This document shows, in pieces, positions 1 to 64,000 of a stretch of DNA of 64,000 nucleotides (the first letter of the stretch is position 1; each line of letters starts with the position of its first letter). The notes under the pieces are model-generated. The model was not told where the DNA came from and searched no databases. It saw only the letters and a list, made by a program, of their open reading frames with translations. Source of the DNA: Candidatus Omnitrophota bacterium (GTDB lineage: Bacteria > Omnitrophota > Gorgyraeia > Tantalellales > Tantalellaceae); assembly GCA_024277375.1 (NCBI GenBank), contig JAJRVD010000041.1, positions 2,323 to 66,322 of the forward strand, in the 5' to 3' direction. The position numbers were made by a program, and so were the translations under genes.

Positions 1-433
1 CGGTAATCTCGACTTTCATGCGATTGAGAAGCATGTATATTTGTTCCCCCACCGCGGCCGCTAGTGGGTCTACCACTCGTATATCTCCGAATTCCTCCCG
101 GCTTTGGTGATGGTCGATCTCTATTATGGTTCTCGCTCTCCGGATATCGCTATATACTTTCCCAAGCATCTTGCTGGAACTGCAATCAACCGTAATCGCC
201 AAGTCTACATTCTTTGTAAGCTTTTTCACTATTTTGTTTGCCCCGGGAAGGTGTCGGTATTTGTTCGGGACGCCATCCTGGCTGAGCAAATACACTTTTT
301 TGTCTAACTGCTTAAGCCCTTCGGCCAAGGCCAAAAGAGATCCTATCGCGTCTCCGTCAGGATTGATGTGACATGCTATCGCTATGTTCTTAGCTTTAGA
401 AATGTGGTCGGCGGCTTGTTTTAATCCCTGCAT
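1..433 (-). CDS. nrnA: DHH-family phosphoesterase (NrnA-like oligoribonuclease/pAp phosphatase), 5' part only; gene runs off the window edge
   Basis: Minus-strand translation from ATG at 433 reads MQGLKQAADHISKAKNIAIACHINPDGDAIGSLLALAEG...IIEIDHHQSREEFGD, showing DHH motifs I-III. It is absent from the ORF track because no stop lies within the window. Confidence 0.7.
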   Translation of the reverse strand, partial: MQGLKQAADHISKAKNIAIACHINPDGDAIGSLLALAEGLKQLDKKVYLLSQDGVPNKYRHLPGANKIVKKLTKNVDLAITVDCSSSKMLGKVYSDIRRARTIIEIDHHQSREEFGDIRVVDPLAAAVGEQIYMLLNRMKVEIT

Positions 434-512
434 ATTTTTATCGGATGGTTTTTAATCGAAGTTTTTATTCTTTTTTCGCATTGCTATTATAGCACACTTC
501 AGTTCTAACACA

Positions 513-546
513 AAAAACCCCGCCTGAACTTAAGCGGGGTTTTTAA
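513..546. terminator. Bidirectional intrinsic terminator hairpin (CCCCGCctgaacttaaGCGGGG) flanked by A/T runs
   Basis: GC stem with an A5 run on the left and a T5 run on the right, located between two minus-strand genes. Confidence 0.5.
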
Positions 547-574
547 TTAGTTCACACTTGTAAGGCGCGCACTG

Positions 575-808
575 TTACATGGCATTTACAGCCTCTTGGA
601 TCAACGGCAAAACACCTGCTGTTTCTTCTTTTGTCATCCGTCCTAATTTAGTAAACCGGAACTCACCTTGTGTGTTTTTGTTTTCTCTGGTGATCTGAAG
701 TTTTTTAGCTCCCTTATTGTAGGAATACACGCTTACTGTTATTCTGTCATCTTCAGCTTCCCATGTTTTAGAAAACAGGCTTTCATCTAAACTGCGATCG
801 TACGGCAT
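575..808 (-). CDS. Small hypothetical protein, possibly a PC4/YdbC-like ssDNA-binding fold
   Basis: The ORF 575..907 has a strong RBS (GAGGGGGG) before the internal ATG at 808. The sequence is MPYDRSLDESLFSKTWEAEDDRITVSVYSYNKGAKKLQITRENK... A terminator hairpin lies downstream at 513-546. Confidence 0.45.
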   Translation of the reverse strand: MPYDRSLDESLFSKTWEAEDDRITVSVYSYNKGAKKLQITRENKNTQGEFRFTKLGRMTKEETAGVLPLIQEAVNAM

Positions 809-911
809 CTTTCCCCCCTCGGTTATTATATAATTATTTGTATATCTATATATCCTTACTATACTATACAAGAATAATGGCTCAGCCAAAAAAGTCAAGG
901 CCCACATAAAA

Positions 912-1580
912 TTATTTTGTTTTCCGGCCCTTCACTTCCTCTTCCAGTTTCTCTATTAATTCATCTGTTGTTTTCGCTATCCCCGGAGATACTCCCCGGA
1001 TCTCGCCTATTCGTTTTTTTATGCCCCTCAGCAGCCCCGCGAATCGATTTAATATTCCTAGATTTTCTTTTTCCCTTTCTTCGGGTGTTTTTTCCATAGC
1101 GTTCTTTTTTGTCATCACCTTTATCTCTTTTTTAATATCTTTTACGTCTCTCCCCTCTTCCAGGACATACTTTTTTACTTTCGAGAGATCGTTTTTGGAT
1201 ATATCTTCTCTGGCGCTTACTTTCCTTAGTTCATCAACAGCTTCATATGTCGGAACAACAGGGGCTTCAACTTTCTGCTGGTAATCTTTTTGCAAATATT
1301 CCGGTTTTTCTTTTTTCAGGAACATATAGGATCTCACCAGCTTAAACGCTGTATCCTTTCGTATCCCTATCTCCTTTGAGGCAAAAGAATCAAATTCCTC
1401 ATACCCCCAGCTTTTATACATTTTTTGTTTCTGTATCGTGTATAAGATGTGTCCCAGCTCTATCCAGGAGGTTTTAAAATCTCTGGTTTTTTCCAGCACC
1501 TGATACCGCAGAGAAGACGCGTCAATTGTCCCCATTTTTTCTTCAAGATTTTTTATGGCTTTTGTTTTTTTGTTTTCCAC
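912..1580 (-). CDS. Hypothetical protein with an N-terminal HTH-like region and a K/E-rich coiled-coil C-terminus
   Basis: Complete 222-aa ORF with no family confidently recognised. Confidence 0.55.
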   Translation of the reverse strand: MENKKTKAIKNLEEKMGTIDASSLRYQVLEKTRDFKTSWIELGHILYTIQKQKMYKSWGYEEFDSFASKEIGIRKDTAFKLVRSYMFLKKEKPEYLQKDYQQKVEAPVVPTYEAVDELRKVSAREDISKNDLSKVKKYVLEEGRDVKDIKKEIKVMTKKNAMEKTPEEREKENLGILNRFAGLLRGIKKRIGEIRGVSPGIAKTTDELIEKLEEEVKGRKTK

Positions 1581-1602
1581 TCGCTATCCTTTCTCTGCGG
1601 CC

Positions 1603-2502
1603 CTATTTGATCTGACCGACCAGCTCTATAACGGTATCCATCGGCTCTACAACCGAATATCCGGAGTTTTCAAAATCGACGTTTGTGTATCCGTGCTTGA
1701 CGTTAAGCCATTCCTCTTCAAAGGGGATAAACTGCGTAACGATCCCGATCGGTAGAAACCTTTTTTTCGCGAGACCCACGTCTTCCACTTCGATGCACGG
1801 GCCGCCGCTATTGCCGTAATACGCCGGGCAGTCCAATATAATGGTTTTGTTTTTATTGTTTTTCCCCGCTATTATTCCTTTCCTGAGAAGCGGTTTTGTG
1901 TAATCGATCTGCGGGATCTGTTTGATCCCCAAAGATGTGGGATACCCAAAAATAAAAACATCGTTGGAGAGAGAAACTTCATTATACTTTTTCACTTCTT
2001 TCAGATCTATTACGATGATCTCTCCCTTCGTTTCTCCTTCTTTTTGAAAAACCCCCTTCGCGTATTTAAGCCCCTTTTTCCCGCCTTTGGTGACTACATC
2101 CGCTATCTTCATCACAACAACATCTTTAGTGGGGTGTATCTTCATGTTTTCCCGGTCCCAGAGAGACTGCAGATCAAGTGAAACAATTATAGATTCGTCC
2201 AGCTCCAGAGGAAAAGCTTGCGCCAACAAAACCGCTTTTCTGCTCTTTAGAATAAGTCCTTGTCCGGATGTTCTTTGATTGAACAAAATGTGTTTTGCCG
2301 TAACAAAAAATAGTTTCTCGTCCAGCCCTCTTACATAAAACCCGGTCGCGTTAGATCCGTCTTCCAGGATAACCTGCACAGGATAACACAAATTATTGTC
2401 CGGGAGCGCGGTTGCTTCCGCCCCTTTCCTCGGAACAAGCGCCATAGAAACAAAAAGAATAACAAAAAAATACACACTTATCTTCTTCTTTATTTTTTTC
2501 AT
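1603..2502 (-). CDS. Secreted trypsin-like (S1 family) serine protease
   Basis: N-terminal signal peptide MKKIKKKISVYFFVILFVSMALVP. The catalytic Ser motif GNSGGP is present (YYGNSGGPCIEVED). Confidence 0.7.
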   Translation of the reverse strand: MKKIKKKISVYFFVILFVSMALVPRKGAEATALPDNNLCYPVQVILEDGSNATGFYVRGLDEKLFFVTAKHILFNQRTSGQGLILKSRKAVLLAQAFPLELDESIIVSLDLQSLWDRENMKIHPTKDVVVMKIADVVTKGGKKGLKYAKGVFQKEGETKGEIIVIDLKEVKKYNEVSLSNDVFIFGYPTSLGIKQIPQIDYTKPLLRKGIIAGKNNKNKTIILDCPAYYGNSGGPCIEVEDVGLAKKRFLPIGIVTQFIPFEEEWLNVKHGYTNVDFENSGYSVVEPMDTVIELVGQIK

Positions 2503-2521
2503 TTTTCCCTCTTTTTTTTGT

Positions 2522-2791
2522 TTAGGGGTTAAAGTCTATTTTTCCGGTTTCCGGCAGGTTCTTCTTTGCTTCTTCAAGTTTCTCTCTGGGATCCCTTTGT
2601 GCTTCTCTTCTTCTTTCGGCGTCTTTTACTTGTCTTTCCAGCCGCGCCATAAACCGTGCTCTCTGCTCCTCGCTCGCCTTTGTTTGCGCCTTTTTCAAGT
2701 CTCCTGACACCAAAAACACTACCGCTCCGACCACAACCAGGACAATAACGGCAAATATGATCAATTCTTTTTTTGTTCTTCCTTCTATCAC
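2522..2791 (-). CDS. Small membrane-anchored hypothetical protein (one TM helix plus a charged coiled coil)
   Basis: 89-aa ORF with a hydrophobic stretch IIFAVIVLVVVGAVVFLV followed by an R/E-rich tail. Confidence 0.45.
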   Translation of the reverse strand: MIEGRTKKELIIFAVIVLVVVGAVVFLVSGDLKKAQTKASEEQRARFMARLERQVKDAERRREAQRDPREKLEEAKKNLPETGKIDFNP

Positions 2792-3183
2792 TGTTTATTT
2801 CCTTCGTTTTTTCTCCGCAGCCATTTTTTATGCAAGAAGTTAAATATCCATCCTTTTTCCTCTTTTTTAAGCTTTATTCCCATTTTATAATGTTGTCCGC
2901 CGAATCGATCGCCATCGCTCAGCCACACGATCTCACCTTTCGCTATCGCGGGAGCGCTTCCATCCGGGGACATCAATTCGATCTCCACTTCGACACCTTC
3001 CGGGATCGCGCTTTTACACGTAATCCCCAACCCTTCTTTGCTGAAGTTGTTTAGTTCAACTTCCGGTTTATTCGTTATTTTGGGGCACAGCCCGTTCAAC
3101 GCCATATTAAACCGTTCGTGTTCCCTGTATTCTTTCATAATACGCTCCCATATAACTTCATGATCATGTTTAGCTTCTTTCAT
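2788..3183 (-). CDS. PilZ-domain (c-di-GMP binding) protein
   Basis: An RxxxR motif (REHER) and a D/NxSxxG motif (NFSKEGLG) occur at PilZ-like spacing in a 131-aa protein. Confidence 0.5.
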   Translation of the reverse strand: MKEAKHDHEVIWERIMKEYREHERFNMALNGLCPKITNKPEVELNNFSKEGLGITCKSAIPEGVEVEIELMSPDGSAPAIAKGEIVWLSDGDRFGGQHYKMGIKLKKEEKGWIFNFLHKKWLRRKNEGNKQ

Positions 3184-3309
3184 AGCAGGGGCACGGCGCG
3201 CCGTGCCCCTGCCCTCATCAGAAAAGTATACTATACTTCTATTTTAAAGCAAGCTTGAAGACCTATAAACAAAAGGCCCGGTTCCTTACGGAATCGGGCC
3301 TTTTAAAAA

Positions 3310-3386
3310 TGGCGAGGCGGATGGGGTTCGAACCCACGACCTTCGGATCGACAGTCCGATGCTCTAACCAGCTGAGCTACCGCCCC
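3310..3386 (-). tRNA. tRNA-Asp (GTC)
   Basis: Reverse complement is GGGGCGGTAGCTCAGCTGGTTAGAGCATCGGACTGTCGATCCGAAGG...GGTTCGAACCCCATCCGCCTCGCCA. The cloverleaf has anticodon GTC and a 3' CCA. Confidence 0.9.
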
Positions 3387-3473
3387 TTAAAAGTCCATCT
3401 TTTATATCATAGAACCGGTCTCTCGTCAATTTCTTTTCCTTCATGCCCGGTCGCGAAGGGATCCCCCCAGGAG

Positions 3474-3589
3474 GCTGTGTCGTAATTCGTTTTGCGGATG
3501 GCCGTATGCAATATATTATATCGGGTTCGATCCATCGAACCCGATATAACGGGCTTGATAAATCAAGCCCCTACATTATGACACAGCCT
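3474..3589 (-). mobile_element. MITE-like repeat, copy 1, inverted orientation, with one internal hairpin variant
   Basis: GGCTGTGTCGTAATTCG...GGGCTTGATAAATCAAGCCCCTACATTATGACACAGCC; member of a 12-copy family in this window. Confidence 0.8.
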
Positions 3590-3617
3590 GTAGAGAGGGT
3601 TCTGTTCTACAGAAAAA

Positions 3618-3661
3618 GGGGCCAGTCCACGCGCTCGCTTTGCTCGCTTGGGACAGTCCCC
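3618..3661. repeat. GGGGACAGTCC-type hairpin element, copy a; acts as a bidirectional terminator after tRNA-Val
   Basis: GGGGCCAGTCCACGCGCTCGCTTTGCTCGCTTGGGACAGTCCCC with A5 on one side and T6 on the other. Homologous copies lie at 34277-34335 and 40017-40058. Confidence 0.6.
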
Positions 3662-3676
3662 TTTTTTCCGTTAAAC

Positions 3677-3754
3677 TGGTGGGCGATGTAGGAGTCGAAC
3701 CTACGACATCTACCTTGTAAGGGTAGCGCTCTAGACCAACTGAGCTAATCGCCC
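3677..3754 (-). tRNA. tRNA-Val (TAC)
   Basis: Reverse complement is GGGCGATTAGCTCAGTTGGTCTAGAGCGCTACCCTTACAAGGTAG...GGTTCGACTCCTACATCGCCCACCA. Anticodon TAC. Confidence 0.9.
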
Positions 3755-3808
3755 TATATAAAATTCGTAACGGCTATTATAGCCTAGACCCTTGTCGCGG
3801 TCAAGCTT

Positions 3809-6328
3809 CTACTCCTTCTCTTCGGATCGTTCGCCGCCGGAAGCGTCTCCCTCTTCCTTCTGGGGGCTTAGTCCAGCCGCCTGTTCTTCCGCCTCGTCCT
3901 CTTCTTCTTTCGCGATAACCTTAGCAATATCCGTTAATTTGTCAGCTGCCTTTAAGTTTATAACTCTAACTCCTTGAGTAGATCGACCTATATTGCTTAT
4001 CCCGTTAACCGGAACTCTTACCACCATCCCCGCTTTTGACATTAGCATTACGTGGTTCTCTTCGCGTACGCTTCTGATCCCGACAACCGGCCCGTTCTTT
4101 TCAACTATCTTAAGGTTTATAACACCGCTTCCCCCGCGGGATTGCATTCTATACGCGTCGAATTCTGTCCTTTTTCCGAACCCTTTTTGGGTAACCGTTA
4201 AAAGCGTTCCATCCGGATCGGTTTTCACCATGCCCACAACAATATCTTTCTTTTTAAGGCTTATGCCTTTAACACCTTGCGCGCCTCGTCCCATGGACCT
4301 GATGTCTTTTTCTCTAAACTTGATCGCTTTCCCGCTTTCGGTGGCTAGACAGATCTCGTCCTCTCCGTTGGATAGAAGAGATTCTATAAGCTTGTCTCCT
4401 TTTCCGAGGGTGATGGATATTATTCCGCCTTTCCGCGGGTTACTAAATGCTTTAAGTGGTGTCTTTTTTATCTTTCCCTGCTCGGTCGCCATAACAACAT
4501 ACTGCCCTTCATGAAATTCTCTCACAGGAACAACGGATGTTATCTTTTCGTCTTGTGAGATCCCGATAAGGTTGACTATAGGCCGGCCTTTTGTTCTCCT
4601 GCCCGCTTGAGGAATAGTGTGCACTTTTAACCAGTGCAGTTTCCCTTCCGAGGTAAAGATCAGCATATAGTCATGCGTTGAGGCAACAAACAAATGTTCA
4701 ATAAAGTCTTCTTCTTTTGTTTCCGCGCCGGTCACACCTTTTCCTCCGCGCCGTTGTTTTTTGTACGCGCTCACCGGAAATCGCTTGATATATCCGGCGT
4801 GACTTATCGTAATTACCATGTCTTCCTCGGCAATAAGATCTTCTATGTCTATGTCTTCAGCCGCCGCGGTTATTTCCGTGCGTCTTCTGTCTCCGAACTT
4901 CTCTTTTACCTCAACGGTCTCATCTCTTATTATTTTCATCACTTTCTGGTCGCTCGCGAGGATCCCTTTAAGCTTTTCTATAAGTTTTAAAAGCGTCAGA
5001 TATTCATCTTCGATTTTTTTTGTCTCAAGGCCCGTAAGTTGCTGCAACCTCATAGCGAGTATCGCCAGTGCCTGTCGTTCCGAAAGACCGAACTTTTTAA
5101 TAAGGTCTTCTTTCGCGGCCTCCGGATCTTTCGATTTCTTTATCAGCTTTATTACTTCGTCCAGATTGTCCAGGGCGATCTTTAAGCCTTCAAGAATATG
5201 CGCTCTTTCTTCCGCTTTTGCCAAATCGAATTTTGTCCTGCGAACAATGACTTCTTTTCTGTGTTTAATAAAAAGCTCCAAAACTTCTTTCAGGCTTAAC
5301 ACCCGAGGCTCTCCGTCGACTATGGCCAACATTATCACACCAAAGCTATCTTTCATCTGTGTGTGCTTGAACAGCTGGTTCATGACCACTTCCGCGTTAG
5401 CCCCTCTTTTGATGTCTACCACTATTCTCATGCCATCTCTGTCAGACTCATCTCTTATATCTGAGATGCCATCAACTTTTTTGTTTTTGACAAGATCCGC
5501 GATAGCCGTGATCAATTTGGCCTTGTTGACCTGGTACGGGATCTCTGAAACTATGAGAGCTTCTCTTCCCTGCTTCTTCTGTTCTGTATGCACTTTAGCG
5601 TGAAGTTTTAAATACCCTCTTCCCGTAAGATACGCTTTACGTATACCGTCACGCCCGCAGATAAGAGCACCTGTCGGAAAATCCGGACCGGTAACTATTT
5701 TTAGCAGGTCCTCGATGGGGCACGCGGGTTCATCTATTACGTGACATACCGCGTCAGCGATCTCTGTCAAGTTGTGCGGCGGAATGTTTGTCGCCATCCC
5801 TACCGCTATTCCGCTGGAGCCGTTAAGAAGAAGGTTGGGGAGAACGGCAGGCAGAACCGTCGGCTCTTGAAGCGATCCGTCAAAGTTAGGTCTCCATTCT
5901 ATTGTTTTTTTCTCTATGTCTTTCATCATCCATTCGGAGATCTGCTGCATTCTGGCTTCGGTATACCTCATCGCCGCGGCTGAATCGCCGTCTACAGACC
6001 CGAAGTTGCCTTGCCCGTTCACCAGCGGGTATCTAAGCGAAAACTCTTGTACCATGCGCACCAGAGCGTCATAAACCGCGCTGTCGCCATGCGGATGATA
6101 TTTACCCAAAACTTCACCAACGATCCTCGCGCATTTTTTGTAAGCTTTGTTGTGCACTATCCCCATATCTTTCATGGCGTATAAGATACGTCTGTGTACG
6201 GGCTTTAAGCCATCCCTGACGTCGGGTAAAGCGCGCCCCACAATTACGCTCATGGCGTAATTGATGTAGGAGTTCTTCATTTCTTCTTCAATATGTATCG
6301 GTATTATTCTCTCGTTCTGCGTATACAT
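3809..6328 (-). CDS. gyrA: DNA gyrase subunit A
   Basis: 839-aa ORF with the N-terminal GyrA signature ([28 protein letters not shown]) and a C-terminal beta-pinwheel. Confidence 0.97.
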
Positions 6329-6387
6329 TTATTTTCCTTTCTTTTCCTTTAGTGAAGATTGCTGCGTCGCTCCGCTCCTCGCGATCA

Positions 6388-6506
6388 GACTGTGTCATAA
6401 CGTAGGGGCTTGATTCATCAAGCCCTTTATCTCGGGTTCGATAAATCGAACCCCTACAATATATTGTTTTCTCCGGCCAGCCGCAAAACAAATTACGACA
6501 CAATCC
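6388..6506 (+). mobile_element. MITE-like repeat, copy 2
   Basis: GACTGTGTCATAACGTAGGGGCTTGATTCATCAAGCCC..GGGTTCGATAAATCGAACCCCTAC...AATTACGACACAATCC. Confidence 0.8.
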
Positions 6507-6521
6507 GAATGACAGGGCACT

Positions 6522-9029
<2,508 letters not shown>

Positions 9030-9035
9030 TTATTT

Positions 9036-9353
9036 TTATCTTTCGTCGTTATTTTCCGGGCCGCCCACTCTAAATCTTATATCTTTCGCTTTTTTTCTTC
9101 CCGTATAGTTTTTGTTAAACTTTTCTATTATTTTTCTTTTTTCAAGCGTAAGCTTATACAGCCTTGTTGAGTTTTCAACAATAACCGTTAATACCCCGTT
9201 TTTTAAACTTACCGGATACGCTTGCTGTAAGTCTTTTTCCGCCACAGCTGTTTGCCAGGCAGCTTTTACCGCGGCTCCTTTTTTTACATTACCTGTCTCC
9301 CATTTCTGTAGGAGACCGTCGACGATCCCTTTTATGTGCGGCGTGTGTCTCAT
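9036..9353 (-). CDS. DUF721/DciA-like small protein, in the position typical between dnaN and gyrB
   Basis: 105 aa. The pattern VSLKNGVLTVIVENSTRLYKLTLEKRKIIEKFN matches the DUF721 consensus, and the gene sits in the dnaA-dnaN-X-gyrB slot. Confidence 0.55.
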   Translation of the reverse strand: MRHTPHIKGIVDGLLQKWETGNVKKGAAVKAAWQTAVAEKDLQQAYPVSLKNGVLTVIVENSTRLYKLTLEKRKIIEKFNKNYTGRKKAKDIRFRVGGPENNDER

Positions 9354-9356
9354 GTT

Positions 9357-10460
9357 TTACGCGGCCAACTGCATCGGTAGGATCACATAGGTGTAGTCTT
9401 CTCCTCTTCTTATTACTCCGGGTTTATTGGCGTCATTCACCTCAAAGATTATCTCTTCCTCTGAAAGGCTTTTTAAGACATCTATTAAGTACCTCGGGTT
9501 AAATCCGATCTCAAGGTCGTCGCCTCCGGTATAGCTTGCCTCCAACTCTTCGCGTGCCTCTCCGAGATATGGTGTGTTTTTTAATATTGTCATTTTCTTT
9601 TTCTTTATGCTTAGCTTTATCGCCATCGAGTCCTGATCGGTGAAAATGTTAGCGCGTCGTGCCGCGGATAGAAAGGCTTCCCTTGAAACCGTTATTTCTT
9701 TGGATGATTTTTCCGGTATAACTTTTTTATAGTTAGGATATTCTCCTTCTATAAGCCTCGAGAGAACAAAACATCCAGGGAACGCGAACAGCACCTGGTT
9801 GTCGCTAAACTTTATTTGGACCTCCCCCTCGTCAGTAAGCATCCTTTTAACTTCTTGAACTGTTTTTGTCGGTATAACGACTTCTCTGTCTACCAGGGTT
9901 TTCTTTGGCAGTGTTTTGTTTATTGCCGCCAGTCTCCTTCCGTCTGTTGCCACTACACTTACTTTGTCTCCTTTAACAAGAAGAAGAACACCGTTCAAGA
10001 TAAACCTGGTATCATCCCTGCTTATCGCGAAATCCGTTAAACTGAACATCTCTTTTAATTTGGATTGGTCAATGGTAACGGAGTCTTTATCTTTAAAAAC
10101 AGGTAGTTGTGGAAATTCTTCTTTAGGGAGCCCTATCACTTTGAAGGTAGCTTTTCCGCTTTTTATGCCTACAAAGTTGTTCTTTTTTATGGATATGGCT
10201 ATTTCGCTTCCATCAGGAAGAGCTTTAACTATGTCAAAGAATTTTCTGGCAGGAACAGTGATCGCCCCTGCCTGCTCCACATTCGCCTCGACTGTAGCGC
10301 AGATCCCTATATCTAGGTCTGTTGCTGTTAGTTTAAGTTCGCCTTTAGAGACTTCTATCAGCACGTTACTTAGAATGGGTAAACTACTTTTTTGTGAAAC
10401 AGCATTCTGTACTGTTTGAATGCCTTCTATTAACTGTTCTTTTTGAATTGTCAGTTCCAT
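9357..10460 (-). CDS. dnaN: DNA polymerase III beta sliding clamp
   Basis: MELTIQKEQLIEGIQTVQNAV..., with the start ATG at 10460 preceded by an AGGAGGG RBS. The ORF track extends to a non-ATG start at 10490. Confidence 0.95.
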   Translation of the reverse strand: MELTIQKEQLIEGIQTVQNAVSQKSSLPILSNVLIEVSKGELKLTATDLDIGICATVEANVEQAGAITVPARKFFDIVKALPDGSEIAISIKKNNFVGIKSGKATFKVIGLPKEEFPQLPVFKDKDSVTIDQSKLKEMFSLTDFAISRDDTRFILNGVLLLVKGDKVSVVATDGRRLAAINKTLPKKTLVDREVVIPTKTVQEVKRMLTDEGEVQIKFSDNQVLFAFPGCFVLSRLIEGEYPNYKKVIPEKSSKEITVSREAFLSAARRANIFTDQDSMAIKLSIKKKKMTILKNTPYLGEAREELEASYTGGDDLEIGFNPRYLIDVLKSLSEEEIIFEVNDANKPGVIRRGEDYTYVILPMQLAA

Positions 10461-10563
10461 TTTTCCCTCCTGGTTCTCTTTAAACACCAACCCACTGTAT
10501 TACTGTTCTGTTATTCTATTTAAAAAAACAGTAGTCTTAGTTTTAGTAATGTAGGTGTTTTTC

Positions 10564-10689
10564 TGTGGATAACTCCGTAAATTATGATTAATGTATGTTT
10601 TACGTAAAAAAAAACCTGTGGACATCTAGTCCTCTTGTTGTGCGTAATGTGGATAAACCTATGAAGAGTTGTCCACAAGAAATCCACAA
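10564..10689. promoter_or_regulatory. Cluster of DnaA boxes in the dnaA-dnaN intergenic region
   Basis: TGTGGATAA at 10564-10572 and 10648-10656, TTGTCCACA at 10669-10677 and AATCCACAA at 10681-10689. Confidence 0.55.
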
Positions 10690-10696
10690 GAAAAAC

Positions 10697-12097
10697 CTAT
10701 CCTTTAATTTTAATAATTATTTTATCAACAATATTTTTGGTGGTCTCGTTAGAGGCCACTTCTTTGCTTATTTTATCAAAAGCGTGAAGAACCGTTGTAT
10801 GGTCTCTTCCGCCGAAAAAGCCACCTATATCAGGAAACGAATGGTCTGTTAAGTTTCTAGAAAGATACATCGCGATCTGTCGCGGATACGCTACAGCACG
10901 GCTTCTTTTTTTTGTTTTCATGTCAGAGGCCTTAATGTCAAAAAAGTCCACTACAACCTGTTGTATAAGGTCTATGGTGATCTTTTTTTCCTCGGCCGAG
11001 ATCATACCCTTGAGAACCTCTTTAGCTAGAGCAACGGTCATAGGTTCGCCCGTGAGGTTAGAGTAAGCAGCAACACGTATAAGGGCCCCTTCCATTTCTC
11101 TGATATTCGTTTTTATGTGCTCCCCCAGGAAAAAGAGGACGGGCTTTGGTACCTCAACAGCCTCAAGCTCACTTTTCTTCTCCATAATTGCCACTCTGGT
11201 TTCAAAATCAGGCATTTGTACATCGGCGACCAAACCCCAGGCAAAGCGGGAAATAAGGCGTTCTTCAAGGTCGGGAATCTCCGGAGGAGGACGATCACTA
11301 CAAAGAACGATCTGTTTATGAGCATCATGCAGAGCATTGAAAGTATGAAAGAACTCCTCCTGGGTAGCGTCTTTGCCGGCAATAAACTGGATGTCATCTA
11401 TCAGAAGAACATCAACGTTTCTATACATCGCGCGGAACTTAGGAGTAGTCTTTGTGCGAATGGCGGAGATAAGCTGATTGGTGAATTCCTCGCTGGACAT
11501 GTAAAGCACTTTGGCTCGCGGATGCTTTTCCAGAAGAGCATGGCCCAGAGATTGCATCAAATGGGTTTTTCCAAGACCTACCCCACCATACAGGAACAAA
11601 GGGTTATAGGTTTTAGAGACTTTATCACAAACCGCCTGTGCCGCGGCGTAAGCAAAACGGTTGCTTTGACCGACAACGAAAGAATCAAAAGTATATTTGG
11701 GATTAAGGCCGCTTTGCTGATAATTTCCCTCGGGCATTTGTTTTGTCCCGGAAAAAACAGACTTAAGCCAGCCCAGAGGCTTATCTTTGGAGTCTGGAGG
11801 CGAGAGCACAGTAGTCTCCGGAGAATCCGCGGTCTCCGATGTTGTTTCGGCCGGAGGGGTATCAATAAGCTGAAAGGTAATAGAAAAGTTTTTACCACCG
11901 GCTTGATCCAGCGCGGTTTTTATTAGATTGAAATACTTGTCCCGGATCCAATTCTCAAAGAATTTGTTGGGAACGCCCAAAGTAACGGCGGAATCTTCAA
12001 GTTTAACGGTTTGAATAGGAGCGAACCAGGCGCCAAACACCTGTTCGTTCACTTCAGATCTAAGAGTAGCGAGGGCTTTTTCCCAGAGTTTATCCAT
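10697..12097 (-). CDS. dnaA: Chromosomal replication initiator DnaA
   Basis: AAA+ Walker A GGVGLGKTHL and C-terminal DNA-binding domain. ATG at 12097 (MDKLWEK); the ORF track starts at TTG 12106. Confidence 0.97.
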   Translation of the reverse strand: MDKLWEKALATLRSEVNEQVFGAWFAPIQTVKLEDSAVTLGVPNKFFENWIRDKYFNLIKTALDQAGGKNFSITFQLIDTPPAETTSETADSPETTVLSPPDSKDKPLGWLKSVFSGTKQMPEGNYQQSGLNPKYTFDSFVVGQSNRFAYAAAQAVCDKVSKTYNPLFLYGGVGLGKTHLMQSLGHALLEKHPRAKVLYMSSEEFTNQLISAIRTKTTPKFRAMYRNVDVLLIDDIQFIAGKDATQEEFFHTFNALHDAHKQIVLCSDRPPPEIPDLEERLISRFAWGLVADVQMPDFETRVAIMEKKSELEAVEVPKPVLFFLGEHIKTNIREMEGALIRVAAYSNLTGEPMTVALAKEVLKGMISAEEKKITIDLIQQVVVDFFDIKASDMKTKKRSRAVAYPRQIAMYLSRNLTDHSFPDIGGFFGGRDHTTVLHAFDKISKEVASNETTKNIVDKIIIKIKG

Positions 12098-12106
12098 AAA
12101 AAACAA

Positions 12107-12478
12107 AAGTCCGAAAGTTATCCAAAAGTATCAACAAAAAAAACAGGTTTATCCACCGGAAACAAACCACCTATCAACAGGTTATCCACAGGGTGTGAGT
12201 AACAAACAGTCGCCTTCCCGTATGGAGACCTTATTATATACAGAAGGGAAGACCTTTGCAAGTAAATTTTATGAAGAAATAGAACGAAAAAAGGGGTTGA
12301 CGTGGGCGCCTTGTATGATATAATCAGTGGTTGTATTTTTTGGGAAAGCAATAATAAGGGCGGAGATCCTTCGGCTTGACCTCGTTAACCCCGGTCTCGC
12401 TCAGGATAAAGTCGGTCATACAACTTATGTCGCTTTGCTCCATAAGTTGTATGACCTCATTCAATAAGGAGTTTTTAA
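12107..12478. other. Candidate oriC: an AT-rich region with DnaA boxes between dnaA and rpmH, ending in a perfect 16-bp inverted repeat
   Basis: TTATCCAAA at 12117, TTATCCACC at 12149 and TTATCCACA at 12182. A perfect palindrome GGTCATACAACTTATG...CATAAGTTGTATGACC lies at 12396-12447. The canonical dnaA/rpmH divergent arrangement is present. Confidence 0.55.
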
Positions 12479-12616
12479 GTGAAGAAAAATCTCAAACTGA
12501 AATCAAATCTGAAAAGAAAAAGAAAACATGGCTTTCGGGAAAGAAGCAGTTCTAAGGGCGGCCAGGATATCTTAAGCAGACGTCGTCGTAAAGGACGAAA
12601 AGTGCTGTCCGCGTAA
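12479..12616 (+). CDS. rpmH: 50S ribosomal protein L34
   Basis: GTG start after an AAGGAG RBS. Translation is [45 protein letters not shown]. Not in the ORF track because the product is under 60 aa. Confidence 0.85.
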
Positions 12617-12618
12617 GA

Positions 12619-12969
12619 GTGAAACATATAAGGAAGTCAAAAGATTTCGCTAGAGTGTTGCAAAACGGCAAAAAAACGCGCGGTAAAATGGTATCTCTAT
12701 ATTGTCTGACGGATAAGGGCGACGAGGACAAGGAAATATACGTTGGACTTATAGTTTCCAAGAGATGCGCGCCCAAAGCGGTTACAAGGAACCATATCCG
12801 ACGCCTCATATATGCTTTTTTCCGGGAAGAAAATGGCGCATGGGCCCGGGGAATCAAAACGGTGGTCAAGCTGGAAAAAGATGTCCGTGACGAAACAAGG
12901 AAAGAAATTTCCCTAATTATCAGAGGCGACCTGACAATCCTTTCGAAAAAGGCGGGGATCGTAGAATGA
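12619..12969 (+). CDS. rnpA: RNase P protein component
   Basis: 116 aa, basic, immediately downstream of rpmH. Confidence 0.85.
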   Translation: MKHIRKSKDFARVLQNGKKTRGKMVSLYCLTDKGDEDKEIYVGLIVSKRCAPKAVTRNHIRRLIYAFFREENGAWARGIKTVVKLEKDVRDETRKEISLIIRGDLTILSKKAGIVE

Positions 12970-13187
12970 AAAAAATATTGATCTTGGCACTGAAGGGGTA
13001 TAGAAGGTATATAAGCCCCTACACGATCAGAAGCTGTAGGCATGTCCCCTCTTGTTCCGAGTATGCCGTCGAGGCGGTTGAAAGATTCGGAATACTTAAA
13101 GGAAGCGCGCGGGCTGTTTGGCGAATATTAAAGTGTAATCCCTTCGTGCGTGGAGGATATGACCCGGTTGTTAAAAATAAAGGATAA
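12966..13187 (+). CDS. yidD: Membrane protein insertion efficiency factor YidD
   Basis: 73 aa containing the conserved Cys-rich motif SCRHVPSCSEYAVEAV... Confidence 0.85.
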   Translation: MKKILILALKGYRRYISPYTIRSCRHVPSCSEYAVEAVERFGILKGSARAVWRILKCNPFVRGGYDPVVKNKG

Positions 13188-14796
13188 ATTTATGGAAAAA
13201 AGGTTGATCATAGCGCTGGCACTATCTTTTCTGGTTTTGTTCGGATTTCAAAAAATCGGCAAAAAGAACGCGCCCATACAGCAAACCCCGACATATGCGA
13301 CAACACAAAGTCAATCAAGGGGTACGTCTGTTCCGGAAGCGGCGACCGCGCCCTCTCGAGCACTTGCCCGAGAAGAAGAAAAGCCGGCGGATGAAAACCA
13401 GACACGGATAAACACCGAGAAATTTCAACTAACCTTTTCAGACGCGGGAGGCACGCTAAAAGAGTTGGCTCTTGTAGAGTACGTTGAGGAGGGGGCTCCG
13501 GAAGTGCTTTTGTCGGTGGAATATCCGGCCCAAAGGCCATTTGCGCTGAGAAGCGCCCTTGTTGAAGGGCTAGACAGAAAGGCGTATCAAATGATACGAG
13601 GGGACGGCTTTTTGGAATATCGTCTGGTGGAGGAAGATTGGCTGGAAGTAACAAAAAGATTCACTTTTCATAAAACAGCGGATTATATAGAAGCGGCGAT
13701 CTCGATAAAGAATATCTCGCCCAGAAGGACGGCCTTCGCGTATACGATCTCCGGGCCGAACGGTATCAAGCAAACAAGCAAGGTTTCCGGACGGAACTTT
13801 ACCGAGGCGGACGCTTTGGTTGATGGCAAAATGTGGAAAGCAAAATCCCTGAAAGGACAACAAGAGAGAGAGGGGATCATCTCCTGGGTGGCCCTCAAGA
13901 ACAGGTATTTTACGGCGATCATGAAGCCTTTTAACGCGCCGCGAGCGGTGATATTTAAAGAAACGAAAAAGAAAAAGATCGTAACCACACTTACCAGCCG
14001 CACTTTTTCTTTAAACGCGGGAGAAACTTCCACGGACACATATCTTTTTTATGCCGGGCCGTTGTCCGAAGCCCGACTAGGGGCGGTAAACGAAGAGCTA
14101 AAACAAATAGTAGACTACGGTTTTTTTGGAGGGATAAGCAAGAAGCTTCTTCTGGTGTTAAGGTTTTTTCATAAGATAGTAAAGAACTGGGGATTGGCAA
14201 TAATTCTGCTGACACTCCTTATCAACGCGATCCTCTTTCCTCTTACGATGAAAAGTTTCACCTCCATGCATCAAATGAAGAAGATACAACCGCATATGCA
14301 AAAATTAAAAGAGCTGCATAAAGACAATCCTCAAAAACTAAACAAAGAAATGATGGCGCTGTATAAGACGTATAATGTCAACCCGCTTGGAGGGTGCCTC
14401 CCGATGCTTTTACAGATGCCCATATTTATATCCTTGTACCAGGGGCTTATAAGGTCTGTTGAACTAAAAGGAGCGGGTTTTTTGTGGATAAAAGATCTGG
14501 CGCAACCGGACGGGGTTCCCATGCCCTTTGGCTTGCCGGTAATCGGAAACTCCATAAACATCTTACCGCTTCTTATGGTTGTAGCTATGTTCTTTCAGCA
14601 AAAATTCTCACAAGGAAGCACCCCGGCGACAGGAGATCAGGCAAGTCAGCAGAAAATGATGATGTTTATGTTTCCGCTCTTTTTCGGATTTCTTTTTTAT
14701 AAGATGCCGTCGGGACTGGTTCTTTACTGGCTTACAAACACGATCTTGATGTCTTCAGAACAGGCATGGATAAGCAAACGGTCAAGCGCGGAATAA
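13150..14796 (+). CDS. yidC: Membrane protein insertase YidC
   Basis: 548 aa with an N-terminal TM helix, a periplasmic domain and a C-terminal 5-TM Oxa1 core (possible start at 13192, MEKRLIIALA). Confidence 0.93.
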   Translation: MEDMTRLLKIKDKFMEKRLIIALALSFLVLFGFQKIGKKNAPIQQTPTYATTQSQSRGTSVPEAATAPSRALAREEEKPADENQTRINTEKFQLTFSDAGGTLKELALVEYVEEGAPEVLLSVEYPAQRPFALRSALVEGLDRKAYQMIRGDGFLEYRLVEEDWLEVTKRFTFHKTADYIEAAISIKNISPRRTAFAYTISGPNGIKQTSKVSGRNFTEADALVDGKMWKAKSLKGQQEREGIISWVALKNRYFTAIMKPFNAPRAVIFKETKKKKIVTTLTSRTFSLNAGETSTDTYLFYAGPLSEARLGAVNEELKQIVDYGFFGGISKKLLLVLRFFHKIVKNWGLAIILLTLLINAILFPLTMKSFTSMHQMKKIQPHMQKLKELHKDNPQKLNKEMMALYKTYNVNPLGGCLPMLLQMPIFISLYQGLIRSVELKGAGFLWIKDLAQPDGVPMPFGLPVIGNSINILPLLMVVAMFFQQKFSQGSTPATGDQASQQKMMMFMFPLFFGFLFYKMPSGLVLYWLTNTILMSSEQAWISKRSSAE

Positions 14797-14808
14797 GGCG
14801 GATAAAGA

Positions 14809-15048
14809 ATGTACAAAAAAAAGGCCGAATCTGCGGCGGAAACAAAAAAACTTAAAAAAAGCGGTAAGATCACAACAATAGAAGTTGAAGATGTTACCAC
14901 TGAAAAAGCGATGCGCAAAGCGTTAAGAGCTCTGGGAGCCAAGAAGAAAGAAGTAAAGATCGAGGTTCTCAAGGAAGAGCAAAAAGGTCTTTTTGGAATG
15001 AAAGGCGCGGAGCTGGCGAAGATAAAAGTAACACTGAAAAACCAATGA
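14809..15048 (+). CDS. jag: Jag/KhpB N-terminal domain protein (Jag_N only); the KH and R3H domains are absent
   Basis: ITTIEVEDVTTEKAMRKALRALGAKKKEVKIEVLKEEQKGLFGMKGAELAKIKV matches Jag_N. The gene ends one nucleotide before the convergent gene at 15049. Confidence 0.6.
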   Translation: MYKKKAESAAETKKLKKSGKITTIEVEDVTTEKAMRKALRALGAKKKEVKIEVLKEEQKGLFGMKGAELAKIKVTLKNQ

Positions 15049-17271
15049 TCAAGAAGGCACCGGCTCTTCTTCCTCCTCTTGAATGATTTCAATAAAAGTA
15101 TTCACTATCTCAGGGTCAAAATGCGAGCCTGAAGAGTCTTGAATGATCTTTATGGCTGTTCCCGTGTCAAAAGCTTTTCGATAAGGCCGATCAGAAGTGA
15201 GAGCTTGATAAACATCGGCTAACGCGATAATACGCGCCCCGCGCGGGATCTCAGAACCCGCAAGCCCGCAAGGGTACCCTCCCCCATCCCACTTTTCGTG
15301 ATGGTAATAAATTAGAGGAATAATATCCTGCAGAAAATGTATGGGACGCAAAATGTCAGCGGCTATCTGAGGATGTTTTTTTATCTCTTCGAATTCCTGT
15401 TCTGTGAGCTTGCCGGCCTTTAGAAGGATCTTATCGCTTATACCCACTTTTCCCAGGTCATGCAACATAGCTCCCTGTCGGATGCGTTCTATTTCTTCCG
15501 GAGGAAGGCCCAGTTTTTTGGCGATCTTTAGCGCGTAACGAACGGTTTTCTCCACATGGTCGCCTGTATAATTGTCTTTCATCTCGATAGTTTTGGCAAA
15601 AGCAAAAATAGCTTCCGCCGAGCTCTGGTTTTCCCTCTTGGTAAGACGCTCCAGCTTATTGGCGAGACTTTGCATGTTGTCCGTGTCGGAAGACATGGTC
15701 CGGGAAGACCGCTTTTTTATGGAGGAGAGATCATAAACTCTATTCCCTCCGTCTGACTGGGCTTTGTGCAGTATCTTTTCGGTTTTGTCTATTAAGCTGG
15801 ATCCCTTCGAGGCCTTGTCTTCAGGATATGAAGAGACCCCCACACTTAACCGTAACTGCACAGTATGTTGTTTGTCTCCGAATTTATAGAAATTTACCGT
15901 TTCCAGGATCCTTTGAGTCAGCGCCATAGTGATGGTTTTGTCTATGCGCGAAGAGATAACCACAAATTTTTCTCCTTCAAGGCGGGTGATAACATCATAC
16001 TTGCGGAACGTTTGCTGCAGGTATTCCGCGAATTGTTTTAGCACCAGATCGCCAAACTTTCGGCCATAAAGATCGTTAATTGATTTAAAATAGTCTATGT
16101 CAAGCATGACTACCGATAACGGGTATCCCATCCTTTTTGCCCGATCAAACTCGGCCTCAATGGATTTTTCAAGGAAACGATGATTATAAAGACCGGTAAG
16201 AGGGTCTATTAAAGCAAGCTCTCTCAGTTTTTTATTCGCGGCGATAAGGTCTTTCTGGAATTGTCTTATTTGTTCATCGAAATTTCTACGTTCAGTAACG
16301 TCTTCACCGGAACTCAGGCATCCGATGACTTTCCCGTCGGGGTCTTTAACGGCGGCGTGGCGCCAGGAGATCGTCCGCTCTTCCCCGCTTTTTGTTAAAA
16401 CAGGAAGCTCAAAAGAATCAAAAGTTTTGAAGCGACCGGAAAGCACTTTGTCAAAAATTTCCGTCATCGGTTCCTTCAGTCTTCGCGGAACAAAATTAGT
16501 AAACCAGTTTTTGCCTACGATATCTTCCCTTTTTTGCCCCAGGATCATGCAGCCGCAGTTATTGATCCTTTCAACTTTTTTATCCGGCCCTATCACAACC
16601 ATCAAAACATCAGCTATATCAAAATAAAGCCTCACCTTGTCGCGCTCCTCTTTTAACGCGTTTTCGGTGCGCTTAAGTTGTGTGATATCTTTGAAAACTC
16701 CTATAATATGCGCTAACTTGCCCTTTTCATCCTTTATCATGGAACCCGTGACAATTAAGGGGATCTTTTTGCCTTGTTTCGTAAGCGCGATGGTCTCAAA
16801 TTTTTTCATTACGCCGGAACGCACCATATCTTCCATTGTTTTTATGTGGGAAGAGAGCTCTTTCCGGGGAAAAAGCTTAAAGATAGACTTGCCCACTATC
16901 TCCCGGGTGGTATAACCCCAAATTCTCGTGAAAGCGTTGTTTATGCTGGCGACTTTCGCGTCAGGCGTCATTACGATCACGGCATCAGCTATGGCATTAA
17001 AGTACTGTGCCGATTTCTCGAGATCCTCGTAGGACTTAAGGTTAACGGGGGTTTTAGTGCTTTTTGAAGAGCGTAGGTACTCATTAACAAGCGCATGTAG
17101 TTTTATGTGCCCGAGTTTAGACTCGATCTTGGCCGCGGCCACCTGAGCTTCGACTTCCTTCAAGACGGCTTCAGCCTCTTTTCTTGAAGCGCTCACAGTT
17201 TCGCGCAGCCGTTTGCCGTTTATGCGGTAGTCAATGAAGTATTTGCCGTTTTTTTTACGTAAAGTAGCCAT
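15049..17271 (-). CDS. Multidomain signalling protein: integrase arm-like N-terminus, 2-3 PAS domains, a degenerate GGDEF domain and an HD-GYP c-di-GMP phosphodiesterase
   Basis: The HD-GYP motif is intact (MLHDLGK...HHEKWDGGGYP). The GGDEF signature is degenerate (RLEGEKF). The N-terminal sequence is KNGKYFIDYRINGKRLRETVSASRKEAEAVL. Confidence 0.88.
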   Translation of the reverse strand: MATLRKKNGKYFIDYRINGKRLRETVSASRKEAEAVLKEVEAQVAAAKIESKLGHIKLHALVNEYLRSSKSTKTPVNLKSYEDLEKSAQYFNAIADAVIVMTPDAKVASINNAFTRIWGYTTREIVGKSIFKLFPRKELSSHIKTMEDMVRSGVMKKFETIALTKQGKKIPLIVTGSMIKDEKGKLAHIIGVFKDITQLKRTENALKEERDKVRLYFDIADVLMVVIGPDKKVERINNCGCMILGQKREDIVGKNWFTNFVPRRLKEPMTEIFDKVLSGRFKTFDSFELPVLTKSGEERTISWRHAAVKDPDGKVIGCLSSGEDVTERRNFDEQIRQFQKDLIAANKKLRELALIDPLTGLYNHRFLEKSIEAEFDRAKRMGYPLSVVMLDIDYFKSINDLYGRKFGDLVLKQFAEYLQQTFRKYDVITRLEGEKFVVISSRIDKTITMALTQRILETVNFYKFGDKQHTVQLRLSVGVSSYPEDKASKGSSLIDKTEKILHKAQSDGGNRVYDLSSIKKRSSRTMSSDTDNMQSLANKLERLTKRENQSSAEAIFAFAKTIEMKDNYTGDHVEKTVRYALKIAKKLGLPPEEIERIRQGAMLHDLGKVGISDKILLKAGKLTEQEFEEIKKHPQIAADILRPIHFLQDIIPLIYYHHEKWDGGGYPCGLAGSEIPRGARIIALADVYQALTSDRPYRKAFDTGTAIKIIQDSSGSHFDPEIVNTFIEIIQEEEEEPVPS

Positions 17272-17765
17272 GGTGTCCTGCTCCTTTCAGTGCCCAAAGT
17301 GCCCAGAAAAAACACACCACAAAACCTCAAAATGGACAATACAAAGTGTACCACAGTTTTTCCCAATAGTCAAAATTAACGCAAAAAAAAGCAACAAAAT
17401 TTTAGCGATTTAAAAAAAACAAAATACGCAAAAAAAACTCAAAAACATAAAGCCATAAAACCTTTGGTTGTAAGGTGTTATGCTTGCAGGAAAAAGGAGA
17501 GGCCACGGCATGGGAGTGCCCATATTTTGGGCACCGTCTAAAAAAGCAGGCAAAACCCGGGAAAACTTTGAGATATAAAAAAAGAGTTTTTGGATACGTG
17601 GAAAAGGAGCACAAAAGAGCCAAAGAACGGGAGACCCAGGGGCACTAAAAGATTTGTGCCAGGAAAAGCAAGATATCCCACCTGTTGAAAACCTGTGCAT
17701 AACTACATAACATTTTTAGCTATAATGAGTTATGCGTGTAAAACAAAACGCTGTTTTTTCAATCA

Positions 17766-17882
17766 GACCGTGTCATAATGTAGGGGCTTGATTCATCAAG
17801 CCCGTTATATCGGGTTCGATAAATCGAACCCCTACTATGTCTTGTATGCGGCCATCCGCAAAACAAATTACGACACAGCTCG
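17766..17882 (+). mobile_element. MITE-like repeat, copy 3
   Basis: GACCGTGTCATAATGTAGGGGCTTGATTCATCAAGCCCGTTATATCGGGTTCGATAAATCGAACCCCTAC...AATTACGACACAGCTCG. Confidence 0.85.
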
Positions 17883-18083
17883 AATGACGAAAGTTCCGTT
17901 TTGTAGGATCCTTTTTGAGTTTCAAGAACCCCGCATGTTGAGGGCCGAAAAATCTAAAGACGGTTACGCTGCTGTCAAAAAAGTGAATAGCCAGAGTTTT
18001 TGGTATAGCGAAGCAAGTTTCCGTCCGCTTTGCCTTCGGCAAATGCTCAAGGAGCCTTTTTGACCGTTTCACAGGCCAAAAAG

Positions 18084-18099
18084 GTTTCCACGTGGAAAC
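18084..18099. promoter_or_regulatory. parS: parS-like centromere site, a perfect 16-bp palindrome GTTTCCACGTGGAAAC
   Basis: One-symmetric-change variant of the consensus tGTTTCACGTGAAACa, about 400 bp upstream of parA. Confidence 0.6.
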
Positions 18100-18280
18100 T
18101 CTTCTTTGGGCAGTACAAAGGGCCCGGTGAATTCCTACCAGGTTTCCCTGTACGGAATCCCGCACACATCCTTTCCCGGATATAAAACAAATTCTAAGGC
18201 CGACCTCGCACGGGATAATACACAGCATCTTTCGCCACAATAAAACCATCAGATGTCATCCTGAGCGAGGCCCGATTGCA

Positions 18281-18396
18281 GACTGTGCCATAATGTAGGG
18301 GCTTGATTCATCAAGCCCGTTATATCGGGTTCGATGAATCGAACCCCTACATTATGTTGTATACGGCCATTCACGAAACGAATTACGACACAGCCC
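18281..18396 (+). mobile_element. MITE-like repeat, copy 4; supplies a spurious N-terminal extension to the parA ORF
   Basis: GACTGTGCCATAATGTAGGGGCTTGATTCATCAAGCCC...AATTACGACACAGCCC. Confidence 0.85.
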
Positions 18397-18497
18397 GCTT
18401 GTCCCGAGCGAAGCCGAGGGAAAGGGCCGAGTCGAAGGATCTAAAAACGCGAGATAAATCATTGACACAAGAACACCCGTGTGATATAGTGATTTCG

Positions 18498-19328
18498 ATG
18501 AAGAAGATAGCATTTTGCAATCAGAAGGGCGGCGTAGCAAAGACAACATCAGCAATAAACATTGCCGCGTATCTTGCCTTGAATGGAAGAAGAACACTCC
18601 TGGTAGACCTGGACCCCCAGGCAAACGCTACAAGTGGCGTAGGCATTGACAAAGAGAATATCACCCAAAGCATCTATAATGTGCTGCACGAACACATAAC
18701 ACCAAAAGAAGCCGTCATGGAGACGGCAATAGAGAATTTGTATGTGCTGCCGTCAAACATAAGTCTTACCGGCGCGGAAGTAGAACTCGTAAATGTTATG
18801 GGCAGAGAGTACAGGCTTAAGAAAGCGTTGGAAGAGATCCAGACAGAATTTGATTATGCTATCTTTGATTGTCCTCCGTCGTTGGGGCTTTTGACGATCA
18901 ATGGTCTTACGGCAGCGGATTCAGTAATTGTTCCCATACAATGCGAGTACTACGCACTGGAAGGGGTAGGCCAGTTGATGAAAACATTAGAGCTTATCCG
19001 GGAGAATTTAAATGAAAGGTTAGCCATAGAAGGGATCCTTATGACCCTGGCAGACTTCCGGACGAATCTGACCAAAGAAGTCATAAGCGAAGTGAAACAG
19101 CATTTTGGTGATAAGGTTTACCGGACAATAATACCCAGAACCATCAAGCTGACAGAAGCTCCCGGGTTCGGGAAACCAATAGCTTTATATGCGGAGCATT
19201 CAACGGGCGCAAAAAAATACGCGGAGGTGACCAGAGAGATACTGGGGTTGCCATTAAGCTCGCAACTTATTGAGGGCGAAGAAGTTGCAGCAACGACAGA
19301 GGAGAGTCATGGAGAAGCGATTGGGTAA
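18498..19328 (+). CDS. parA: Chromosome partitioning ATPase ParA/Soj
   Basis: MKKIAFCNQKGGVAKTTSAINIAAYLA... (deviant Walker A). The true ATG is at 18498; the ORF-track start at 18303 lies inside the MITE. Confidence 0.95.
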   Translation: MKKIAFCNQKGGVAKTTSAINIAAYLALNGRRTLLVDLDPQANATSGVGIDKENITQSIYNVLHEHITPKEAVMETAIENLYVLPSNISLTGAEVELVNVMGREYRLKKALEEIQTEFDYAIFDCPPSLGLLTINGLTAADSVIVPIQCEYYALEGVGQLMKTLELIRENLNERLAIEGILMTLADFRTNLTKEVISEVKQHFGDKVYRTIIPRTIKLTEAPGFGKPIALYAEHSTGAKKYAEVTREILGLPLSSQLIEGEEVAATTEESHGEAIG

Positions 19329-20142
19329 AGGGCTAGGCGCTCTTATTTCAGAAGAACCGAGTAAAGCGAAAGAAAAGGTAGAAAAGATCCGGTTGACGGA
19401 AATAGTTCCAAACCCGTTTCAGCCGCGGAAAAACTTTGGTTCGGAAAAAATGGAAGACCTGATAAACTCTATTCGCGAAAAAGGCGTGATCCAGCCCATA
19501 CTGGTTCGTCCGGTTGACACCGGGTACGAGATAATAGCCGGTGAAAGAAGATGGCGAGCCGCCCAACAATTAGAGTTGGAAGAGATCCCGGCGCTAGTAA
19601 GAAAAGAAACAGATGACGTCAGTAGTCTTGAGATCTCAATTATCGAGAACATCCAGAGAGAAGAACTCAATCCCATTGAAGAAGCAAGCGCTTATCAGGA
19701 GCTGGTAAGTAAGTTTGCGTATACATTAGACAACGTCGGCCGGATGGTCGGTAAAGATAAAACAACGATCTCTAACAGCCTGCGGCTCTTATCCCTCTCG
19801 AAAGAGATCCGGATCCTCATAGAAGAAGGAAGGATCTCATCTGGCCACGCCAAAGCGCTTCTGTCTGTTTCAAGCGAAAGGAAGAGAAAGGCAATTCTTG
19901 TAGCGATCCTCCGGAAGGGCCTGTCAGTCAGGGAAGCGGAACATTTGGCCAAGAAAACAGGACAGTTAAAAACCAAAACAAGCAGGGCAAAAGATCCGGA
20001 AGCTCTCAGGATAGAAGAAGACCTCCGCCATAAGCTCGGGACCAAAGTGAACATCCGCCAGGGCAAAAAAAGAGGGCAGATAGAGATCCAGTACTATTCC
20101 AATGAAGACCTTCAGCGCATCCTGGGTCTCATCCTTTCGTAA
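19309..20142 (+). CDS. parB: Chromosome partitioning protein ParB/Spo0J
   Basis: ParB box (GERRWRAA) and HTH present. ATG at 19309 follows a GAGGAGAG RBS; the ORF track starts at 19270. Confidence 0.9.
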   Translation: MEKRLGKGLGALISEEPSKAKEKVEKIRLTEIVPNPFQPRKNFGSEKMEDLINSIREKGVIQPILVRPVDTGYEIIAGERRWRAAQQLELEEIPALVRKETDDVSSLEISIIENIQREELNPIEEASAYQELVSKFAYTLDNVGRMVGKDKTTISNSLRLLSLSKEIRILIEEGRISSGHAKALLSVSSERKRKAILVAILRKGLSVREAEHLAKKTGQLKTKTSRAKDPEALRIEEDLRHKLGTKVNIRQGKKRGQIEIQYYSNEDLQRILGLILS

Positions 20143-20403
20143 AACGAAATCAAAAATAACATAGGAGCGGCCTCCCCTCGACCTCGCTCGGGACAGGCTG
20201 GCCGCGAACCAGTGGTGCATTTCTACCGGGGGCGACGGATCTCTGTTGCGGCAAAGTGCGAACCATGTTATTGCACAAAGGGGAAGTTAGAAAGGCAAAA
20301 GGAAGCAAGCTTTGAGTTGAGCGAACGAAGCGTTTCTGCTATAATGTTATAATAACAAACACCTAGAAGGCAAAACATATAGTAAACGTAGTACATAACA
20401 CAT

Positions 20404-23400
20404 ATGAACAAACGCTATATCACACACAAAATAACTATAAAGATCATATCCACTCTCGTGGTGTGCCTGTTTATGGTGAACTCGTTCGCCTGGGCAATGC
20501 CGCGTCAAATCAATATTTCCTCAACAAAGACCCTTCAAGCCGAGCTGATGACAGCAAGGATATTGAAAAACATAGACATCCAATATAGAGATACCGCCGC
20601 GGTAGAGGTAAAAACTATCCTTACAATGCTGGGAAGAGGAGATCCGATCCTGAACATAAACGCGGCATTAAGCATCGCCCATGGCGAAGCTGAAAAGATG
20701 TCAGATCCTATCTTGGAAGTAAAATTCCTTGATGACGTAGGAGCTGCCTCCGGCAGCGAACAAAAAAGCGACGAAAGAACGGTTGAATTAAGATACAAAG
20801 ACAAACCGAGGGAAGTACCGATCTGTCGAGTGATCAGGTCAAAGAATGGCAGAATATGGGTCGAGGATATCCTTGAAGAAAAACCCTTTGAGGATTTATT
20901 CGGCGAGATATTGGAACAGGTGGACGAAGAAAACAAAAGAAAAGCCGGGAAAGAGCTGGAGACAATTATCGCGATGGCGCTGGCCGCGGAACCCTATCCG
21001 AATATAAATGAGGCGTTAAATGGTTTTGCCGCCGCCAAAGAAAGGGGCAAACGGATATTAGAAATAAAGTCACCGGTTTACAGAACGGACGGAACGGTCG
21101 CGATTGAAATCGGATTTTTAGGGATGCCGCATGGAGGGCCTAAGTATAGAATTATTCTGAAGGGGTGCCGGGACAAGGAAGACCTGGCAAGAGAGCCCAG
21201 TAAGATAGAAATAAAAAGAATAAAATTTTATGAAGCTTGGCGGGAGTATAGAGTAGAGAAAAAATATCCGCGCTATGCGGATAGAAGCGGATACGGATTC
21301 ATAGGTGGTCCCAGGGGAGACATCGCGGAGGCATACAGAAAAGGGTTAATTTTCAAGATGAAGGAATCCGGATTGAGCGAAGATGAGAAGCGTTTGGTCT
21401 CAGACGCACTCATCCGCGTAACCGAAGGATCTATGCGGGACCGTAAAGAGTTTTTCTCGGAAGGAGAGATAGCCGAGATTTTGTGTTACAGCGATTTTAA
21501 CATAAAAGGTCTCATTTCAAAAATAATAAAGGAAAAGAACAAATACGAGGCGGTAGTTGACGAGAAAGGAAAAAGGCTCTTTAGCGAAAAGCAGATAAAC
21601 GCTCTTGTTCTTAGAAGATTCGCGCCATTAAGCTGGATCGAGAATCTCCGGAATGGAGGGCTCTCTAAAGCAGAGGCCGTTGAATGCGTGAAAAGATGGG
21701 CGAGGCCTAAAGAAGAATGGAAAAGGCTTGAGCCGGTCAGAGATAAGATAGTCGCGGGAAAATGGTTTAAGAGAAGAGAAGCGAACCGCATAGTTACAAG
21801 ATGGAAGGACGCGGAAGAAAAGGCCAGAGATATTAAAGATATCTGCGGGACTCTGATAAAAGACGGACTTTCAAAGTCAAGCGCTCTTGGTATTGTTTTG
21901 CAGTGGAAGAATCCGAAGAAAAAGTGGAAGAATACACTTGAACCTCTCCTTAACAGATTAGTAAAAAAGGGAATACCCCGAGGAGTAGCGTTTCAATTGG
22001 TTATTAAACACAGGGACCCGGAAAAGAAACTGGAAGACATACAGGATGACGTCGAGATGCTAAAGGGAAAGGGGCTTACAGAGTCAGCCGCGATGCGCTT
22101 TGCCATAAGGCACGCGAATGTGGAAGACAAATGGAATGAAATGATAAAAAACAGTAAAAAGATCAGGAAGCAAGGGTGGAGCCGGCGGCAGGCGATGATC
22201 ATAGCATACAAGTATAGGGACCCGGAAAACGAGGGAAGAAAAAGAACGATAGTATATGAGCAACTTATTAAAGAGGGGATACCCGAAGAAAGAGCGAAAG
22301 AATGCGTCATAAAATGGACTCACGCCGCAGAAAAGATCAAAGCGGTAGAAAAAACAACAAAGCTCATCGAAGAGAAGTTGCGGGGCAAGGTGAAAAAAGT
22401 TTTCGTGTGGGTGTTAAATAACAGCTATGGGAATCTAAAAAAGAAATTACGGTATAGATATAAGCAAACAGGTGACGAAATCGCGAGGCTACTTGAGCCT
22501 TTGCGCGAATACGAGGAAAAATACGGACAAGAAAAGGAAGACAACTTTGAGATCATAGAGAAAGGAGCGAGAAAGAAAGAACAAGGCGAACAAAAAAAGC
22601 CAAAAGCGAAGAAGAAAGAACGAAAAATAGAAACATTTACGGTAGACATGGAGGACGGGATATATGATCCAAAAGCAATTATAGGGACGGAAAAAAAGAA
22701 AAAGAGAAAGCTAGCTAAAAGTATGGCGGAAACAGAAGTGGAAGTTTTTAGTCCGGAAGAAGGGAAGAAGCACAAACAAGAAATGATCAGACATCTGACG
22801 GAGGTGGTACTTGCTGAAATCGCGGACGACTCGACGCGTATCGCGATAAGAAACAAAAAAGTTGTAGGGTTTGTGGAATTCGCTTACAGGACAGGAAAAC
22901 AAGAGGCACAAATCAAGAGAATTACAGTCTCCGAAGAAGAGCGCGATAAAGGTGTCGGGCACAGCTTGATGGATAAGGCGGTTAACGCGATTCTTGAACA
23001 CGACCCAAACAATAACAAAATACAAATAAAAGCGCCAACAGGAAAAGAAGGGTTCTATCGGGAGAAATATCTTCCGGGAAGAGAAAAAAACAAAACAACG
23101 AACGTGCCGTGGTACGTGGAATGGCATGCGCCGGCAGGGTACGCCGGCGGCGTCCGTTTTGATGTGACGGTATATAAGAAGAAACAAGAAACTTCCATAA
23201 AGAAGCAAAATGCTCCTCCTCGGAATAAAGAGGGTTTTACCTCTGTGTGTACGCTTGAAGTGGAGGGCAAAATATTTGTAGTACGTCAGCTTGTTCACGA
23301 GAAAAATAACAACGGATATAGTTATAAAGTAAGAGATATTGGGGTTTACGAGGTTAAGAGCGGGGGAAAGGAAATTTTCGCGGGCGGTATTTTCTATGTC

Positions 23401-26400
23401 ATTCCGCCAAGGGGACCAAGCACGGCTTTTACTTCACGAGACTATGGATATGGTTTTCTGAAAGAAACAATGAACGGGTACCCGTTCTACATAGAACCGG
23501 AGTACCGGAGGGGATATCATCTAGGGAAACTGTTAATGGCGATAGCGGCTCAATCTATGAAGAATATGGATGGCCTGACGGATTATTCGTATAAGACACC
23601 GACTGATGATGTTGAAAGGGTTTTGCGCAAGATTTTTCCTGAATACCCGGGAGGCGGCGAGGTTGATCTCGAGGGAGACGACAATGCAGGGGAGATATTG
23701 ACGTGGTTTGTAGAAAACGCGGGAATGGTTGTTTCCGCTGAATGGTTGATTTCCGGTAATAAAACTAAAGACAATGCAAGTACCCGTCAGATCGGCAAAG
23801 GACCAAAAGTCGATAACGTCGACCTCGAAACAAACCAGGCGACCGCAACAGATTCAGAGGGACGTGAACACACGCTTACTTTAACGGCTAAAGGAAAGGC
23901 AAAGATGCCGAAGCTAAAAGTGCTGACAGAAAGCATAGACTACGAGAACGAAGACCACAGGAAAAACATCCTTACCGTTTTAGATCTCTTAGAAAATTCC
24001 CTTTCTCGGGAACTACCGGACTTGTATACCTACCCAGAACTTATTGAAGACCTTTTCGGGTTTATCCCACCCGATGACTCAACAAACATAATAGCGTTAC
24101 ACGAAACAATGGAAGCCGAACCGATAGCGCGATTCCATGAGATCGCGCATCATTACATGGAGCGCGGGGCATGGAGCATGGAGATGAAGGGCTATATGCT
24201 AACGTTAACTATAAACGGGACAGAGCAGAAACTGGATGTCTCCCGGGCCAGAAGAAACTTGGCGGACGAAAAAGAAGATTGGATCAAGTGGACGGATGAC
24301 GAGCTTAATCAGGAGAAAAACCGGCACTATTTATTAAGAATACTCCAGAGAGCGATATTTAGAGAGAAGGATCTGGCGCTGACAAAGAAGATCAAACAAG
24401 AACAAAAGAGACGCGAAATATCGCGTGAAACGGTAAAGAGAATGTTGAGGCTCGAGCAGGAAATAATGTCGTATAAGTCGCCTGAGATCCGCGTGGCCGC
24501 TATACAGGCGTTAGGCGCGATATATTTAGCGCTTATCAAGCAGGGGCATGATGTCGATCTAGCGATTTTTGAGAAGGAAATACAAAGCACGGAAAGTATA
24601 CTTTGTAATGCTTCTATCAATGTAATGGGGGAACTTTTCTTTACTCTTGCGGGACAAGGAAAAAAAATTAACTTAACCGTAGTAGAGAAAGAATTGATTA
24701 ACGGAGATAAAGTGGATCTGCCGCGTTTGGTGGAGTGGTTACGTAAGATATATCCGGAAATTATCATAAAAGGACACTCCTTCAACATGAGGAGTATTTT
24801 TGAAGCTATGTGTGAAAGCGATCCTATATCAGCTAGTGTGATCAGACCGTTGCTGGTTGATGCTATAAAGCTCTACATTGATAATGGGAAAGAGATTGAT
24901 ATTACGTATTTGATTGACAAAATGGGAAAAAAGGATTTTGAGAACATCGAAGAGACGGTAGAAACAATAAGAGATGTATATGTTTTGTCGGCGGGCGGAG
25001 GTGAAGATATAGATATAACATGCTTAAAACAAATGGAAACAATACTCTTTGATGGGGGATTGTTTGAGAAGAGTTCGGAAGGAGAAGAAGGATATAGCGA
25101 ATATAGGATAGTTAGAGCGCTGGTGATGGAAATAGGGGACATACACAGCGTTTTTATCGAAAACGATATTAACGTAGAGATAACGAACATTGAAGAAAAT
25201 TTATCTAATAAGAACATGAAAATTCGTTATAGTGCGTTGGAAATAATGGAGGATATTCTTATCGCGCGTGCGCAAAAAAGAAGAGAGATCAATTTGGAGA
25301 AAATTAAAAAAATGAGAACAGATCCGGAAAAAGGAATAAGAGACGCGGCAAGTAAGACAATAAAAAGAGTAGAAAAAATACTGGAAAATAGCTACAAAAA
25401 AGCAACTATAAACAAAAAGCAACAAGAGGAAGTTGATGGTGGCGAACATGACGAGATAGTAAGAAGAATGGAAAAGGTGTACGGTAAAGATGTGATAAAT
25501 GACAAAACAAAAATAAGAACAATAAAGACCGAGGACGGGACGATGGTTTCCTCAATAACTCATTATCCCCGCGGGGAAGAGGATGAGGATCTTGTTCGCG
25601 AAGGCAAAGTCGAGGAAGACGCGAAAAAAATCATTACAAAAATAAAAAAAGGAAAAAACCCCAGTCTGAACAAACTAACAAAGGCTTTATTGGATGAAGC
25701 TTTTAATGTTAATCACACGGCCCTTCAAGCGCTGTTAAGGGTTTGTGCTGCTATCTTTGAAGCGGGAAAAGACGTAGATGTAAATATTTTCAAAAATGGT
25801 TTAGTTGCCAAAGTAGAAGTCACGGAAAGCATACGAGAAGAAACCGGGGACATTGTGCTTCAGCTATATGAGCTTTATTGGGAAGAGGGTCAGGAGGTCG
25901 ATACGAAGATGTTGAAGGACATTCTGACTCGAAGTAAATATAAGTATGCGCATGATGATCTGACAAATACGATCGCTAAAGGATTTAAATACTTCAACAG
26001 TGACGACCGGGAGTTCTTTGTGAAGGTCTTTGGGGGGTTGACGCAGGATGAGGATCGATGTATCAGTGAAGCCGCCGTGAACTCCCTAGAGCTCATCATT
26101 GGAGATCTTTCTGGAGAGGAGAAACAAGGGGCTATAAAAGAATTCGAAAAAAGATTGGGAAACATGACATTTATCTCTAAAGTAAAAGCGATAAAGAGTC
26201 TAGGTAAAATATATACGTCAGATTTTCTTAAAGGGAAAGAAACAGATATTATTAAAAAGCTTGGTAAATACGTGAATGACGAAAAAGCGGAAATAAGGGT
26301 AAGCGCTATCGTCTCTATAGGAGAGTATTTTATAGCCCTTGTGGAAGATGGGCAAGTCGTTGATTTGGATATATTAGAGGAAAAACTGGAGGACAAAGAT

Positions 26401-27300
26401 GCAGTAGTCAGAGGGAGGACCATAATAGAGCTTAATAAAATTTATCTTGCTATGATCGAAAAAGGCATTGTTCCTGATGTGTTTTTATTTATAAAAAAGC
26501 TAAAAGACTCTGATGAATTTGACTGGGGGGGGGAATGGGAGGATGGCCCGACCGTTACCAAGCTCGAAGATGGCGCATATTTGTACCAAAGCGAAATACA
26601 AGTAAAAACTGCCGCTAAACATGCTTTATATACAACATGTACGACTTTAGCAAGGGGAAAAATAAATTTTGATAAAAAATTATTAGAAAAAAGACTTTTT
26701 GACGATGATAAATCTTTTTGTGAGGATATTGTTTATGTTTTAGGTGAGATCTATGCCGCTCTTGCTGAAACCGACCAGGATATCGACATGGACGAATTGG
26801 AAGGATATTTGTTCCATGAAGAAGAAAGCTTCCGCAATTTTGCCGCGTACGCTTTAAGTCGGATATATGAAGTGCAATCTGAAAAAGAAAGACAGGGGAT
26901 AGTTTCCGCGGAAGACCTTGAAAAATACCGAGTATGGAAAAAGGCAAAACTACCGCTTATCGAAAAAGCGATAGATGATTATTTTCTTTCCGGCGGACCT
27001 GAGGAATATATAGAAGACCTTAAGCTTCGGGCGGATGAAGCAATATACGAAGGATTTAACACAAGAGACGATAAAGAGATGACCGCGGCTTTTGTGGGAG
27101 TAAGGAGCCATGGGATCAATATCAGTTTTAATGAGTTTGAAGAAAGGATAAAGGAAACAAAAGAGTGCAGCCAACACTTGTCTAATAAAGACGAAAAGTT
27201 TGGGCAATCTCCGAGAGATCGCTTTGAAGATCTTTTTAAAAAAGAAAAAAGACTTAAGCCTATAGAAGTGAGCGCGCGGGATTCGCGTGTTGTGGATTAA
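20404..27300 (+). CDS. Giant (2298 aa) Lys/Glu-rich protein with a signal anchor, an unknown N-domain, about 7 tandem 36-aa Trp-containing repeats, two degenerate GNAT-like folds and a C-terminal HEAT/PBS-lyase-like repeat array
   Basis: Uninterrupted 6.9-kb ORF. The signal peptide is ISTLVVCLFMVNSFAWA. The tandem repeats have the form GLSKAEAVECVKRWARPKEEWKRLEP... GNAT motif A-like sequences include RITVSEEERDKGVGHSLMDKAVNAI and YIEPEYRRGYHLGKLLMAIA. HEAT-like units include SPEIRVAAIQALGAIYLAL. All antisense ORFs in this span are short. Confidence 0.85.
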   Translation: MNKRYITHKITIKIISTLVVCLFMVNSFAWAMPRQINISSTKTLQAELMTARILKNIDIQYRDTAAVEVKTILTMLGRGDPILNINAALSIAHGEAEKMSDPILEVKFLDDVGAASGSEQKSDERTVELRYKDKPREVPICRVIRSKNGRIWVEDILEEKPFEDLFGEILEQVDEENKRKAGKELETIIAMALAAEPYPNINEALNGFAAAKERGKRILEIKSPVYRTDGTVAIEIGFLGMPHGGPKYRIILKGCRDKEDLAREPSKIEIKRIKFYEAWREYRVEKKYPRYADRSGYGFIGGPRGDIAEAYRKGLIFKMKESGLSEDEKRLVSDALIRVTEGSMRDRKEFFSEGEIAEILCYSDFNIKGLISKIIKEKNKYEAVVDEKGKRLFSEKQINALVLRRFAPLSWIENLRNGGLSKAEAVECVKRWARPKEEWKRLEPVRDKIVAGKWFKRREANRIVTRWKDAEEKARDIKDICGTLIKDGLSKSSALGIVLQWKNPKKKWKNTLEPLLNRLVKKGIPRGVAFQLVIKHRDPEKKLEDIQDDVEMLKGKGLTESAAMRFAIRHANVEDKWNEMIKNSKKIRKQGWSRRQAMIIAYKYRDPENEGRKRTIVYEQLIKEGIPEERAKECVIKWTHAAEKIKAVEKTTKLIEEKLRGKVKKVFVWVLNNSYGNLKKKLRYRYKQTGDEIARLLEPLREYEEKYGQEKEDNFEIIEKGARKKEQGEQKKPKAKKKERKIETFTVDMEDGIYDPKAIIGTEKKKKRKLAKSMAETEVEVFSPEEGKKHKQEMIRHLTEVVLAEIADDSTRIAIRNKKVVGFVEFAYRTGKQEAQIKRITVSEEERDKGVGHSLMDKAVNAILEHDPNNNKIQIKAPTGKEGFYREKYLPGREKNKTTNVPWYVEWHAPAGYAGGVRFDVTVYKKKQETSIKKQNAPPRNKEGFTSVCTLEVEGKIFVVRQLVHEKNNNGYSYKVRDIGVYEVKSGGKEIFAGGIFYVIPPRGPSTAFTSRDYGYGFLKETMNGYPFYIEPEYRRGYHLGKLLMAIAAQSMKNMDGLTDYSYKTPTDDVERVLRKIFPEYPGGGEVDLEGDDNAGEILTWFVENAGMVVSAEWLISGNKTKDNASTRQIGKGPKVDNVDLETNQATATDSEGREHTLTLTAKGKAKMPKLKVLTESIDYENEDHRKNILTVLDLLENSLSRELPDLYTYPELIEDLFGFIPPDDSTNIIALHETMEAEPIARFHEIAHHYMERGAWSMEMKGYMLTLTINGTEQKLDVSRARRNLADEKEDWIKWTDDELNQEKNRHYLLRILQRAIFREKDLALTKKIKQEQKRREISRETVKRMLRLEQEIMSYKSPEIRVAAIQALGAIYLALIKQGHDVDLAIFEKEIQSTESILCNASINVMGELFFTLAGQGKKINLTVVEKELINGDKVDLPRLVEWLRKIYPEIIIKGHSFNMRSIFEAMCESDPISASVIRPLLVDAIKLYIDNGKEIDITYLIDKMGKKDFENIEETVETIRDVYVLSAGGGEDIDITCLKQMETILFDGGLFEKSSEGEEGYSEYRIVRALVMEIGDIHSVFIENDINVEITNIEENLSNKNMKIRYSALEIMEDILIARAQKRREINLEKIKKMRTDPEKGIRDAASKTIKRVEKILENSYKKATINKKQQEEVDGGEHDEIVRRMEKVYGKDVINDKTKIRTIKTEDGTMVSSITHYPRGEEDEDLVREGKVEEDAKKIITKIKKGKNPSLNKLTKALLDEAFNVNHTALQALLRVCAAIFEAGKDVDVNIFKNGLVAKVEVTESIREETGDIVLQLYELYWEEGQEVDTKMLKDILTRSKYKYAHDDLTNTIAKGFKYFNSDDREFFVKVFGGLTQDEDRCISEAAVNSLELIIGDLSGEEKQGAIKEFEKRLGNMTFISKVKAIKSLGKIYTSDFLKGKETDIIKKLGKYVNDEKAEIRVSAIVSIGEYFIALVEDGQVVDLDILEEKLEDKDAVVRGRTIIELNKIYLAMIEKGIVPDVFLFIKKLKDSDEFDWGGEWEDGPTVTKLEDGAYLYQSEIQVKTAAKHALYTTCTTLARGKINFDKKLLEKRLFDDDKSFCEDIVYVLGEIYAALAETDQDIDMDELEGYLFHEEESFRNFAAYALSRIYEVQSEKERQGIVSAEDLEKYRVWKKAKLPLIEKAIDDYFLSGGPEEYIEDLKLRADEAIYEGFNTRDDKEMTAAFVGVRSHGINISFNEFEERIKETKECSQHLSNKDEKFGQSPRDRFEDLFKKEKRLKPIEVSARDSRVVD

Positions 27301-27306
27301 GGCAGT

Positions 27307-30300
27307 GTGGATACGGATGTTTTTGACAGGCATTTTTCAAAATTAGTTACGATAAAAAACAATATAGACAGTTTAGAGTGGTTAGAGGAGCTTCCGGGGA
27401 AAAAGTTTACACTTGAAAATGTTTACCACAAGTTTAAAAAACAACAGGCGGGCATTCCCGAAAAGGAAAATTCCCACTTTGTTCTTCCCGGTGAGAGGAA
27501 AAGAATAAAAACGGAATTATTAGAAGACAGAAAGATACTTTACCGGGTATTGTTCAGAATGTTAAAGGACAGGTTGAACGACAGGCAAGCAAGGGAGAAG
27601 TATCTGATTTTAATGAGAGATCTGGCCATAAGCGACAGCCTGTTAAGTTATTCTTTGGTGGCGGGCATGAGGTCCGAATATATGGAGAAACAAATAAGCG
27701 CGTTCAGGTTTCTTTACGAGGAAGACAAAAACAACTTAATTGAAGACGTTATGAAGGGAGAGAAAGAAAGCACTAAAAAGAAGCTAACAAAAACGTTAGC
27801 AGAAGGGTTTGATGAATTGTCCCGGGAAATATATGAAGAGATAGGGAAGATAAGGATCACCGTGATCAAGGGAAAAGAGAACAGGTATCGCCTGGTTCCG
27901 GCAGGTTTTTTAAGCTTGTTTAGAGGAAGAGCTGGGATATTTGATTGTTCTTTTAAATGTGAGCAGGGAGGAGAAAATCCTCTTGTGCGAGCCATTCATG
28001 AAGACAACAGTTATTATCTTGTATACAAGGGGAAAGAACTGAAAGGGTATGTAGGATTATGTTTTGGAAAGAACGAGAAAGGGGAAAGAATATTAACAGT
28101 AGACACTATTCAATCCCCCTCACTTGACGGAGAAGAGCTCTTAATGAACCTGTTTAAGGCCTTGGGCGTTGTGGCGGAAGAAAAGGGATGCATAGGTATA
28201 GCGCTTCCCGGCAACTTACGGCCGGATGCGATAGTATCTTTCAATTTTGATAACAAAAGAACCATAATGGATATGGATATATATAAGAATGCTCCGTCTG
28301 TTTATGTGGAACCGATAAACAAAAAAACGTGGGATAGTTTTTATCCGGAGTACGCGGAAGATAAACACGATTCAATGTTCTTTGGCAAGTTCAGATTAAT
28401 AACGCTTGAGATGTTGGGGCTTGCGGATGGATCGAGAAAAAGATGTGAAAGAAAAATAGACCTGGAAGACGGAATATATAACGCCGGAGAAATGATATCG
28501 GATAAGAGGATAAGCTTAAACAAGCTTTGTGTAGAGTTGACGAAGATAGAGATCGAGGCGTTTCGACCCGGAAAGAGGCGGAGCGAAAGATATATTAAAT
28601 TACTGGCTGGGACGTTTGTTGGGAATATCGAAAGAGATATTGCGCTTGTAGCCGTCAAGGACGGAGAGATCGTGGGCTTTATCCTGGCCGGAAAGAACGA
28701 TGGAGGGCTAGATCAAATAAAAGGGTTTGCGGTACGCCGGGGTGATAGGAGTAGGGGAATAGGGACGGGTCTTTTGGATAATGCGGTTGAGGCGTTTTTA
28801 GGGCACAGAGAGAGCTGTTCTTTTACTCTTCGGCCGTGGCCGGACGCTGAAAGTTTCTATACCGAAAAATATTTTCCATCACGAGTTAAAGGAAAAAGCA
28901 CAAAATCATGGTGGTTGGGAGCGGAGGCAGACCCCACAGAAAACAACACTTTAAAAGTGACCGTTTACAAAAAGGAAGAGATAGAACCGGGTTCGCTGGA
29001 CGAACAGTTGGAAAAAACCAAAGACGGAGTGTATGACGTAGAGTCGATCGTAAAAGAAAATGAAAATATTCTGCGGGAAGTGGTTGGAAGGTTATGCGTG
29101 ATAGCGGCGAGGGGCATAGGGTCGGAGAAAGTAAAAGCGGAAATATTAAGGAACGTAAACAACAAGGGTGTTTTAATGACGGTGAGAGAAAACGCAATAG
29201 TCGGGTTTATAGAATTCGGGTTCAATCCAGCGGAGCAGATGACAATAACGAATATTTTTGTTGACCAAGAGGAGTTATTTAACGAAGTGGGCTCCGAGTT
29301 AATGGATGAATTTGTAGAAGAAATTTTGGAAAAAGAAAATATCAATGACTTTAGGATTATAGCGGATCCGGACACGAGAACGTTTTATTCAAAATACATC
29401 AATAAGTGGAAACAAGAAAAAAGCAAAATCACCGCGATCAAAATCAGATTTAAATTATATAAACGGGGATGCGTAAAAATAAACGTTAACATTGAAGAAA
29501 GAATAGAGGAAGCAAGCTGGGGGGAGAGAAGAAAAAGAAAAGCGAAAAAAAGAATAAAAGAAGTTTGCCGGGAGACCCTAAAAGCTGAAAGAGAAAGGAA
29601 AGAGACAATAAATTCCGAGGAAGGAACAAAAATAAACATAATTACGGATGTGTCGCTTTTGACGGAAGAAGATCTGGAAGATAGCATAACGGAATGGGCA
29701 TATTTGATATTAAAATACAAGGAACACAAAAACGTAAACTTCATATTTAAACAGCTCTATCTGGATTATGGCGAAAAAAACATAATGTCCGACGCGTTGA
29801 TCCGGGATATTGTAAACGCCGTCAAGCCGAACGAGTTTGTAGCCGGCCTTCAAGCGCGTCTCGCGGCCCTGAACGAGGTATATACATTGGGGCTTGATAT
29901 CGAGAAGCTGTTTACGGAGAGGATAGGGGACAGCCTCTTTTTGCCCAAAAAGAGGCTATCCCCTAAAAAGTCCCCTGAAAAAAGTCCCGTAGAAATATTG
30001 ATATCTTCTTCCGAAATGTTCAAGTGGATCGAAGCAAAAGAGAAACAGCTGAAAAAAGAGCTTATAAAAGATAATCAATATCCTGTGGCTATGGAAGGAA
30101 GCACGGTGAGAGGGCAGAATTTAGCGGCGCTTTGGGATTTTCAAGGCGCGATGGATATGGCAATGGTAAAGGCGGAACTCGTTATAGCCAAGGAGAATGG
30201 TAATTTGGAAGAGACCGCCGAGAGGCTGTCGGAGCAGGTTAAGAAACTCTATGAGATCATGGACAAGAAAATAGAGGATATAGACGAAAAAACCCTTCAA

Positions 30301-30429
30301 TACATGATAAATGAACACTCCAAACTCGAAATGGCGATAGAAATGGCCCTCCCGGCCATCGGTCGAATGTCATACAAAGAACGTCAGATCCTGCACGGCT
30401 TCACTCAAGATGTCCTCCGCAACGTATAA
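27307..30429 (+). CDS. Large (1040 aa) multi-GNAT protein, paralogous over one module to the preceding giant protein
   Basis: A clear GNAT motif is present: IVGFILAGKNDGGLDQIKGFAVRRGDRSRGIGTGLLDNAV. Two more degenerate GNAT-like segments follow. The segment FYTEKYFPSRVKGKSTK...KVTVYKKEE parallels FYREKYLPGREKNKTTN...DVTVYKKKQE in the giant protein. Starts 6 nt after the upstream stop. Confidence 0.85.
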   Translation: MDTDVFDRHFSKLVTIKNNIDSLEWLEELPGKKFTLENVYHKFKKQQAGIPEKENSHFVLPGERKRIKTELLEDRKILYRVLFRMLKDRLNDRQAREKYLILMRDLAISDSLLSYSLVAGMRSEYMEKQISAFRFLYEEDKNNLIEDVMKGEKESTKKKLTKTLAEGFDELSREIYEEIGKIRITVIKGKENRYRLVPAGFLSLFRGRAGIFDCSFKCEQGGENPLVRAIHEDNSYYLVYKGKELKGYVGLCFGKNEKGERILTVDTIQSPSLDGEELLMNLFKALGVVAEEKGCIGIALPGNLRPDAIVSFNFDNKRTIMDMDIYKNAPSVYVEPINKKTWDSFYPEYAEDKHDSMFFGKFRLITLEMLGLADGSRKRCERKIDLEDGIYNAGEMISDKRISLNKLCVELTKIEIEAFRPGKRRSERYIKLLAGTFVGNIERDIALVAVKDGEIVGFILAGKNDGGLDQIKGFAVRRGDRSRGIGTGLLDNAVEAFLGHRESCSFTLRPWPDAESFYTEKYFPSRVKGKSTKSWWLGAEADPTENNTLKVTVYKKEEIEPGSLDEQLEKTKDGVYDVESIVKENENILREVVGRLCVIAARGIGSEKVKAEILRNVNNKGVLMTVRENAIVGFIEFGFNPAEQMTITNIFVDQEELFNEVGSELMDEFVEEILEKENINDFRIIADPDTRTFYSKYINKWKQEKSKITAIKIRFKLYKRGCVKINVNIEERIEEASWGERRKRKAKKRIKEVCRETLKAERERKETINSEEGTKINIITDVSLLTEEDLEDSITEWAYLILKYKEHKNVNFIFKQLYLDYGEKNIMSDALIRDIVNAVKPNEFVAGLQARLAALNEVYTLGLDIEKLFTERIGDSLFLPKKRLSPKKSPEKSPVEILISSSEMFKWIEAKEKQLKKELIKDNQYPVAMEGSTVRGQNLAALWDFQGAMDMAMVKAELVIAKENGNLEETAERLSEQVKKLYEIMDKKIEDIDEKTLQYMINEHSKLEMAIEMALPAIGRMSYKERQILHGFTQDVLRNV

Positions 30430-30568
30430 CGCGTCTTGGGGAGAGGCTCCTACACTGTTTTTACACATTGTCAATACGAATAACAATTTGCAAAGATGAT
30501 TGCGCAATAGTCTAAAAGGGGGACCTGGCAGGAGCGCGACACCCATTATGGCTATGAATATATTTTTC

Positions 30569-30597
30569 TTGACATAATTCTGCTAAGGTAGTATGAT
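30569..30597 (+). promoter_or_regulatory. Sigma-70-like promoter of the pyr operon (TTGACA-17 bp-TATGAT)
   Basis: Consensus -35 TTGACA at 30569-30574, a 17-bp spacer, and -10 TATGAT at 30592-30597. Confidence 0.5.
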
Positions 30598-30614
30598 TAC
30601 ATGAACTTAGAACC

Positions 30615-30720
30615 TTTTAACATGGTCCCGAGAGGCCGTAAAAGGAGTTAAAATGAACCGAAAGAACCATATATTTGAGCCTGCTTGTCACTCTAGACGT
30701 GACGGGGAGGCTTTTTTTTG
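30615..30720 (+). promoter_or_regulatory. PyrR-dependent transcription attenuator: PyrR binding loop, a possible leader peptide and an intrinsic terminator
   Basis: GGTCCCGAGAGGCC at 30624-30637 matches the PyrR box UCCNGNGAGG. A small leader ORF (MNRKNHIFEPACHSRRDGEAFFCDRVQ) follows. A hairpin ending in T8 at 30712-30719 lies just upstream of pyrR. Confidence 0.6.
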
Positions 30721-30768
30721 TGACAGGGTTCAATGAGTTGACCCATACAATGTTAGACGGAGAAGAAT

Positions 30769-31308
30769 ATGAATCTTGAGATAAAAGCAAAAGTGTTGGA
30801 TGAAAAGGGAATAAAAAGGACATTGCAGAGGATTTCCCACGAGATCCTGGAGAAAAATCAAGATGTCGGGACCCTTGCGATCGTTGGGATCAGAACAAGA
30901 GGAGCGTATCTGGCGGAAAGGATAGCCGAGAATATACAACAGATCGAAGGCAAAGAGGTTCCGGTAGGCGCGCTTGATATTACTCTGTACAGAGATGACT
31001 TAACGGAAGTTTCCGAACAACCGGTAATACGGTCGACCGAAATAGAGTTTGATCTGAACGGCAAACAGATAATACTTGTGGACGATGTTCTATATACGGG
31101 AAGGACGGTACGGTGCGCGCTTGACGAATTGATAGATTTCGGAAGGCCCGCTAACATACGACTGGCGGTCCTTATAGACCGCGGCCACAGAGAATTTCCG
31201 ATCCGTCCGGACTATGTGGGCAAGAACATACCGACAGCCAAACAGGAGAGTGTTGAGGTGCGCTTAAAAGAAACGGATGACGCAGAAGAGGTAAACGTCT
31301 TAGCGTAA
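30769..31308 (+). CDS. pyrR: Bifunctional pyrimidine operon regulator/uracil phosphoribosyltransferase PyrR
   Basis: 179 aa with a PRTase fold ([17 protein letters not shown]). Confidence 0.95.
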
Positions 31309-31353
31309 CCAACTCCCATACCGGGTATGATCCATACCCGGTATGGGAGTTGG
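31309..31353 (+). promoter_or_regulatory. Perfect 21-bp-stem palindrome between pyrR and pyrB, a possible second attenuator or processing hairpin
   Basis: CCAACTCCCATACCGGGTATGatcCATACCCGGTATGGGAGTTGG. Confidence 0.4.
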
Positions 31354-31365
31354 TAAAGGGGAGAT

Positions 31366-32325
31366 ATGAGTAAAAAGAATGCGATGAAATGGACGAGGAA
31401 GCATCTTCTGGGGATTGAAGAGCTTTCGGTGGAAGAGGTCAACCTTATACTTGATCAGGCGGCTAATTTTAAAGAAGTTCTATCTCGGCCGATCCCTAAG
31501 GTGCCTGCTTTAAGAGGGAAAACAATAGTGAATCTCTTTTGTGAGGCATCTACAAGAACAAGGTCTTCGTTCGAGCTCGCGGCAAAACGACTAAGTGCCG
31601 ACACTTTGAGTATAGCGGCTTCTTCTTCAAGCTTTGTAAAGGGAGAGACTTTGCGAGATACGGCTCAAAACATAGAAGCGATGAAAATAGACATGATAAT
31701 TATGAGGCATTCGTGCTCAGGGGCACCATGGTTCTTGTCCAAGCATGTTGATGCCGCGATCATAAACGCGGGTGATGGGTCTCATGAACATCCTACGCAG
31801 GCTCTTCTGGATACCTTTACGATCAAAGAAAAACTGGGCAAGATCAAAGGCCTTAATGTAAGCATAATAGGCGATATAGCGCACTCAAGAGTAGCCCGAA
31901 GCAATATATGGGCCCTGACAAAATTGGGAGCGAACGTTACTGTGTGCGGGCCCAAAACGCTCATACCCGCACAAATTGAGAAAATGGGCGTTAAAGTGAC
32001 ATATAATATTGCCGGGGCCATAAAGGGGGCGGATGTGCTGAATGTTCTGCGGATACAAATGGAAAGGCAGAAGAAAGCACTATTCCCCAGCATAAGGGAG
32101 TATACGAAGATCTTTGGTATAAACACGGAACGATTGAATAAATACGCGAAGAACGACATAGTTATAATGCACCCGGGGCCCATAAACAGGGGTGTGGAAC
32201 TTAGCCAGGACGTGGCCGATGGCGAATATTCGGTCATCCTGGAGCAGGTAACCAATGGCGTGGCGGTAAGAATGGCGGTATTATTCCTCTTGAATCATAC
32301 AAAACAGTCAAGTGGAGTAAAATAA
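31366..32325 (+). CDS. pyrB: Aspartate carbamoyltransferase catalytic subunit
   Basis: 319 aa with the STRTR and HPTQ motifs. Confidence 0.95.
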   Translation: MSKKNAMKWTRKHLLGIEELSVEEVNLILDQAANFKEVLSRPIPKVPALRGKTIVNLFCEASTRTRSSFELAAKRLSADTLSIAASSSSFVKGETLRDTAQNIEAMKIDMIIMRHSCSGAPWFLSKHVDAAIINAGDGSHEHPTQALLDTFTIKEKLGKIKGLNVSIIGDIAHSRVARSNIWALTKLGANVTVCGPKTLIPAQIEKMGVKVTYNIAGAIKGADVLNVLRIQMERQKKALFPSIREYTKIFGINTERLNKYAKNDIVIMHPGPINRGVELSQDVADGEYSVILEQVTNGVAVRMAVLFLLNHTKQSSGVK

Positions 32326-32364
32326 CCCAAATAACAATAAAAACAAGCATAAAATGGAGTTAAA

Positions 32365-33645
32365 ATGAGTATTTTGATTAAAAACGGACATATAGTAGAT
32401 CCCTCGCAAGGGATAGACAAAAAAGGCGACATATTGATCTCTGAAGGCAAAGTCGCCCGGATAGGTGGCACGATCAACACAAAAGCGGAAACAACGATAG
32501 ACGCTTCAGGTAAGATCGTCTCACCCGGATTTGTGGACATGCATACTCACCTGAGAGAACCCGGAGACGAAGAAGCTGAGACCATCGAGACGGCCCTATC
32601 GGCGGCAGCGAAGGGAGGATTTACAACAGTAAGTGCCATGCCAAACACTCACCCGGCTTGTGACTCTCAGGCGCATGTAAAATTTCTGCAGGAAAAAGCC
32701 GCCGAGGCGGGCCTTGGCAATGTTCTGCCCATAGGTACTATTACAAAAAAGAGAGAGGGCGAAGAGATGTCAGAGATGCAGGAATTAAAAGACGCGGGAG
32801 CCTACGCTATCAGCGATGACGGATCTTCGGTAGCTGACCCGTCACTTATGAAAAAAGCGATGGAGTACGCGTCCATGGTGGACATAGTTGTGATATCACA
32901 CGCGGAAGACAAAGACCTGGTGGCGGGTGGTGTAATGCGAGAAGGCTATTTTTCAACGGTACTGGGGCTGAGGCCCATACCGGCTGAAGCAGAAAGTACT
33001 ATTGTGGATCGCGATGTTCGTCTTGCGGAACTTACGGGAGCGAGGCTGCATATAGCGCACGTTAGCGCAAAAGAGAGTGTCGAAATAATACGTCAGGCAA
33101 AAAAGCGCGAAGTGAACGTAACGGCTGAAGTTACGCCGCATCATTTTACGCTTACAGATGAAGACGCTAAAGGATATGATACAAACATGAAAGTTAATCC
33201 GCCTTTGGCTTTGGCTGAAGATATAGAAGCATTAAAGAAAGGGTTAAAAGACGGTACAATAGATGTTATCGCTACCGATCACGCGCCGCATTCCGCAAAC
33301 GAGAAAGAAAAAGAATTCAATTACGCGCCTTTCGGAATGATCGGACTTGAAACGGCACTTTCGCTTTCCGTGATGAATCTTATTGATAAAGGGATCTTAA
33401 CCTGGCCTGAGTTAATAGAGAAAATCGCTCTTAATCCTTCGGACATACTTGGGTACGAAGGGGGCACGTTAAAAGAAGGAGCTATAGCGGACATAACCAT
33501 TATTGACCCGAAAGCCGAATGGACGTATACTGAAGAAGAGATCAAATCCAAATCGAAGAACTCACCCTTTATCGGATGGAAACTTAAGGGAAAAGTGACA
33601 GATGTGATAGCTGAAGGCAAAATAGTTCTAAGTGGAGTAAAATAG
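32365..33645 (+). CDS. pyrC: Dihydroorotase
   Basis: 426 aa with the metal-binding motif DMHTHLREPG and a conserved Asp near the C-terminus. Confidence 0.93.
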   Translation: MSILIKNGHIVDPSQGIDKKGDILISEGKVARIGGTINTKAETTIDASGKIVSPGFVDMHTHLREPGDEEAETIETALSAAAKGGFTTVSAMPNTHPACDSQAHVKFLQEKAAEAGLGNVLPIGTITKKREGEEMSEMQELKDAGAYAISDDGSSVADPSLMKKAMEYASMVDIVVISHAEDKDLVAGGVMREGYFSTVLGLRPIPAEAESTIVDRDVRLAELTGARLHIAHVSAKESVEIIRQAKKREVNVTAEVTPHHFTLTDEDAKGYDTNMKVNPPLALAEDIEALKKGLKDGTIDVIATDHAPHSANEKEKEFNYAPFGMIGLETALSLSVMNLIDKGILTWPELIEKIALNPSDILGYEGGTLKEGAIADITIIDPKAEWTYTEEEIKSKSKNSPFIGWKLKGKVTDVIAEGKIVLSGVK

Positions 33646-33652
33646 CACAATA

Positions 33653-34561
33653 ATGTCAAAACTAATCAGAAAAACCCAAAAAATAGCAATAATTTCGAAC
33701 AAAGAGGTTTGTTCAGCCCACTTTGTCATGGAACTAGAAGCACCTTTTCTGGGCGAAAATTCAGCTCCGGGTCAGTTCATTAACATAAGGGTTGATGAAG
33801 GTACGACAGATCCGCTTTTGAGGATACCTCTGGGGATTCATAAAATACATGAGGGTGGGATAAGCTTGTTATACAAGGTGGTTGGTAGCGGTACACAGAT
33901 ATTGAGCAATAAAAAACAAGGGGATCAAGTAGATGTCCTAGGCCCACTTGGAAAAGGGTTTGATGTCGCACGGGTAGAGGCGTATGGCAATACGCCCCTA
34001 CAAAGTACAAAACAAGACCCCGAGGCAATTCTTGTTGCCGGCGGACATGGAATAGCGCCGCTTTACGCGTTGGCGGAAAGCCTGGCGGAGAAAAAAATTA
34101 AGACAACATTTTTGATCGGAGTCAGGTCGCGGGATCATCTGGTATGTGTGGATGAACTAAAAAGCTTAGGCGCCGAAGTTCAAATAGCGACCGAAGACGG
34201 CTCGGCTGGTTATGAGGGATACGTTACGGAATTGCTTGAGGAACTATTGAAACAAGTGATGAAAGGCGAGGTTAACGGGGACAGTCAACGCGCTCGCTTC
34301 TCGCGGCTTCGCTCGGGACAGGAGGGACAGTCCCCTGGCGAACAACAAACGATGATATATTCCTGTGGGCCACGTTTGATGTTACGAGCCCTCTCAAAAG
34401 TAGCGCTAGAAAATAACACGCCGGCGCAGGTTTCGCTCGACGCGTATATGGCTTGTGGTGTCGGGGCCTGCTTAGGGTGCGCTGTTAAAACCAAAGACGG
34501 ATATAAAATGGTCTGTAAAGACGGTCCGGTTTTCGACTCGAAGGAGATACTGTGGACTTAA
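33653..34561 (+). CDS. pyrK: Dihydroorotate dehydrogenase electron-transfer subunit, carrying an in-frame ~24-aa insertion derived from a repeat element
   Basis: FAD/NAD-binding fold plus a C-terminal 2Fe-2S cluster CGVGACLGCAV. The insertion GEVNGDSQRARFSRLRSGQEGQSPGEQQ corresponds to the GGGGACAGTCC element at 34277-34335. Confidence 0.9.
   Translation: MSKLIRKTQKIAIISNKEVCSAHFVMELEAPFLGENSAPGQFINIRVDEGTTDPLLRIPLGIHKIHEGGISLLYKVVGSGTQILSNKKQGDQVDVLGPLGKGFDVARVEAYGNTPLQSTKQDPEAILVAGGHGIAPLYALAESLAEKKIKTTFLIGVRSRDHLVCVDELKSLGAEVQIATEDGSAGYEGYVTELLEELLKQVMKGEVNGDSQRARFSRLRSGQEGQSPGEQQTMIYSCGPRLMLRALSKVALENNTPAQVSLDAYMACGVGACLGCAVKTKDGYKMVCKDGPVFDSKEILWT
34277..34335. repeat. GGGGACAGTCC-type hairpin element, copy b, lying inside the pyrK reading frame
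   Basis: GGGGACAGTCAACGCGCTCGCTTCTCGCGGCTTCGCTCGGGACAGGAGGGACAGTCCCC, homologous to the intergenic copies at 3618 and 40017. Confidence 0.6.
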
Positions 34562-35469
34562 CAGTAAAAATAAATGACCGAACTTTCAAAAACCCGGTAT
34601 GGGTCGCTTCCGGGACTTTCGGATACGGGGAAGAATTTAAAGACTTTATCGACCTTGAAAAAGTCGGCGCGATAATTACAAAAACAATTACATTGAACGC
34701 CCGGGAAGGGAATCCTCCTCCACGCATAGTTGAGACGCCCTCGGGCATGCTTAACTCTATAGGGCTTGAAAACAAAGGAATAGAGCACTTCGCGAAAAAA
34801 TATTATCCTTTCCTGGAAAAGCTTGATACCAGAATAATTGTGAGTGTAGCCGGACGAGACAAAGACGAATTTGAGAAATGTATTGAAGCGTTGGAAGAGT
34901 TCTCGCCGGACGCTATCGAAATTAATCTTTCATGCCCCAACGTTGTACATCGTCAGACAAAACATAAGTTGATAGCACAAGACCCGGAGACAACCGGAGA
35001 AATAATCGCGGCTGTCAGGAAGAAAACCAAAAGTATTCTTATCGCGAAACTTACGCCGAATGTAACAGATATCTCTGAAATAGCGCTTGCCGCGGAAGCC
35101 GGAGGGGCGAATGCTCTTTCGGTAGTGAATACATATTTGGGTATGGCGGTCGACGCTGAAGAAATGAAACCGATCTTGGGAAATATAGTCGGAGGGTTGA
35201 GTGGCCCGGCAATAAAACCGATGGCGTTAAAAGTGGTATACGATGTAAGCAAAAAAGTAAAGATCCCGGTGATCGGTATTGGAGGGATAATGACGGGACG
35301 GGATGTCGCGGAATTTATGTTGTGCGGAGCCGCGGCCGTTCAGGTTGGAACAGCGAATTTAGCGGATCCGGCGGCGCACAACAGGATACTTTCGGAGTTT
35401 GAAGAGTATTTGGATAGAAAAGGGATTAAGAAAGCAACGGATTTGGTCGGGAAGTTGAAAAAACTCTAA
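34552..35469 (+). CDS. pyrD: Dihydroorotate dehydrogenase catalytic subunit (class 1B)
   Basis: 305 aa with the motifs NPVWVASGTFGYG and NLSCPN. Confidence 0.93.
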   Translation: MDLTVKINDRTFKNPVWVASGTFGYGEEFKDFIDLEKVGAIITKTITLNAREGNPPPRIVETPSGMLNSIGLENKGIEHFAKKYYPFLEKLDTRIIVSVAGRDKDEFEKCIEALEEFSPDAIEINLSCPNVVHRQTKHKLIAQDPETTGEIIAAVRKKTKSILIAKLTPNVTDISEIALAAEAGGANALSVVNTYLGMAVDAEEMKPILGNIVGGLSGPAIKPMALKVVYDVSKKVKIPVIGIGGIMTGRDVAEFMLCGAAAVQVGTANLADPAAHNRILSEFEEYLDRKGIKKATDLVGKLKKL

Positions 35470-35536
35470 TATTGGACTTTTTTTGTGCTTAGGGGTGGCC
35501 CTTTGGGGCCAGGCCCCAAAATACAGGAGACGAAAT

Positions 35537-36241
35537 ATGGAAGCGAAAGCGAGATTGATCGTAGCGTTGGATGTGGCGACATTTGAAGAAGCGGAGAAGC
35601 TTATTGACGTGTTGGCTGACGAGGTTGAGATATTTAAGGTCGGGATAGCGCCATTTACGGCTTTCGGACAACCCATTTTGGATAAATTGGCGTCTTTGGA
35701 GAAAAAAGTGTTTTTGGACCTCAAGGTTCACGATATTCCGAATACGGTCGCGAATGCCGCGCGTGCCGCTGTGGAAAAAGGTGTTTTTATGATGAATTTC
35801 CATTGTCTGGGCGGGCAGAAAATGTTGGAAGCGGCCGTAAAGGCTGTTAAAGGGATCCAGTCAGATAGAGAGGCCCCCATTCTGTTGGGAGTTACCATTC
35901 TTACGAGCATGAATGAGGACGATTGTCAGGGCATCGGACTTCGCGGGAGAGTGGAGGACAATGTGCTTGAACTTGCCCGGACAGCCAAAACGGCTAAACT
36001 TGACGGTGTAGTCGCCTCTGCCCGTGAAGCGCGTATGATAAAAGATAATATCGGCAATGATTTTGTTATTGTTACCCCGGGAGTCCGGCCGGAATGGGCC
36101 GCTAAAGGGGACCAACAAAGAGTTCTCACTCCAAAGGCCGCAATTTCCGAGGGCGCCGACTACATAGTCGTGGGAAGGCCCATCCTTCAAGCCGACGACC
36201 CGGCAGATGCCGCACGCAAAATAATAGAAGAAATGGCATAA
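35537..36241 (+). CDS. pyrF: Orotidine 5'-phosphate decarboxylase
   Basis: MEAKARLIVALDV...FLDLKVHDIPNTV. ATG at 35537 follows a CAGGAGA RBS. The ORF-track 5' extension overlaps a GGGGTGGCCCTTTGGGGCCAGGCCCC palindrome. Confidence 0.9.
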   Translation: MEAKARLIVALDVATFEEAEKLIDVLADEVEIFKVGIAPFTAFGQPILDKLASLEKKVFLDLKVHDIPNTVANAARAAVEKGVFMMNFHCLGGQKMLEAAVKAVKGIQSDREAPILLGVTILTSMNEDDCQGIGLRGRVEDNVLELARTAKTAKLDGVVASAREARMIKDNIGNDFVIVTPGVRPEWAAKGDQQRVLTPKAAISEGADYIVVGRPILQADDPADAARKIIEEMA

Positions 36242-36345
36242 AAAGAAGCGGGTATCCCCGGATATCCTCAATTTTATATATTGTCTTATCGGCAGAAATG
36301 TATATAATGAAAGTTCACATAAATACGGTCTAAGGAGCACGCATT

Positions 36346-36921
36346 ATGCAAGAAATGGAAATAATGGATATTTTTATAAAAACAAGGGCGTATTTGCAGG
36401 GACATTTTAAGTTGTCCTCAGGATTGCATTCGGGGGCATATTTGCAGTGCGCGTTGGTTCTGCAGGATCCGATCATAGCCGCTAGATTATGCAAAAGTTT
36501 AGCGGAGAAATTCCGGGTGGATAAACCCGATATTGTGGTTGGCCCGGCAATGGGTGGTATAGTTCTGGCATATGAACTTGCCAGAGCCTTGGGGGCCAGG
36601 GCTATTTTTACGGAGAGAGACTCTGAAGGGAAAATGTCGCTCAGAAGAGGTTTTAGGATTTTTCCTGATAATAAGGTTTTAATAGCGGAAGATGTGCTTA
36701 CTACCGGAGGTTCGGTTAAAGAGGTTATCGCGCTCCTGGACAGAGAAGATGTTGTCCCTGTAGGGGTCGCAAGCCTGATAGACAGGAGTTCAGAGAAAAT
36801 AGATTTTAGCGGAATAAAACAGGAAAGCCTGATGAAGATCAATGTCCCGACTTTTCAGGGGGACGCGTGTCCTTTTTGCCAGGAAGGTATACCCGTAGAC
36901 AAGCCGGGATCGAAAAAATGA
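36346..36921 (+). CDS. pyrE: Orotate phosphoribosyltransferase
   Basis: 191 aa with the PRPP-binding motif VLIAEDVLTTGGS. Confidence 0.9.
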   Translation: MQEMEIMDIFIKTRAYLQGHFKLSSGLHSGAYLQCALVLQDPIIAARLCKSLAEKFRVDKPDIVVGPAMGGIVLAYELARALGARAIFTERDSEGKMSLRRGFRIFPDNKVLIAEDVLTTGGSVKEVIALLDREDVVPVGVASLIDRSSEKIDFSGIKQESLMKINVPTFQGDACPFCQEGIPVDKPGSKK

Positions 36922-36928
36922 AAAATGG

Positions 36929-36994
36929 TATATCGGGCGCCATAAATGGCGCCCGATATGCAGTGGTAGGGGTTCGATTTATCGAACCCGAATA
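36929..36994. repeat. Partial MITE-like repeat, copy 5, plus a TATCGGGCGCC/GGCGCCCGATA palindrome
   Basis: GTAGGGGTTCGATTTATCGAACCCGAATA includes the RBS region of the downstream V-ATPase E gene. Confidence 0.6.
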
Positions 36995-37005
36995 GGAGGG
37001 AAAAA

Positions 37006-37602
37006 ATGGAAATGGATCTTAACGGTATAATAAACAAGATAAAAGAAGAAGGTGTCGGAGAGGCGGAAAAGAACGCCGTGGCCATAATAAGCCGGGCGCG
37101 AGAGGAAGCCATCGACATCGTTGAGGCGGCGAAAAAAGAGAAGGAAGAGATAATAAAAACCGCCCGACAAGAAGCCGAAAGGCTTCAGAAAAATGGCGAA
37201 GAAGCTATTAAACAAGCGTCGAGAGATGTTGTTCTAAGCTTGAAAGACAAAATAACCGCGCTTTTCGACAGTATAATCAAGCGGGAAGTGGCTTCTAATC
37301 TACAGGTGGACTGGCTTCGCGAAATGATAACTCACCTTGTGAAAAACTTTAAAACAGATGATACTTTTGAAGTGGAAGTGCTCTTGAGCGAGAAAGACAA
37401 ACAATATCTGGAAAAAAGCGTGTTCGCGGAACTTAAGGGGAAAATGGCCGAGGGTGTAACATTGAAAGTATCTCCGAACGTGGAAAACGGGTTTCGTATA
37501 GGAGAAAAAGGTAAAAACTCTTTTTATGATTTTACGGATGAGGCGATAACCGAAGCATTCAAAACCTTCCTTAATCCGAAAATAACGGAGATATTGAAAT
37601 AG
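37006..37602 (+). CDS. atpE: V/A-type ATP synthase subunit E
   Basis: 198-aa coiled-coil protein, first gene of the E-X-A-B-D-I-K cluster. Confidence 0.8.
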   Translation: MEMDLNGIINKIKEEGVGEAEKNAVAIISRAREEAIDIVEAAKKEKEEIIKTARQEAERLQKNGEEAIKQASRDVVLSLKDKITALFDSIIKREVASNLQVDWLREMITHLVKNFKTDDTFEVEVLLSEKDKQYLEKSVFAELKGKMAEGVTLKVSPNVENGFRIGEKGKNSFYDFTDEAITEAFKTFLNPKITEILK

Positions 37603-37627
37603 ATAGCGTGCATAGTTTAACAGGGTG

Positions 37628-37738
37628 TATCATGATGTAGGGGCTTGATTCATCAAGCCCGTTATATCGGGTTCGATAAATCGAACCCCTATAATATGCT
37701 GTAGGCAGCTTTTCACAATGTGACTTGTGACACAGCCT
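37628..37738 (+). mobile_element. MITE-like repeat, copy 6, lying inside the V-ATPase operon
   Basis: CATGATGTAGGGGCTTGATTCATCAAGCCCGTTATATCGGGTTCGATAAATCGAACCCCTATAATATG...GTGACACAGCC. Confidence 0.85.
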
Positions 37739-37804
37739 GTTCGCGGGGATGACAGCAGGGGAGCTCAACGGGCTTACCCGCTGAACGCTAGTAAAAGGGT
37801 ACAT

Positions 37805-38317
37805 ATGAGCGAATATTTTTATCTGGTCGCGTCACTGCCAAGCATCACTTTTGGTCAAAAGCCGGACATCTCAAAGGACGAATTTATCGCTGAATGCGAA
37901 AAATGGCTTACGCCGGGTGATATGAAAATGGTGTTATCGGCGGATCTTAGCCGGGAAGATCCTGCCGGTGAAAATTCCGGATGTTTAGCGGCGTGGAAAC
38001 AGTTTGACGCGGGTTTAAGGGGAAAACTCGCGCTTCTCCGGCGTGCCCGCAAGAGAGGTGAAGAACATAAAACAACAGGCATCCTGAAAGAAGTTATGAA
38101 CGAAAAAAACCCGCTTTTAAAAGAAACGGCCCTGGAAAAAGTTCGTTGGGATTTTATCGAACACCAGGGCGTCGGCAGCTATTTTGACGTGAACCGGGTC
38201 GTACTTTATTTTTTACAATTACAAATTTCAGAAAGGCTTTCATCTTTCGACAAAGAGACTGGTGAAGGGATCTTTTACAAACTATGCGAGGTAGACCATG
38301 GAGAAACAAAAGGGTAA
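37805..38317 (+). CDS. V-ATPase operon-associated hypothetical protein, in the position of the conserved DUF gene of chlamydial/spirochaetal V-ATPase clusters
   Basis: MSEYFYLVASLPSITFGQKPDIS.... ATG at 37805; the ORF-track start at 37727 lies within the MITE. The gene overlaps the subunit A start. Confidence 0.6.
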   Translation: MSEYFYLVASLPSITFGQKPDISKDEFIAECEKWLTPGDMKMVLSADLSREDPAGENSGCLAAWKQFDAGLRGKLALLRRARKRGEEHKTTGILKEVMNEKNPLLKETALEKVRWDFIEHQGVGSYFDVNRVVLYFLQLQISERLSSFDKETGEGIFYKLCEVDHGETKG

Positions 38318-40013
38318 CATAGTAGCGATCAGTGGGAACATGATAACCATAGAGTTTGACGGCGATGTCATACAAAACGAAGTGGGTTACGTGCTGAGTC
38401 TTGGCAAGCGCTACAAATCGGAGATCATAAAGATCACTGGGAACAAAGCTTTCGCCCAAGTGTTCGAGTATACAAAAGGGATCAAAGTAGGAGACGAAGT
38501 TGAATTCTCCGGGGAGATGCTTTCGGTTCAGTTGGGGCAGGGACTTTTAACTCAGATATACGATGGGCTTCAAAATCCGCTTCCGGAGATGGCGGAAAAA
38601 TTCGGGTTTTTCCTGCCAGTGGGAGTAGAGTTAAACGCGCTTTCTTTTGAGAAAAAATGGGATTTTACGCCGGACGCGAAGGCCGGCGATAAAGTAGTTG
38701 CCGGCAGTGTTCTCGGGAGCGTCCCCGAAGGCCTCTTTAAACACAAGATAATGGTTCCGTTCTATCTGAACGGAGAGTACACGATTGAGAAAGTGACCGA
38801 AAAAGGAACATACCCGATCGAAAAGACAATAGCCGTGATCAAAGACTCTAAAGGGAGCTTGATCGACGTAACCATGACCTTTAACTGGCCGGTGAAGATC
38901 CCCGTAGACGCGTACAAAGAAAAATTGCAGCCCAAAGACGCGCTTGTTACGCGGATAAGAATTCTGGATACACTTTTTCCCATAGCCAAGGGCGGAACGT
39001 ATTGTATCCCGGGTCCGTTCGGAGCGGGCAAAACGGTACTTCAGCAGATAACCAGTCGTTACGCGGAAGTTGATATTGTTATCATAGCCGCCTGCGGAGA
39101 AAGAGCCGGGGAGGTTGTTGAAACGTTAAAAGAATTCCCCAAGCTTATTGACCCGCGGACGGGAAAATCTTTGATGGAACGGACGATCATTATTTGCAAT
39201 ACGTCTTCCATGCCCGTCGCGGCGAGAGAAGCTTCCGTGTATACCGGAACAACGCTCGCGGAATATTACAGGCAGATGGGACTTAACGTGCTTCTCCTCG
39301 CGGATTCGACTTCACGTTGGGCGCAGGCGATGAGGGAGATCTCCGGGCGACTTGAAGAAATACCGGGAGAAGAGGCATACCCGGCGTATTTAGAATCACG
39401 TATAGCGAGTTTTTATGAAAGGGCGGGTTTAGTGGAACTGTATGACGGTGAGATAGGTAGCCTTACTATCGGCGGCACCGTAAGCCCGGCCGGCGGGAAC
39501 TTCGAGGAGCCGGTTACGCAGGGAACACTTAAAGTCGTGGGAGCGTTTCATGGCCTTTCGCGCGAAAGGTCCGACGCTAGAAGGTTTCCCTCTGTGCACC
39601 CGCTGGAAAGCTGGAGTAAGTATAAAAGTTTTATAGATGACAGCCATGTCCGCAAAGCAAAAAGCATTCTGACGAAAGGTGACGAGGTTAACCAGATGAT
39701 GAAGGTTGTGGGGGAAGAGGGTACGTCCACCGACGATTTTGTTATATATCTTAAGAGCGATTTCGTTGACAGTGTTTATCTTCAACAGAACGGGTTTGAC
39801 CCGGTGGATGCTTCGACGACAGACGAGAGGCAGAAATATGTTTTCGCGAAAGTAGTGGAAGTTCTGGACAAAGAATTTACTTTTGAGGAAAAAGAAGACG
39901 CGCGGCACTTTTTCTATAATTTGAGACACAAGTTTATCGACTGGAACTACAAAGAGTGGGATTCCGACGAATTTAAAGAGCAGGAGAAAAAAATAAACGA
40001 GGCGATCGGATGA
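38298..40013 (+). CDS. atpA: V/A-type ATP synthase catalytic subunit A
   Basis: 571 aa with the Walker A motif GPFGAGKT. Confidence 0.97.
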   Translation: MEKQKGNIVAISGNMITIEFDGDVIQNEVGYVLSLGKRYKSEIIKITGNKAFAQVFEYTKGIKVGDEVEFSGEMLSVQLGQGLLTQIYDGLQNPLPEMAEKFGFFLPVGVELNALSFEKKWDFTPDAKAGDKVVAGSVLGSVPEGLFKHKIMVPFYLNGEYTIEKVTEKGTYPIEKTIAVIKDSKGSLIDVTMTFNWPVKIPVDAYKEKLQPKDALVTRIRILDTLFPIAKGGTYCIPGPFGAGKTVLQQITSRYAEVDIVIIAACGERAGEVVETLKEFPKLIDPRTGKSLMERTIIICNTSSMPVAAREASVYTGTTLAEYYRQMGLNVLLLADSTSRWAQAMREISGRLEEIPGEEAYPAYLESRIASFYERAGLVELYDGEIGSLTIGGTVSPAGGNFEEPVTQGTLKVVGAFHGLSRERSDARRFPSVHPLESWSKYKSFIDDSHVRKAKSILTKGDEVNQMMKVVGEEGTSTDDFVIYLKSDFVDSVYLQQNGFDPVDASTTDERQKYVFAKVVEVLDKEFTFEEKEDARHFFYNLRHKFIDWNYKEWDSDEFKEQEKKINEAIG

Positions 40014-40016
40014 ATC

Positions 40017-40058
40017 GGGGACAGTCCACGCGCGGCTTCGCCGCTTGGGACAGTCCCC
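40017..40058. repeat. GGGGACAGTCC-type hairpin element, copy c, immediately after the atpA stop
   Basis: GGGGACAGTCCACGCGCGGCTTCGCCGCTTGGGACAGTCCCC. Confidence 0.6.
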
Positions 40059-40191
40059 TGAGCAACCCACTGTCGTCCCGACCGAGCGCGGCCGAGGGAC
40101 ACCGTTCCCGAGGTCATTCTGAGGGCAGAGGGTCTCAGGGTAGCGAGCGGAGGGATCTTTGTGGGAAATAATATAACGGAGGGTAGTACAA

Positions 40192-41502
40192 ATGAGAAAA
40201 GTGTGTACCAGAATATTGAGTATATCCGGAAACGTTGTAACGGTGAAAGCGAACGGGATAGCATATGAGGAACTTGCTGAAGTTTTAACCGCGCGCGGAA
40301 CGTCTTTGGCGCAGGTTATACGCCTTGACGGAGAGATCGTGCACCTGCAGGTGTTCGCGGGCTCACGCGGCATTTCAACCGGCGACGAAGTCCGGTTCCT
40401 GGGGCATCCTATGAAAGTAGGATTTTCAGAGAACATGTTGGGCCGCATATTTAACGGCAGCGGTGAGCCGAGAGATAATGGACCGGCGATAACCGAAAGC
40501 CTCATAGAGATCTCAGGGCCCGCGGTAAATCCTTCGAAGAGGGTTATCCCCTCGAACATGGTAAGGACCAACATTCCGATGATAGATGTTTTTAACTCTC
40601 TGGTAGAGTCGCAGAAGCTGCCCATATTTTCAGTTTCGGGAGAACCATATGATGAACTTTTGGCCAGGATCGCTTTGCAGGCGGAAGTTGATGTTATTAT
40701 TCTCGGCGGGATAGGTCTTAAGTTTGACCAGTATATGTATTTTAAAAACACGCTTGAAGAAGGCGGCGCTTTGAGTAGAACTATATTTTTTGTTCATACG
40801 GCGGCGGATCCTGTTGTTGAGGGGCTTATGATCCCGGATCTCGCTTTGGCCGTTGCCGAGAAATTCGCGCTGAGCGGGAAAAAAGTTCTGGCGCTGCTTA
40901 CTGATATGACCAACTTTGCCGACTCGATGAAAGAGATCGCCATAACAATGGAACAGGTGCCGTCTAACAGAGGGTATCCCGGAGACCTCTACAGTCAGCT
41001 CGCCGCCAGATACGAGAAAGCGGTTGATTTTGAAGGTGCCGGATCTATCACGGTACTTGCCGTTACGACGATGCCGGGTGACGATGTTACGCATCCGGTT
41101 CCCGATAACACCGGTTATATAACCGAGGGACAGTTTTATCTGAAGAATGGAAGAATAGAACCGTTCGGTTCGCTAAGCCGTTTAAAACAGCTGGTTAACG
41201 ATAAAACCCGAAGTGATCATAGGGCTATTATGGACGGGATGGTCCAGCTTTACGCGCAGTATAGAGAAGCGGAAGAAAAACGATCCATGGGTTTCAGGAT
41301 GAGCGAATGGGATAGAAAACTGTTAAAATATGGCGCGCTATTTGAACGCGGAATGATGGATCTTAAGGTAAATATCCCGCTCGAGGAGGCCCTGGACAAC
41401 GGGTGGAGGATCCTGGCGGATTGTTTTCATCCTGAAGAGACGAATTTCAGGACAGAGTTGGTCGAGGAATATTGGCCGGAAAAAGCAGTATCTAGTACGT
41501 AG
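40192..41502 (+). CDS. atpB: V/A-type ATP synthase subunit B
   Basis: 436 aa, a non-catalytic nucleotide-binding subunit. Confidence 0.97.
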
Positions 41503-41578
41503 GAGCCGCCTCCGGCGGCGAACTATAAAATGATGTAATTAGTTCGCGGCCCATCGGCGAAGCCGATACCGCTCCTGA

Positions 41579-41699
41579 GGCTGTGTCGTAATTCGTTTTG
41601 CGGATGGCCGTATACAATATATTGTAGGGGTTCGATTTGTCGAACCCGATATAACGGGCTTGATGAATCAAGCCCCTACATTCATTATGACACAGTCTG
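41579..41699 (-). mobile_element. MITE-like repeat, copy 7, inverted orientation and flanked by 43-bp direct repeats
   Basis: GGCTGTGTCGTAATTCGTTTTGCGGATGGCCGTATACAATATATTGTAGGGGTTCGATTTGTCGAACCC...GGGCTTGATGAATCAAGCCCCTACATTCATTATGACACAGTCTG. The direct repeats lie at 41532-41574 and 41720-41762. Confidence 0.85.
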
Positions 41700-41793
41700 C
41701 CTACGGGATAAGATATGCAGATGTAATTAGTTCGCGGCCCATCGGCGAAGCCGATACCGCTCATACAGGATACGATATATAAACGGCGCAATT

Positions 41794-42402
41794 ATGGCGA
41801 AAATACGATTAACTAAAAACGAACTTAAGAAGCAGAAAGACGCCCTGAAGAGATACCGGTTGTATCTTCCTACGTTGTTATTGAAAAAGCAACAGCTTCA
41901 GGCCGAGCTTTTGAAGACACATCACGCGATGGAAGAAATAAAGCGGAAGAGAGCTTTCCTTAAAGCGGAGACATTAGAGTGGGTAGATGTTTTCGCCGAA
42001 GAAACGGGAATAGAAAATCTCATAAAGATCGACCAGATCGTTACTACAGCAGGAAACATAGCGGGGATAGACATCCCGGTTTTTGATAAGGTTAGTTTCG
42101 TCGAAGAAGAGTATGACCTGGGGAAAACCGCGCTATGGGTGGATTATGGAATAGACGAAATGAAACAAGTGGTAACGTTGAACGCTAAAATGGAAACGCT
42201 CAAGCAACAGGAAGTCCTGATAAGAGAGGAACTCAGGATCACAACGCAAAGAGTAAATCTTTTTGAGAAGGTAATGATCCCCGAGGCGTGTGAGAACATA
42301 AGGAAGATACAGATCTATCTGGGCGACATGCAGACAGCGGCGGTTGTTACGGGAAAGATCGCCAAAGATAAAATACTTAAGAAGGAACAAAGTTTGGGAT
42401 AG
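41794..42402 (+). CDS. atpD: V/A-type ATP synthase subunit D
   Basis: 202 aa, central stalk, sequence MAKIRLTKNELKKQKDALKRY... Confidence 0.9.
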   Translation: MAKIRLTKNELKKQKDALKRYRLYLPTLLLKKQQLQAELLKTHHAMEEIKRKRAFLKAETLEWVDVFAEETGIENLIKIDQIVTTAGNIAGIDIPVFDKVSFVEEEYDLGKTALWVDYGIDEMKQVVTLNAKMETLKQQEVLIREELRITTQRVNLFEKVMIPEACENIRKIQIYLGDMQTAAVVTGKIAKDKILKKEQSLG

Positions 42403-42451
42403 CAAGTAGTAAGGGAAGGGAACGAAGTCGAAGGACCTAAAAGGTGAAATT

Positions 42452-44242
42452 ATGATCGAGAAGATGAAAAAGCTTACACTTCTGGTTTCCTGGAGAGACA
42501 CCGAAGGCTTTGTCGCCCGGCTTCGGGAAGTAGGCGTCGTGCACATAAAACATGTTAAAAAGCCCGCGCATCATGAGATAACCTTCATTGAGGATAAGTC
42601 TGCTAAGATCGACCACGCTATCTCTATTCTTGAGCCGTATGTTGCTCCGGGAGAGAAAAAGGAACGAAAATGTCAGAACGACAAGAAGACGCAAGAACAC
42701 GCGGACCTGGTAGCCGGATTTTTTAAGCAAAGGATCGAACTTGAAGCCCGCCAGCGTGACTTGGAAAGACATATAGAATGGTTTAAGCTCTGGGGCCGGT
42801 TCGATCCGGAGGATCTGGAGGCATTGAAACAAAAAGGTGTGCACATTAAGCTGTATAGACTTAAAAAAGAGGAATTTACCGGGATAAAAAAGGGCAAAAG
42901 TTTTTTTGTTATAAAAAAAGAAAAAGGGTTTGTTTATATAGCTACCGCGGCTTTGTCCGGCGAGGAAGGGATAGAGTTCTCTGAAATAGTTCCACCCCCC
43001 GAGGGCACCGGAAAAATGGAAGAGGAATTAACAAGCGTAAAATACAATATAGGAAAAATAGAGGATTTTTTCAAAGCGGAAGCTAAAAAAATAGTATTTT
43101 TAAAAGAATACAAAGAAAAACTTCTGGAAAAACATGAGTTCCTGAAGGTCAGGTTCGGGATGGCCGAAGAAGAAAAGTTTTCGTATCTTCAAGGCTTTTG
43201 TCCGGTAAGAGCTCTGAAAAAGATAACCTCTATGGCGAAAGAACGCGGGATCGGATATGTTGTCGAAGAACCGGATGATCCCGAGGAGACGCCGACGCTT
43301 ATTACCAATCCAAAATGGATCAGGATAGTGGAGCCTATTTTCAGTTTTATGAATACCTTGCCCGGGTATGAAGAGTTTGATATAAGTTTTGTTTTTCTGG
43401 CGTTTTTCGGATTATTCTTTTCTATGCTGATCGGGGACGCGGGGTACGGTCTGATTTTTCTCCTCGCGACATTTCTGGCCAGGCAGAAACTGAAAAAAGC
43501 ACCATCGGAGGTATTTTTCCTGATGTATGTTCTGAGTTTCGGGACCATAATCTGGGGAGCCGTCACAGGGACCTGGTTCGGAGCCGAACAAATAGCGCAA
43601 CTGCCCGTGTTCCGGGGGCTTATCGTTGAGAAGATAAGCAGCTTTGCCGGGAACAACCAGAATCTGATGATATACATATGTTTCGTTATAGGTGTTATAC
43701 ACCTGACCATAGCCCATCTTTTCATAGCCATAAAGGTGATAAATTCTTTGAAGGTCATCTCGGAGGTTGGCTGGATCATGATCCTGTGGGGAATGTTTTT
43801 TACCGCGGGTACGTTTGTTATAGGAAATGCGTTTCCGCCTCAGGCGGGGTGGCTTTTTATCGCGGGGATCGCGACGGTGCTTATATGCAGCCATCCGGAA
43901 AAAGGGATCTTAAAGGGAATATTAAGCACGATGGCGGATTTGCCGTTAAGCATTATCAGTTCTTTCTCCGACATTGTTTCTTATCTGAGGTTGTTCGCGG
44001 TCGGATATGCTTCGGTAGTTGTAGCGCAAAGCTTTAATAACATGGCCCTGAGCGGTGGACCCGTGGGTATTCTTGGGGGTATCGTCGCGGCGCTGATACT
44101 TTTTTTGGGGCACGCGTTGAATATTGTTTTAGGACTAATGGCCGTTGTGGTCCATGGCATAAGGCTGAATATGCTTGAATTCTCGGGACATCTGGGAATG
44201 CAGTGGAGCGGCAAGAAATACGAACCGTTTAAGGAGAAATAA
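42452..44242 (+). CDS. atpI: V/A-type ATP synthase subunit I (a subunit)
   Basis: 596 aa with a cytoplasmic N-domain and a multi-TM C-domain. Confidence 0.9.
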   Translation: MIEKMKKLTLLVSWRDTEGFVARLREVGVVHIKHVKKPAHHEITFIEDKSAKIDHAISILEPYVAPGEKKERKCQNDKKTQEHADLVAGFFKQRIELEARQRDLERHIEWFKLWGRFDPEDLEALKQKGVHIKLYRLKKEEFTGIKKGKSFFVIKKEKGFVYIATAALSGEEGIEFSEIVPPPEGTGKMEEELTSVKYNIGKIEDFFKAEAKKIVFLKEYKEKLLEKHEFLKVRFGMAEEEKFSYLQGFCPVRALKKITSMAKERGIGYVVEEPDDPEETPTLITNPKWIRIVEPIFSFMNTLPGYEEFDISFVFLAFFGLFFSMLIGDAGYGLIFLLATFLARQKLKKAPSEVFFLMYVLSFGTIIWGAVTGTWFGAEQIAQLPVFRGLIVEKISSFAGNNQNLMIYICFVIGVIHLTIAHLFIAIKVINSLKVISEVGWIMILWGMFFTAGTFVIGNAFPPQAGWLFIAGIATVLICSHPEKGILKGILSTMADLPLSIISSFSDIVSYLRLFAVGYASVVVAQSFNNMALSGGPVGILGGIVAALILFLGHALNIVLGLMAVVVHGIRLNMLEFSGHLGMQWSGKKYEPFKEK

Positions 44243-44285
44243 ATAGTTTTGGTAGCAATGCAAGTAACCGTAGGAGCGGCCTCTG

Positions 44286-44373
44286 GCCGCATACAATATA
44301 TTGTAGGGGTTCGATTTGTCGAACCCGATATAACGGGCTTGATGAATCAAGCCCCTACATTATGACACAGTCT
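44286..44373 (-). mobile_element. MITE-like repeat, copy 8, lacking one terminal inverted repeat
   Basis: CGCATACAATATATTGTAGGGGTTCGATTTGTCGAACCCGATATAACGGGCTTGATGAATCAAGCCCCTACATTATGACACAGTCTGG. Confidence 0.8.
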
Positions 44374-44432
44374 GGTTGAAAAAACAGCGTTTTGCATGAG
44401 TCTATAATTTATAACTGGATAAGGAGGTAAAT

Positions 44433-44870
44433 ATGGTTTCAGGATTAGGTGACATGGGGCTTTCGTTGACATTCGCGGCGATAGGGTCGGCTTTGGGTAC
44501 GGGCGCGGCGGGAATGGCCGCTATCGGGGCGTGGAAAAAGGCGTTTTTACAGAACAAGATGGCGCCGTTCATTCTTATCGCGTTTGTGGGAGCTCCTTTA
44601 TCTCAAACCATTTATGGCATGATATTGAGGAATGCGATACAAAGCGCGAATTTGCCGGCCGAAACGTATCCTTTTCAGATGGTTTTAGGTCTGGCTGCGG
44701 GGTTGGCCATGGGAGTATCGGCCTGGATGCAGGGAAAAGCGGGTGCTTCGGCGGCAGACGCGTTGGGTGAAACCGGTAAAGGGTTTGGTAACTATATTAT
44801 GGTTCTCGGGGTTATCGAGACAGTGGCCCTCTTTGTCATGGTATTCGCTATGACGGCGTTGCCAAAATAA
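44433..44870 (+). CDS. atpK: V/A-type ATP synthase proteolipid subunit K (c subunit)
   Basis: 145 aa with two helical hairpins, glycine-rich (AIGSALGTGAAGMAAIGA). Confidence 0.85.
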   Translation: MVSGLGDMGLSLTFAAIGSALGTGAAGMAAIGAWKKAFLQNKMAPFILIAFVGAPLSQTIYGMILRNAIQSANLPAETYPFQMVLGLAAGLAMGVSAWMQGKAGASAADALGETGKGFGNYIMVLGVIETVALFVMVFAMTALPK

Positions 44871-44942
44871 CAATAGAGAGAAAATAGTTGCAAATGACAG
44901 AAGGATTTTGTACAATATCCAACACTGTTAGGGCTATTGCGC

Positions 44943-45020
44943 GTCCCCATCGTCTAGCCCGGTCTAGGACACCAGATTTTCATTCTGGCGACAGGGGTTC
45001 GAATCCCCTTGGGGATGCCA
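44943..45020 (+). tRNA. tRNA-Glu (TTC)
   Basis: GTCCCCATCGTCTAGCCCGGTCTAGGACACCAGATTTTCATTCTGGCGACAGGGGTTCGAATCCCCTTGGGGATGCCA, with anticodon TTC. Confidence 0.9.
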
Positions 45021-45084
45021 ATTTTTGCGTATGAAAAAGGGCCTCTCCCGACGTATAATAAGGAGAGGCCCTTTTTGTTGAAGG

Positions 45085-45672
45085 TTGGGGCGCGTATTGC
45101 AAGGTGCCCCTATGATGACGAACAAGCGGGAAGCAAATATGGACGTTGAACAATTTTGGGAAAAAGCACAGGACAAGACTGAGGTTGTACGAGGTCGCGT
45201 AAAAGGGCTCGCGCCTTTTGCCGCGACAGAGGTGCCGTATATTTTTCTTGGTGAGTCTGTTGTGAATGAAGGGCATACTGTTGTCCGGAAGGGAAAGGTT
45301 ATAGTTGAAAGGCCGATAATAGTTCTGCCTGAAAACATGCCTCAATTTGAAGGGTTCGATTTTGAAGAAGAGATGGAAATTGAACAAGACGTTGTGCAGA
45401 TGTTCTTTTTGATGCGAGGCATAAGGTTCCCGTCGCTTAAATATAACAACACCGTAGAAGATCTTGATCTTGAAGAGGAGTCTCTCGCGAAGACCGCAAA
45501 AAAACAAAAAAAAATACTCGAAAGAGAAGAAAATGTACAGACAGCACTGATCCTTGGACCGGAAGACTGCTGGCAATTTTCCATTCTTCTCTATATGGCG
45601 TCTTTGATAGGTCGTTCAGCGCGAGCAGACATAATGAACTTGCTGGATGACAGATATAAAGGGACCCTATAA
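45085..45672 (+). CDS. Hypothetical protein
   Basis: 195-aa ORF ending 3 nt before glmS. No family recognised, and alternative internal starts are possible. Confidence 0.5.
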   Translation: MGRVLQGAPMMTNKREANMDVEQFWEKAQDKTEVVRGRVKGLAPFAATEVPYIFLGESVVNEGHTVVRKGKVIVERPIIVLPENMPQFEGFDFEEEMEIEQDVVQMFFLMRGIRFPSLKYNNTVEDLDLEEESLAKTAKKQKKILEREENVQTALILGPEDCWQFSILLYMASLIGRSARADIMNLLDDRYKGTL

Positions 45673-45675
45673 ACT

Positions 45676-47532
45676 ATGTGCGGCATTATAGGATACACAG
45701 GTAAAAAAGAAGTTTCGAAGATCCTCGTCAAAGGTCTATCCCGACTGGAATATCGCGGTTATGACTCAGCGGGCATTGCCGTTCTGGCAAAAGAAAAAAT
45801 ACGAATAAGAAAGAAAAAAGGAAAACTTTCCGTTCTTCGCGATGATCTGAAACGTGTCCCGATAGAAGGGCATGTTGGAATCGGTCACACCAGATGGGCG
45901 ACACATGGCGTACCGAATGACGTTAACGCGCATCCTCACGCGGACGGAGAACATTCGGTAGCTGTTGTTCATAACGGCATTATCGAGAACTACCGGGAGA
46001 TAAAAGAAAACCTTAAAAAGAAAGGGTACGACTTTCTTTCCGACACCGACAGTGAAGTGTTCGCTCATCTGATCTCCGACAATTATAACGGAGACCTGTG
46101 TGAGGCGGTAAAGACATCCATTAAAGAGATCAAGGGGTCTTATGCCATAGCCGCTATGCACAAGAACGAACCGGACAGGATAATAGGGGCAAGAATGGAT
46201 AGCCCGTTGGTGGTGGGTGTAGGAGAAGATGAAACTTTTCTGGCAAGCGATATTCCCGCTATTCTGGATTACACAAAAGATGTGATATATATTGAAAACG
46301 GCGACATTGTAGATCTTTCGGGAAACGTGTGTTCAATATATGATTCTGACGGTCAAAAAGTAGAGCGGGACATGGTGAAAATAAAGTGGGATATATCGCA
46401 AGCGGAAAAAGGCGGGTATAAACATTTTATGCTTAAAGAGATCTTCGAGCAGCCGAAAGTATTGCATGATATCTTTAAAGAAAGGATCATTGGCGATTCT
46501 GTCGCGTTCGAAGAGTTGGTTATCGACGAGGGAGTTCTTAAGGGGATAAAAAATATCGCGATAATCGCTTGCGGAACGGCGTATCACGCGGGTCTTACCG
46601 GAAAATATATACTCGAAAAACATACAAGAATTCCCGTCTGGGTCGACACCTCAAGCGAGTTCAGATATCGCGATCCGTTGGTCGGTGAAAATACGTTAGT
46701 TGTTGTTGTCTCGCAGTCCGGGGAAACCGCTGATACCCTCGCGGCGCTGAGGGAAGCAAAAAGCCGGGGCTCTAAAGTTCTCGCGATATGTAATGTTCTT
46801 GGCAGTTCTATCGCCAGGGAAGCGGACGGTGTTATTTATACACACGCCGGACCCGAAATAGCGGTCGCTTCCACTAAGGCGTATACGGCACAGCTTGCTA
46901 TATTGTATTTGTTCGCGTATTACCTTGCCGAGGTTCGGGGAGACTCGCAAGAGCACGACAAAAACTTCCTGAAAGAACTTAAAAAACTTCCAGCTAGCGC
47001 CGAAAAAATATTGCGACAGTATCACACCGACGAAAACATTCTTGAAAAATACGCCGGTGAATTTCATGAATATTACCTGGCGCGGAACAACAAAAGCTGT
47101 TTTCTTTATCTCGCGCGAAATGTAAATTATCCGAATGCTCTTGAGGGAGCGCTTAAGCTGAAAGAGATCTCATATGTAAGTGCCGAAGGTTACCCCGCGG
47201 GGGAAATGAAACACGGTCCGATCGCGCTTATTGACGAGAACCCCTGGGTTGTTTGTATCGCGGTAGAAGCAGACACTTATGAGAAAATGCTTTCGAATAT
47301 ACAGGAGATCAAGGCGCGCGGCGGACTTGTGATAGCGATAACAACAGAAGGCGATACTGAGATCAAGGGCATTGACGTTAATTACAATATAAGAGTGCCT
47401 CGGGTTCCCGAGATGTTTTCTCCGATCCTTGTAATCGTTCCTCTCCAGCTTTTGGCGTATTTCATAGCCGCGGAATTCGGCTATGACATAGACCAACCGC
47501 GCAATCTGGCTAAATCTGTAACGGTAGAATAA
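45676..47532 (+). CDS. glmS: Glutamine--fructose-6-phosphate aminotransferase
   Basis: 618 aa with the N-terminal MCGIIGY catalytic cysteine and two SIS domains. Confidence 0.97.
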   Translation: MCGIIGYTGKKEVSKILVKGLSRLEYRGYDSAGIAVLAKEKIRIRKKKGKLSVLRDDLKRVPIEGHVGIGHTRWATHGVPNDVNAHPHADGEHSVAVVHNGIIENYREIKENLKKKGYDFLSDTDSEVFAHLISDNYNGDLCEAVKTSIKEIKGSYAIAAMHKNEPDRIIGARMDSPLVVGVGEDETFLASDIPAILDYTKDVIYIENGDIVDLSGNVCSIYDSDGQKVERDMVKIKWDISQAEKGGYKHFMLKEIFEQPKVLHDIFKERIIGDSVAFEELVIDEGVLKGIKNIAIIACGTAYHAGLTGKYILEKHTRIPVWVDTSSEFRYRDPLVGENTLVVVVSQSGETADTLAALREAKSRGSKVLAICNVLGSSIAREADGVIYTHAGPEIAVASTKAYTAQLAILYLFAYYLAEVRGDSQEHDKNFLKELKKLPASAEKILRQYHTDENILEKYAGEFHEYYLARNNKSCFLYLARNVNYPNALEGALKLKEISYVSAEGYPAGEMKHGPIALIDENPWVVCIAVEADTYEKMLSNIQEIKARGGLVIAITTEGDTEIKGIDVNYNIRVPRVPEMFSPILVIVPLQLLAYFIAAEFGYDIDQPRNLAKSVTVE

Positions 47533-47615
47533 TTTGTCGTTCGTATCTCGTATTTCGTGGGTTTGGGCTAAACATTCGTCATTGCGAGGAACGAGATTGC
47601 TTCACCTGTCATTCA

Positions 47616-47731
47616 GGTTGTGTCATAACGTAGGGGCTTGATTTATCAAGCCCGTTATATCGGGTTCGATAAATCGAACCCGATATAATATGTTGTATGC
47701 AGTCCTTCACAAGGTGATTTGCGACACAGCC
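47616..47731 (+). mobile_element. MITE-like repeat, copy 9
   Basis: GTTGTGTCATAACGTAGGGGCTTGATTTATCAAGCCCGTTATATCGGGTTCGATAAATCGAACCCGATATAATATG...GCGACACAGCC. Confidence 0.85.
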
Positions 47732-47768
47732 GGAAGGATAGGGATGTCGTACAAGGGATAACGAAAAA

Positions 47769-48443
47769 ATGAAAGCAGGCACACTTTATATCGTAAGCAC
47801 TCCTATCGGCAACCTTGAAGACATAACGTTCAGGGCCGTACGCGTTCTGAAAGAAGTCGATCTCATCGCGGCCGAAGACACTCGGCGAGCAAAGATACTT
47901 TTGAATAATTACGGGATCTCGACACCTCTTACAAGTTATCATTCGTACAATCTAAAACTTAAAACTTCTCGACTTGTAGATAAACTCCGTGAAGGTAAAG
48001 ATATCGCGCTTGTTTCCGATTAGGGAACACCGGGGATATCCGATCCGGGAAGTGTTTTTGTGTCAGAGTGTATCTCTAATGATATTTCCGTCACAACGCT
48101 TCCGGGGCCGACAGCATTTGTCGCGGCACTGGTTTTATCCGGCATGCCGACACATAAAGTTGTTTTTGAGGGCTTTCTTTCTAACAAGAAGGCCAGGCGT
48201 CGTAAACAGCTGGAAAACTTAAAAAATGAAGATAGAACAGTTGTGTTATATGAATCTCCTCATAGATTGGTAAAATTTCTGCAGGATTTTCTGGATATCT
48301 ATGGAGACAGAGAGATCGCGATCGCCCGTGAGATCACCAAAAAGTTTGAAGAGGTCAGAAGAGCAAAGGCCGGTATACAACTTGAGTATTTTACGGACAA
48401 TAAGCCTCGAGGGGAATTTGTTATGGTATTTCAAAGCGATTAG
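47769..48443 (+). pseudogene. rsmI: 16S rRNA (cytidine1402-2'-O)-methyltransferase RsmI interrupted by an in-frame TAG at 48021-48023
   Basis: The ORFs 47769..48023 and 48060..48443 share one frame. The translation reads ...KDIALVSD*GTPGISDPGSVFVSE..., and the conserved RsmI motif ALVSDAGTPxISDPG spans the stop. Confidence 0.7.
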
Positions 48444-48580
48444 ACGTTAGTGTAATAGTAATCATTGACTTTTTATTGCTAATTGTTACAATATAGGGTG
48501 CGTCAGGACGATATAATTTATGGTAGGGGCACGGCATGCCGTGCCCCTACTTTAATATTTGATAAAATGGAAGGTGAAAA

Positions 48581-49078
48581 ATGAATAATCAAACGTTGAT
48601 ATTAATAAAACCGGATGGATTGACAAAATCTTTGACCGGGAACGTTCTGTCGCGTCTTTCAGAGACGAAACTGGACATTGTGGGCGCGCGCATGGTGCAG
48701 GTTTCCCGCGAACTCGCCGAGGAGCATTACAGGGAACTAAAGGATAAGCCTTTTTTTGATGACCTGGTAAAGTACATAATGGGCGAGTATCATAAGAAAA
48801 AGGTAATGGCTCTTGTGTATTACGGGGAAAACGCGATCAGCAAAGTAAGGGAAATATGCGGGAAAACCAATCCAGAAGAAGCGGATTCCGTCTCGATAAG
48901 GGGTGCTTATGGAAGGATAACCACCGCGGGCGTTTATGAGAACGTCATGCATGCTTCGGCTAACCCCCAAGACGCTGAACGCGAAATTAAACTGTGGTTC
49001 ACCCCGGATGAAATCATAGCGGACATTTATTCTACGATTGAAGTCGAAGAACAAACAAAAACACTTAAATGGCAATAA
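48581..49078 (+). CDS. ndk: Nucleoside diphosphate kinase
   Basis: 165 aa with the motifs LILIKPDG and NVMHASANPQDAEREIKLWF. Confidence 0.93.
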   Translation: MNNQTLILIKPDGLTKSLTGNVLSRLSETKLDIVGARMVQVSRELAEEHYRELKDKPFFDDLVKYIMGEYHKKKVMALVYYGENAISKVREICGKTNPEEADSVSIRGAYGRITTAGVYENVMHASANPQDAEREIKLWFTPDEIIADIYSTIEVEEQTKTLKWQ

Positions 49079-49109
49079 CCCATTTAATACAAGAAAAAAC
49101 GGAATTATT

Positions 49110-49994
49110 ATGATCAGATCAATGACGGGGTTCGGCAAAGGTACCTCAAAAGGAAAAGCAGGTGATATTACCGCGGAGATAAAAACGCTTAACCATAAAA
49201 GTCTGGGCATTTCCTGTACGCCGTTTAATGATTTTTTTCTTCTGGATGAAAAAGTGGCAAAGGTGCTTGGCAAAAAGATATTCAGAGGAAAGGTGTTCGT
49301 AAAGATATCGAGAGAGAGCGCGGCAGGCCAGAAAAGCGTGCAGAAAATAACGGTTAATGAAGACAAAGCCGCGAAATATCTCGCTAAAATAAAAAAGATC
49401 CAAAAAAAACTTGGCGTTAAAGGCGAGATCCGGATACAAGACATAATAAACTTCCCCGGGATCGTAGAGGTCAAGGTCGAGAAGAAAAAAGAAAACCTGT
49501 GGCCCGATATAAATAAAGCGCTCAATAAGGCGCTCATTCAGCTGATGGAGTACAGATCCAAAGAAGGCGTACGTCTGGCGAAAGATTTTAATAAGCGTTT
49601 GATCACGATCAAGAAAAATCTTGTAACGGTGAAAAAAGCTGAAAAACAATGTGTTAGTGAATATCGCAAAAAATTAACGGCATCCATCAGAGAGATGGCC
49701 ATAAAGCCTGACATTGACAAGGGAAAGCTCGAGACAGAAGTCGCTCTTTTCGCGCGGAACTGTGATATAGCTGAAGAGGTAACCCGCCTGGAGAGCAATA
49801 TAACGGCTTATAAAGATACTATGAAAAATAAGGAAACTTACGCGGGGAAGAAGCTGGATTTTATAGCTCAGGAAATGCAGAGAGAAGTGAATACGATAGG
49901 GGCAAAGTCCAGCGATCATAGGATATCCAAAGCTGTGATCGAGATGAAAAGCGAGATCGAAAAGATCCGCGAACAAATTAAAAACATAGAATAA
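49110..49994 (+). CDS. yicC: YicC-family stress-induced protein
   Basis: MIRSMTGFGKG... is the canonical YicC N-terminus. The ORF-track start at 49038 overlaps ndk. Confidence 0.85.
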   Translation: MIRSMTGFGKGTSKGKAGDITAEIKTLNHKSLGISCTPFNDFFLLDEKVAKVLGKKIFRGKVFVKISRESAAGQKSVQKITVNEDKAAKYLAKIKKIQKKLGVKGEIRIQDIINFPGIVEVKVEKKKENLWPDINKALNKALIQLMEYRSKEGVRLAKDFNKRLITIKKNLVTVKKAEKQCVSEYRKKLTASIREMAIKPDIDKGKLETEVALFARNCDIAEEVTRLESNITAYKDTMKNKETYAGKKLDFIAQEMQREVNTIGAKSSDHRISKAVIEMKSEIEKIREQIKNIE

Positions 49995-50003
49995 GCCGGA
50001 AAC

Positions 50004-50606
50004 ATGATGAGAGAAAGAAAACCACTTATGATCGTTGTTTCCGCGCCTTCAGGAGGAGGGAAGACAACGATAGTTGAGAGTCTTCTGAGGAAGGTATCGG
50101 ACATAACGCGTTCTGTCTCCGTTACTACCAGGGCTCCTCGTCCAGGCGAAAAAGATAAAGAAGATTATATCTTTGTCTCCGGTGAAGAGTTTAAGAAAAG
50201 AATCGAAGAGGGTGACTTTCTTGAGTGGGAAGAGAACTTTGAAAATTACTACGGTACTTCCGAAACACAAATAAAAGAGGCGTTGTCTTGCGGTAAAGAT
50301 GTTGTATTGTGCATAGACGTCAAAGGCGCGAGAACAGTTAAAGAAAAGTTCCCGGAAAGCCTCAGCGTATTCATAATGCCGCCATCGATAGAAGAGCTGA
50401 AAGATAGGCTGGAAAAAAGAGACGCGGATCATCCCGAGCAGGTAGCCTTGCGATTGGAAGAGGCAAAAAAAGAAATAGAAGCCGCTGACGAATATGATTA
50501 TATGGTTGTGAACGAAGAACTGGAAAAGGCGGAGAAAGAACTTGTGGCAATTGTAGAGAGCGCGAGAAGAAATAGCATAACAAGCGAACAAAAAAACGAG
50601 GCATAA
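50004..50606 (+). CDS. gmk: Guanylate kinase
   Basis: P-loop SAPSGGGKTT, 200 aa. Confidence 0.93.
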   Translation: MMRERKPLMIVVSAPSGGGKTTIVESLLRKVSDITRSVSVTTRAPRPGEKDKEDYIFVSGEEFKKRIEEGDFLEWEENFENYYGTSETQIKEALSCGKDVVLCIDVKGARTVKEKFPESLSVFIMPPSIEELKDRLEKRDADHPEQVALRLEEAKKEIEAADEYDYMVVNEELEKAEKELVAIVESARRNSITSEQKNEA

Positions 50607-50797
50607 TGGAACAAATGGCACGCGATGAATTGTTGAAGAAAGTGGGGAGTGTTTACAAGTTATGTAACCTGGCGGCAATGAGAGCTATGGAGCTTAATTC
50701 CGGCATGAAGAGGTTGACGGATTCATTCCCGAACGAGAAGGTTACAACTATAGCCCTGAGAGAGATAGCGGAAGATAAAGTTTCACTGCAAAAATAG
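50606..50797 (+). CDS. rpoZ: DNA-directed RNA polymerase subunit omega
   Basis: 63 aa. It shows the gmk-rpoZ synteny and a TAATG overlap with the gmk stop. Confidence 0.85.
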   Translation: MEQMARDELLKKVGSVYKLCNLAAMRAMELNSGMKRLTDSFPNEKVTTIALREIAEDKVSLQK

Positions 50798-50814
50798 GCT
50801 TAGGATAAATTCTA

Positions 50815-51354
50815 ATGGCAAAGAGCATACTCCTGGGAGTAACCGGAAGCATCGCCGGCTATAAGGCGTGTGACCTGGTAAATATCTTCCGAAAAAAAGG
50901 ATATTCCGTCCGCTGTGTGATGTCCCGTGACGCGAAGTGGTTCATTACACCTCTTACCCTTGAGACGTTGACGGGGAAGAAAGTGATCAAAAAGATGTTC
51001 CCCCTCCAGGAAGAAAGAGACCCTGTACATATATCTCTCGCTGACGAAGCGGATCTCATACTGATCGCTCCGGCAACGGCCGATATTATCAGTAAGATCG
51101 CCGGCGGGATATGCGACGAAATATTAACTTGTACGGTATGTGCCGCGACGAGTCCGGTGCTTATCGCGCCCGCTATGAATGACAGGATGTTTAACAATCC
51201 CATAATACAGGACAACATAAAGTATTTAAGAGATAAAGGATACCACTTTATTGATCCTGTTAGGGGACATCTCGCGTGTGGTTATGAAGGTGTCGGACAC
51301 CTTGCTCCCGTAGAAAAAATTGTCGACGAAGCCGAAAAGATACTAAAGGCCTAA
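50815..51354 (+). CDS. coaC: Phosphopantothenoylcysteine decarboxylase (CoaC flavoprotein half of CoaBC)
   Basis: ILLGVTGSIAGYKA flavin-binding N-terminus, 179 aa. Confidence 0.85.
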   Translation: MAKSILLGVTGSIAGYKACDLVNIFRKKGYSVRCVMSRDAKWFITPLTLETLTGKKVIKKMFPLQEERDPVHISLADEADLILIAPATADIISKIAGGICDEILTCTVCAATSPVLIAPAMNDRMFNNPIIQDNIKYLRDKGYHFIDPVRGHLACGYEGVGHLAPVEKIVDEAEKILKA

Positions 51355-51369
51355 CCTTTTTTCCCTAAA

Positions 51370-52017
51370 ATGGATAAAAATCCGTCTAATTCTATAAAAA
51401 TTCTTGTTACCGCGGGGCCTACCAGAGAGCCGATAGATCCGGTTAGATATATTTCCAATCTTTCCAGTGGAATGATGGGATACGAAATAGCCACGGAGTG
51501 CGAGAAACGCGGATTTGACGTCTGCCTTATAAGCGGCCCGGTAGAAATATCGCCGCCCAAGGGGGTTGATACGATATATGTAACTACCGCAAGTGAAATG
51601 AGAGACAAGGTTAATGAACAAATTGAAAGCTCCGGATGTATTATAATGACGGCCGCGGTATGCGATTTCAGGCCGGATAAGATCAAAGAACAAAAGATAA
51701 AAGAAGATGAAAGCTTAACCTTAAAACTCGTAAAAAATCCCGATATTTTAAAAGGAATAGAAAATAATAAGGATCTGGTGAAAGTAGGGTTTGCGCTGGA
51801 AACCGAAAACGCCGTCGAAAACGCCAAAAAAAAGATCAAGGAGAAATTTCTGGACTTGATCGTTCTCAACGAGAAGACCGAAAGCAACGAACCTTTTGGA
51901 CCGGGTGAAAAGAGGGCCAGGATCCTTGACAATAAAGGAAACATCAAAGAATTCAATAAAGTTACAAAGCCGGAACTGGCCCGGGTTTTGATCGACGAGA
52001 TAGAGGGGCTTTTATGA
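51370..52017 (+). CDS. coaB: Phosphopantothenate--cysteine ligase (CoaB half of CoaBC)
   Basis: ILVTAGPTREPIDPVRYISNLSSGMMG. It is in the same reading frame as coaC, separated only by a TAA and five codons. Confidence 0.85.
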   Translation: MDKNPSNSIKILVTAGPTREPIDPVRYISNLSSGMMGYEIATECEKRGFDVCLISGPVEISPPKGVDTIYVTTASEMRDKVNEQIESSGCIIMTAAVCDFRPDKIKEQKIKEDESLTLKLVKNPDILKGIENNKDLVKVGFALETENAVENAKKKIKEKFLDLIVLNEKTESNEPFGPGEKRARILDNKGNIKEFNKVTKPELARVLIDEIEGLL

Positions 52018-52454
52018 GCAAGAAAGCCCGTACAAACAATAGTGGATTTACGCTGGGAGAGTTAGTGGTTGTTTTTGCCATAGTATTTATAGTCGGAGCG
52101 CTTTTGACCCCGGTCGTTAAGTATAGCCAGAGAAGAACAGATAAGATATTATGCGCTAACAACTTACGGGAATTGGGTCTGGCTTTGTACATATATGCTC
52201 AGGAGAATGAGGGCAAGTTTCCTGTGGCGTTGAAAACGCTTTATGAAGAGCATTATTTAGCCGATCCGAAGTTCACGGATTGTCCCGCGGCAGTCGCGCG
52301 CGGTCCGGGTATCTCCGGCGATTATATATATACGTCGGGATTATCGGCGAGATCTCCCTCGGGCCAGGTTCTTGTGAGGGATAAGTCGAAGAATCACTCC
52401 TCCGGGGGCAAAAATGTTCTTTATGTTGACGGCAGTGTTGCATGGGAAGGGTAA
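52014..52454 (+). CDS. Prepilin-type N-terminal cleavage/methylation domain protein of the DUF1559 type (PVC-superphylum pseudopilin-like)
   Basis: N-terminal motif GFTLGELVVVFAIVFIVGALL and C-terminal motif NVLYVDGSVAW. Confidence 0.75.
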   Translation: MSKKARTNNSGFTLGELVVVFAIVFIVGALLTPVVKYSQRRTDKILCANNLRELGLALYIYAQENEGKFPVALKTLYEEHYLADPKFTDCPAAVARGPGISGDYIYTSGLSARSPSGQVLVRDKSKNHSSGGKNVLYVDGSVAWEG

Positions 52455-52552
52455 AATTTAACTATTATTGACATTTTCAGCTTATTGTGATAATTTAACC
52501 AATTATTGTAACTGGAAACAGTGGACGTGTTTAGGATTATATATATATTAGG

Positions 52553-52626
52553 GGCGCGGTGGCCGAGAAGCTAGGCAGCGGTCTGCAAAATCGCGTACAC
52601 CGGTGCGAATCCGGTCCGCGCCTCCA
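52553..52626 (+). tRNA. tRNA-Cys (GCA)
   Basis: GGCGCGGTGGCCGAGAAGCTAGGCAGCGGTCTGCAAAATCGCGTACACCGGTGCGAATCCGGTCCGCGCCTCCA, 74 nt, anticodon GCA. Confidence 0.85.
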
Positions 52627-52641
52627 GAATAATCAAAGAGT

Positions 52642-52718
52642 GGGCGGTTAGCTCAGATGGTTAGAGCGCCACGTTGACATCGTGGAGGTCACCGGTTCGA
52701 TTCCAGTATCGCCCACCA
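52642..52718 (+). tRNA. tRNA-Val (GAC)
   Basis: GGGCGGTTAGCTCAGATGGTTAGAGCGCCACGTTGACATCGTGGAGGTCACCGGTTCGATTCCAGTATCGCCCACCA. Confidence 0.9.
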
Positions 52719-52810
52719 TTATATTTGCTTTGCAAAAATTGCGGAGCACCGAAACATTGATCAATCGGTAGGGGCGTATCGCGATACGCCCCTATGTAGA
52801 ACACTTGGTC

Positions 52811-52896
52811 GGGCGAGTGGCGGAATGGCAGACGCAAAGGACTTAAAATCCTTCGGTTGTAAAACCATGAGGGTTCAAGTCCCTCCTCGCCCACCA
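52811..52896 (+). tRNA. tRNA-Leu (TAA)
   Basis: GGGCGAGTGGCGGAATGGCAGACGCAAAGGACTTAAAATCCTTCGGTTGTAAAACCATGAGGGTTCAAGTCCCTCCTCGCCCACCA, with a long variable arm. Confidence 0.9.
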
Positions 52897-52970
52897 ATTT
52901 GATTTAGAAACGGTAGGGGCATATAGCCATACACCCCTACAACATGTATTAATAGTTCCAAGGCGAAACA

Positions 52971-54740
52971 ATGGTTAAGAAAATAGACGAAAAATTACAG
53001 GACTTGAGGCATAGCGCATCGCACATTATGGCGGATGCGGTAAAAAAGCTATATCCGGGCGTTAAGCTGGGTATAGGTCCGGCTATTGATGACGGGTTTT
53101 ACTATGATTTCGATTTTACCGAATGCGAGGCAGCTTCAACAGGTGACTTAAATAACAATTTTTTAACGCCGGAAGATCTGCCAAAGATCGAAGAAGAGAT
53201 GAAAAAGATCATTAAGGCGGGTCTTGTGTTTGAACAGGAAACGGTCTCGAGGGAAGACGTTGAAAAAGTTTTGGCCAGAGATAAAGAGACCTATAAGCTG
53301 GAGCTGTTAAAAGAGTTGACGGATACGGAAATTTCTTTGTACAAACATGGTGATTTTGTTGATCTTTGCAAAGGACCACATGTTGAGAAAACCAGCCTGA
53401 TAGGCGCGTTTAAACTGTTATCTGTAGCGGGAGCTTATTGGAGAGGGAACGAGAACAACCCGATGTTGCAGCGCATATACGGTACCGCTTTTCGTGACAG
53501 AAAAGAACTCAAAAAGTTCTTAATGCTGAGAGAAGAGGCCAGGAAGAGAGATCACAGAAAACTTGGCAAGGAGCTGGAGTTGTTCAGTTTTAGTGATGTC
53601 GCGGGTGCGGGACTCGTTCTTTTTCATCCTAAGGGAGCGATGCTTCGTCAGACAGTAGTCGACTATATAACAAAAAAACATCTCCAAAAAGGATACGAGC
53701 TTATTTCAAGTCCTCACATTTTTAAAAGTGATATATGGATGAAGTCGGGCCACTATGACTATTACAAAGACAATATGTATATTTTTGAAAAAGATGATCA
53801 GGAATATGCCGTTAAACCCATGAACTGTCCCGGGCATATACTTGTCTACGCGTCGCGCGTCAGGAGTTACAGGGAGCTGCCGATAAGATATTTTGAGTTG
53901 GGAAGTGTATACAGGCATGAAAAATCAGGTGTGCTCCACGGTCTTTTGCGTGTAAGGGGTTTCACCCAGGATGACGCGCATATCTTTTGTTTACGGGAAC
54001 AGGTTGAAGAGGAAGTTGTCGATGTTATTGATCTTGTGGCAGAGGTGCTTGAGGTGTTCGGGTTTACGGACTTTGAAGTTGAACTTTCGACGAAGCCCGA
54101 AAAGTATATAGGCTCGGATGAGGATTGGGAAGAGGCCACGAACGCTTTAAAAAAGGCACTTGAAGCAAAAGGGATAGAGTACGATATAAACGAAGGTGAC
54201 GGCGCGTTCTACGGTCCTAAAATAGATATTAAACTGAAAGACGCTTTAGGCAGGTCATGGCAATGCGCGACGGTGCAATGTGATTTTGCTCTACCCGAAA
54301 GATTTGACCTGACATACGCTGATAAAGACGGGAATAAGAAGAGGCCGGTGGTTCTTCATCGCGTAGTTTTGGGAAGCTTAGAGAGGTTTATAGGCGCGTT
54401 AATAGAACATTATGGCGGAGACTTCCCGTTGTGGCTCGCGCCGACTCAAGTAATGATCGTACCGATAACGGAAGAACAGGTCGACTATGGCCTGGAAATA
54501 AAGAAAGAACTTTGCGCCAGGGGCATGAGGGCGGAAATAGATGTGCGAGGCGAGAAAATGCAGAAAAAGATCCGTGACGCGGAGTTGACAAAAATACCGT
54601 ACATGGCGGTTATTGGCGCCAGAGAAAAAGACAATAAAGAGATTTCCTTAAGAGGACGCAAAAAAGGGAATATTGGTGTTATGGGCCAGGAAGATTTCTT
54701 TGAGATGTTGACCAAAGAGGTCGAGAAAAAAACAGCGTAG
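52971..54740 (+). CDS. thrS: Threonyl-tRNA synthetase (short form lacking the TGS N-domain)
   Basis: 589 aa with the editing-domain HSASHIMA motif, class II catalytic motifs and a C-terminal anticodon-binding domain. Confidence 0.95.
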   Translation: MVKKIDEKLQDLRHSASHIMADAVKKLYPGVKLGIGPAIDDGFYYDFDFTECEAASTGDLNNNFLTPEDLPKIEEEMKKIIKAGLVFEQETVSREDVEKVLARDKETYKLELLKELTDTEISLYKHGDFVDLCKGPHVEKTSLIGAFKLLSVAGAYWRGNENNPMLQRIYGTAFRDRKELKKFLMLREEARKRDHRKLGKELELFSFSDVAGAGLVLFHPKGAMLRQTVVDYITKKHLQKGYELISSPHIFKSDIWMKSGHYDYYKDNMYIFEKDDQEYAVKPMNCPGHILVYASRVRSYRELPIRYFELGSVYRHEKSGVLHGLLRVRGFTQDDAHIFCLREQVEEEVVDVIDLVAEVLEVFGFTDFEVELSTKPEKYIGSDEDWEEATNALKKALEAKGIEYDINEGDGAFYGPKIDIKLKDALGRSWQCATVQCDFALPERFDLTYADKDGNKKRPVVLHRVVLGSLERFIGALIEHYGGDFPLWLAPTQVMIVPITEEQVDYGLEIKKELCARGMRAEIDVRGEKMQKKIRDAELTKIPYMAVIGAREKDNKEISLRGRKKGNIGVMGQEDFFEMLTKEVEKKTA

Positions 54741-54850
54741 AGCGCACAGCGTAAATCGAATAGTTTTAGTGGGGCGGTCGAGGAAGAATCAAACGGAATT
54801 TATCTAAACGCTGTCCGCTCTACGCTTAGGGTTATGCAAAATGGAACTTT

Positions 54851-54963
54851 CGTAATTCGTTTGGAGTATGGCCGCAGACAATTACAGTATATTGTAGGGG
54901 TTCGATTCATCGAACCCGACATAAAGGGCTTGATGAATCAAGCCCCTACATTGTGACACAGTT
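54851..54963 (-). mobile_element. MITE-like repeat, copy 10, inverted orientation
   Basis: CGTAATTCGTTTGGAGTATGGCCGCAGACAATTACAGTATATTGTAGGGGTTCGATTCATCGAACCC...GGGCTTGATGAATCAAGCCCCTACATTGTGACACAG. Confidence 0.85.
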
Positions 54964-55020
54964 TGATTTGAAAACGGCGTTTTGCGGAACTCTAGCTGTA
55001 CGTTAAATAAGGAGGTAGTT

Positions 55021-55596
55021 ATTTCAAAGAACATAAGCTTTAACAGGAACAGGGGAAGAGTCTTTGATAAAACCAGGATCAATACCTGGATAAAGGTTCC
55101 GCAGGTTCGGTTAATTGACGATGAAGGTAATCAGCTGGGGGTGGTGGACACACATGTAGGGCTTAACCTGGCCAGGGAAAAAGGTCTGGATATAGTAGAG
55201 GTTTCGCCAACGTCAAAGCCTCCGGTATGCCGGATAATGGATTACAGTAAATATAAGTACGAGCAGGAGAAAAAACGAAAACTCGCTAAGAAAAAACAGC
55301 ATGTAACGCATATAAAGGAAATGAGATTCAAGCTACGTATTGAGAACCATGATTATCAAGTTAAACTGAAAAGCATAAAAGAGTTTTTGGGAAATAAAGA
55401 TAAGGTGAGGATCTTGCTGAGGTTCAGAGGCAGAGAGAACGCCCATAAGGAATTAGGGGTAGAGCTGTTCAATAGAATAGCTAATGATGTTTCCGCTCTT
55501 GGCGAGATGGAAACATCTCCAAAGGCAATGGGCAGAACGGTGAGCGTAACGATAGCTCCTAAGGCCGCGGAACCCGAAAACGAAGAAAAAAAATAA
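55021..55596 (+). CDS. infC: Translation initiation factor IF-3, with an unusual ATT start codon
   Basis: RBS AAGGAGGT at 55008-55016 is followed by in-frame ATT at 55021. There is no ATG, GTG or TTG in frame before the conserved core ([17 protein letters not shown]). The infC-rpmI-rplT synteny is present. Confidence 0.85.
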
Positions 55597-55625
55597 GAAT
55601 AAACACAAAAAGAGGTGAAGATAAG

Positions 55626-55823
55626 ATGCCAAAACTAAAAACGAACAAGGGTGCGCAAAAACGGTTTAAATTAACTAAAACCGGAAAAGTGAAGAGACAG
55701 AAGGAAGGTGCAAGGCATATTCTTACGAAAAAAACAAAGAAACGTAAGCGTTCGCTAAGGACTGCCACTACGGTGGATAAAACTATTGAAAAAAAGATAC
55801 GCAGCTTAATGCCATATGCGTAG
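55626..55823 (+). CDS. rpmI: 50S ribosomal protein L35
   Basis: [24 protein letters not shown]... Confidence 0.9.
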
Positions 55824-55848
55824 TAGAGTGTAAAAGAAGGAGAAAGAG

Positions 55849-56199
55849 ATGCCACGAGTAAAACATGCGTCAAGCTCGCTTAAAAGAAGAAAAAAGACCC
55901 TTAATGCCGTAAAGGGACAACGCGGATCAAGGTCTAAATTGCTTAGAACGGCTAAAGAGGCTGAACGTAAGAGCATGATCTCAAGCTACATCGACAGGAA
56001 AAAGAAAAAAAGTAATTTTCGGTCATTGTGGATCACACGGATCACCGCGGCTTGTAAAGCGGAAGGAACTTCTTACAGCAAGTTTATCGCGGGACTTAAA
56101 AAAGCGAACATCGAGCTTGACCGGAAGATCCTGGCGGATCTTGCGGAAAACGACGCGAAAGCGTTCAAAACACTCATAAAACAAGTTGCGGTAAAATAA
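55849..56199 (+). CDS. rplT: 50S ribosomal protein L20
   Basis: [38 protein letters not shown]... Confidence 0.93.
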
Positions 56200-56299
56200 A
56201 TGAGACCACAGCTTATGGAGCAAAGTGACATAAGCTGTGTGGACGAATTTATTCCCGCGGAAGCGGGGAGTCATGGAAGAAATAGATTTCCGTTTTTCA

Positions 56300-56414
56300 G
56301 ACTGTGTCATAATGTAGGGGCTTGATTCATCAAGCCCGTTATATCGGGTTCGATAAATCGAACCCCTACATTATGTTGTATGCGGCCACCCGCGAAACGA
56401 ATTACGACACAGCC
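56300..56414 (+). mobile_element. MITE-like repeat, copy 11
   Basis: GACTGTGTCATAATGTAGGGGCTTGATTCATCAAGCCCGTTATATCGGGTTCGATAAATCGAACCCCTACATTATG...AATTACGACACAGCC. Confidence 0.85.
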
Positions 56415-56445
56415 TGTTCACGGGAATGACAGTGGAAACTAAACT

Positions 56446-57789
56446 ATGGGAAGGTTAACTCCTCCACAAGTCTTGATATTGAGTTTTCTGTGCGCGATAC
56501 TGATCGGCACGGCAGCGTTGTCGTTGCCGATTGCTACAGAAGGTCCGGAGAGAATGACGTTGGTAGATAGTCTTTTTACCGCTACCAGCGCTACATGTGT
56601 TACCGGGCTTATTGTAAAAGACACATCGAGTCATTTTGCTACGTTCGGGAGATGGGTTATCTTCGCGTTATTTCAAATGGGCGGCTTGGGGATAATGACC
56701 TTTTCGACCCTTTTTGCCGTAATGCTGGGGAAAAAGCTGGGCTTCCTGGAAACCGATATTCTTCGGAATACTCTGGATAAACACAACATTCTTGGATTAA
56801 AAAAGCTTATCGTGTATATTTTAGGTATCACGGTAGCCACCGAAGCTATCGGTGCCGCGGTTTTGTTTTTCAGGTGGCGGATGATAACGGATTGGACTGT
56901 TGTGGCAACTCTGGAAAAGTCTATCTTTCACGCTGTATCGGGATTTTGTAACGCGGGCTTCGCTCTGTTCGCGAACAGCCTGGAAAGTTTTAGCGCGGAT
57001 CCGGTAATAAACCTGATAATGATAGCGCTTATATTTTTAGGCGGTATCGGATTCGTCGTTATTCTGGATTCTTTAGGGCTTTTATATAAACGCGGTCCGG
57101 AGAGAAGACTTAGCCTCCAGTCAAAGATAGCGCTTACGACATCTTTGGTTCTTATAGTGGTGGGAGCGCTTTTAATATTTATTTTTGAAAAAGATAATCT
57201 CTTGAGAGTTATGTCCTGGCCTCAACGTTTGTGGGCTGCCACGTTCCAGTCGGTAACGGCAAGGACTGCCGGGTTTAATACGATACCTATAGGCCAGATG
57301 GCGACACCTACTCTTTTGTCTCTGGTGTTTTTGATGTTTATAGGGGCATCACCCGGTTCGACAGGTGGCGGAATAAAGACCTGTACCTTTGCTATTTTAA
57401 TAGCGGCGGTAGCTACTATGATAAGGAACAGAAAGCATGTCAGGCTCTATAATCGTTCCATACCAACCCAAGTTATACGAGAGTCTATAGTAATATTTCT
57501 TTTGGCGGGTGCTTGGGTGTTTATTTTTACGGTAGTACTCACCTGGGTAGAAGCGGGCCACGCGGGCGGTACGAGCTTGATGAAATCTTTATTTGAAATA
57601 GTTTCAGCTTTTGGCACGGTAGGTCTTTCAACGGGTATAACAGAAGGGCTTAGCAGCGCGGGTAAATTATGTGTAACCGCGACGATGTTCGCGGGAAGGC
57701 TGGGACCGTTAACGCTTGCTTTGGCCATAGCTTTTAAAGAAAGAAAAGAAAGTTATCGTTTTCCGGAAGAAAGCGTAATGGTAGGATAA
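56446..57789 (+). CDS. ktrB: Potassium uptake protein, TrkH/KtrB family
   Basis: 447 aa, multi-TM with GLG-type selectivity motifs (QMGGLGIMTF). Confidence 0.9.
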   Translation: MGRLTPPQVLILSFLCAILIGTAALSLPIATEGPERMTLVDSLFTATSATCVTGLIVKDTSSHFATFGRWVIFALFQMGGLGIMTFSTLFAVMLGKKLGFLETDILRNTLDKHNILGLKKLIVYILGITVATEAIGAAVLFFRWRMITDWTVVATLEKSIFHAVSGFCNAGFALFANSLESFSADPVINLIMIALIFLGGIGFVVILDSLGLLYKRGPERRLSLQSKIALTTSLVLIVVGALLIFIFEKDNLLRVMSWPQRLWAATFQSVTARTAGFNTIPIGQMATPTLLSLVFLMFIGASPGSTGGGIKTCTFAILIAAVATMIRNRKHVRLYNRSIPTQVIRESIVIFLLAGAWVFIFTVVLTWVEAGHAGGTSLMKSLFEIVSAFGTVGLSTGITEGLSSAGKLCVTATMFAGRLGPLTLALAIAFKERKESYRFPEESVMVG

Positions 57790-57806
57790 TCTAACAGGAG
57801 GATCCC

Positions 57807-58481
57807 ATGAAACAGTTTGCTGTTATAGGTTTAGGGCGGTTCGGATCCAGTGTGGCGGCGGCACTTGCGGAAAAAGGACAGCAGGTTATCGCGATCGATA
57901 CTAACGAAGATCTGGTGCACGATGTGATGGATATCGTTACAAAAGCGGTATGTATGGACGCTACTGATGAAAAAGCGGTTAAGTCCGTGGGGATACAAAA
58001 TGTTGATGTGGCTATATGTGCCATAGGCACGGACATTGAAGCTAGTATTTTGATAACACTGTTGTTGAAAGATCTTGGTATTCCCGTGATCATAGGAAAT
58101 GCAGTGAGCACAGCCCATAAAAAAGTTCTCGAAAGGGTAGGGGCTACAAAAGTTATTCAGCCTGAAAAAGATATGGGCAAGAGGATAGCCGATACTTTGA
58201 CCTCTGTGACCGACACGGTAATAGACCATGTAGGGATTTCGGAGAATTCCAGTGTTATAGAACTTATCGCTCCGGAAGAATTTGTTGGCCAGACTTTGAG
58301 GGATCTGGACATCAGAACACGGTTTGGCGTAAATGTCATAGCTATTAAGAGGAAGGCGGATAAAAATTCAGATGAGACGATCAATATAACTCCCCAGGCG
58401 GATGATGTTGTCGCGAAAGAAGATGTGCTGATCCTGTTTGGAGAGAACGCTAAGATCGAAAACCTAAATAAAAAAAGCTGA
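57807..58481 (+). CDS. ktrA: Potassium uptake regulatory subunit KtrA/TrkA (RCK_N plus RCK_C)
   Basis: AVIGLGRFGSSVAAAL Rossmann motif, 224 aa. Confidence 0.9.
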   Translation: MKQFAVIGLGRFGSSVAAALAEKGQQVIAIDTNEDLVHDVMDIVTKAVCMDATDEKAVKSVGIQNVDVAICAIGTDIEASILITLLLKDLGIPVIIGNAVSTAHKKVLERVGATKVIQPEKDMGKRIADTLTSVTDTVIDHVGISENSSVIELIAPEEFVGQTLRDLDIRTRFGVNVIAIKRKADKNSDETINITPQADDVVAKEDVLILFGENAKIENLNKKS

Positions 58482-58485
58482 ACAA

Positions 58486-59508
58486 ATGAACGCGTTAGAA
58501 AAACTTGAAAAAATAAAAATAGATGTTGAGACGGCTCTGGCAGAGGCCAAGGGCGCGCAAGAGGTAGATTCGGTCAGAGTGAAATACTTGGGGCGAAAAG
58601 GTGAGCTTACGTCAATTTTGAGATCTCTATCTGATCTTTCAAAGGAAGAAAAAGCCGAGGTCGGAAAACGCGCAAATATACTAAAAGGTGAACTTGTCGC
58701 GAAGTTTACTCAAGCGCAAAACGCGATGGAATCAGAACAGTCAAATTCCGTGGGAAAAGAAATAGACGTAACTCTACCGGGGATCGCTCCGAGAGTGGGA
58801 ACCGTTCATCCCTTAACCCGGGTAATGGTACGGATTAACGAAATATTGATCTCGCTCGGGTTTAAAATAGCGGAAGGACCGGAGATAGAATCAGAATTTT
58901 ATAATTTTGAAGCGCTGAACATCCCCTTAGATCATCCTTCTCGAGACGCGTTTGATACGTTCTATATCGATAAGGAATATCTTCTTAGAAGCCATACGTC
59001 TAACGTACAGATACATGTTATGCAAAATCAAGCTCCTCCGCTTCAGGTTATTATGCCCGGCAGGGTCTACCGGCCCGACGCGGTAGATGCTTCACATTCT
59101 TTTATGTTCCATCAGGTCGAAGGGCTTATGGTCGACAAAGGGATAAAGTTTTCTGACCTTAAAGGCGTGCTTTCAATGTTTTGTAAGACAATGTTCGGTA
59201 AAGATATAGAGACGAGGCTCAGGCCTCACTTCTTTCCGTTCACCGAACCCAGCTGTGAAGTTGATATTTCCTGTATAATGTGTATGGGCAAAGGATGCCG
59301 TGTATGCTCAGGTAACGGCTGGCTGGAGATCCTGGGAGCGGGGATGGTGAATCCTAAGGTGTTTGAATCCGTAGGATACGATCCGAACGAATACACGGGT
59401 TTTGCTTTTGGGATGGGAGTTGAAAGAATAGCCATGCTTTTGTACGGGATAGAAGACATTAGATTATTTTATGAAAATGATGTAAGATTCTTGAAGCAGT
59501 TTAAATAA
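58486..59508 (+). CDS. pheS: Phenylalanine--tRNA ligase alpha subunit
   Basis: 340 aa with class II motifs (FRPDAVDASHSFMFHQVEGL). Confidence 0.95.
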   Translation: MNALEKLEKIKIDVETALAEAKGAQEVDSVRVKYLGRKGELTSILRSLSDLSKEEKAEVGKRANILKGELVAKFTQAQNAMESEQSNSVGKEIDVTLPGIAPRVGTVHPLTRVMVRINEILISLGFKIAEGPEIESEFYNFEALNIPLDHPSRDAFDTFYIDKEYLLRSHTSNVQIHVMQNQAPPLQVIMPGRVYRPDAVDASHSFMFHQVEGLMVDKGIKFSDLKGVLSMFCKTMFGKDIETRLRPHFFPFTEPSCEVDISCIMCMGKGCRVCSGNGWLEILGAGMVNPKVFESVGYDPNEYTGFAFGMGVERIAMLLYGIEDIRLFYENDVRFLKQFK

Positions 59509-59522
59509 GTTGCAGAGAATAC

Positions 59523-59592
59523 ACACCGGGTTTGGGACGAAGTCCCAAACCGACGAAGTCCCAAACCCCGACGAAGTCCCAAACCCGGTGTG
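59523..59592. repeat. Three tandem 16-bp units (GACGAAGTCCCAAACC), each a mini-hairpin GGGACgaaGTCCC, enclosed by a 15-bp inverted repeat
   Basis: The outer inverted repeat is CACACCGGGTTTGGG / CCCAAACCCGGTGTG, between pheS and pheT. Confidence 0.7.
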
Positions 59593-59607
59593 GAAACGGT
59601 CAACATT

Positions 59608-61653
59608 ATGAAAATAAGCTACAACTGGATAAAAGAATACGTAAAGTTAAAAGCGAATTCCGAGGAACTCGCGAAAGGTCTTACTATGTCCGGTTCGGAA
59701 GTGGAGGGCATAGAGTCGCGTGAAGGCGACCAGATCATGGGCTTGGAAATTACTTCCAACCGGCCCGATTGCCTTAATATGGTAGGCATGGCAAGAGAAG
59801 CTTCGGCGGTTTTTGATGTGGACTTACGGCTTCCCGATATGGGTATCGCGCCCGCGGTAGCCGCCCCGGGCGGCCCCGAAGTGGAATGCGTGATTAAAAA
59901 TACAGATTTATGTCCGAAGTATACCGCCAGGATCATATCGGGTGTTAATGTTTCTCCGGGTGAGGGCAAAATATCCGAAAGGATACAGTCTCTGGGCGTG
60001 CGTCCGGTAAACAATATAGTAGACATTACTAATTTTTGTCTGATGGAGTCAGGCCAGCCGTTACACGCGTTTGACCTGGATAAGATAAAAGGTGAGAAGA
60101 TAATTATTCGTGAAGCGACTGACGGAGAAAAAATAACGACCATTGACGGGATCGAAAGAAAGCTTAACAAGGGCATGCTTGTGATCGCGGATGAGTCGGA
60201 CCCGATAGCCATAGCGGGTATAATGGGCGGCAAAAATACTGAAGTTACCGAAACCACCAGAAATATCCTTTTGGAAAGCGCGTATTTTGAGCCGATATCC
60301 ATACGCCGGACGGGTAGAGTATTGGCGCTTTCGAGTGATTCCAGCTATCGGTTTGAGCGCGGTGTTGATAGAGGTATGATAAACGCGGCTTCTGACAGGG
60401 CGACAGCTCTCATAGTTTCTGAAGCGGGCGGGACAATACATGACTTTTATGAAGAGGGTAACCTTACGGCGGAGAAAGTGTCAATAGACCTGGATGTAGA
60501 CCGCGCGGGAAATACGCTTGGTATTCTTCTCGGAAAAGATCAGGTAATGCACATACTGCAGAGACTGGGGATGGAAGTCGAAGATGAAGGTATGTCCAAG
60601 ATAAAAGTAATCGTGCCGACGTTTCGGGAAGACCTCCAAAAAGAAATAGATCTCGTTGAAGAGATCGCGCGAATTTACGGGTACGATAAAATACCGACAA
60701 CAGTCGCCAGGATCGTTCCGCAGATCGTGAGAAAGGAATACTCTCGGCGTGTAATAGAAAAATTACATGAAGTTCTTCCTTCGGCGGGATTGAACGAGAT
60801 AATGACTTATAGTTTAATAAGCGAAGCGGCCGTTCAAAGACACGCGGCCATTACTAAAGATCCGGTCGAGTTGGCAAACCCGTTATCGGAAGACCAGAAA
60901 ATATTAACGCCACAGCTGTTAGACGGGATGCTAAAATCCATTTCCTGGAATATAAACAGGAACAATAAAGACCTGGGCCTCTTCGAGATCGGGAAAATTT
61001 ACTCTAAAGGAAGCGGGAAAGAAAAATTTATTGAAACACCTGCTTTATGTGTAGCGTTGTCGGGTGTTCTGAGAAAGAATTGGTCGGAAGACGCGCGCGA
61101 AGCTCACCTGTATGATCTCAAAGGTGTAATAGAGCTCGTTTTCCGTAAGATGTCTATCTCGGCCGGTTTTAAAAAGACAAACATTGAGGGGTTAAAAGCG
61201 GCCACCGAAGTAAGGCTTGACGGGGAAAAAGAAAGTATTGGGTTCATGGGTGCGGTTGATAAACCCCTGTTGAACCAGTATAACATAGAGCAACCCGTTT
61301 TTATCGCGCAAATAAAACTGGATAAAGTTATAGAGAAAGCCACCTTAGCTACACGTTATCGGGCTATTCCCCGATTCCCGTTTTCGTCGAGAGATATATC
61401 CATCCTTTGTGACGAGGCCCTTGCCTCCTCAGAGATATACAACATTCTTTCCTCTTCGGCGGAAGAGATCATCCGCGGTGTTGAATTGGTGGATACGTAT
61501 GAAGGCAAACAGATAGAAGCCGGCAAAAAAAGTCTTACATATAGTGTTAAGTACGGACTGGACACGCGTACTTTAACAGACGAAGAGATCGATCCCGTTC
61601 ATTCTAAAATAAAAGATACTTTACAAAAAAAATTAGGCGTCTCCTTTCGATAG
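59608..61653 (+). CDS. pheT: Phenylalanine--tRNA ligase beta subunit (short form)
   Basis: MKISYNWIKEYV... N-terminus with the B3/4 and B5 domains. ATG at 59608; the ORF track starts at GTG 59590. Confidence 0.95.
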   Translation: MKISYNWIKEYVKLKANSEELAKGLTMSGSEVEGIESREGDQIMGLEITSNRPDCLNMVGMAREASAVFDVDLRLPDMGIAPAVAAPGGPEVECVIKNTDLCPKYTARIISGVNVSPGEGKISERIQSLGVRPVNNIVDITNFCLMESGQPLHAFDLDKIKGEKIIIREATDGEKITTIDGIERKLNKGMLVIADESDPIAIAGIMGGKNTEVTETTRNILLESAYFEPISIRRTGRVLALSSDSSYRFERGVDRGMINAASDRATALIVSEAGGTIHDFYEEGNLTAEKVSIDLDVDRAGNTLGILLGKDQVMHILQRLGMEVEDEGMSKIKVIVPTFREDLQKEIDLVEEIARIYGYDKIPTTVARIVPQIVRKEYSRRVIEKLHEVLPSAGLNEIMTYSLISEAAVQRHAAITKDPVELANPLSEDQKILTPQLLDGMLKSISWNINRNNKDLGLFEIGKIYSKGSGKEKFIETPALCVALSGVLRKNWSEDAREAHLYDLKGVIELVFRKMSISAGFKKTNIEGLKAATEVRLDGEKESIGFMGAVDKPLLNQYNIEQPVFIAQIKLDKVIEKATLATRYRAIPRFPFSSRDISILCDEALASSEIYNILSSSAEEIIRGVELVDTYEGKQIEAGKKSLTYSVKYGLDTRTLTDEEIDPVHSKIKDTLQKKLGVSFR

Positions 61654-61662
61654 CGTAGGAGC

Positions 61663-61695
61663 GGCCTCCGGCCGCTTATTTATCGCAAGACCTTG
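61663..61695 (+). terminator. Intrinsic terminator hairpin of the GTAGGAGCGGCCTCCGGCCGC family
   Basis: GTAGGAGCGGCCTCCGGCCGCTTATTTATCG lies after the pheT stop. Similar hairpins follow atpB (41503-41521) and atpI (44268-44290) and occur near 20160. Confidence 0.5.
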
Positions 61696-61873
61696 CGGGC
61701 ACAGAGACGAAGTGATATAATCTAGTTAACACTTCCTGTCGAATTTGTGAAGCGGAACGCAGAATTGGGCCAACACTTTAATATCGGGAATCTAACTTCG
61801 GGAATTTTTAAAAAATTGTCGAGAGGGTACCCACCTGGGAATACCAGGCCACCAATTCTCTTTTCGTGCACGG

Positions 61874-61908
61874 TTTGATGGTTCTAGGGCCGGATTTATC
61901 CGGCCCTT
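61874..61908 (+). terminator. Intrinsic terminator (GGGCCGGATttatcCGGCCC followed by TTTTTATTT)
   Basis: GC stem with a T-rich tail; it may end a short transcript initiated near 61723 (TGATATAAT). Confidence 0.5.
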
Positions 61909-62242
61909 TTTATTTCTGACTCCAGGAGGGTATGGTATGTTCCTACCAGGCATAGCCTGTACGGAACATACCATACCCTCCTGTGAACAGAATACATTAG
62001 GAACACGGATAAAGCTCTATGGGGAGGGGAAAAATAGGTACGAGCCATCTTTGGGGCCAGGCCCCAAAGGGCCACCCCTGAGCACAAAAAAAGAGCATAT
62101 TTTACGATTTTTATGTTTGCTGAGGTTCTGGGGGAGAGTCGCTTTGTCATCCCGACCGGAGCGAATGGATCTATTTCATTAGAGATCCTTCCCTGAAACC
62201 CTCTGGTTTCAGGATGACAAGGCTAATACAACAAACGCAAAT

Positions 62243-63553
62243 ATGGATTTTTTTGAGCAGGCAAAAACTAAAATGAAAACCACTATACCTCTTTCGGCGA
62301 GGATGTGCCCCGAAGCCTTAGAAGACTTTTTCGGCCAAAAGCACATAATTGGCGAAGGCAAACTCTTAAAGAGAGCGATAGAGGCGGACAGGATCAGTTC
62401 TGTTATCTTTTACGGTCCTCCAGGTATAGGTAAAACCGCCCTGGCAGTCGTTATATCTAAAACGACAGGCGCACAATTCATTAAACGCAATGCCGTCTCC
62501 AGCAATGTCTCAGATATAAGAAAAGTAATAGAAACAGCCAAAAAACAGAGAGAATTTCAGGGAAAAAAGACTATATTGCTCTTAGACGAGATCCACAGGT
62601 TCAATAAAGCACAGCAGGATGTGCTTCTTCCGGAGGTAGAAGGTGGGAATCTTATATTAGTAGGCACAACAACAGAAAACCCATATTTTTCCGTTAATTC
62701 CGCGCTTATATCGAGAAGTCAGGTGTTTGAATTTAAACCTCTGGAAGAAGAAGATATTCTCCGGGCTTTAAACAAGGCTCTTCGCAACGAGGAAAAAGGT
62801 TTTGGAAAGACGAAAGTTCACGCGGATGAGGAGGCCTTACGTCACCTCGCGAAAATTTCCGATGGGGACCTTCGTAAAGCGTTAGGTGCTTTGGAAATAG
62901 CCGTTCTTACAACTCTGCCTGACAAGAACGGAACGGTCAACCTTACGTTAAAAGAAGCGGAAGAATCCATACAGAAAAAAGCCATAGTATACGATAGGGA
63001 TGGTGACGCGCATTATGATGTTGCCTCGGCCTATATAAAAAGTATGAGAGGAACGGACCCTGACGCGGCACTTTACTGGCTCGCGAAAATGATAGTTGCG
63101 GGAGAAGATCCGCGGTTTGTCGCGAGACGTCTTGTTATATGCGCCTCGGAAGACGTCGGGAACGCCGACCCCCAGGCGCTTGTAGTGGCAAACGCGGCAA
63201 TGCAGGCATCTGATTTTGTCGGGTTTCCCGAAGCGCGGATACTTTTGGCACAGGCAACGGTTTATGTCGCGTGCGCCCCGAAAAGCAATGCTTCATATAT
63301 GGCTATTGATAAAGCGATAAGTGATGTTGAAAAAGAAAGAACGCAGGAAGTCCCGGAGGCCCTTAAGGACGCGAGTTACCCCGGCGCTAAAAAATTAGGA
63401 CACGGTGAAGGATACAAGTACGCGCATTCTTATGACAATCATCATGTGAAACAAGATTACACGCGAAATAAAAAGAAATATTATATCCCGACAAATATGG
63501 GGTATGAGAAGAGGATCAAAGAGTGGCTCGAGAAACTGAACCCCAGATCCTAG
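62243..63553 (+). CDS. rarA: Replication-associated recombination protein A (RarA/MgsA, AAA+ ATPase)
   Basis: Walker A GPPGIGKTALA plus the C-terminal MgsA domain, 436 aa. Confidence 0.93.
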   Translation: MDFFEQAKTKMKTTIPLSARMCPEALEDFFGQKHIIGEGKLLKRAIEADRISSVIFYGPPGIGKTALAVVISKTTGAQFIKRNAVSSNVSDIRKVIETAKKQREFQGKKTILLLDEIHRFNKAQQDVLLPEVEGGNLILVGTTTENPYFSVNSALISRSQVFEFKPLEEEDILRALNKALRNEEKGFGKTKVHADEEALRHLAKISDGDLRKALGALEIAVLTTLPDKNGTVNLTLKEAEESIQKKAIVYDRDGDAHYDVASAYIKSMRGTDPDAALYWLAKMIVAGEDPRFVARRLVICASEDVGNADPQALVVANAAMQASDFVGFPEARILLAQATVYVACAPKSNASYMAIDKAISDVEKERTQEVPEALKDASYPGAKKLGHGEGYKYAHSYDNHHVKQDYTRNKKKYYIPTNMGYEKRIKEWLEKLNPRS

Positions 63554-63560
63554 ATATCTG

Positions 63561-63616
63561 CAGGGGTTCGATCCATCGAACCCGATATAAACGGGCTTGA
63601 TAAATCAAGCCCCTAC
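63561..63616. repeat. Partial MITE-like repeat, copy 12
   Basis: CAGGGGTTCGATCCATCGAACCCGATATAAACGGGCTTGATAAATCAAGCCCCTACAACG. Confidence 0.6.
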
Positions 63617-63630
63617 AACGATATATAATT

Positions 63631-64000
63631 ATGAAAGAACAGGGAATAGTAATAGAAATAACGGATAGTGAGGCGACTATCCGAATTAACGCGCATGAGG
63701 CGTGTACCAAATGCTGTAGCTGTAAGGGTAAAGACGATCAAACGATCACAATAAGCGGCAAAAAAAGGGAAGGCCTCAATGTCGGGGACAATGTCGAGGT
63801 GGATATAGAAGAAGGCTCCATGCTGAGGGTTTATTCTCTCCTTTATGCCGTGCCTCTGGTGGTATTTGTGGTCGCCATACTTACCTTATATAGCGTCTTA
63901 AGCTCTCCGATCTTAAGTTTCATGGGCGCTATCGCCTTCGTAGTCGTAACATATTTTATTGTAAGCCGTTACATAAAAAAACTCTCCGATCTGGCTCCAA
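63631..64000 (+). CDS. RseC/MucC-family (SoxR-reducing system component-like) small membrane protein, 3' end beyond the window
   Basis: MKEQGIVIEITDSEATIRINAHEACTKCCSCKGKDDQTITISG... followed by two TM helices; no stop within the window. Confidence 0.5.
   Translation, partial: MKEQGIVIEITDSEATIRINAHEACTKCCSCKGKDDQTITISGKKREGLNVGDNVEVDIEEGSMLRVYSLLYAVPLVVFVVAILTLYSVLSSPILSFMGAIAFVVVTYFIVSRYIKKLSDLAP

Follow-up and report, generated by a model that had tools for sequence, protein, structure and literature searches.

GTAG-tagged hairpin pairs, probably REP-type repeats, embedded in a ~117-bp composite unit of an uncultured Omnitrophota bacterium

The window, that is, the entire 64-kb stretch of DNA analyzed here, derives from a member of the Omnitrophota, an uncultured phylum with small genomes. 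Its core operons gyrBA, V-ATPase and thrS-infC-rplT are interrupted by repeats. With a profile built from the copies, we recovered 10 full or near-full copies of a ~117-bp unit and 2 partial copies, at the positions claimed in an earlier note on this DNA, while the length of 115–160 bp claimed there was not borne out. In the following, the limits of full copies are those of the profile search, and unit limits are given separately for the partial copies.

The first full copy (3473–3590, minus strand) was found between tRNA-Val and tRNA-Asp; its second hairpin had no GTAG tag and carried a longer stem, ATATCGGGTTCGAT/ATCGAACCCGATAT, in its place. The second (6386–6503, plus strand), with a GAATGACAG motif on its right side, was located between gyrB and gyrA, 18 nt past the gyrB stop codon. 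Two further full copies on the plus strand were found at 17764–17880, in a 1.2-kb gene-free stretch upstream of parA, and at 18279–18395, 102 nt upstream of the likely parA start. A plus-strand fragment without outer arms (36930–36989) comprised a variant hairpin, ATATCGGGCGCCAT AA ATGGCGCCCGATAT, and, after it, one GTAG-GGGTTCGAT unit (profile match 36964–36991, unit limits 36966–36989). Three copies were associated with V-ATPase genes: a full copy with a variant right arm (37621–37737, plus strand), 18 nt past the stop of the V-ATPase E-like gene; a full copy between the B and D genes (41579–41699, minus strand); and a copy with intact left arm and core and a replaced right arm (44258–44374, minus strand), 15 nt past the V-ATPase I stop codon. 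The full copy between glmS and an rsmI-like gene (47614–47731, plus strand) again had a variant right arm, with a CTGTCATTC motif on its left side. A copy with a degenerate right terminus separated thrS and infC (54846–54965, minus strand), and the full copy closest to the consensus separated rplT and the ktrB-like trkH (56298–56414, plus strand). Finally, a core-only head-to-head dimer without outer arms (profile match 63552–63617, unit limits 63560–63616) started 6 nt past the mgsA stop codon.

The copies accounted for 2% of the window, or ~18% if only its non-coding DNA is counted. As had been claimed, all 12 sites were intergenic, where non-coding DNA makes up only 11.7% of the annotated span, and the only intragenic site in the window was an in-frame unit in pyrK. 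The CATAATGTAGGGG motif occurred 18 times in the window against 1.1 expected, and GTAG-tagged hairpin units occurred 21 times against 0.00 expected by chance. The view of the elements as small, structured and non-coding, with inverted-repeat ends and a dense distribution, was upheld. Given that the contig is metagenome-assembled, the repeats might be suspected to be artefacts of assembly, or palindromes that are unrelated and occur together by chance. We regard this as scarcely credible: the copies differed at many positions (mean pairwise identity 82%) and had unique flanks beside conserved genes, the counts far exceeded the shuffled expectation, and the same units were present in independent assemblies. 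Alignment and counts had thus already refuted this reading.

Four GTAG palindromes had been overlooked by the earlier note. A 'double-foot' palindrome, GTAGGGGCACGGCATGCCGTGCCCCTAC (48523–48550), lay between the rsmI-like gene and ndk and belongs to the same superfamily as the REP units of the window, with a different stem. Another, GGGCGTATCGCGATACGCCC (52768–52795, plus strand), was found between tRNA-Val and tRNA-Leu, and a degenerate double-foot palindrome (52913–52940) between tRNA-Leu and thrS. The fourth (33974–34001, minus strand) is the in-frame unit inside pyrK, where it corresponds to an 11-residue insert relative to a homologue.

Within the ~117-bp unit, the outer stem and the two inner hairpins were confirmed as previously described. 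The two hairpins are GTAG-tagged palindromes of the form GTAG-GGGYTYGAT-NN-ATCRARCCC, with a 9-bp stem, a 2-nt loop and GTAG at the foot, and 18 of the 21 units in the window fit the full pattern exactly. The inexact ones comprised one with GCAG, one with ATAG and a third, appearing in the list at both 41624 and 44303, with a changed loop and an intact tag. One hairpin, REP-A, reads GTAG-GGGCTTGAT-TY-ATCAAGCCC, and the other, REP-B, reads GTAG-GGGTTCGAT-TY-ATCGAACCC; they are inverted with their GTAG tags outward and separated by an 8-nt spacer, and the pair is thus a head-to-head heterodimer with the layout of a REPIN or BIME. Nine head-to-head dimers had both tags; the second tag was exchanged for a longer stem in two further full copies and was ATAG in one. 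The right arm carries a small extra hairpin. The terminal inverted repeat proved longer than reported: CAGRCTGTGTCRTAAT (16 nt) is present at either end, with 14 of its 16 positions matching. As for the additional outer layer, CTGTCATTC/GAATGACAG, it did stand beside 4 of the 10 copies; window-wide, its 18 matches against 12.3 expected were not above chance. The unit folded far better than shuffled sequences (z = −7.5 as DNA and −8.7 to −10.1 as RNA), and the RNA fold pairs REP-A with REP-B. The covariation that the earlier note had proposed to look for was not seen among the ten copies because their stems are invariant, which we counted against the REP interpretation.

The earlier note had likened the elements to IS-derived MITEs such as Correia and RPE elements. 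Under such an explanation, the 117-bp unit would be a classical MITE whose 16-nt termini are used by a DDE transposase encoded elsewhere, and the REP dimer would be a nested passenger. The clear inverted-repeat termini, CAGRCTGTGTCRTAAT, and the sharp unit boundaries in 8 of the 10 copies agree with this, as does a metagenome contig (L080, 2755–2795) in which the two repeat halves abut without a REP dimer between them and are followed by GAATGACAG; since the halves abut without the dimer, the outer palindrome may be able to exist alone, although this contig is a single weak match (E = 0.046 in ~1 Mb). On the other hand, 9 of the 10 copies showed no target-site duplication, in that their flanks shared no repeat of at least 8 nt, the exception being a perfect 43-bp direct repeat that brackets the 41579–41699 copy (41532–41574 and 41720–41762; whole span 41532–41762). 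Conservation between copies was concentrated in the core, the central GTAG hairpin pair (94% identical), rather than in the arms (68–81%) or termini, and core-only copies were found in the window (63560–63616) and in many other lineages. The window contained no transposase, the element had no match in plasmid and phage records, and no parent IS with matching ends turned up in the window itself, among 140 fetched loci, or in collections of plasmids, phages and viruses. We therefore did not retain the likening to IS-derived MITEs and consider a MITE origin unlikely.

Eight of the 10 copies were located between co-directional genes, several of them 15–18 nt past a stop codon. This placement, together with the very stable predicted folds and the documented effects of E. 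coli REPs on mRNA and their binding of host proteins (PMC3733652, PMC2817692), could indicate host-selected motifs kept where useful, either as operon RNA stabilizers or attenuators or as 20-bp palindromic protein-binding sites. However, copies were oriented without preference for the direction of transcription, 6 being co-oriented and 4 opposite; T-runs were absent behind the full copies; and no copy had an Rfam hit, whether with the gathering threshold or with a cut-off of E ≤ 1. The same operons also lacked the units in syntenic relatives: four syntenic Omnitrophota loci (77 kb) contained zero units, and the spacers at orthologous gene junctions were 10–47 bp in one of the relatives (L128) compared with 236–246 bp in the window. 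With the orthologous junctions of relatives so short, the element family looks inserted, although these 'empty-site' relatives are only 70–75% identical in ThrRS, such that loss there and gain here are formally indistinguishable. Host selection also fails to explain why the GTAG tag is asymmetric and why units occur in RAYT genes (below), and a host effect is compatible with the REP interpretation as a secondary one. As the primary explanation, we judged host selection to be distinctly improbable.

Outside the window, at least 120 metagenome contigs matched the single-unit pattern. Among the matches listed, 145 of 155 non-redundant metagenome units kept both variable stem positions Watson–Crick paired against 48.5 expected, with four stem variants, and the stem changes across lineages are compensatory. 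The commonest arrangement among the matches listed was head-to-head with 5–11-nt spacers (50 head-to-head, 7 tail-to-tail and 43 tandem). The outer arms with the 16-nt terminal inverted repeat are specific to the source Omnitrophota genome.

Paired GTAG-tagged hairpins are the defining anatomy of the REP dimers, or REPINs, that are linked to RAYT Y1 transposases (PMC3733652, PMC6006769), and subclass 2.4 TnpA_REP (RAYT) genes are known to carry in-frame REPs (PMC6006769). No RAYT gene was found in the 64-kb window by tblastn. At one locus (L064, 250–894), a Y1_Tnp protein was encoded (Pfam E = 4e-5), the sole PDB match of which was E. coli TnpA_REP (4er8), and proteins of this type are named 'REP element-mobilizing transposase RayT' by JGI. 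Directly behind its HUH motif, this protein contains an in-frame dimer (VGARFIVP-NDL-GFDKSNPY), where GFDKSNPY is REP-B translated and GLDKSSPY is REP-A translated; inserts of such kind, GLDKSSPY included, were present in nearly all of its 120 best homologues. At the DNA level, the units were found upstream of and inside RAYT genes in three further loci (L122, L125 and L126) and inside and just downstream of a RAYT gene in another (L074). Those RAYT carriers of these units for which a taxonomic placement was possible were Zixibacteria and Ca. Scalindua, not Omnitrophota; like the lack of a RAYT gene in the window, this was counted against the REP interpretation.

We conclude that the elements are probably REP-type repeats, that is, the sort of GTAG-tagged hairpin pairs (REP/REPIN/BIME) on which RAYT tyrosine transposases act, with the dimer embedded in a lineage-specific ~117-bp composite bounded by a 16-nt terminal inverted repeat. 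In the mechanism that we propose, the hairpins would fold on single-stranded DNA. An enzyme of the RAYT/TnpA_REP type, belonging to the Y1 HUH nucleases (subclass 2.4, RAYT group 4), would recognize the hairpin together with its GTAG foot, cut, and rejoin nearby. Copies would spread without target-site duplication wherever insertion is tolerated, for the most part immediately downstream of genes and sometimes in frame inside genes. Those inside operons would be co-transcribed into very stable RNA or DNA structures, and the folded transcripts may incidentally affect mRNA stability; for REPs at large, it is plausible that transcribed copies function as RNA structures. A cleavage and strand-transfer assay for single-stranded DNA has been described (PMC8266576). 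We infer a cognate RAYT in the source genome that would mobilize the whole 117-bp unit, although the 16-nt terminal inverted repeat is unusual for REPINs and could point to a different mobilizing enzyme, which also counted against the REP interpretation.

The family represents a known class of bacterial intergenic repeats in a lineage-specific form; such elements, and their connection with subclass 2.4 transposases, have already been described. As in the GTAG-tagged REPs and their dimers or BIMEs (Di Nocera et al. 2013, PMC3733652; for E. coli, Ton-Hoang et al. 2012, PMC3333891), the palindrome is short and GC-footed, with GTAG at its base, 9 bp in the stem and TY as its loop, a loop found in many published GTAG families (PMC3733652). 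Head-to-head heterodimers likewise predominate, sites are intergenic and lie for the most part between genes of the same direction, in-frame copies within genes are occasional, and units join other small stem-loops into a mosaic. In contrast, E. coli REPs have a bulge whereas the palindromes of the window are perfect, the spacer here is only 8 nt, and the dimer forms part of a fixed unit of 117 bp that has a 16-nt terminal inverted repeat of its own. Omnitrophota is not among the reported host phyla of GTAG REPs, and our literature search found no paper pairing both terms; the present elements extend the GTAG-type REP/REPIN class to this phylum. The REPIN–RAYT system (Bertels and Rainey 2011, PMC3116915; 2017, PMC5581495) likewise has two inverted REPs in a unit that can fold into one long hairpin, forming a high-copy, non-autonomous family for which dependence on a RAYT gene located elsewhere is presumed, but here no cognate RAYT was found in the window, and the same 24-nt units span several phyla. 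Such a distribution fits subclass 2.4/group 4, which is patchy and prone to transfer, and not groups 2 and 3, which are inherited vertically. The features described for subclass 2.4 REPtrons (Quentin et al. 2018, PMC6006769) recur in L064, L074, L122, L125 and nearly all of the 120 homologues, but that description covers the neighborhood of the transposase gene while the window shows a dispersed population without the gene. Correia elements (Neisseria) and RPE (Rickettsia) share the size of ~100–150 bp, terminal inverted repeats, high density and placement inside operons, and RPE also the in-frame copies inside genes seen here in pyrK, whereas the present elements have no sequence similarity to them, lack target-site duplications, and have their conserved functional core in the central GTAG hairpin pair, not in the termini.

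More speculatively, the 117-bp composite rather than the bare REP dimer might be the unit copied by RAYT, the 16-nt termini supplying the cleavage and joining sites and the 43-bp duplication around the 41579–41699 copy being the scar of a recent copy-in that included flanking DNA. Because the same 24-nt units are common to Omnitrophota, Zixibacteria and Planctomycetota, the system would then move between phyla and not be strictly inherited. We hold this scenario only tentatively and think it doubtful; if true, it would represent a REPIN variant with defined termini. For the REP field, the near-identical 24-nt units across phyla and the fixed composite with its own terminal repeats provide material with which to address the question of what RAYT mobilizes.

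For genome annotation, the repeats explain spurious ORFs, N-terminal extensions (peptides GFDKSNPY, GLDKSSPY and VGA...) and the in-frame insert in pyrK. Of the two spurious extensions proposed in the earlier note, that of parA (LIHQARYIGFDESNPY...) was traced to the 18279–18395 copy, while that of the DUF2764 gene does not arise by the same peptide and derives from the right arm of the element.

A repeat scan of the window found repeat families where the earlier note had placed a dense MITE-like family, and a profile built on the alignment of the copies, from which copy limits were taken, confirmed that the family is real. It comprises ten full or near-full copies at 3473–3590 (− strand), 6386–6503 (+), 17764–17880 (+), 18279–18395 (+), 37621–37737 (+), 41579–41699 (−), 44258–44374 (−), 47614–47731 (+), 54846–54965 (−) and 56298–56414 (+). 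The profile also placed a core-only copy at 63552–63617 (unit limits 63560–63616) and a single hairpin unit at 36964–36991 (unit limits 36966–36989). The window contains 18 occurrences of the motif CATAATGTAGGGG, where 1.1 would be expected. As had been claimed, all 12 sites were intergenic, in an annotated span with a non-coding share of just 11.7%, and the elements took up 2.0% of the 64 kb and ∼18% of the non-coding part. Since the copies differ in sequence (mean identity 82%) and have unique flanks, they are not assembly artefacts, a reading to which we give practically no credence. Spurious ORF extensions had been proposed for two genes; the one for parA was confirmed, and the one for the DUF2764 gene stems from the element's right arm rather than from the MIHQARY... 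peptide. The 1.2 kb from the GGDEF/HD-GYP gene to parA (17272–18497) held two full copies but no convincing gene, and its called ORFs look spurious; a 158-residue ORF between these two copies upstream of parA had no family match and likewise looks spurious.

The unit measures ∼117 bp rather than the ∼115–160 bp proposed earlier, and its inverted-repeat ends were confirmed (16 nt, CAGRCTGTGTCRTAAT). The two internal hairpins are also present, as REP-A (GTAG-GGGCTTGAT-TY-ATCAAGCCC) and REP-B (GTAG-GGGTTCGAT-TY-ATCGAACCC), each with GTAG first when read on its own strand; they lie face to face, 8 nt apart, and their tags point outward. GTAG-tagged units of these types numbered 21 in the window against 0.00 expected. 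The units of the window have the traits published as characteristic of the GTAG REP superfamily (PMC3733652): short GC-footed palindromes with GTAG at the foot, loops of the form TY, and heterodimers arranged head-to-head. The unit was far more stable than its shuffles in both ssDNA and RNA predictions (z = −7.5 to −10.1). The predicted ssDNA fold is an outer stem bearing both hairpins, while in the predicted RNA fold REP-A can pair with REP-B to form one long hairpin, which is also the geometry of the REPIN, a published unit of two inverted REPs. No covariation was found among the copies of the window because their stems are invariant, and an Rfam search of the copies gave no match at either threshold used. 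Further GTAG palindromes with other stems were found in the window, including a ‘double-foot’ one at 48522–48551 (unit 48523–48550) and an in-frame one inside pyrK (33653–34561). Relative to the homologue in comparison locus L103, pyrK carries two in-frame inserts: 11 residues at 33974–34001, which is the GTAG palindrome, and 19 residues at 34306–34336, which is a different repeat of the GGGACAGTCCCC family.

The single-unit pattern matched at least 120 metagenome contigs, while about one match would be expected by chance for a random 24-mer of equal degeneracy in a collection of roughly that size. Both variable stem positions were Watson-Crick paired in 145 of 155 non-redundant units, which comprised four stem variants, whereas independent variation of the two sides would give 48.5; selection across lineages therefore acts on the hairpin. 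The commonest arrangement of pairs was head-to-head with a spacer of 5–11 nt, and the partner hairpins differed (GGGTCGGAT, GGGCGTCAT, GGGCTCAAT and others) around a constant GGG foot and GTAG tag. Single GTAG-GGGTTYGAT units were also found in 10 IMG/VR stretches (L131–L140), which come from 9 putative viral contigs, with no detectable RAYT gene on them. Among GTDB species representatives, the dimer pattern was found in one unrelated MAG, as a core dimer without arms. The outer arms were absent from the 140 fetched loci except for one weak match, and none was found in plasmids, phages or viral contigs; they are essentially private to the genome of the window. The weak match (L080, 2755–2795) has the halves of the outer inverted repeat abutting (TGTATCATTAAT|ATTATGACACAGCCTGAATGACAGG) and lacks an intervening REP dimer; a GAATGACAG motif comes next. 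In another metagenome locus (L021, 6240–6410), five GTAG hairpin units with a GGGTTCAAT stem lie head-to-tail, with the last four repeating every 39 bp; this array is clustered, whereas the dimers of the window are dispersed. A CRISPR reading of evenly spaced units in some metagenome loci was rejected on irregular spacing or abutting units, as in this 39-bp array.

The units are associated elsewhere with genes for RAYT, the Y1 HUH transposase tied to REP repeats. Metagenome locus L064 encodes at 250–894 a 215-residue Y1_Tnp protein (PF01797, E = 4e-5) whose sole PDB match was E. coli TnpA_REP (4er8). Right after the HUH motif, this protein contains VGARFIVP-NDL-GFDKSNPY, an in-frame head-to-head REP dimer in which GFDKSNPY is the translation of REP-B of the window. 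It had at least 7973 homologues, many named ‘REP element-mobilizing transposase RayT’ by JGI; nearly all of the best 120 of these have a GTAG palindrome, in translated form, at the corresponding position, and the inserts of these 120 include GLDKSSPY, the translation of REP-A. At the DNA level, units lay within RAYT genes as well as upstream of them in three loci (L122, L125 and L126), and inside and just downstream of a RAYT gene in L074. The unit-bearing carriers that were placed by taxonomy belong to Zixibacteria (L122) and Ca. Scalindua; L122, the nearest carrier, was thus rejected as a member of Omnitrophota. In related Zixibacteria-like contigs (L122, L123, L126 and L127), the RAYT gene sits in a common place between pcrB and a SIS-domain gene, consistent with vertical inheritance of one gene copy in that lineage. 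In Ca. Scalindua/Brocadiaceae S225 (L125, 10001–17727), three RAYT copies lie within ∼7 kb next to a type III CRISPR-Cas locus with RT-Cas1; an annotated 23S_rRNA_IVP-family ORF follows two of them and a small unannotated ORF follows the third.

In our view the elements of the window are probably subclass 2.4-type REP dimers spread by a RAYT. The enzyme would act on folded single-stranded DNA, and recognition by the GTAG tag and hairpin would lead to spread of the dimers (PMC3333891, PMC8266576); copies would be tolerated downstream of genes, with any mRNA effect secondary. By tblastn, no RAYT gene was found in the 64-kb window, where matches were limited to short REP-encoded peptides, and the ORFs adjoining copies encode V-ATPase c, L20, IF3 and similar proteins. 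The sequences directly show how the element is built, how it is distributed and that it is associated with RAYT genes in other lineages; from this we infer that a cognate RAYT is present elsewhere in this genome and that the whole 117-bp unit is mobilised.

A classical IS-derived MITE moved via its terminal repeats is unlikely. Identity between copies was 94% in the core, 81% in the left arm and 68% in the right arm, so that conservation peaks at the centre of the element and not at its termini, and 9 of the 10 copies lacked a target-site duplication. No such duplication is expected of Y1-type enzymes. The exception is a perfect 43-bp direct repeat (41532–41574 and 41720–41762) bracketing the copy at 41579–41699 plus ∼25 nt of extra sequence. 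At this length it far exceeds a normal target-site duplication, and being perfect it suggests that flanking DNA was duplicated recently. Published work describes flanking segments reiterated along with REPs (PMC3733652), and models of rolling-circle-like amplification have been put forward (PMC3333891).

The best ThrRS matches were 64–75% identical, all of those that carry names being Candidatus Omnitrophota or Omnitrophica, and the gene order of the window matches that of the Omnitrophica MAG GCA_014728045.1. Four syntenic Omnitrophota loci (L124, L128, L129 and L130; 77 kb) contained 0 GTAG hairpin units against 23 in the window. Three spacers that hold an element in the window were far shorter in L128: 33 versus 236 bp for glmS-rsmI, 47 versus 241 bp for thrS-infC and 10 versus 246 bp for rplT-trkH. 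Gain in the lineage of the window, rather than loss in the relatives, is the simpler reading, though a tentative one because even the nearest relatives are distant (70–75% identical in ThrRS). That the copies are host-selected RNA or protein-binding motifs is also unlikely, given that syntenic relatives have no units and that the copies show neither orientation bias nor terminator features; it is nevertheless compatible with RAYT-spread REP dimers as a secondary effect. Intrinsic terminators were rejected since the full copies have no T-runs, and terminator-like scores were limited to the double-foot palindrome and two single hairpins.

Elements of this kind have already been published, as have the dimer architecture, in-frame intragenic copies and even REPs inside RAYT genes. 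New here are the host phylum, Omnitrophota, which none of the papers in the library searched links to REPs, and a composite of fixed form that has terminal repeats of its own.

The window spans a chromosomal origin region: dnaA, dnaN, recF, gyrB and gyrA lie on the minus strand, and GC skew switches sign near 12 kb. It also contains parAB, the pyrimidine and V-type ATPase operons, thrS-infC-rplT, trkHA, pheST and 6S RNA. An rsmI-like methyltransferase gene (47769–48443) has an in-frame TAG at 48021–48023 where relatives have Ser (VSD*GTPG versus VSDSGTPG); possible explanations are recoding, a sequencing error or a pseudogene. Small intergenic repeats of a second set (3610–3666, 34306–34336 and 40016–40059; also 18255, 40113 and 47578) comprised GGGACAGTCC(CC) hairpins whose interior is of the CGCTCGC... 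type and a GTCATYSYGAG motif that adjoins several main elements. Long hairpins outside the family were found at 31308–31354 (perfect 22-nt arms), 59522–59592 (perfect 17-nt arms) and, directly after the 6S RNA gene, 61914–61992 (38-nt arms, 82% complementary). Upstream of the pyrimidine operon, 30609–30717 resembled a PyrR-binding-site RNA, scoring 51.5 bits against an Rfam gathering score of 54.

Follow-up and report, generated by a model that had tools for sequence, protein, structure and literature searches.

An integrase-type DNA-binding domain on an HD-GYP protein of Omnitrophota: a conserved chimera and candidate self-regulating c-di-GMP phosphodiesterase

Introduction

To our knowledge, a single c-di-GMP enzyme is known to act directly on DNA, the EAL protein PdeL (YahA) of E. 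coli. This phosphodiesterase is a DNA-binding protein whose targets include its own promoter region and whose self-regulation depends on c-di-GMP (Hengge 2016, PMC5052742). Trigger phosphodiesterases are defined as active enzymes that directly bind a macromolecular target with a c-di-GMP-dependent effect; both known examples are EAL proteins, HD-GYP ones having been considered only as a possibility (PMC5052742). The protein that we describe here, encoded in a 64-kb stretch of DNA analysed as a whole (hereafter, the window), resembles PdeL in carrying an N-terminal DNA-binding domain on an active-looking c-di-GMP phosphodiesterase and, as read from sequence alone, in having candidate binding sites in its own promoter and leader. 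The two proteins differ in their construction: PdeL combines a LuxR-type helix-turn-helix with an EAL domain, whereas the window protein combines an arm-type beta-sheet domain with an HD-GYP domain and additionally possesses two PAS sensors and a degenerate GGDEF domain.

The DNA-binding part leads to a second known system, the tyrosine integrases of the lambda Int type. Homology to these enzymes covers residues 1-82, which correspond to the arm domain and the first core-binding helix; the predicted fold is the same. In lambda-type integrases the arm domains normally function in recombination complexes, and structures have been solved for those of a P4-like integrase (3rmp) and of the HPI integrase (3jtz). 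The AP2/ERF and ApiAP2 domains of plants and apicomplexans share the fold of three strands and a helix (6sy0 is among our best fold matches), and transcription factors are believed to have acquired this fold from mobile elements. These domains are eukaryotic, however, and are not known to occur on second-messenger enzymes, and the resemblance to them seen here is at the level of the fold. The remainder of the protein, residues 83-740, is an ordinary member of the PAS/GAF-GGDEF-HD-GYP proteins of Omnitrophota and other phyla, with 40-58% identity to hundreds of them, many named Candidatus Omnitrophota; it departs from the family in that nearly all members have GGEEF where the window protein has EGEKF.

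Results and discussion

Gene, reading frame and start

The predicted product begins MATLRKKNGKYFIDYRINGKRLRE and consists of an arm-type domain, a remnant of the core-binding helix, two PAS domains, a GGDEF domain with a degenerate A-site and an HD-GYP domain, in this order (Table 1). It is a singleton within the protein collection. Since the G+C content of the gene is ordinary (0.43-0.48), it is no recent arrival, and a recent foreign insertion was ruled out. A splitting of jag by the fusion gene was also rejected, as no KH/R3H remnant is present downstream.

Table 1. Features of the fusion gene and of its upstream region, in window positions
Feature	Position	Strand	Evidence or remark
Whole gene	15049..17271	minus	740 aa; ORF listing and Pfam
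Integrase arm-type (AP2-like) DNA-binding domain, residues 1-48	17128..17271	minus	PF12167, phrog_1, AlphaFold, Foldseek
Helical linker and first core-binding (SAM-like) helix, residues 49-82	17026..17127	minus	Integrase alignment
PAS domain 1, residues 83-205	16657..17025	minus	PAS_9 at 96-198 (Pfam)
PAS domain 2, residues 206-335	16267..16656	minus	PAS_4 at 222-329 (Pfam)
GGDEF domain, residues 353-511	15739..16215	minus	Pfam E 2.8e-39
I-site RKYD (RxxD), residues 423-426	15994-16005	minus	Five residues ahead of the A-site signature
Degenerate A-site EGEKF, residues 432-436	15964-15978	minus	Motif reading
HD-GYP domain, residues 559-722	15106..15597	minus	HD_5 E 1.6e-39, profile positions 4-170 of 170
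Ribosome-binding site AAGGAG	17281..17286	minus	9 nt 5' of ATG 17271; sequence read
Two tandem TGGGCAC, gene orientation, 9 bp apart	17290..17305	minus	-25 and -34 from ATG
Sigma-70-like promoter TTGACT-17-TG-TACACT	17345..17373	minus	Consensus match only
Palindrome GTGCCCA-AAATA-TGGGCAC	17516..17534		Two inverted TGGGCAC, about 250 bp upstream of ATG

The integrase-like segment would be untranslated if the real start codon lay further 3', and in-frame GTG or TTG codons do occur at codons 26, 37 and 44, the last preceded by AAGGAAG. This reading is highly improbable: an AGGAG sits 9 nt ahead of ATG 17271, orthologues and integrases share, at the protein level, the MATLRK start and the 45 residues after it, with a low dN, and the next ATG is codon 101, where initiation would truncate PAS1. 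A start upstream of the integrase-like segment, on which the original prediction depended, is thus borne out by the ribosome-binding site and by the retention of MATLRK. A sequence similar to this ribosome-binding site, GGAGCAGG, precedes the integrase ATG at locus L086, one of the closest integrase loci (see below).

An integrase arm domain without its catalytic part

The original prediction likened the first ~60 residues to the N-terminal arm of tyrosine integrases, an assignment with which several searches concur. When the first 110 aa were searched alone, Pfam detected Arm-DNA-bind_2 (PF12167) on residues 4-45 with 25.5 bits (cut-off 22); in the full-length scan of the 740-aa protein the match stayed below that cut-off (19.6 bits), as it did in two orthologues (19.9 and 17.9 bits). 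The PHROG integrase profile phrog_1 covers residues 4-92 (E 7e-8), and residues 1-82 match by tblastn the N-termini of true integrases with E-values of 1e-8 to 1e-14, the similar proteins being integrases of 335-365 aa with full catalytic domains. An AlphaFold model of residues 1-52 (pLDDT 81.6) contains strands at 3-7, 10-17 and 20-27 and a helix at 30-45, that is, the three-strand sheet and single helix of the arm-type/AP2-like fold. Compared by Foldseek with 350,542 PDB chains, the model matches best the integrase arm domains 3jtz and 3rmp_C and, next after these, an AP2 domain; the TM-scores of the first two are 0.58-0.68, with E-values (0.18-0.25) that are not significant because the arm domain is so small. 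The profile and the fold searches lead to integrase arm domains and to no unrelated fold, and searches of PDB sequences with the N-terminus or its profile returned nothing relevant. The basic beta-sheet residues R16, R21 and R23 are invariant, integrases included. The head has integrase ancestry.

Alignment with P0151 and with the integrases of loci L082, L083 and L084 shows that the homology stops near residue 82, after the first core-binding helix. In these relatives Phage_int_SAM_5 begins at residues 56-62 and spans about 56-153, so that the core-binding domain of the fusion protein is incomplete. Pfam found no Phage_integrase catalytic domain in the 740-aa protein, in which residues 83-740 are occupied by PAS, GGDEF and HD-GYP domains. 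In contrast with tyrosine integrases, the fusion protein has neither a complete core-binding domain nor a catalytic one and cannot recombine DNA.

The enzyme core

Two PAS domains were recognized by Pfam (PAS_9 and PAS_4), with TIGR00229, a sensory box family, also matching in this region; the two to three domains previously proposed are accordingly two, the third finding no support. The GGDEF domain has the degenerate signature that had been noticed before, EGEKF, the sole case among 227 homologues; GGEEF occurs in 187 of them and GGDEF in nine. With its catalytic signature lost, this domain probably cannot make c-di-GMP. It does possess an RxxD I-site, retained in 217 of the 227 homologues, and such sites bind c-di-GMP in other GGDEF domains. 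The 740-aa protein has no EAL domain according to Pfam and carries HD-GYP instead. The HD-GYP domain is intact, as also claimed originally: HD_5 matches over its full length, the motifs HD (604-605) and HHEKWDGGGYP (657-667) are in place, and H572, HD 604-605, H633, HH 657-658, GYP 665-667 and D686 are all present, suggesting that the domain probably hydrolyses c-di-GMP.

Two orthologues and selection on the head

Two additional and divergent proteins, P0106 (locus L081) and P0007 (locus L085), join this head to the same enzyme core at the same junction; both come from uncultivated organisms that are probably Omnitrophota. The sensor content of the fusion proteins varies (P0007 has PAS-GAF-PAS), and the neighbouring genes differ among the loci, giving three distinct genomic contexts. 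The head is absent from the other 254 homologues of the enzyme core that we fetched. No further orthologue with the head appeared among 185,579 species genomes, in a scan that uses a few exact peptide patterns and is not exhaustive; its best match had 27% identity and started at residue 85. Searched against a word-indexed protein set, the 91-aa N-terminus gave no match, and a two-sequence profile gave one, an Omnitrophota integrase. Scans with the head yielded three matches in metagenomes, all integrases, and one integrase in viral sequences, with an excisionase-like gene ahead of it. The fusion family thus has three members here, and in the literature we found no description of GGDEF or HD-GYP proteins that bear an arm domain.

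The rarity of the family would suit an inert relic, in which a chance deletion fused the 5' end of an integrase gene to a PAS-GGDEF-HD-GYP gene and the head gives only a promoter, a start codon and an N-terminal extension to an ordinary PAS-regulated phosphodiesterase. Only the first helix of the core-binding domain precedes the junction, a break such as an accident would cause, hundreds of paralogues function with other sensor modules at the N-terminus, and one member, P0106, is truncated, ending inside GGDEF. Nevertheless, the head is conserved like the catalytic domains: among the three fusion proteins, identity is 60-62% in the arm versus 60-72% in GGDEF/HD-GYP, 25-46% in PAS and 15-21% in the linker, and dN is 0.28-0.30 in the arm versus 0.82-1.23 in the neighbouring linker; synonymous sites are saturated in five of the six comparisons, the value in the sixth being about 1.9. 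On these values the constraint on the head is 3-4 times that on the adjoining linker, and the arm domain is, as judged from these substitution patterns, under purifying selection. The three invariant arginines, shared with integrases, and the retention or even multiplication of the upstream site arrays (up to six sites in L085) also speak against a relic, which we consider quite unlikely. The original prediction had left the choice between a domesticated integrase module and a fusion scar; the orthologues, the conservation of the head and the shared arrays clearly favour domestication, with a function on DNA or in transcription as the part that we infer.

TGGGCA(C) arrays upstream of the gene

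All four exact copies of TGGGCAC in the window fall within 265 bp upstream of the gene (17290-17534), and the window contains no second cluster of target sites. The promoter-like match places the tandem pair in the leader; downstream of this promoter and ahead of the ribosome-binding site, the pair is a candidate arm-type operator. A sigma-54 promoter was checked by hand and rejected, as the repeat spacing does not fit. Arrays of TGGGCA(C) precede all three fusion genes. No 6-mer other than TGCCCA/TGGGCA reaches three copies in every one of the three upstream regions, a result that none of 500 shuffles equalled, and its Poisson probabilities at the three loci are 1e-6, 4e-5 and 7e-4; the motif was first noticed by eye in two of the loci, and its only independent tests are L085 and the integrase loci.

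The repeats might instead form RNA structure in the leader or be the sites of another regulator, in which case the arm domain would bind other DNA, tether the enzyme or mediate protein contacts; a non-specific attachment to the nucleoid would make the enzyme a local c-di-GMP sink. The predicted promoters do leave most sites downstream of the transcription start, and the predicted leaders of L081 and L085 have motif copies in opposite orientations that could pair as RNA hairpins (for example, GAGCCCAAA with TTTGGGCTC in L085). The window leader, however, has copies in the same orientation only, so that no hairpin is conserved across the fusion loci, further copies lie upstream of the predicted promoters, and the leader has no match to Rfam families, including the c-di-GMP riboswitch. 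The motif also accompanies this arm-domain subfamily into true integrases, which an unrelated regulator would leave unexplained. Such another role for the repeats is, in our judgement, very unlikely.

Relationship to integrases beside tmRNA genes

The head is most closely related to true tyrosine integrases encoded beside tmRNA genes (P0153/P0151, Omnitrophota). Like the fusion genes, they have a TGCCCA/TGGGCA repeat directly upstream: two tandem TGCCCA copies lie immediately before int, at -48 and -36, and form the sole close pair of sites at these loci, situated between the 3' end of the tmRNA and the start of int, the two loci concerned (L086 and L087) being nearly identical to each other. 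No clear array of the motif was detected at the more distant integrases L082-L084.

This kinship raises the alternative that the fusion protein, devoid of catalysis, competes with or assists a cognate integrase at TGGGCA arm sites of a tmRNA-gene island located elsewhere in the genome. PAS signals and c-di-GMP would then influence the integration or excision of the island, and the sites before the gene of the fusion protein would be inherited copies or serve a side function. The same core motif beside int, the purifying selection on the arm domain and the usual work of arm domains inside recombination complexes are all compatible with such control. By contrast, the window holds no integrase, tmRNA or second copy of the head; the remnant catalytic domain or att-like remnants whose presence nearby was to be checked were not found in it, nor is there any tmRNA or att remnant upstream of the gene, or any integrase, tmRNA or att remnant near the orthologues. 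Moreover, the richest arrays precede the fusion genes themselves, in three different contexts. We regard control of recombination as unlikely.

Genomic neighbourhood

A PilZ protein encoded 12 kb away had been taken as a sign of a local c-di-GMP module. The PilZ ORF (2788-3183) is real but weak (25.1 bits, Pfam cut-off 22.5). The module itself found no support: tRNA-Asp, tRNA-Val, gyrA, gyrB, dnaN, dnaA, yidD, yidC and jag lie between it and the fusion gene, and no PilZ gene is found near the L085 orthologue, the only one with a usable contig. Given the distance of 12 kb and the lack of conservation, we rejected a functional link. The nearness to the replication origin is not meaningful either, as L085 has different neighbours.

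A proposed origin and mechanism

The reading that we favour, with a rough probability of 0.55, is that of a conserved chimera with a captured integrase 5' end that works as a DNA-binding, self-regulating HD-GYP trigger phosphodiesterase. The retention of an integrase head together with integrase DNA sites upstream suggests that the protein probably binds DNA and controls its own expression; DNA binding, self-regulation and the coupling to c-di-GMP are the parts of the model that go beyond what is observed. The 5' part of the gene would descend from a tyrosine-integrase gene of the kind that adjoins tmRNA genes in Omnitrophota, and the captured piece, comprising the TGGGCA(C) array, the ribosome-binding region, the arm domain and the first core-binding helix, would have been joined to a cytoplasmic PAS-PAS-GGDEF-HD-GYP signalling protein. 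The helical linker, PAS and GGDEF domains may bring the product together as dimers or larger assemblies, and its arm domains may bind the TGGGCAC repeats that lie between the promoter and the ribosome-binding site of its gene, as well as the palindrome farther upstream. A signal sensed by PAS, together with the binding or turnover of c-di-GMP, would shift the oligomeric state and thereby couple the occupancy of the DNA to the level of the second messenger. The result would be an HD-GYP counterpart of E. coli PdeL, with self-regulation as the minimal circuit.

More tentatively, and with somewhat less than even chances, this may be the first HD-GYP trigger enzyme, at once a c-di-GMP phosphodiesterase, a sensor and a sequence-specific DNA-binding regulator, whose head and operators both come from the 5' end of an integrase gene. 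A link by the fusion protein between c-di-GMP and the integration or excision of tmRNA-gene islands is a further possibility.

The field has asked whether HD-GYP enzymes can act on DNA, and this fusion family is a concrete candidate, with a predicted operator, TGGGCAC, that is immediately testable in vitro. If the model is true, an integrase-headed c-di-GMP phosphodiesterase represents a new way of building such a regulator, one that can arise in a single step: capture of an integrase start along with the sites that the integrase itself binds would have given a sensor enzyme both a DNA-binding domain and the matching cis-element. It would also parallel, in a bacterium, the way in which eukaryotic transcription factors acquired integrase/AP2-type domains, and it would be a starting point for the study of gene regulation in the uncultivated phylum Omnitrophota, which has a great many PAS-GGDEF-HD-GYP proteins.

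Domain architecture and origin of the N-terminal head

The ORF encoding the fusion protein (P0002) is real, with AGGAG located 9 nt upstream of its ATG and a G+C content ordinary for the window. Its N-terminus is integrase-like, as the original prediction proposed: Pfam identifies Arm-DNA-bind_2 with 25.5 bits in a scan restricted to the first 110 residues and with 19.6 bits across the whole protein (curated cut-off, 22 bits), and residues 4-92 match phrog_1, an integrase profile of PHROG (E 7e-8). A profile of this N-terminus retrieved three ordinary tyrosine integrases of 335-365 aa from metagenomes (loci L082, L083, and L084), and a protein search retrieved P0151, a Candidatus Omnitrophota integrase whose full-length cluster mate, P0153, has 337 aa. 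These relatives contain Phage_int_SAM_5 from about residue 56-62 plus the Phage_integrase catalytic domain. The fusion protein is homologous to them over residues 1 to about 82 (tblastn E 1e-8 to 1e-14), where the arm domain, hereafter the head, is followed by a linker and by the core-binding domain's first helix; a PAS N-terminal cap begins beyond. The head is of integrase ancestry, but the protein lacks the catalytic domain and a full core-binding domain and is therefore no integrase.

Residues 1-52, modelled with AlphaFold from three sequences (pLDDT 81.6), form strands at 3-7, 10-17, and 20-27 and a helix at 30-45. The model's top two Foldseek matches in the PDB are the arm-type domains of the HPI integrase (3jtz) and of a P4-like integrase in complex with attP (3rmp_C; TM 0.68, rmsd 2.8 Å, 52 columns), followed by a Plasmodium AP2 domain. 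At E 0.18-0.25, short of significance for such a small domain, these matches agree with the arm-type assignment without deciding it. PDB sequence searches with the N-terminus gave no match.

For the signalling part, where two to three PAS domains had been proposed, there are two by Pfam (PAS_9 and PAS_4), not three, and the degenerate GGDEF signature and intact HD-GYP motifs (HD and HHEKWDGGGYP) were both borne out. The signature reads EGEKF, a variant present in one of 227 homologues aligned on the same anchor (GGEEF in 187, GGDEF in 9); as the signature is lost, the protein is probably no cyclase. The RxxD site (RKYD, residues 423-426), five residues upstream of EGEKF, is retained, as it is in 217 of the 227.

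Conservation of the fusion

An exhaustive HMMER search with the full protein against 1.84 billion representatives listed P0002 itself and P0106 (429 aa, 48% identical, aligned from residue 1). A small arm profile run over 257 fetched proteins added P0007 (904 aa) and no other signalling protein. P0007 shares the head and the junction, followed in order by PAS, a weak GAF, a second PAS, GGDEF whose GGEEF signature is intact, and HD-GYP. P0106 (locus L081, 184-1473) ends inside GGDEF at residue 429, with unrelated DNA and another palindromic repeat beyond, and is either a pseudogene or a product of chimeric assembly. The fusion recurs in orthologues, and the neighbours of the three genes differ. 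No integrase-related Pfam domain occurs in the 120 closest homologues of the protein.

Compared with the window protein, P0106 and P0007 are each 60-62% identical in the arm domain, 15-21% in residues 49-82, 25-46% in the PAS domains, and 60-72% in GGDEF and HD-GYP. The arm shows a nonsynonymous divergence of 0.28-0.30 and the linker one of 0.82-1.23, synonymous sites being saturated in five of six comparisons (about 1.9 in the sixth). Given these values, the head is under purifying selection about as strong as that acting on the catalytic domains, in the family of three members from which the functional reading is drawn. This conservation makes it unlikely that the head is an inert relic, the fusion scar that had been offered as an alternative. 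Translation starting downstream of the integrase-like segment is likewise improbable, given that a ribosome-binding site precedes the ATG and that the segment is conserved at the protein level.

Candidate arm-type sites upstream of the fusion genes

Comparison of the regions upstream of the fusion genes revealed a shared short motif, TGGGCA(C). The window contains four exact TGGGCAC copies, all within 265 bp upstream of the fusion gene, about 3.8 being expected over the whole window. In an unbiased count, TGCCCA/TGGGCA was the sole 6-mer with three or more occurrences in every one of the three upstream regions, a count reached in 0 of 500 dinucleotide shuffles; Poisson probabilities for the three loci against local background were 1e-6, 4e-5, and 7e-4. 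The P0007 locus (L085) provides an independent test, because it was looked at after the motif had been defined.

The integrases closest to the head, P0153 (L086) and P0151 (L087), immediately follow tmRNA genes, which are a classic insertion site of islands, and these loci look like genomic islands at ssrA in Omnitrophota. Two tandem TAATGCCCA repeats, at -48 and -36, occupy the interval from the tmRNA 3' end to the int start and are the sole close site pair in the 8.5 kb locus; the two loci count as one observation because they are near-identical. The fusion gene and the closest integrase also have in common the ribosome-binding region GGAGCAGG. Judging from the 64 kb available, we consider it doubtful that the fusion protein modulates recombination through the arm sites of such a tmRNA-gene island elsewhere in the genome. 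In L083, a partial tRNA-like 3' end (GGTTCGATCCCCTTCGGCTCCACCA, about 1430-1465) lies about 100 nt past the integrase stop; no full tRNA was called there, so it is probably an att-site remnant.

A sigma-70-like match (TTGACT-17-TACACT) precedes the fusion gene, and the tandem TGGGCAC sites would lie between this putative promoter and the ribosome-binding site. In L081 and L085 the arrays are preceded by similar promoter-like sequences, again consensus matches only. Two A-rich 31-nt direct repeats (71% identical, 47 bp apart) occur just upstream of the promoter-like match. That the TGGGCAC repeats form an RNA structure or serve another factor is unlikely: their orientations are mixed, copies also occur upstream of the putative promoters, and the motif is linked to true integrases. 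No Rfam family matches the leader.

Coordinates of features in the window and in related loci
Feature	Position	Strand or orientation	Remark
gyrA, gyrB, dnaN, dnaA		minus	
yidD, yidC, jag		plus	jag, 14809-15048
Fusion gene	15049-17271	minus	740 aa; between jag and parA
parA, parB		plus	
PilZ ORF	2788-3183		
Arm-DNA-bind_2	residues 4-45		Pfam
PAS_9	residues 96-198		Pfam
PAS_4	residues 222-329		Pfam
GGDEF	residues 353-511		Pfam
HD_5 (HD-GYP type)	residues 559-722		Pfam
Two tandem TGGGCAC	17290-17305	gene orientation	-25 and -34 from ATG, 9 bp apart
Sigma-70-like match	17373-17345		consensus match only
A-rich direct repeats	17379-17456		
TGGGCAC pair	17516-17534	inverted	
L081 copies	-70 and -60; -48 and -39	reverse; forward	
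L085 copies	six from -84 to -28; another at -175		10-14 bp steps, mostly 10-11
tmRNA-int loci, Omnitrophota	L086 6660-7240; L087 1171-1720		TAATGCCCA pair between tmRNA and int
158-aa ORF	17773-18249	minus	
119-nt repeat-unit copies	17764-17882; 18279-18397		
Giant GNAT ORFs	20404-27300; 27307-30429		2298 and 1040 aa
REP-like palindrome	3551, 6406, 17784, 18299, 37641, 41656, 44335, 47634, 54926, 56318, 63593		

Genomic neighbourhood

The window is a replication-origin region, a placement not common to the orthologue in L085. Going by the names of the nearest homologues alone, the source organism probably belongs to Omnitrophota. The local c-di-GMP module first suggested by the PilZ ORF is unsupported, since its Pfam match is marginal, it lies 12 kb from the fusion gene across housekeeping genes, and no PilZ gene was found near the L085 orthologue. 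jag encodes a Jag_N domain only (79 aa), the sequence beyond it yielded neither a KH nor an R3H part, and its TGA stop abuts that of the fusion gene (TGATCA), so that the two genes converge without spacer.

The window contains 11 instances of a REP-like palindrome, GGGCTTGATTCATCAAGCCC, mostly paired with GGGTTCGATRAATCGAACCC (chance expectation, none). Two 119-nt copies of this repeat unit, 89% identical and 515 bp apart, bracket an ORF without Pfam match in the 1 kb gap between the fusion gene and parA. A sub-threshold Rfam match to 'mir-485' (18289-18356) is merely the hairpin of this palindrome. The two adjoining giant ORFs each contain a GNAT acetyltransferase domain, the longer also HEAT repeats, and the greater part of both is without Pfam match.

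Proposed origin and function

The simplest account of these sequences would be that a PAS-GGDEF-HD-GYP gene became joined to the 5' end of an integrase gene like those beside the tmRNA genes, arm-type sites included. The arm domain may bind the TGGGCAC repeats, through which the protein would regulate at least its own gene. Its oligomeric state and DNA occupancy could respond to PAS signals and to c-di-GMP, for which the retained RxxD site would be a binding site and HD-GYP a site of binding or hydrolysis. Our working analogue is PdeL of E. coli, a phosphodiesterase of LuxR-HTH-EAL architecture, which binds its own promoter and, only when c-di-GMP is low, activates itself (PMC5052742), whereas the window protein combines an arm-type domain with HD-GYP. 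The trigger enzymes known so far have EAL domains, and HD-GYP proteins might do likewise (PMC5052742); by this analogy a trigger function of the window protein is putative, and we do not claim membership. In the literature we found no GGDEF or HD-GYP protein described as carrying an arm-type domain. The fusion protein is a multidomain c-di-GMP enzyme with a putative DNA-binding module, in which the traceable origin of the module and of its putative operator is unusual.

Follow-up and report, generated by a model that had tools for sequence, protein, structure and literature searches.

Two adjacent open reading frames in an Omnitrophota bacterium read as one interrupted gene for a predicted exported HEAT-repeat protein with a cryptic GNAT-fold core

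Two large open reading frames (ORFs), placed head to tail just downstream of parAB in a Candidatus Omnitrophota bacterium, raise the question of whether they encode two paralogous proteins or one. The locus was analysed in a stretch of 64,000 nucleotides (contig JAJRVD010000041.1, positions 2,323 to 66,322), here called the window, and all features described below lie on its + strand. The first ORF, p1, occupies 20404..27300 with an ATG start and encodes 2298 aa; the second, p2, occupies 27307..30429, starts with GTG, encodes 1040 aa and ends with a TAA. A sequence-only reading had reported the coordinates, sizes, strand and 6-nt spacing correctly and had interpreted the pair as two tandem paralogues. 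The spacing corresponds to one TAA plus two codons with the frame identical on both sides, and the whole feature (20404..30429, 10.0 kb) is one reading frame of 3,341 codons (2298 + TAA + 2 + 1040) with a single interruption. Apart from that in-frame TAA (27298..27300), no stop occurs across 3,338 codons.

The TAA splits a domain that is conserved in related proteins. The profile of this ~525-aa family core was matched end to end by the two ORFs, p1 2140-2298 corresponding to profile positions 2-146 and p2 1-383 to positions 150-523. In P0004-P0007 and P0009-P0012, the end of p1 and the start of p2 aligned back to back, 3 residues apart, and the alignment of homologues was collinear through the stop position. 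The core was uninterrupted in 36/36 other non-redundant full-length relatives, and the reading frame was open across the junction in 18/18 evaluable species-representative genome loci. Because the TAA lies inside a conserved core that is continuous in relatives, the two ORFs are read as halves of one interrupted gene of ~3,341 codons and not as two paralogues, which corrects an annotation artefact in which a single gene appears as two. The sequence-only reading had named interruption of the ORFs as a finding that would speak against it; in a sense, the gene as assembled does carry one.

Both halves are otherwise intact, with 69/79 family-conserved core positions kept, a value inside the family range, and 10/10 kept in the N-terminal part of the core. 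The stop therefore probably reflects a nonsense mutation of very recent date, variation between strains or an error in base calling. Its column in the core alignment is variable, relatives carrying T, A, F, I, V or P there. In the core model the stop replaces a residue just past a predicted beta-hairpin, in the loop (pLDDT 68) that leads to helix 165-184 and separates the first and second sub-domains. Close relatives that would give a sister-strain view of the TAA were not found in metagenome contigs. As assembled, the cell would produce an exported 2,298-aa fragment, and a leaderless 1,040-aa fragment would arise only with re-initiation at GTG 27307. The overall explanation, one gene of the HEAT+core family that would encode an exported modifier scaffold and that carries a recent or erroneous break, is considered probable, with real room for doubt.

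The same stop could instead be genuine and fixed, with termination followed by re-initiation at GTG 27307 to yield two polypeptides that reassemble the core non-covalently or act separately, a reading that we consider unlikely. The GTG stands 6 nt past the stop and is preceded 4 nt upstream by a weak SD-like AAGG, p1 and p2 are both fully open with conserved residues retained, and the break falls at a sub-domain boundary, in the loop between the hairpin and helix 165. Continuity in all of the other full cores and genome loci argues against a functional split, as does the presence of the leader on p1 alone, since the halves would then reside in different compartments and reassembly would be impossible. 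Breaks in two relatives bear on the same reading. In L001 the reading frame shifts by -1 some ~20 codons from the equivalent spot, but this break lies at a T5A5 homopolymer, a typical indel error. A programmed -1 frameshift in L001 was rejected: CTT TTT AAA AAC does not form an X_XXY_YYZ heptamer when read in the upstream frame, and it resembles a homopolymer indel. In L004 the gene may also be interrupted by an in-frame TAA, though at another position; because none of the homologue alignments reaches across that stop, a second split of this kind is a possibility and no more.

It was judged very improbable that the TAA is recoded or read through in a programmed way, with the 2,298-aa product predominating over a small amount of full-length 3,341-aa protein. 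Such a mechanism would accommodate the frame kept across the stop, the 1,040 open and conserved codons downstream, and the second family member that may also bear a single in-frame TAA. However, genuine stops in the window are most often TAA, which ends 21/37 genes including parA, parB and pyr genes, and recoding of the codon was rejected on this usage; no suppressor tRNA was found within the window, and the stop position is conserved in no relative. UAA is moreover the least leaky stop codon in bacteria, which counts against read-through.

The N-terminus of the interrupted gene carries a predicted Sec-type signal peptide (20404..20496), recognised by inspection and hydropathy as a basic n-region, a 15-aa hydrophobic core and then SFA/AWA (MNKRYITHKITIK / IISTLVVCLFMVNSF / AWA). 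Indeed, the sole hydrophobic segment of either ORF in the hydropathy scan was p1 aa 5-33, ending ...NSFAWA, in agreement with the signal or signal-anchor leader proposed earlier. Similar leaders with a GFAQVA or SFAYS motif were present in P0005, P0007, P0015-18, P0025, P0028, P0043, P0061 and other family members. An SD was absent before ATG 20404. The Lys/Glu richness described for both ORFs was borne out (K 11.1 and E 11.2 % in p1, K 10.2 and E 11.3 % in p2). An orphan N-terminal region (20542..21069) contains an internal duplication (aa 47-107 vs 163-222, 33 % identity, E 2e-5) and had no Pfam match and no homologue in the family. Seven tandem repeats of the form G-L/I-S/P-x2-x-A-x5-W-x2-P-x3-W occupy 21658..22380 (aa 419-659); their number had been called correctly, and their period was ~34.5 aa, not 36. 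The repeats had no Pfam match at E<=10, and permissive Pfam scans of six unannotated segments returned nothing significant.

GNAT domains are found in both halves: GNAT 1 at 22747..23196 (p1 aa 782-931), GNAT A at 28438..28986 (p2 378-560) and GNAT B at 29023..29526 (p2 573-740). The Pfam search that had been proposed placed matches above curated cut-offs at p1 803-886, p2 442-520 and p2 ~620-677, the last stretch also matching TIGR01575; PF13673, PF00583 and PF13508 scored 31-49 bits against cut-offs of 20.7-27. Under the criterion Q/R-x-x-G-x-G/A for motif A, the CoA pyrophosphate loop, the motif is intact in GNAT 1 (R-D-K-G-V-G within E-R-D-K-G-V-G) and in GNAT A (R-S-R-G-I-G within D-R-S-R-G-I-G), the latter as predicted for the second protein, and is degenerate in GNAT B (L-F-N-E-V-G within E-L-F-N-E-V-G). 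On these sequence grounds the three domains belong to the GNAT superfamily and acyltransferase activity is predicted; the single GNAT domains had no match among PDB sequences. A homologous module shared by the ORFs had been noted and was recovered between p1 736-928 and p2 378-558 (32.6 % identity, E 1e-20). The module matches p2 573-737 too. GNAT 1 is a paralogue of both C-terminal GNATs, A and B, and the paralogy between the ORFs is limited to this ~190-aa GNAT module, not extending to the whole proteins. Two degenerate GNATs had been assigned to p1. One proved to be the good GNAT with intact motif A (ERDKGVG). The call was not supported for the other, in the segment aa 932-1145 (23197..23838): aa ~940-1110 had no Pfam match, hhalign against the GNAT profile was negative, and an AF2 model of aa 930-1130 made without homologues had pLDDT <50.

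A conserved HExxH module follows (23839..24423, aa 1146-1340), with HEIAH at aa 1245 and an invariant HYLLR..Q downstream. It is possibly a minimal zincin-like fold, for which the minigluzincins (selecase, abylysin, jannalysin) and other HExxH zincins are the closest known systems. The HEAT array reported by the sequence-only reading was confirmed over ~800 aa (24424..26820), with tandem PF02985 (HEAT, 33.2 bits) and PF13646 (HEAT_2, 33.1 bits) matches above cut-off and internal self-similarity over ~aa 1340-2140; P0002 and P0004-P0007 have homologous HEAT regions. At the opposite end of the gene, an orphan C-terminal region with the terminal TAA (29527..30429, p2 aa 741-1040) had no homologue in the family and, against Pfam, only a sub-threshold CdiI_3 match (18 bits vs a cut-off of 28).

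The core lies between the HEAT array and the C-terminal GNATs and opens with two helical sub-domains, after which comes a cryptic GNAT-fold domain of high conservation. The N-terminal helical part (26821..27297; profile positions 2-146, model helices 1-145) precedes the TAA, and the central helical domain (27307..27882, p2 aa 1-192; model pLDDT 85-96) follows it. The cryptic domain (27883..28410, p2 193-368) superposes structurally on solved GNATs at ~10 % identity. It lacks motif A; the GNAT Q/RxxGxG/A motif is replaced by an invariant S-x-S-L-D-G loop, here reading S-P-S-L-D-G, and FRG, HED, KGxxxKGY and FNFxN are its other invariant motifs. No sequence match to the domain was found in Pfam, NCBIfam or PDB, and the hhalign probability against GNAT was 0.1 %. 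The core profile as a whole retrieved nothing from PDB sequences, and nothing from NCBIfam besides the GNATs. PA3270 (1yre), NatD/Naa40 (4u9w), RimI/RimJ and TacT/AtaT all have the GNAT fold, but the core domain shows no detectable sequence or profile similarity to them.

The family defined by this core is rare, with 85 cluster representatives among 1.84 billion proteins, about 30 of which matched the core as a single stretch. Relatives come from MAGs of Omnitrophota, Elusimicrobiota, Margulisiibacteriota, Auribacterota and similar phyla, and are mostly long or giant exported-type proteins of ~0.6-8 kaa and more. Their usual order is a Sec-type leader, a HEAT array and then the core in one polypeptide, and the cargo around this HEAT+core chassis varies among GNAT, methyltransferase, APH-like kinase, HD and HExxH modules. 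The proposal of a lineage-specific family of long or giant proteins with a signal peptide, multiple GNATs and a HEAT array thus gained support at the level of domains. No family member was found in the viral contigs searched, and PADLOC anti-phage defence models gave no match. The family is uncharacterised and its ~525-aa core was previously unannotated; any role is proposed from its domains. The analysis delineates a rare cross-phylum family of predicted exported HEAT-repeat proteins whose unannotated core hides a GNAT fold.

From the leader we infer that the intact protein would leave via Sec and act outside the cytoplasm. The HEAT solenoid would serve as a protein-binding scaffold, and amine groups of target proteins or cell-wall sugars would be the sites modified by the GNATs, two of them with an intact CoA-binding motif, and by the acyltransferase-like domain of the core. 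GNATs need acyl-CoA, which is missing outside the cytoplasm, making extracytoplasmic action biochemically awkward; the protein may remain on the cell surface or pass into a partner or prey cell with acetyl-CoA. The requirement of GNATs with intact CoA-binding motifs for cytoplasmic acetyl-CoA lends some weight to the alternative that the protein is not exported, the N-terminal segment serving as a membrane anchor or resulting from a mis-called start, and the product being a cytoplasmic, perhaps membrane-tethered, regulatory acetylation scaffold. HEAT and GNAT domains are typically cytoplasmic, ATG 20404 has no SD, and a methyltransferase/GNAT/HAD/HD co-occurrence module of long Omnitrophota proteins has been reported and read as compatible with the cytoplasmic face (bioRxiv 10.64898/2026.06.07.730766). 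We nevertheless give this alternative a low probability. A cleavable Sec signal oriented N-in/C-out would account for the basic n-region, the short h-region of 15 aa and the small-x-small site, and leaders of this kind, motif included, are found again in many relatives, which indicates that the start ATG is real. HEAT repeats have also been placed outside the cell, in predicted extracellular regions of Omnitrophota giant proteins in which GNAT domains were reported as well (bioRxiv 10.1101/2023.11.21.568195).

The statement that such proteins are not a described system was thus overstated, Omnitrophota long proteins with HEAT and GNAT domains having been reported in that preprint and the methyltransferase/GNAT/HAD/HD module in the other, and the protein analysed here is a smaller variant of them with an unannotated core. 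With the Archaeovorins and Dockerin-type giants it shares the phylum setting, a predicted N-terminal signal or anchor, abundant HEAT repeats predicted to be extracellular, GNAT domains on the same chain and mixed enzymes, and, like the Archaeovorin type, it would combine HEAT, GNAT and other enzyme domains in a single exported-type polypeptide. The Archaeovorin type is defined by a gene >90 kb, a protein >30,000 aa, many TM helices and SecA_DEAD (bioRxiv 10.1101/2023.11.21.568195), whereas this gene of 10.0 kb encodes ~3.3 kaa with one hydrophobic segment and no SecA Pfam match. The core also differs from the giants and is not described in the two giant-protein preprints. The very long Omnitrophota proteins of 'Module 1' (methyltransferase/HATPase/GNAT/HAD/HD; bioRxiv 10.64898/2026.06.07.730766) have an enzyme mix comparable to that of the HEAT+core family (GNAT, methyltransferase, HD, APH-like kinase), but 'Module 1' is a Pfam co-occurrence class of proteins of at least 10 kaa, not a homologous family, and the HEAT+core chassis is unnamed there. 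At 3 kaa the present protein is far below the giants of >30 kaa, and each of its domains can be expressed separately. Should the family act at the cell surface or in partner cells, it would offer a tractable entry to the function of the experimentally intractable Omnitrophota giants.

A bolder proposal is that ultra-small episymbiotic or predatory bacteria use the HEAT+core chassis in contact effectors that are modular and Sec-exported and form a class not recognised before. The invariant cryptic GNAT-fold core would be a new type of acyltransferase acting, with swappable cargo (GNAT, methyltransferase, kinase, HD, zincin-like), on the proteins or envelopes of partner cells, and the breaks near the core hairpin in two genomes would be a tolerated or regulated two-chain form. 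We regard this as speculative and improbable. Modular exported effectors such as Legionella VipF and the polymorphic toxins offer a lead only: in them a leader or trafficking part is followed by scaffold repeats and then by a conserved domain that precedes enzyme cargo of variable type, and some of the tandem GNATs are degenerate. Unlike in those systems, the surroundings here contain neither an immunity gene nor a dedicated secretion system, and there is no relationship to them in sequence; an effector role likewise gains no backing from a secretion system, an immunity gene or a conserved neighbour.

The position downstream of parAB was as described, with parA at 18303-19328 and parB at 19270-20142. 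The 261-nt gap between parB and the gene holds a promoter-like site (20317..20345; TTGAGC-17 nt-TATAAT, TG-extended) that rests on a match to the consensus, and the region has just as many such sites as chance would give; with this site after parB, co-transcription with parAB is not required. The synteny comparison that had been suggested did not bear out an association, parA and parB occurring in 0/23 related loci and the pyr genes being likewise absent nearby in 23/23. A functional link to parAB is not supported. The window covers the origin of replication, containing dnaA-dnaN-gyrB-gyrA together with DnaA boxes and a skew switch, and the gene simply lies near oriC.

ORF1 (20404-27300, ATG start, 2,298 aa) and ORF2 (27307-30429, GTG start, 1,040 aa) were confirmed in the window sequence as two long open reading frames, both on the + strand. 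The sequence-only reading had taken them for two separate tandem genes. This was not borne out, as that reading had missed the frame common to both: (20404-1) and (27307-1) are each divisible by 3, and translation across the gap (...IEVSARDSRVVD*GSVDTDVFDRHF...) meets one TAA at 27298-27300, with two codons between it and the GTG. Together they thus form a single reading frame of 3,341 codons that is interrupted once.

Relatives were sought by a word-index search of 5.8 billion proteins. ORF1 returned almost none and ORF2 eleven, with similarity limited to the first ~370 residues of ORF2; the nearest homologues had 42-46 % identity and suggest that the window belongs to Omnitrophota or an allied lineage. 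In BLAST comparisons with these hits, the C-terminal 160-370 residues of ORF1 and the N-terminal ~370 of ORF2 matched adjoining parts of the same polypeptide, 3 residues apart (respectively 1-327 and 331-690 of P0006, 450-951 and 955-1318 of P0005, 235-533 and 537-899 of P0007, and 203-586 and 590-948 of P0004). Multiple alignment of the relatives kept collinearity through the TAA, with conserved blocks on both sides (…KPIEVSA…D / x / ..VD..VFD..L…IDS..W) and a variable stop column (T/A/F/I/V/P). A 525-position profile of the conserved core spanning the junction (A1) matched only 85 proteins among 1.84 billion cluster representatives, about 30 of which covered A1 positions ~5-517 in one unbroken match; ORF1 corresponds to positions 2-146 and ORF2 to positions 150-523. 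The core is encoded at 19 loci in species-representative genomes. In all 18 evaluable loci the open frame reached back 365 codons or more from the C-terminal core block, well past the junction, and the core was uninterrupted in 36 non-redundant full-length relatives. ORF1 and ORF2 are one gene.

Recoding of the TAA was judged not credible, because this codon serves as an ordinary stop more often than any other in the window (21 of 37 genes, among them parA, parB and pyr genes), and none of the six tRNA genes found there is a suppressor. The alignment indicated a codon-for-codon substitution, not an indel, and the joined frame, with its 3,338 sense codons, has no further stop. The window core retains 10/10, 10/13 and 49/56 family-conserved positions (conserved in ≥85 % of other core members), slightly under the family medians (0.91-0.95) and inside the family range. 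The break is therefore either very recent, a strain variant, a base-call error or tolerated. In an AlphaFold model built for the joined core from a 16-sequence alignment (mean pLDDT 77, pTM 0.61), the stop lies at a sub-domain boundary (pLDDT ~68), between a short beta-hairpin (148-157), which it directly follows, and a helix (165-184). A search of the metagenome collection found nothing closely related to the window sequence. Two 8/9 DnaA-box-like 9-mers straddle the TAA on the minus strand (27291-27299 and 27306-27314, 15 nt apart); each matches a GTGGAT (Val-Asp) codon pair, and they probably arose by chance.

Possible breaks were also seen in relatives. At locus L001 (JGI Ga0434947_000037, 9940-10060), an upstream HEAT ORF and P0008 lie in different frames and were called as a 600-aa HEAT ORF and a 918-aa 'GNAT' ORF with a 55-nt overlap; the -1 shift behind this falls at a CTTTTTAAAAAC run, some 20 codons ahead of the window-TAA equivalent, and looks like a homopolymer indel. 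Locus L004 (GCA_013285735.1, JABDGZ010000004.1, 6524-11923), which shares its contig with L017, holds a signal-peptide ORF and P0009 in one frame, with a lone TAA at 9869-9871 between open segments of 1,115 and 684 codons. Because no homologue alignment was found to cross this stop, L004 is kept only as a possible in-frame TAA split.

The joined protein begins with a predicted Sec-type leader (aa 1-31; MNKRYITHKITIK / IISTLVVCLFMVNSF / AWA), identified by inspection and hydrophobicity and the sole hydrophobic segment of ORF1 and ORF2. A similar leader, followed by ..GFAQVA or ..SFAYS, recurs in many full-length relatives, and the start codon and leader are therefore family features. Next come an orphan region (aa ~32-420) with an internal duplication (47-107 versus 163-222) and the tandem Trp-repeat array already noted from sequence, present at aa 419-659 as seven copies of period ~34.5 aa with the G-L-S-K..A...V..W..P...W signature and no match in Pfam. 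GNAT 1 (ORF1 aa 782-931) scored above the Pfam cut-off and has an intact motif A. A second, degenerate GNAT proposed for the following unassigned segment (ORF1 aa 932-1145) found no support from Pfam, profile comparison or modelling. The HEAT array (aa ~1341-2139) was delineated by Pfam, BLAST homology and internal repeats. Further downstream lie GNAT A (ORF2 378-560, motif A intact), GNAT B (ORF2 573-740, motif A degenerate) and an orphan C-terminal region (ORF2 741-1040) with only a sub-threshold CdiI_3 hit in Pfam. The core had no counterpart in Pfam, NCBIfam or PDB sequences, and a cryptic GNAT fold was recognised within it. By this domain assignment, the sequence-only reading was right to give ORF2 one intact and two degenerate GNATs. 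The paralogy it proposed holds for a shared GNAT unit, of which the FYREKY.../FYTEKY... module is the C-terminal part, and not for the whole proteins. The most useful outcomes are that two supposed genes have become one interrupted gene and that the conserved core was recognised to hold a cryptic GNAT fold.

The ~525-aa core defines a rare cross-phylum family. Its members were binned in MAGs labelled Omnitrophota, Elusimicrobiota, Margulisiibacteriota, Auribacterota, FCPU426, Planctomycetes and, once, Methanosarcinales. Many are far longer than the window protein (7,952, 7,703, 7,503, 5,596 and 5,070 aa), with more than 4,100 codons inside a 12.5-kb locus in several cases. The enzyme domains around the HEAT and core chassis vary between members: a methyltransferase in P0006, GNAT in P0008 and P0017, an APH-like kinase in P0016 and HD in P0017. 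The family was absent from IMG/VR viral contigs, and no PADLOC model matched. In P0014 (7,703 aa) the core profile matched three stretches and the HExxH module, which occupies ORF1 aa 1146-1340 in the window protein, occurs four times (2285, 3841, 5751, 7407), an arrangement that suggests repeated 'module + cargo' cassettes. A family ORF of >4,166 codons (L005 1-12498, JAIWAR010000003.1) belongs to a contig whose bin is labelled 'Methanosarcinales archaeon'. This likely reflects a mis-binned contig or DNA from an attached bacterium that was binned together with the archaeon, and it deserves mention since an Omnitrophota predator has been described that co-localises with Methanosaeta.

We infer that the intact protein would be exported by Sec and would then act, on the cell surface or inside a partner or prey cell, as a HEAT-solenoid scaffold with several acyltransferase-type modules. 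Consistent with export, giant Omnitrophota proteins have been described with HEAT repeats predicted to be extracellular and with GNAT domains (bioRxiv 10.1101/2023.11.21.568195), and the proposal made for them agrees with the exported HEAT and GNAT reading here. The methyltransferase/GNAT/HAD/HD module of very long Omnitrophota proteins (bioRxiv 10.64898/2026.06.07.730766) likewise agrees with the proposed working. The window protein does not qualify as one of the Archaeovorin or Dockerin-type giant proteins, which are defined by a gene >90 kb, many TM helices and SecA_DEAD; it resembles them in kind. The main biochemical objection is that GNATs need acyl-CoA, which favours action inside another cell or, as a rival, a cytoplasmic, membrane-tethered location.

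From the sequence as assembled, the 2,298-aa fragment with the leader would be exported. A weak SD-like AAGG 4 nt upstream of the GTG at 27307 makes re-initiation possible, and the resulting 1,040-aa fragment, if made, would carry two GNATs and the larger part of the core and would stay cytoplasmic. Such re-initiation would permit a functional split in which two chains reassemble the core, but this is hard to reconcile with fragments that end in different compartments.

The position downstream of parAB, noted at first, is incidental, because gene neighbourhood was not conserved among 23 related loci, none of which has parA, parB or pyr genes near the gene, and because the window is an origin region. 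The genes gyrA, gyrB, dnaN and dnaA lie on the minus strand, followed by yidC, parA and parB, and the GC/AT skew switches sign at ~10-12 kb. DnaA-box clusters (TTATCCACA, ≤1 mismatch) flank dnaA at 10564-10730 and 12090-12190, with 25 matches in the window versus 12.6 expected. Together, the boxes, the skew switch and the minus-strand dnaA-dnaN-gyrB-gyrA order probably mark oriC. Just upstream of parAB, a 740-aa protein (15049-17271, minus strand) with two PAS, GGDEF and HD-GYP (HD_5) domains would both make and break cyclic-di-GMP. The window also carries origin-proximal V/A-type ATPase catalytic subunit genes (ATP-synt_ab with ATP-synt_VA_C; 38298-41502, +) and a 6S RNA (RF00013; 61730-61885, +) whose 51 bits exceed the gathering score of 46.4.

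Follow-up and report, generated by a model that had tools for sequence, protein, structure and literature searches.

How does a hairpin repeat that normally lies between genes come to sit in frame within pyrK, and can the segment in question be told apart from an old loop of the enzyme? In the 64-kb stretch of DNA analyzed here (the window), from an uncultured Omnitrophota bacterium, the coding sequence of the pyrimidine-synthesis gene pyrK (33653–34561, plus strand) encodes a protein of 302 residues, the electron-transfer subunit of dihydroorotate dehydrogenase B. A sequence-only reading had located one element at three positions in the window, one of them inside this gene, and all three copies are indeed present. 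Our analysis favors, with a probability of roughly 0.8, the interpretation that the segment at 34277–34336 stems from a short palindromic repeat, REP-like and non-autonomous, of which one copy was fixed in frame in pyrK.

A repeat shared by pyrK and two intergenic sites

The repeat follows the consensus GGGG(A/C)CAGTC(C/A)ACGCG…GGGACAGTCCCC, with copies at 3618–3661, 34277–34335 (inside pyrK) and 40017–40058. Its arms, GGGGACAGTCC-ACGCG … CTT-GGGACAGTCCCC, are conserved and the middle is variable. The 12-mer GGGACAGTCCCC occurs exactly at 3650, 34324 and 40047; with up to two mismatches allowed, 13 matches were found compared with 2.86 ± 1.74 in shuffled sequences, and none of 100 shuffles reached 13. 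The pyrK copy (34277–34335, plus strand, GGGGACAGTCAACGCGCTCGCTTCTCGCGGCTTCGCTCGGGACAGGAGGGACAGTCCCC) comprises 59 nt and is 15 nt longer than the intergenic copies, with which it shares 10 of 11 positions in one arm and all 12 in the other.

The first intergenic copy (3618–3661, no strand assigned, 44 nt, GGGGCCAGTCCACGCGCTCGCTTTGCTCGCTTGGGACAGTCCCC) has a C in the left arm where the other copies have an A. It lies 15 nt downstream of the 3′ end of tRNA-Val (3677–3754, minus strand) between runs of A5 and T6; three metagenome loci (L125, L142 and L156) contain almost identical copies, again with these A/T runs on either side. The second (40017–40058, no strand assigned, 42 nt, GGGGACAGTCCACGCGCGGCTTCGCCGCTTGGGACAGTCCCC) starts 3 nt past a stop codon; the gene that ends there, named atpA in the sequence-only reading, encodes the A subunit of a V/A-type ATPase. 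In a syntenic relative (L121), the genes for the A and B subunits of this ATPase overlap and the spacer is absent. Folding identified the copy at 40017 as the best hairpin of the three and the only one to fold clearly better than shuffles (−29.9 kcal/mol, z = −5.5); the values for the copy at 3618 and the pyrK copy were z = −1.4 and −1.0, respectively, and the hairpin of the latter is degraded.

The shape of the intergenic copies makes a role as terminators plausible. A bidirectional terminator had been suggested at 3618–3661, where the A5 and T6 runs border the copy. A scan with a simple terminator consensus made no call there or at 40017–40058, and the latter copy lacks a T run. No Rfam family matched the element, either at the gathering threshold across the whole window or at E ≤ 10 in the stretch 39950–40200. 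Neither a target-site duplication nor a conserved target was evident at the three window copies.

Two inserts in an otherwise conserved PyrK

PyrK itself is readily recognized. The protein matched PF10418 (6.8e-17) and PF00175 (2.3e-9) as well as the PDB sequences 5ksw_B, 1ep3_B and 4ylf_A, and consists of FNR-like FAD/NAD domains followed by a C-terminal 2Fe-2S domain with four cysteines. These cluster cysteines (C268, C273, C276 and C288) are invariant or nearly so in the family, and all invariant residues are kept. The adjoining pyrD (PF01180, 5.7e-80) overlaps the 3′ end of pyrK by 10 nt within an intact operon of pyrR-like, pyrB, pyrC, pyrK, pyrD, pyrF and pyrE genes. Judged from the invariant residues and the intact operon, pyrK looks functional.

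Codon comparison with the closest orthologue locus (L217) placed the repeat-derived segment, insert 2, between AAC (Asn) and GGC (Gly), with a clean boundary at 20 codons. The 59-nt palindromic element plus 1 nt (34277–34336, plus strand) thus encodes the 20 residues GDSQRARFSRLRSGQEGQSP. The peptide quoted in the sequence-only reading is in frame; of the approximately 24 added residues claimed there, these 20 derive from the element and the remainder is native linker. The loop that contains them, loop 2, measures 45 residues compared with a median of 21 among 120 Omnitrophota PyrKs. Alignment with the 119 other Omnitrophota PyrKs revealed the segment in none of them, nor was any unrelated taxon found to share it. 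The closest relatives (P0002 and P0003), ~55% identical by BLASTP and ~60% in MAFFT alignments, show a loop of the standard 21 residues. With only 20 residues and none of the relevant motifs, the insert is not an intein or an intron-like element.

Further upstream in the gene lies a second, unrelated insert that the sequence-only reading had missed. Insert 1 (33974–34001, plus strand) is a 28-nt GTAG…CTAC hairpin, GTAGAGGCGTATGGCAATACGCCCCTAC, which adds ~9 residues in frame within ...VEAYGNTPLQST... and belongs to repeat family D17. An intergenic member of the same family at 52768–52795 (no strand assigned) differs from it by 3 mismatches, with 0 such matches expected by chance; a further copy is located at 52913–52940, and more relatives were found at 48523 and in L217. 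Loop 1 of PyrK, where this insert lies, has 29 residues compared with a median of 20 in the 120 PyrKs. The PDB alignments of PyrK were interrupted at both sites, at query residues 201/235 and across roughly 114–124.

The AlphaFold2 model of PyrK (mean pLDDT 89.4, pTM 0.89) has a core otherwise above 90, and its best Foldseek match is 5ksw_B (TMt 0.85), the fold being that of Lactococcus lactis PyrK. The lowest 10-residue pLDDT blocks cover the inserts, with values of 48 and 51 for insert 2 and 68 for insert 1 (residues 111–120), and the stretches below 50 (residues 210–212 and 214–223) fall within insert 2. Insert 2 is modeled as a low-confidence segment on an otherwise confident fold, and is predicted to add a floppy, disordered 20-residue loop to PyrK. 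From their position before β-strands, both loops would point neither toward the interface with PyrD nor toward the sites for FAD and NAD.

Within insert 2, a core 19-mer, CGGCTTCGCTCGGGACAGG (34304–34322, plus strand), encodes RLRSGQ and is directly followed by an imperfect 9-nt tandem, GGGACAGGA|GGGACAGTC. The 19-mer recurs in the window at 18398–18416 (minus strand, 1 mismatch) and 20179–20197 (plus strand, 2 mismatches), where 0.01 matches are expected; intergenic repeats of L217 contain the same string together with an (GGGACAGGC)n tandem. Insert 2 is composite, combining the arms of one family with a core shared with other repeats. As the pyrK copy is longer, its hairpin is degraded and its core occurs in other repeats, its history must involve more than one clean transposition.

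Recurrence of the repeats and a possible link to transposases

Canonical PyrK had been said to carry no insertion at this position. This holds for the median only, since 17 of 115 Omnitrophota PyrKs have expansions of their own in one or other of the same two loops, several of them stemming from other hairpin repeats. Cores related to CGGCTTCGCTCGGGACAGG were detected in the PyrK loops of L121, L122 and L123, and in four PyrK lineages a repeat-derived RLRSGQ-like core occupies the same loop, with orientation and frame alike. In P0004, the insert is a 24-nt non-palindromic fragment of this core. Other repeat families reside in the PyrK loops of L122, L216 and P0117, and at least four unrelated families occupy the two loops. 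L218 and L219 have nearly identical DNA on either side of the loop, which is replaced by 7-nt and 11-nt tandem repeats. Sampled close relatives (83–94% identical) usually lack an expansion, and PyrKs with an expanded loop occur on scattered terminal branches of the family. The loop gains in PyrK therefore appear recurrent and recent.

The repeat family itself is widespread and mostly intergenic. We found 82 copies on unrelated metagenome contigs, in which the arms are conserved, the middle varies and the flanks usually read GAAAAAn…nTTTTTC. Family members range from 36 to 61 nt, with a middle that lacks self-complementarity in some genomes. Only about 2–5% of the sampled copies lie within genes. 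Two genic copies were verified, one in a radical-SAM gene (L190) and one in queH (L199), each of 36 nt and hence 12 codons in frame; in all coding copies seen, GGG GAC AG of the left arm is read as G-D-S. For another hairpin in the window (29924–29965), a homologue search with the C-terminal third of a 1040-residue GNAT-domain ORF returned no match. Full-text literature searches for the motif string yielded unrelated primers only, and a search on Omnitrophota and palindromic repeats found nothing relevant.

A scan of a genome collection with the pattern GGGGNCAGTCN{15,45}GGGACAGTCCCC was too generic, giving at least 120 matches in many phyla, with the source genome not among the matches listed. 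Among these listed matches, chosen solely by paired GGGGACAGTCCCC motifs, 4 of 120 loci (L001, L028, L076 and L091) contain a Y1 gene, and all-against-all ORF clustering of the 120 loci detected no recurrent neighbor gene other than this Y1 family. Three of the Y1 products were scanned and matched PF01797; their best NCBIfam hit was NF047646, 'REP-associated tyrosine transposase', at 71–80 bits, at or just below the RAYT cut-off of 80. The truncated Y1 gene of L028 was tied to the others by tblastn (80–94% identity to the L001 protein). The 13-mer GGGGAC[A/T]GTCCCC borders the Y1 gene at either end in L076 and L091, and the Y1 gene of L028 has a hairpin 140 nt upstream. Additionally, GGGGACAG in the arms of the pyrK copy and the copy at 40017 fits the GGGGWSAS motif that Di Nocera et al. 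(2013, PMC3733652) reported for the repeats on either side of TIRYT genes.

A tblastn search detected no Y1 transposase in either the 64-kb window or the 80 metagenome loci with the exact family (L125–L204). The link to a transposase therefore rests on the 13-mer shared in other phyla, and mobilization by such an enzyme is what we infer. A repeat-flanked, REPtron-like ORF in the window (17773–18249, minus strand) is not a Y1 transposase, as it had no Pfam match.

Origin of the insert and related systems

With the identity of the repeat, its in-frame insertion, its absence from orthologues, the low confidence of the loop and the recurrence in other genes and lineages established, we propose the following course of events. 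The family usually resides in intergenic DNA immediately past genes, where its members form hairpins that are terminator-shaped if flanked by A/T runs. Copies may have been spread in trans by a HUH (Y1) transposase of RAYT/TIRYT-like type, with single-stranded hairpins as its substrate; selection would then purge coding insertions except in-frame ones in permissive loops. One copy was probably fixed where pyrK encodes the loop that joins the last helix of the NAD-binding domain to its last strand, and a second hairpin, from a different, GTAG-tagged family, likewise appears to have entered the linker before the first strand of this domain. Insert 2 would survive because it spans 20 codons, contains no stop codon and specifies a hydrophilic, disordered peptide in a loop of variable length. 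The core of PyrK would remain untouched, and the added peptide is probably neutral.

The strongest competitor, which we consider a minority possibility, is that the repeat reached pyrK through repair or recombination, possibly by gene conversion or by a template switch from an ectopic copy with later slippage; the loop would then be no more than a hypervariable indel hotspot. The imperfect 9-nt tandem and shared core of insert 2, the non-palindromic 24-nt fragment in P0004, the loop exchanged for tandem repeats between near-identical flanks in L218 and L219, and a window with neither a transposase nor a target duplication would all suit such a process. However, both complete arms are kept in the arrangement of the intergenic copies, other genomes have the same whole element in frame within two unrelated genes, and the arm motif accompanies RAYT-like genes elsewhere. 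It is unlikely that the insert was retained for a function, either as an Arg/Ser/Gly/Gln-rich interaction loop or as an mRNA hairpin that tunes translation or stability of pyrK–pyrD. Nearly intact arms in the coding copy, the RLRSGQ-like cores that share loop, orientation and frame in four PyrK lineages, and the constant G-D-S reading of the left arm point in this direction; against it, the hairpin of the coding copy folds no better than shuffles (z = −1.0), lineages differ in the sequence of the low-confidence loop, most PyrKs have no insert, among them close relatives of those that do, and at least four unrelated repeat families are found in the same loops.

Two further explanations are highly improbable. 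One holds that the segment is an old, native variable loop that resembles the repeat by chance, or that the intergenic copies derive from pyrK, and some other Omnitrophota PyrKs do have a longer loop here with an RLRSGQ-like motif. Yet all three copies contain the arm 12-mer without a mismatch, which far exceeds the chance expectation, the 82 family copies are mostly intergenic on unrelated metagenome contigs, and the expanded loops sit at tips whose nearest relatives lack them; at 50–60% protein identity, a neutral ancestral loop would lose such DNA identity. The ancestral-loop reading was rejected, as the loop lengths and scattered expansions among PyrKs contradict it. The other, equally remote, is an assembly artefact or a pyrK pseudogene. 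The contig is metagenome-assembled and repeats can misassemble, but pyrK is in frame on both sides of the insert with all conserved residues kept, the pyrD stop/start overlap and the operon are intact, an identical protein is on record from a 79.7-kb NCBI contig, and the family recurs in frame within other genes in independent assemblies.

The locus offers a clean, checkable case in which selfish hairpin DNA has joined an essential enzyme, in a phylum known almost solely from metagenomes. The two PyrK loops amount to a natural experiment, if a small one, on where an FNR-like fold can accommodate 10–30 extra residues, and the arm motif, together with the RAYT-like transposases, provides a testable route for movement of the element. 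For annotation, odd low-complexity peptides in Omnitrophota (GDSP…GTVP, RLRSGQ, VIPAKAGI and similar) can be repeat-derived, and should not be taken as domain features or homology. More tentatively, hairpins armed with GGGGAC[A/T]GTCCCC might constitute a cross-phylum superfamily mobilized by RAYT/TIRYT enzymes, which, with other hairpin families, repeatedly seeds new surface loops in Omnitrophota housekeeping enzymes; certain loops, the two of PyrK among them, would be targeted many times over, and one orientation and frame might be favored. In that case, selfish hairpin DNA would not be an isolated curiosity but would regularly feed the evolution of protein loops in Omnitrophota.

Among known systems, MITEs are likewise non-autonomous and dispersed with inverted termini, and are occasionally fused in frame to ORFs (PMC10969869). 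They are 70–300 bp long with terminal inverted repeats of 15–30 bp, whereas the window copies measure 42–59 nt, show no target-site duplication and have no known parent insertion sequence. The Rickettsia palindromic elements (RPEs) match in behavior: palindromic, located in frame in housekeeping genes, and encoding peptides thought to be compatible with fold and function (PMC10969869, PMC3733652). They are given as about 150 bp long (PMC10969869) and are restricted to Rickettsia, with nearly half of those described in R. conorii in genes, compared with about 2–5% of the sampled copies here. The pyrK element shares the in-frame, loop-forming behavior but falls outside this group, with a length of 59 nt, an Omnitrophota host and a family of 36–61 nt in many metagenomes; a sequence relationship was neither found nor expected.

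TIRtrons, in which TIR repeats flank TIRYT/RAYT-like genes (PMC3733652), resemble the element in its arm start, GGGGACAG, which fits GGGGWSAS, and in the GGGGAC[A/T]GTCCCC motif adjoining RAYT-like Y1 genes in L076, L091 and L028; they differ in that no such gene lies in the window or beside copies of the exact family. REPs are short GC-rich stem-loops found mostly just downstream of genes, with a minority wholly within genes for known proteins (PMC3733652). Insert 1 fits this class directly, with its GTAG tag, GC-rich stem-loop and multiple copies. The family of insert 2 is also dispersed and palindromic (3 copies in the window and 82 in metagenomes), but its members span 42–59 nt in the window and 36–61 nt overall compared with the 20–40 bp given for REPs; they carry no GTAG/CGTC tag (flanks AAAAA/ATC/AAC-GGGG… and …CCCC-T), and have conserved imperfect arms with an A·A mismatch around a variable middle.

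Intragenic REPs with GTAG/CGTC tags add about 20–30 residues, sometimes two per ORF, and the highest intragenic GTAG repeat count in the survey was that of O. terrae, from the PVC group of phyla (PMC3733652); Omnitrophota were not covered there. The proposal that pyrK tolerates the repeat as a coding insertion in frame, much as other genes do REP elements and RPEs, is supported by the orthologues, the DNA arms and the structural model. The kind of event is already known from Rickettsia RPEs and REP elements, and what is new is a member in the pyrK of an Omnitrophota bacterium.

Two inserts in pyrK

The open reading frame at 33653-34561 is a genuine pyrK, matching PF10418 and PF00175, and in a PDB sequence comparison its product aligned with the L. 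lactis DHOD B PyrK chains and with small subunits of NfnI. The operon runs from a pyrR-like PRTase gene through pyrB, pyrC, pyrK, pyrD (overlapped by the 3′ end of pyrK) and pyrF to pyrE, and V/A-type ATPase genes come after it. All family-invariant residues are retained, including the four cluster cysteines, and, besides an identical protein on a 79.7-kb NCBI contig, the next best homologues of this Candidatus Omnitrophota protein are all from Omnitrophota (only 55% identity by BLASTP, ~60% in MAFFT alignments). The AlphaFold2 model (115 sequences) reached a mean pLDDT of 89.4 and a pTM of 0.89, with L. lactis PyrK (5ksw_B) as top PDB match (TMt 0.85).

Alignment to solved structures breaks between residues 201 and 235 of this protein, where the solved chains have ~5 residues. 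From the G.VT motif to CGP, a stretch termed loop 2, there are 45 residues versus a median of 21 in 120 Omnitrophota PyrKs. Compared codon by codon with L217, where the closest homologue is encoded, pyrK shows the native linker continuing on either side of the extra block (VMKGEVN vs RLRQNAT; GEQQTMIY vs GERRTTIY). The insertion proposed in the sequence-only reading thus stands, although its size, put at ~24 residues, is exactly 20 codons (insert 2, 34277-34336), that is, the 59-nt element plus one base. The same segment was not found in unrelated taxa. The claim that canonical PyrKs carry no such insertion agrees with the median loop length, but needs qualifying within the phylum, as loop 1 or loop 2 is expanded in 17 of 115 Omnitrophota PyrKs.

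A second hairpin of 28 nt, GTAGAGGCGTATGGCAATACGCCCCTAC (insert 1, 33974-34001), belongs to a different family. It differs by 3 mismatches from the query of that family, an intergenic relative at 52768-52795, with 0 such matches expected by chance. A repeat search also placed intergenic relatives at 52913-52940 and 48523-48550, and a further one lies in the pyrK-pyrD spacer of the closest homologue. Loop 1, which holds this insert, has 29 residues here versus a median of 20 (120 Omnitrophota PyrKs). pyrK therefore holds two independent repeat-derived inserts. The lowest pLDDT values of the model fall on them: 68 at residues 111-120, and ~48-51 at residues 211-230, so that insert 2 appears as a low-confidence segment on an otherwise confident fold. 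Both directly precede β-strands of the NAD-binding domain (residues 124-130 and 233-239). In Rossmann-like folds, the side just before the β-strands is opposite the nucleotide site, and from this general knowledge both inserts would lie opposite that site.

A 63-nt inverted repeat pair containing GGGGCCAGGCCCC (35458-35520 and 62050-62112, 83% complementary) has one arm between pyrD and pyrF, where it spuriously lengthens the pyrF ORF at its N-terminal end.

The repeat family and its coding copies

The three copies noticed from sequence were confirmed at 3618-3661, 34277-34335 and 40017-40058. Their alignment gives a shared left arm, GGGG(A/C)CAGTC(C/A)ACGCG, and a common right arm, GGGACAGTCCCC, around a variable middle; the intergenic copies are 44 and 42 nt long and the pyrK copy 59 nt. 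The right-arm 12-mer occurs exactly 3 times in 64 kb, and 13 times with up to 2 mismatches versus 2.9 ± 1.7 in shuffled sequences. Each arm is near-palindromic by itself (GGGAC-A-GTCCC), and arm-arm pairing leaves an A·A mismatch that none of the three copies has lost. Of the three, 40017-40058 alone folds into a hairpin of marked stability (RNA −29.9 kcal/mol, z −5.5), and shuffled sequences score as well as the pyrK copy (z −1.0).

In length, the pyrK copy exceeds the intergenic ones by 15 nt. Its middle includes CGGCTTCGCTCGGGACAGG, after which comes an imperfect 9-nt tandem, GGGACAGGA|GGGACAGTC. Further occurrences of the 19-mer CGGCTTCGCTCGGGACAGG, at 18398-18416 (−) and 20179-20197 (+), compare with a chance expectation of 0.01; the one at 18398 lies outside coding sequence, since the ORF there has its ParA domain only from residue 66 onwards. 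Intergenic repeats in L217 contain CGGCTTCGCTCGGGACAGGCGGGACAGGCGGG. Insert 2 therefore combines family arms with a core that another repeat type shares, and its length has further changed in small in-frame steps. Repeat sequence makes up the first 65 codons (18303-18497) of the ParA-like ORF, ahead of AAA_31, which begins at residue 66, and translation probably starts further downstream. ORF calls in this genome are inflated by repeats.

A metagenome scan for CAGTCNACGCG…GGGACAGTCCCC found 82 copies on 90 stretches (contigs of 35-69% G+C), ~45 of them on one 3.25-Mb contig. Arms are kept, as are the mismatch and bulge positions, while the middle varies and at times is not self-complementary. 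Most copies have GAAAAAn…nTTTTTC flanks, giving a two-way terminator shape, and the copy at 3618-3661 is flanked likewise. Long open frames contain just 4 of the copies; 2 of these frames are real genes, encoding a radical-SAM protein (L190, PF04055) and QueH (L199, PF02677). Each holds 36 nt (12 codons) in frame, read as GDSPRA(L/S)LGTVP. Coding insertion is thus recurrent but rare for the family. A 42-nt near-perfect hairpin at 29924-29965, TAGGGGACAGCCTCTTTTTGCCCAAAAAGAGGCTATCCCCTA, in frame as IGDSLFLPKKRLSP within a 1040-aa GNAT-domain ORF (27307-30429), may be a third coding repeat insertion in the window; a search for homologues of that part of the ORF found none. In the giant ORF at 20404-27300 (2298 aa), the first 699 residues had no Pfam match.

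The four GGGGACAG-armed hairpins found in coding sequence (34277, 29923, L190 and L199) all share one orientation and left-arm frame (GGG GAC AG, read G-D-S), although the element is open in each of its six frames. RLRSGQ-like cores likewise use one common frame in four PyrK lineages. Chance, a preference for certain targets or selection acting on the peptide could each account for the shared frame.

The commonest repeat of the window, with at least 13 copies, takes the form of a double hairpin, GTAGGGGCTTGATTCATCAAGCCC-GTTATAT-CGGGTTCGATAAATCGAACCCCTAC, set between longer conserved flanks and occurring in both orientations (3508-3599, 6381-6520, 17759-17898, 18274-18413, 37616-37755, 41603-41704, 44282-44383, 47609-47731, 54873-54974, 56293-56432 and 63559-63617, among others); in make-up it is similar to a BIME or a REP dimer. 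A 6S RNA at 61730-61885 (RF00013, 51 bits, above the gathering score) has further small hairpins next to it, at 61886-61907 and 62049-62069. GC-rich repeat modules make up the 178-nt spacer that separates the genes for V/A-ATPase subunits A and B (40059-40191 region); in a syntenic relative (L121) the two genes overlap and the spacer is absent.

Loop expansions in other Omnitrophota

Sampled close relatives of expanded PyrKs usually lack the expansion. P0004 and P0017 (83% identity by BLASTP, 88% outside the two loops) show a clean 24-nt difference, and P0034 and P0048, 94% identical outside the loops, also differ in expansion. Several of these inserts are clearly repeat-derived. Loop 2 carries RLRSGQ-like cores in P0004 (L121), P0115 (L122) and P0090 (L123). 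A hairpin of a different family, GTCATTGCGAG…CTCGCAATGAC, lies in frame in loop 1 of P0115 (L122:1823-1948) and loop 2 of P0065 (L216:661-780), and loop 1 of P0117 holds a VIPAKAGI-type peptide. At L218:985-1180 and L219:2501-2665, pyrK flanking DNA is near-identical and loop 2 wholly different, one of them carrying 7-nt (GCGTCAA) and 11-nt (GAACGAACAAC) tandem repeats; loop 2 is hypervariable through slippage as well as hairpin insertion. The two loops therefore act as general sites of tolerance, which several mechanisms have hit time and again, and recently.

Possible mobilisation and relation to known systems

Pairs of GGGGACAGTCCCC-type motifs no more than 45 nt apart were sought in a broader scan of genomes, which returned at least 120 loci, spanning Planctomycetota, Bacillota, Bacteroidota, Actinomycetota, Acidobacteriota, Nitrospirota and Omnitrophota. 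Among the matches listed, the only recurrent gene family was Y1 transposase (4 loci). Three of these proteins match PF01797, with 'REP-associated tyrosine transposase' (RAYT) as best NCBIfam match at 71-80 bits against a cut-off of 80; the fourth gene, truncated at the end of its locus (L028), shares 80-94% identity with the protein of L001 (tblastn). The RAYT-like genes at L076 (3414-4118, minus strand, Eubacterium MAG) and L091 (3118-3723, minus strand) have the 13-mer GGGGAC[A/T]GTCCCC on both sides in opposite orientations, the A form upstream and the T form downstream with each gene turned to the plus strand. In L028, from a Planctomycetia MAG, a hairpin lies 140 nt upstream of the gene. 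Such units have been described as 'TIRtrons', whose flanking repeats carry a GGGGWSAS motif (Di Nocera et al. 2013, PMC3733652), and GGGGACAG fits that motif. The 13-mer is common to many phyla, and tblastn found no Y1 gene in the window or beside copies of the exact family. Mobilisation of the family of insert 2 by a Y1/RAYT-like enzyme is a tentative reading, to which we give slightly less than even odds.

Intragenic REPs of 20-30 residues, at times two per ORF, are known in several species (Di Nocera et al. 2013, PMC3733652), and these and the Rickettsia palindromic elements (RPEs) behave as the pyrK inserts do (PMC3733652, PMC10969869). Further interest lies in the presence of two inserts within one gene, in the same loops being colonised time and again in different lineages, and in the tendency of coding copies to share one frame (left arm read as G-D-S). 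Insert 1 can be classed as a GTAG-type REP. Insert 2 has no GTAG/CGTC tag and falls short of MITE or RPE length; its best fit is with the TIRYT-associated GGGGWSAS repeats. This is no new kind of system, but it adds a well-supported new member from a phylum that has been little studied.
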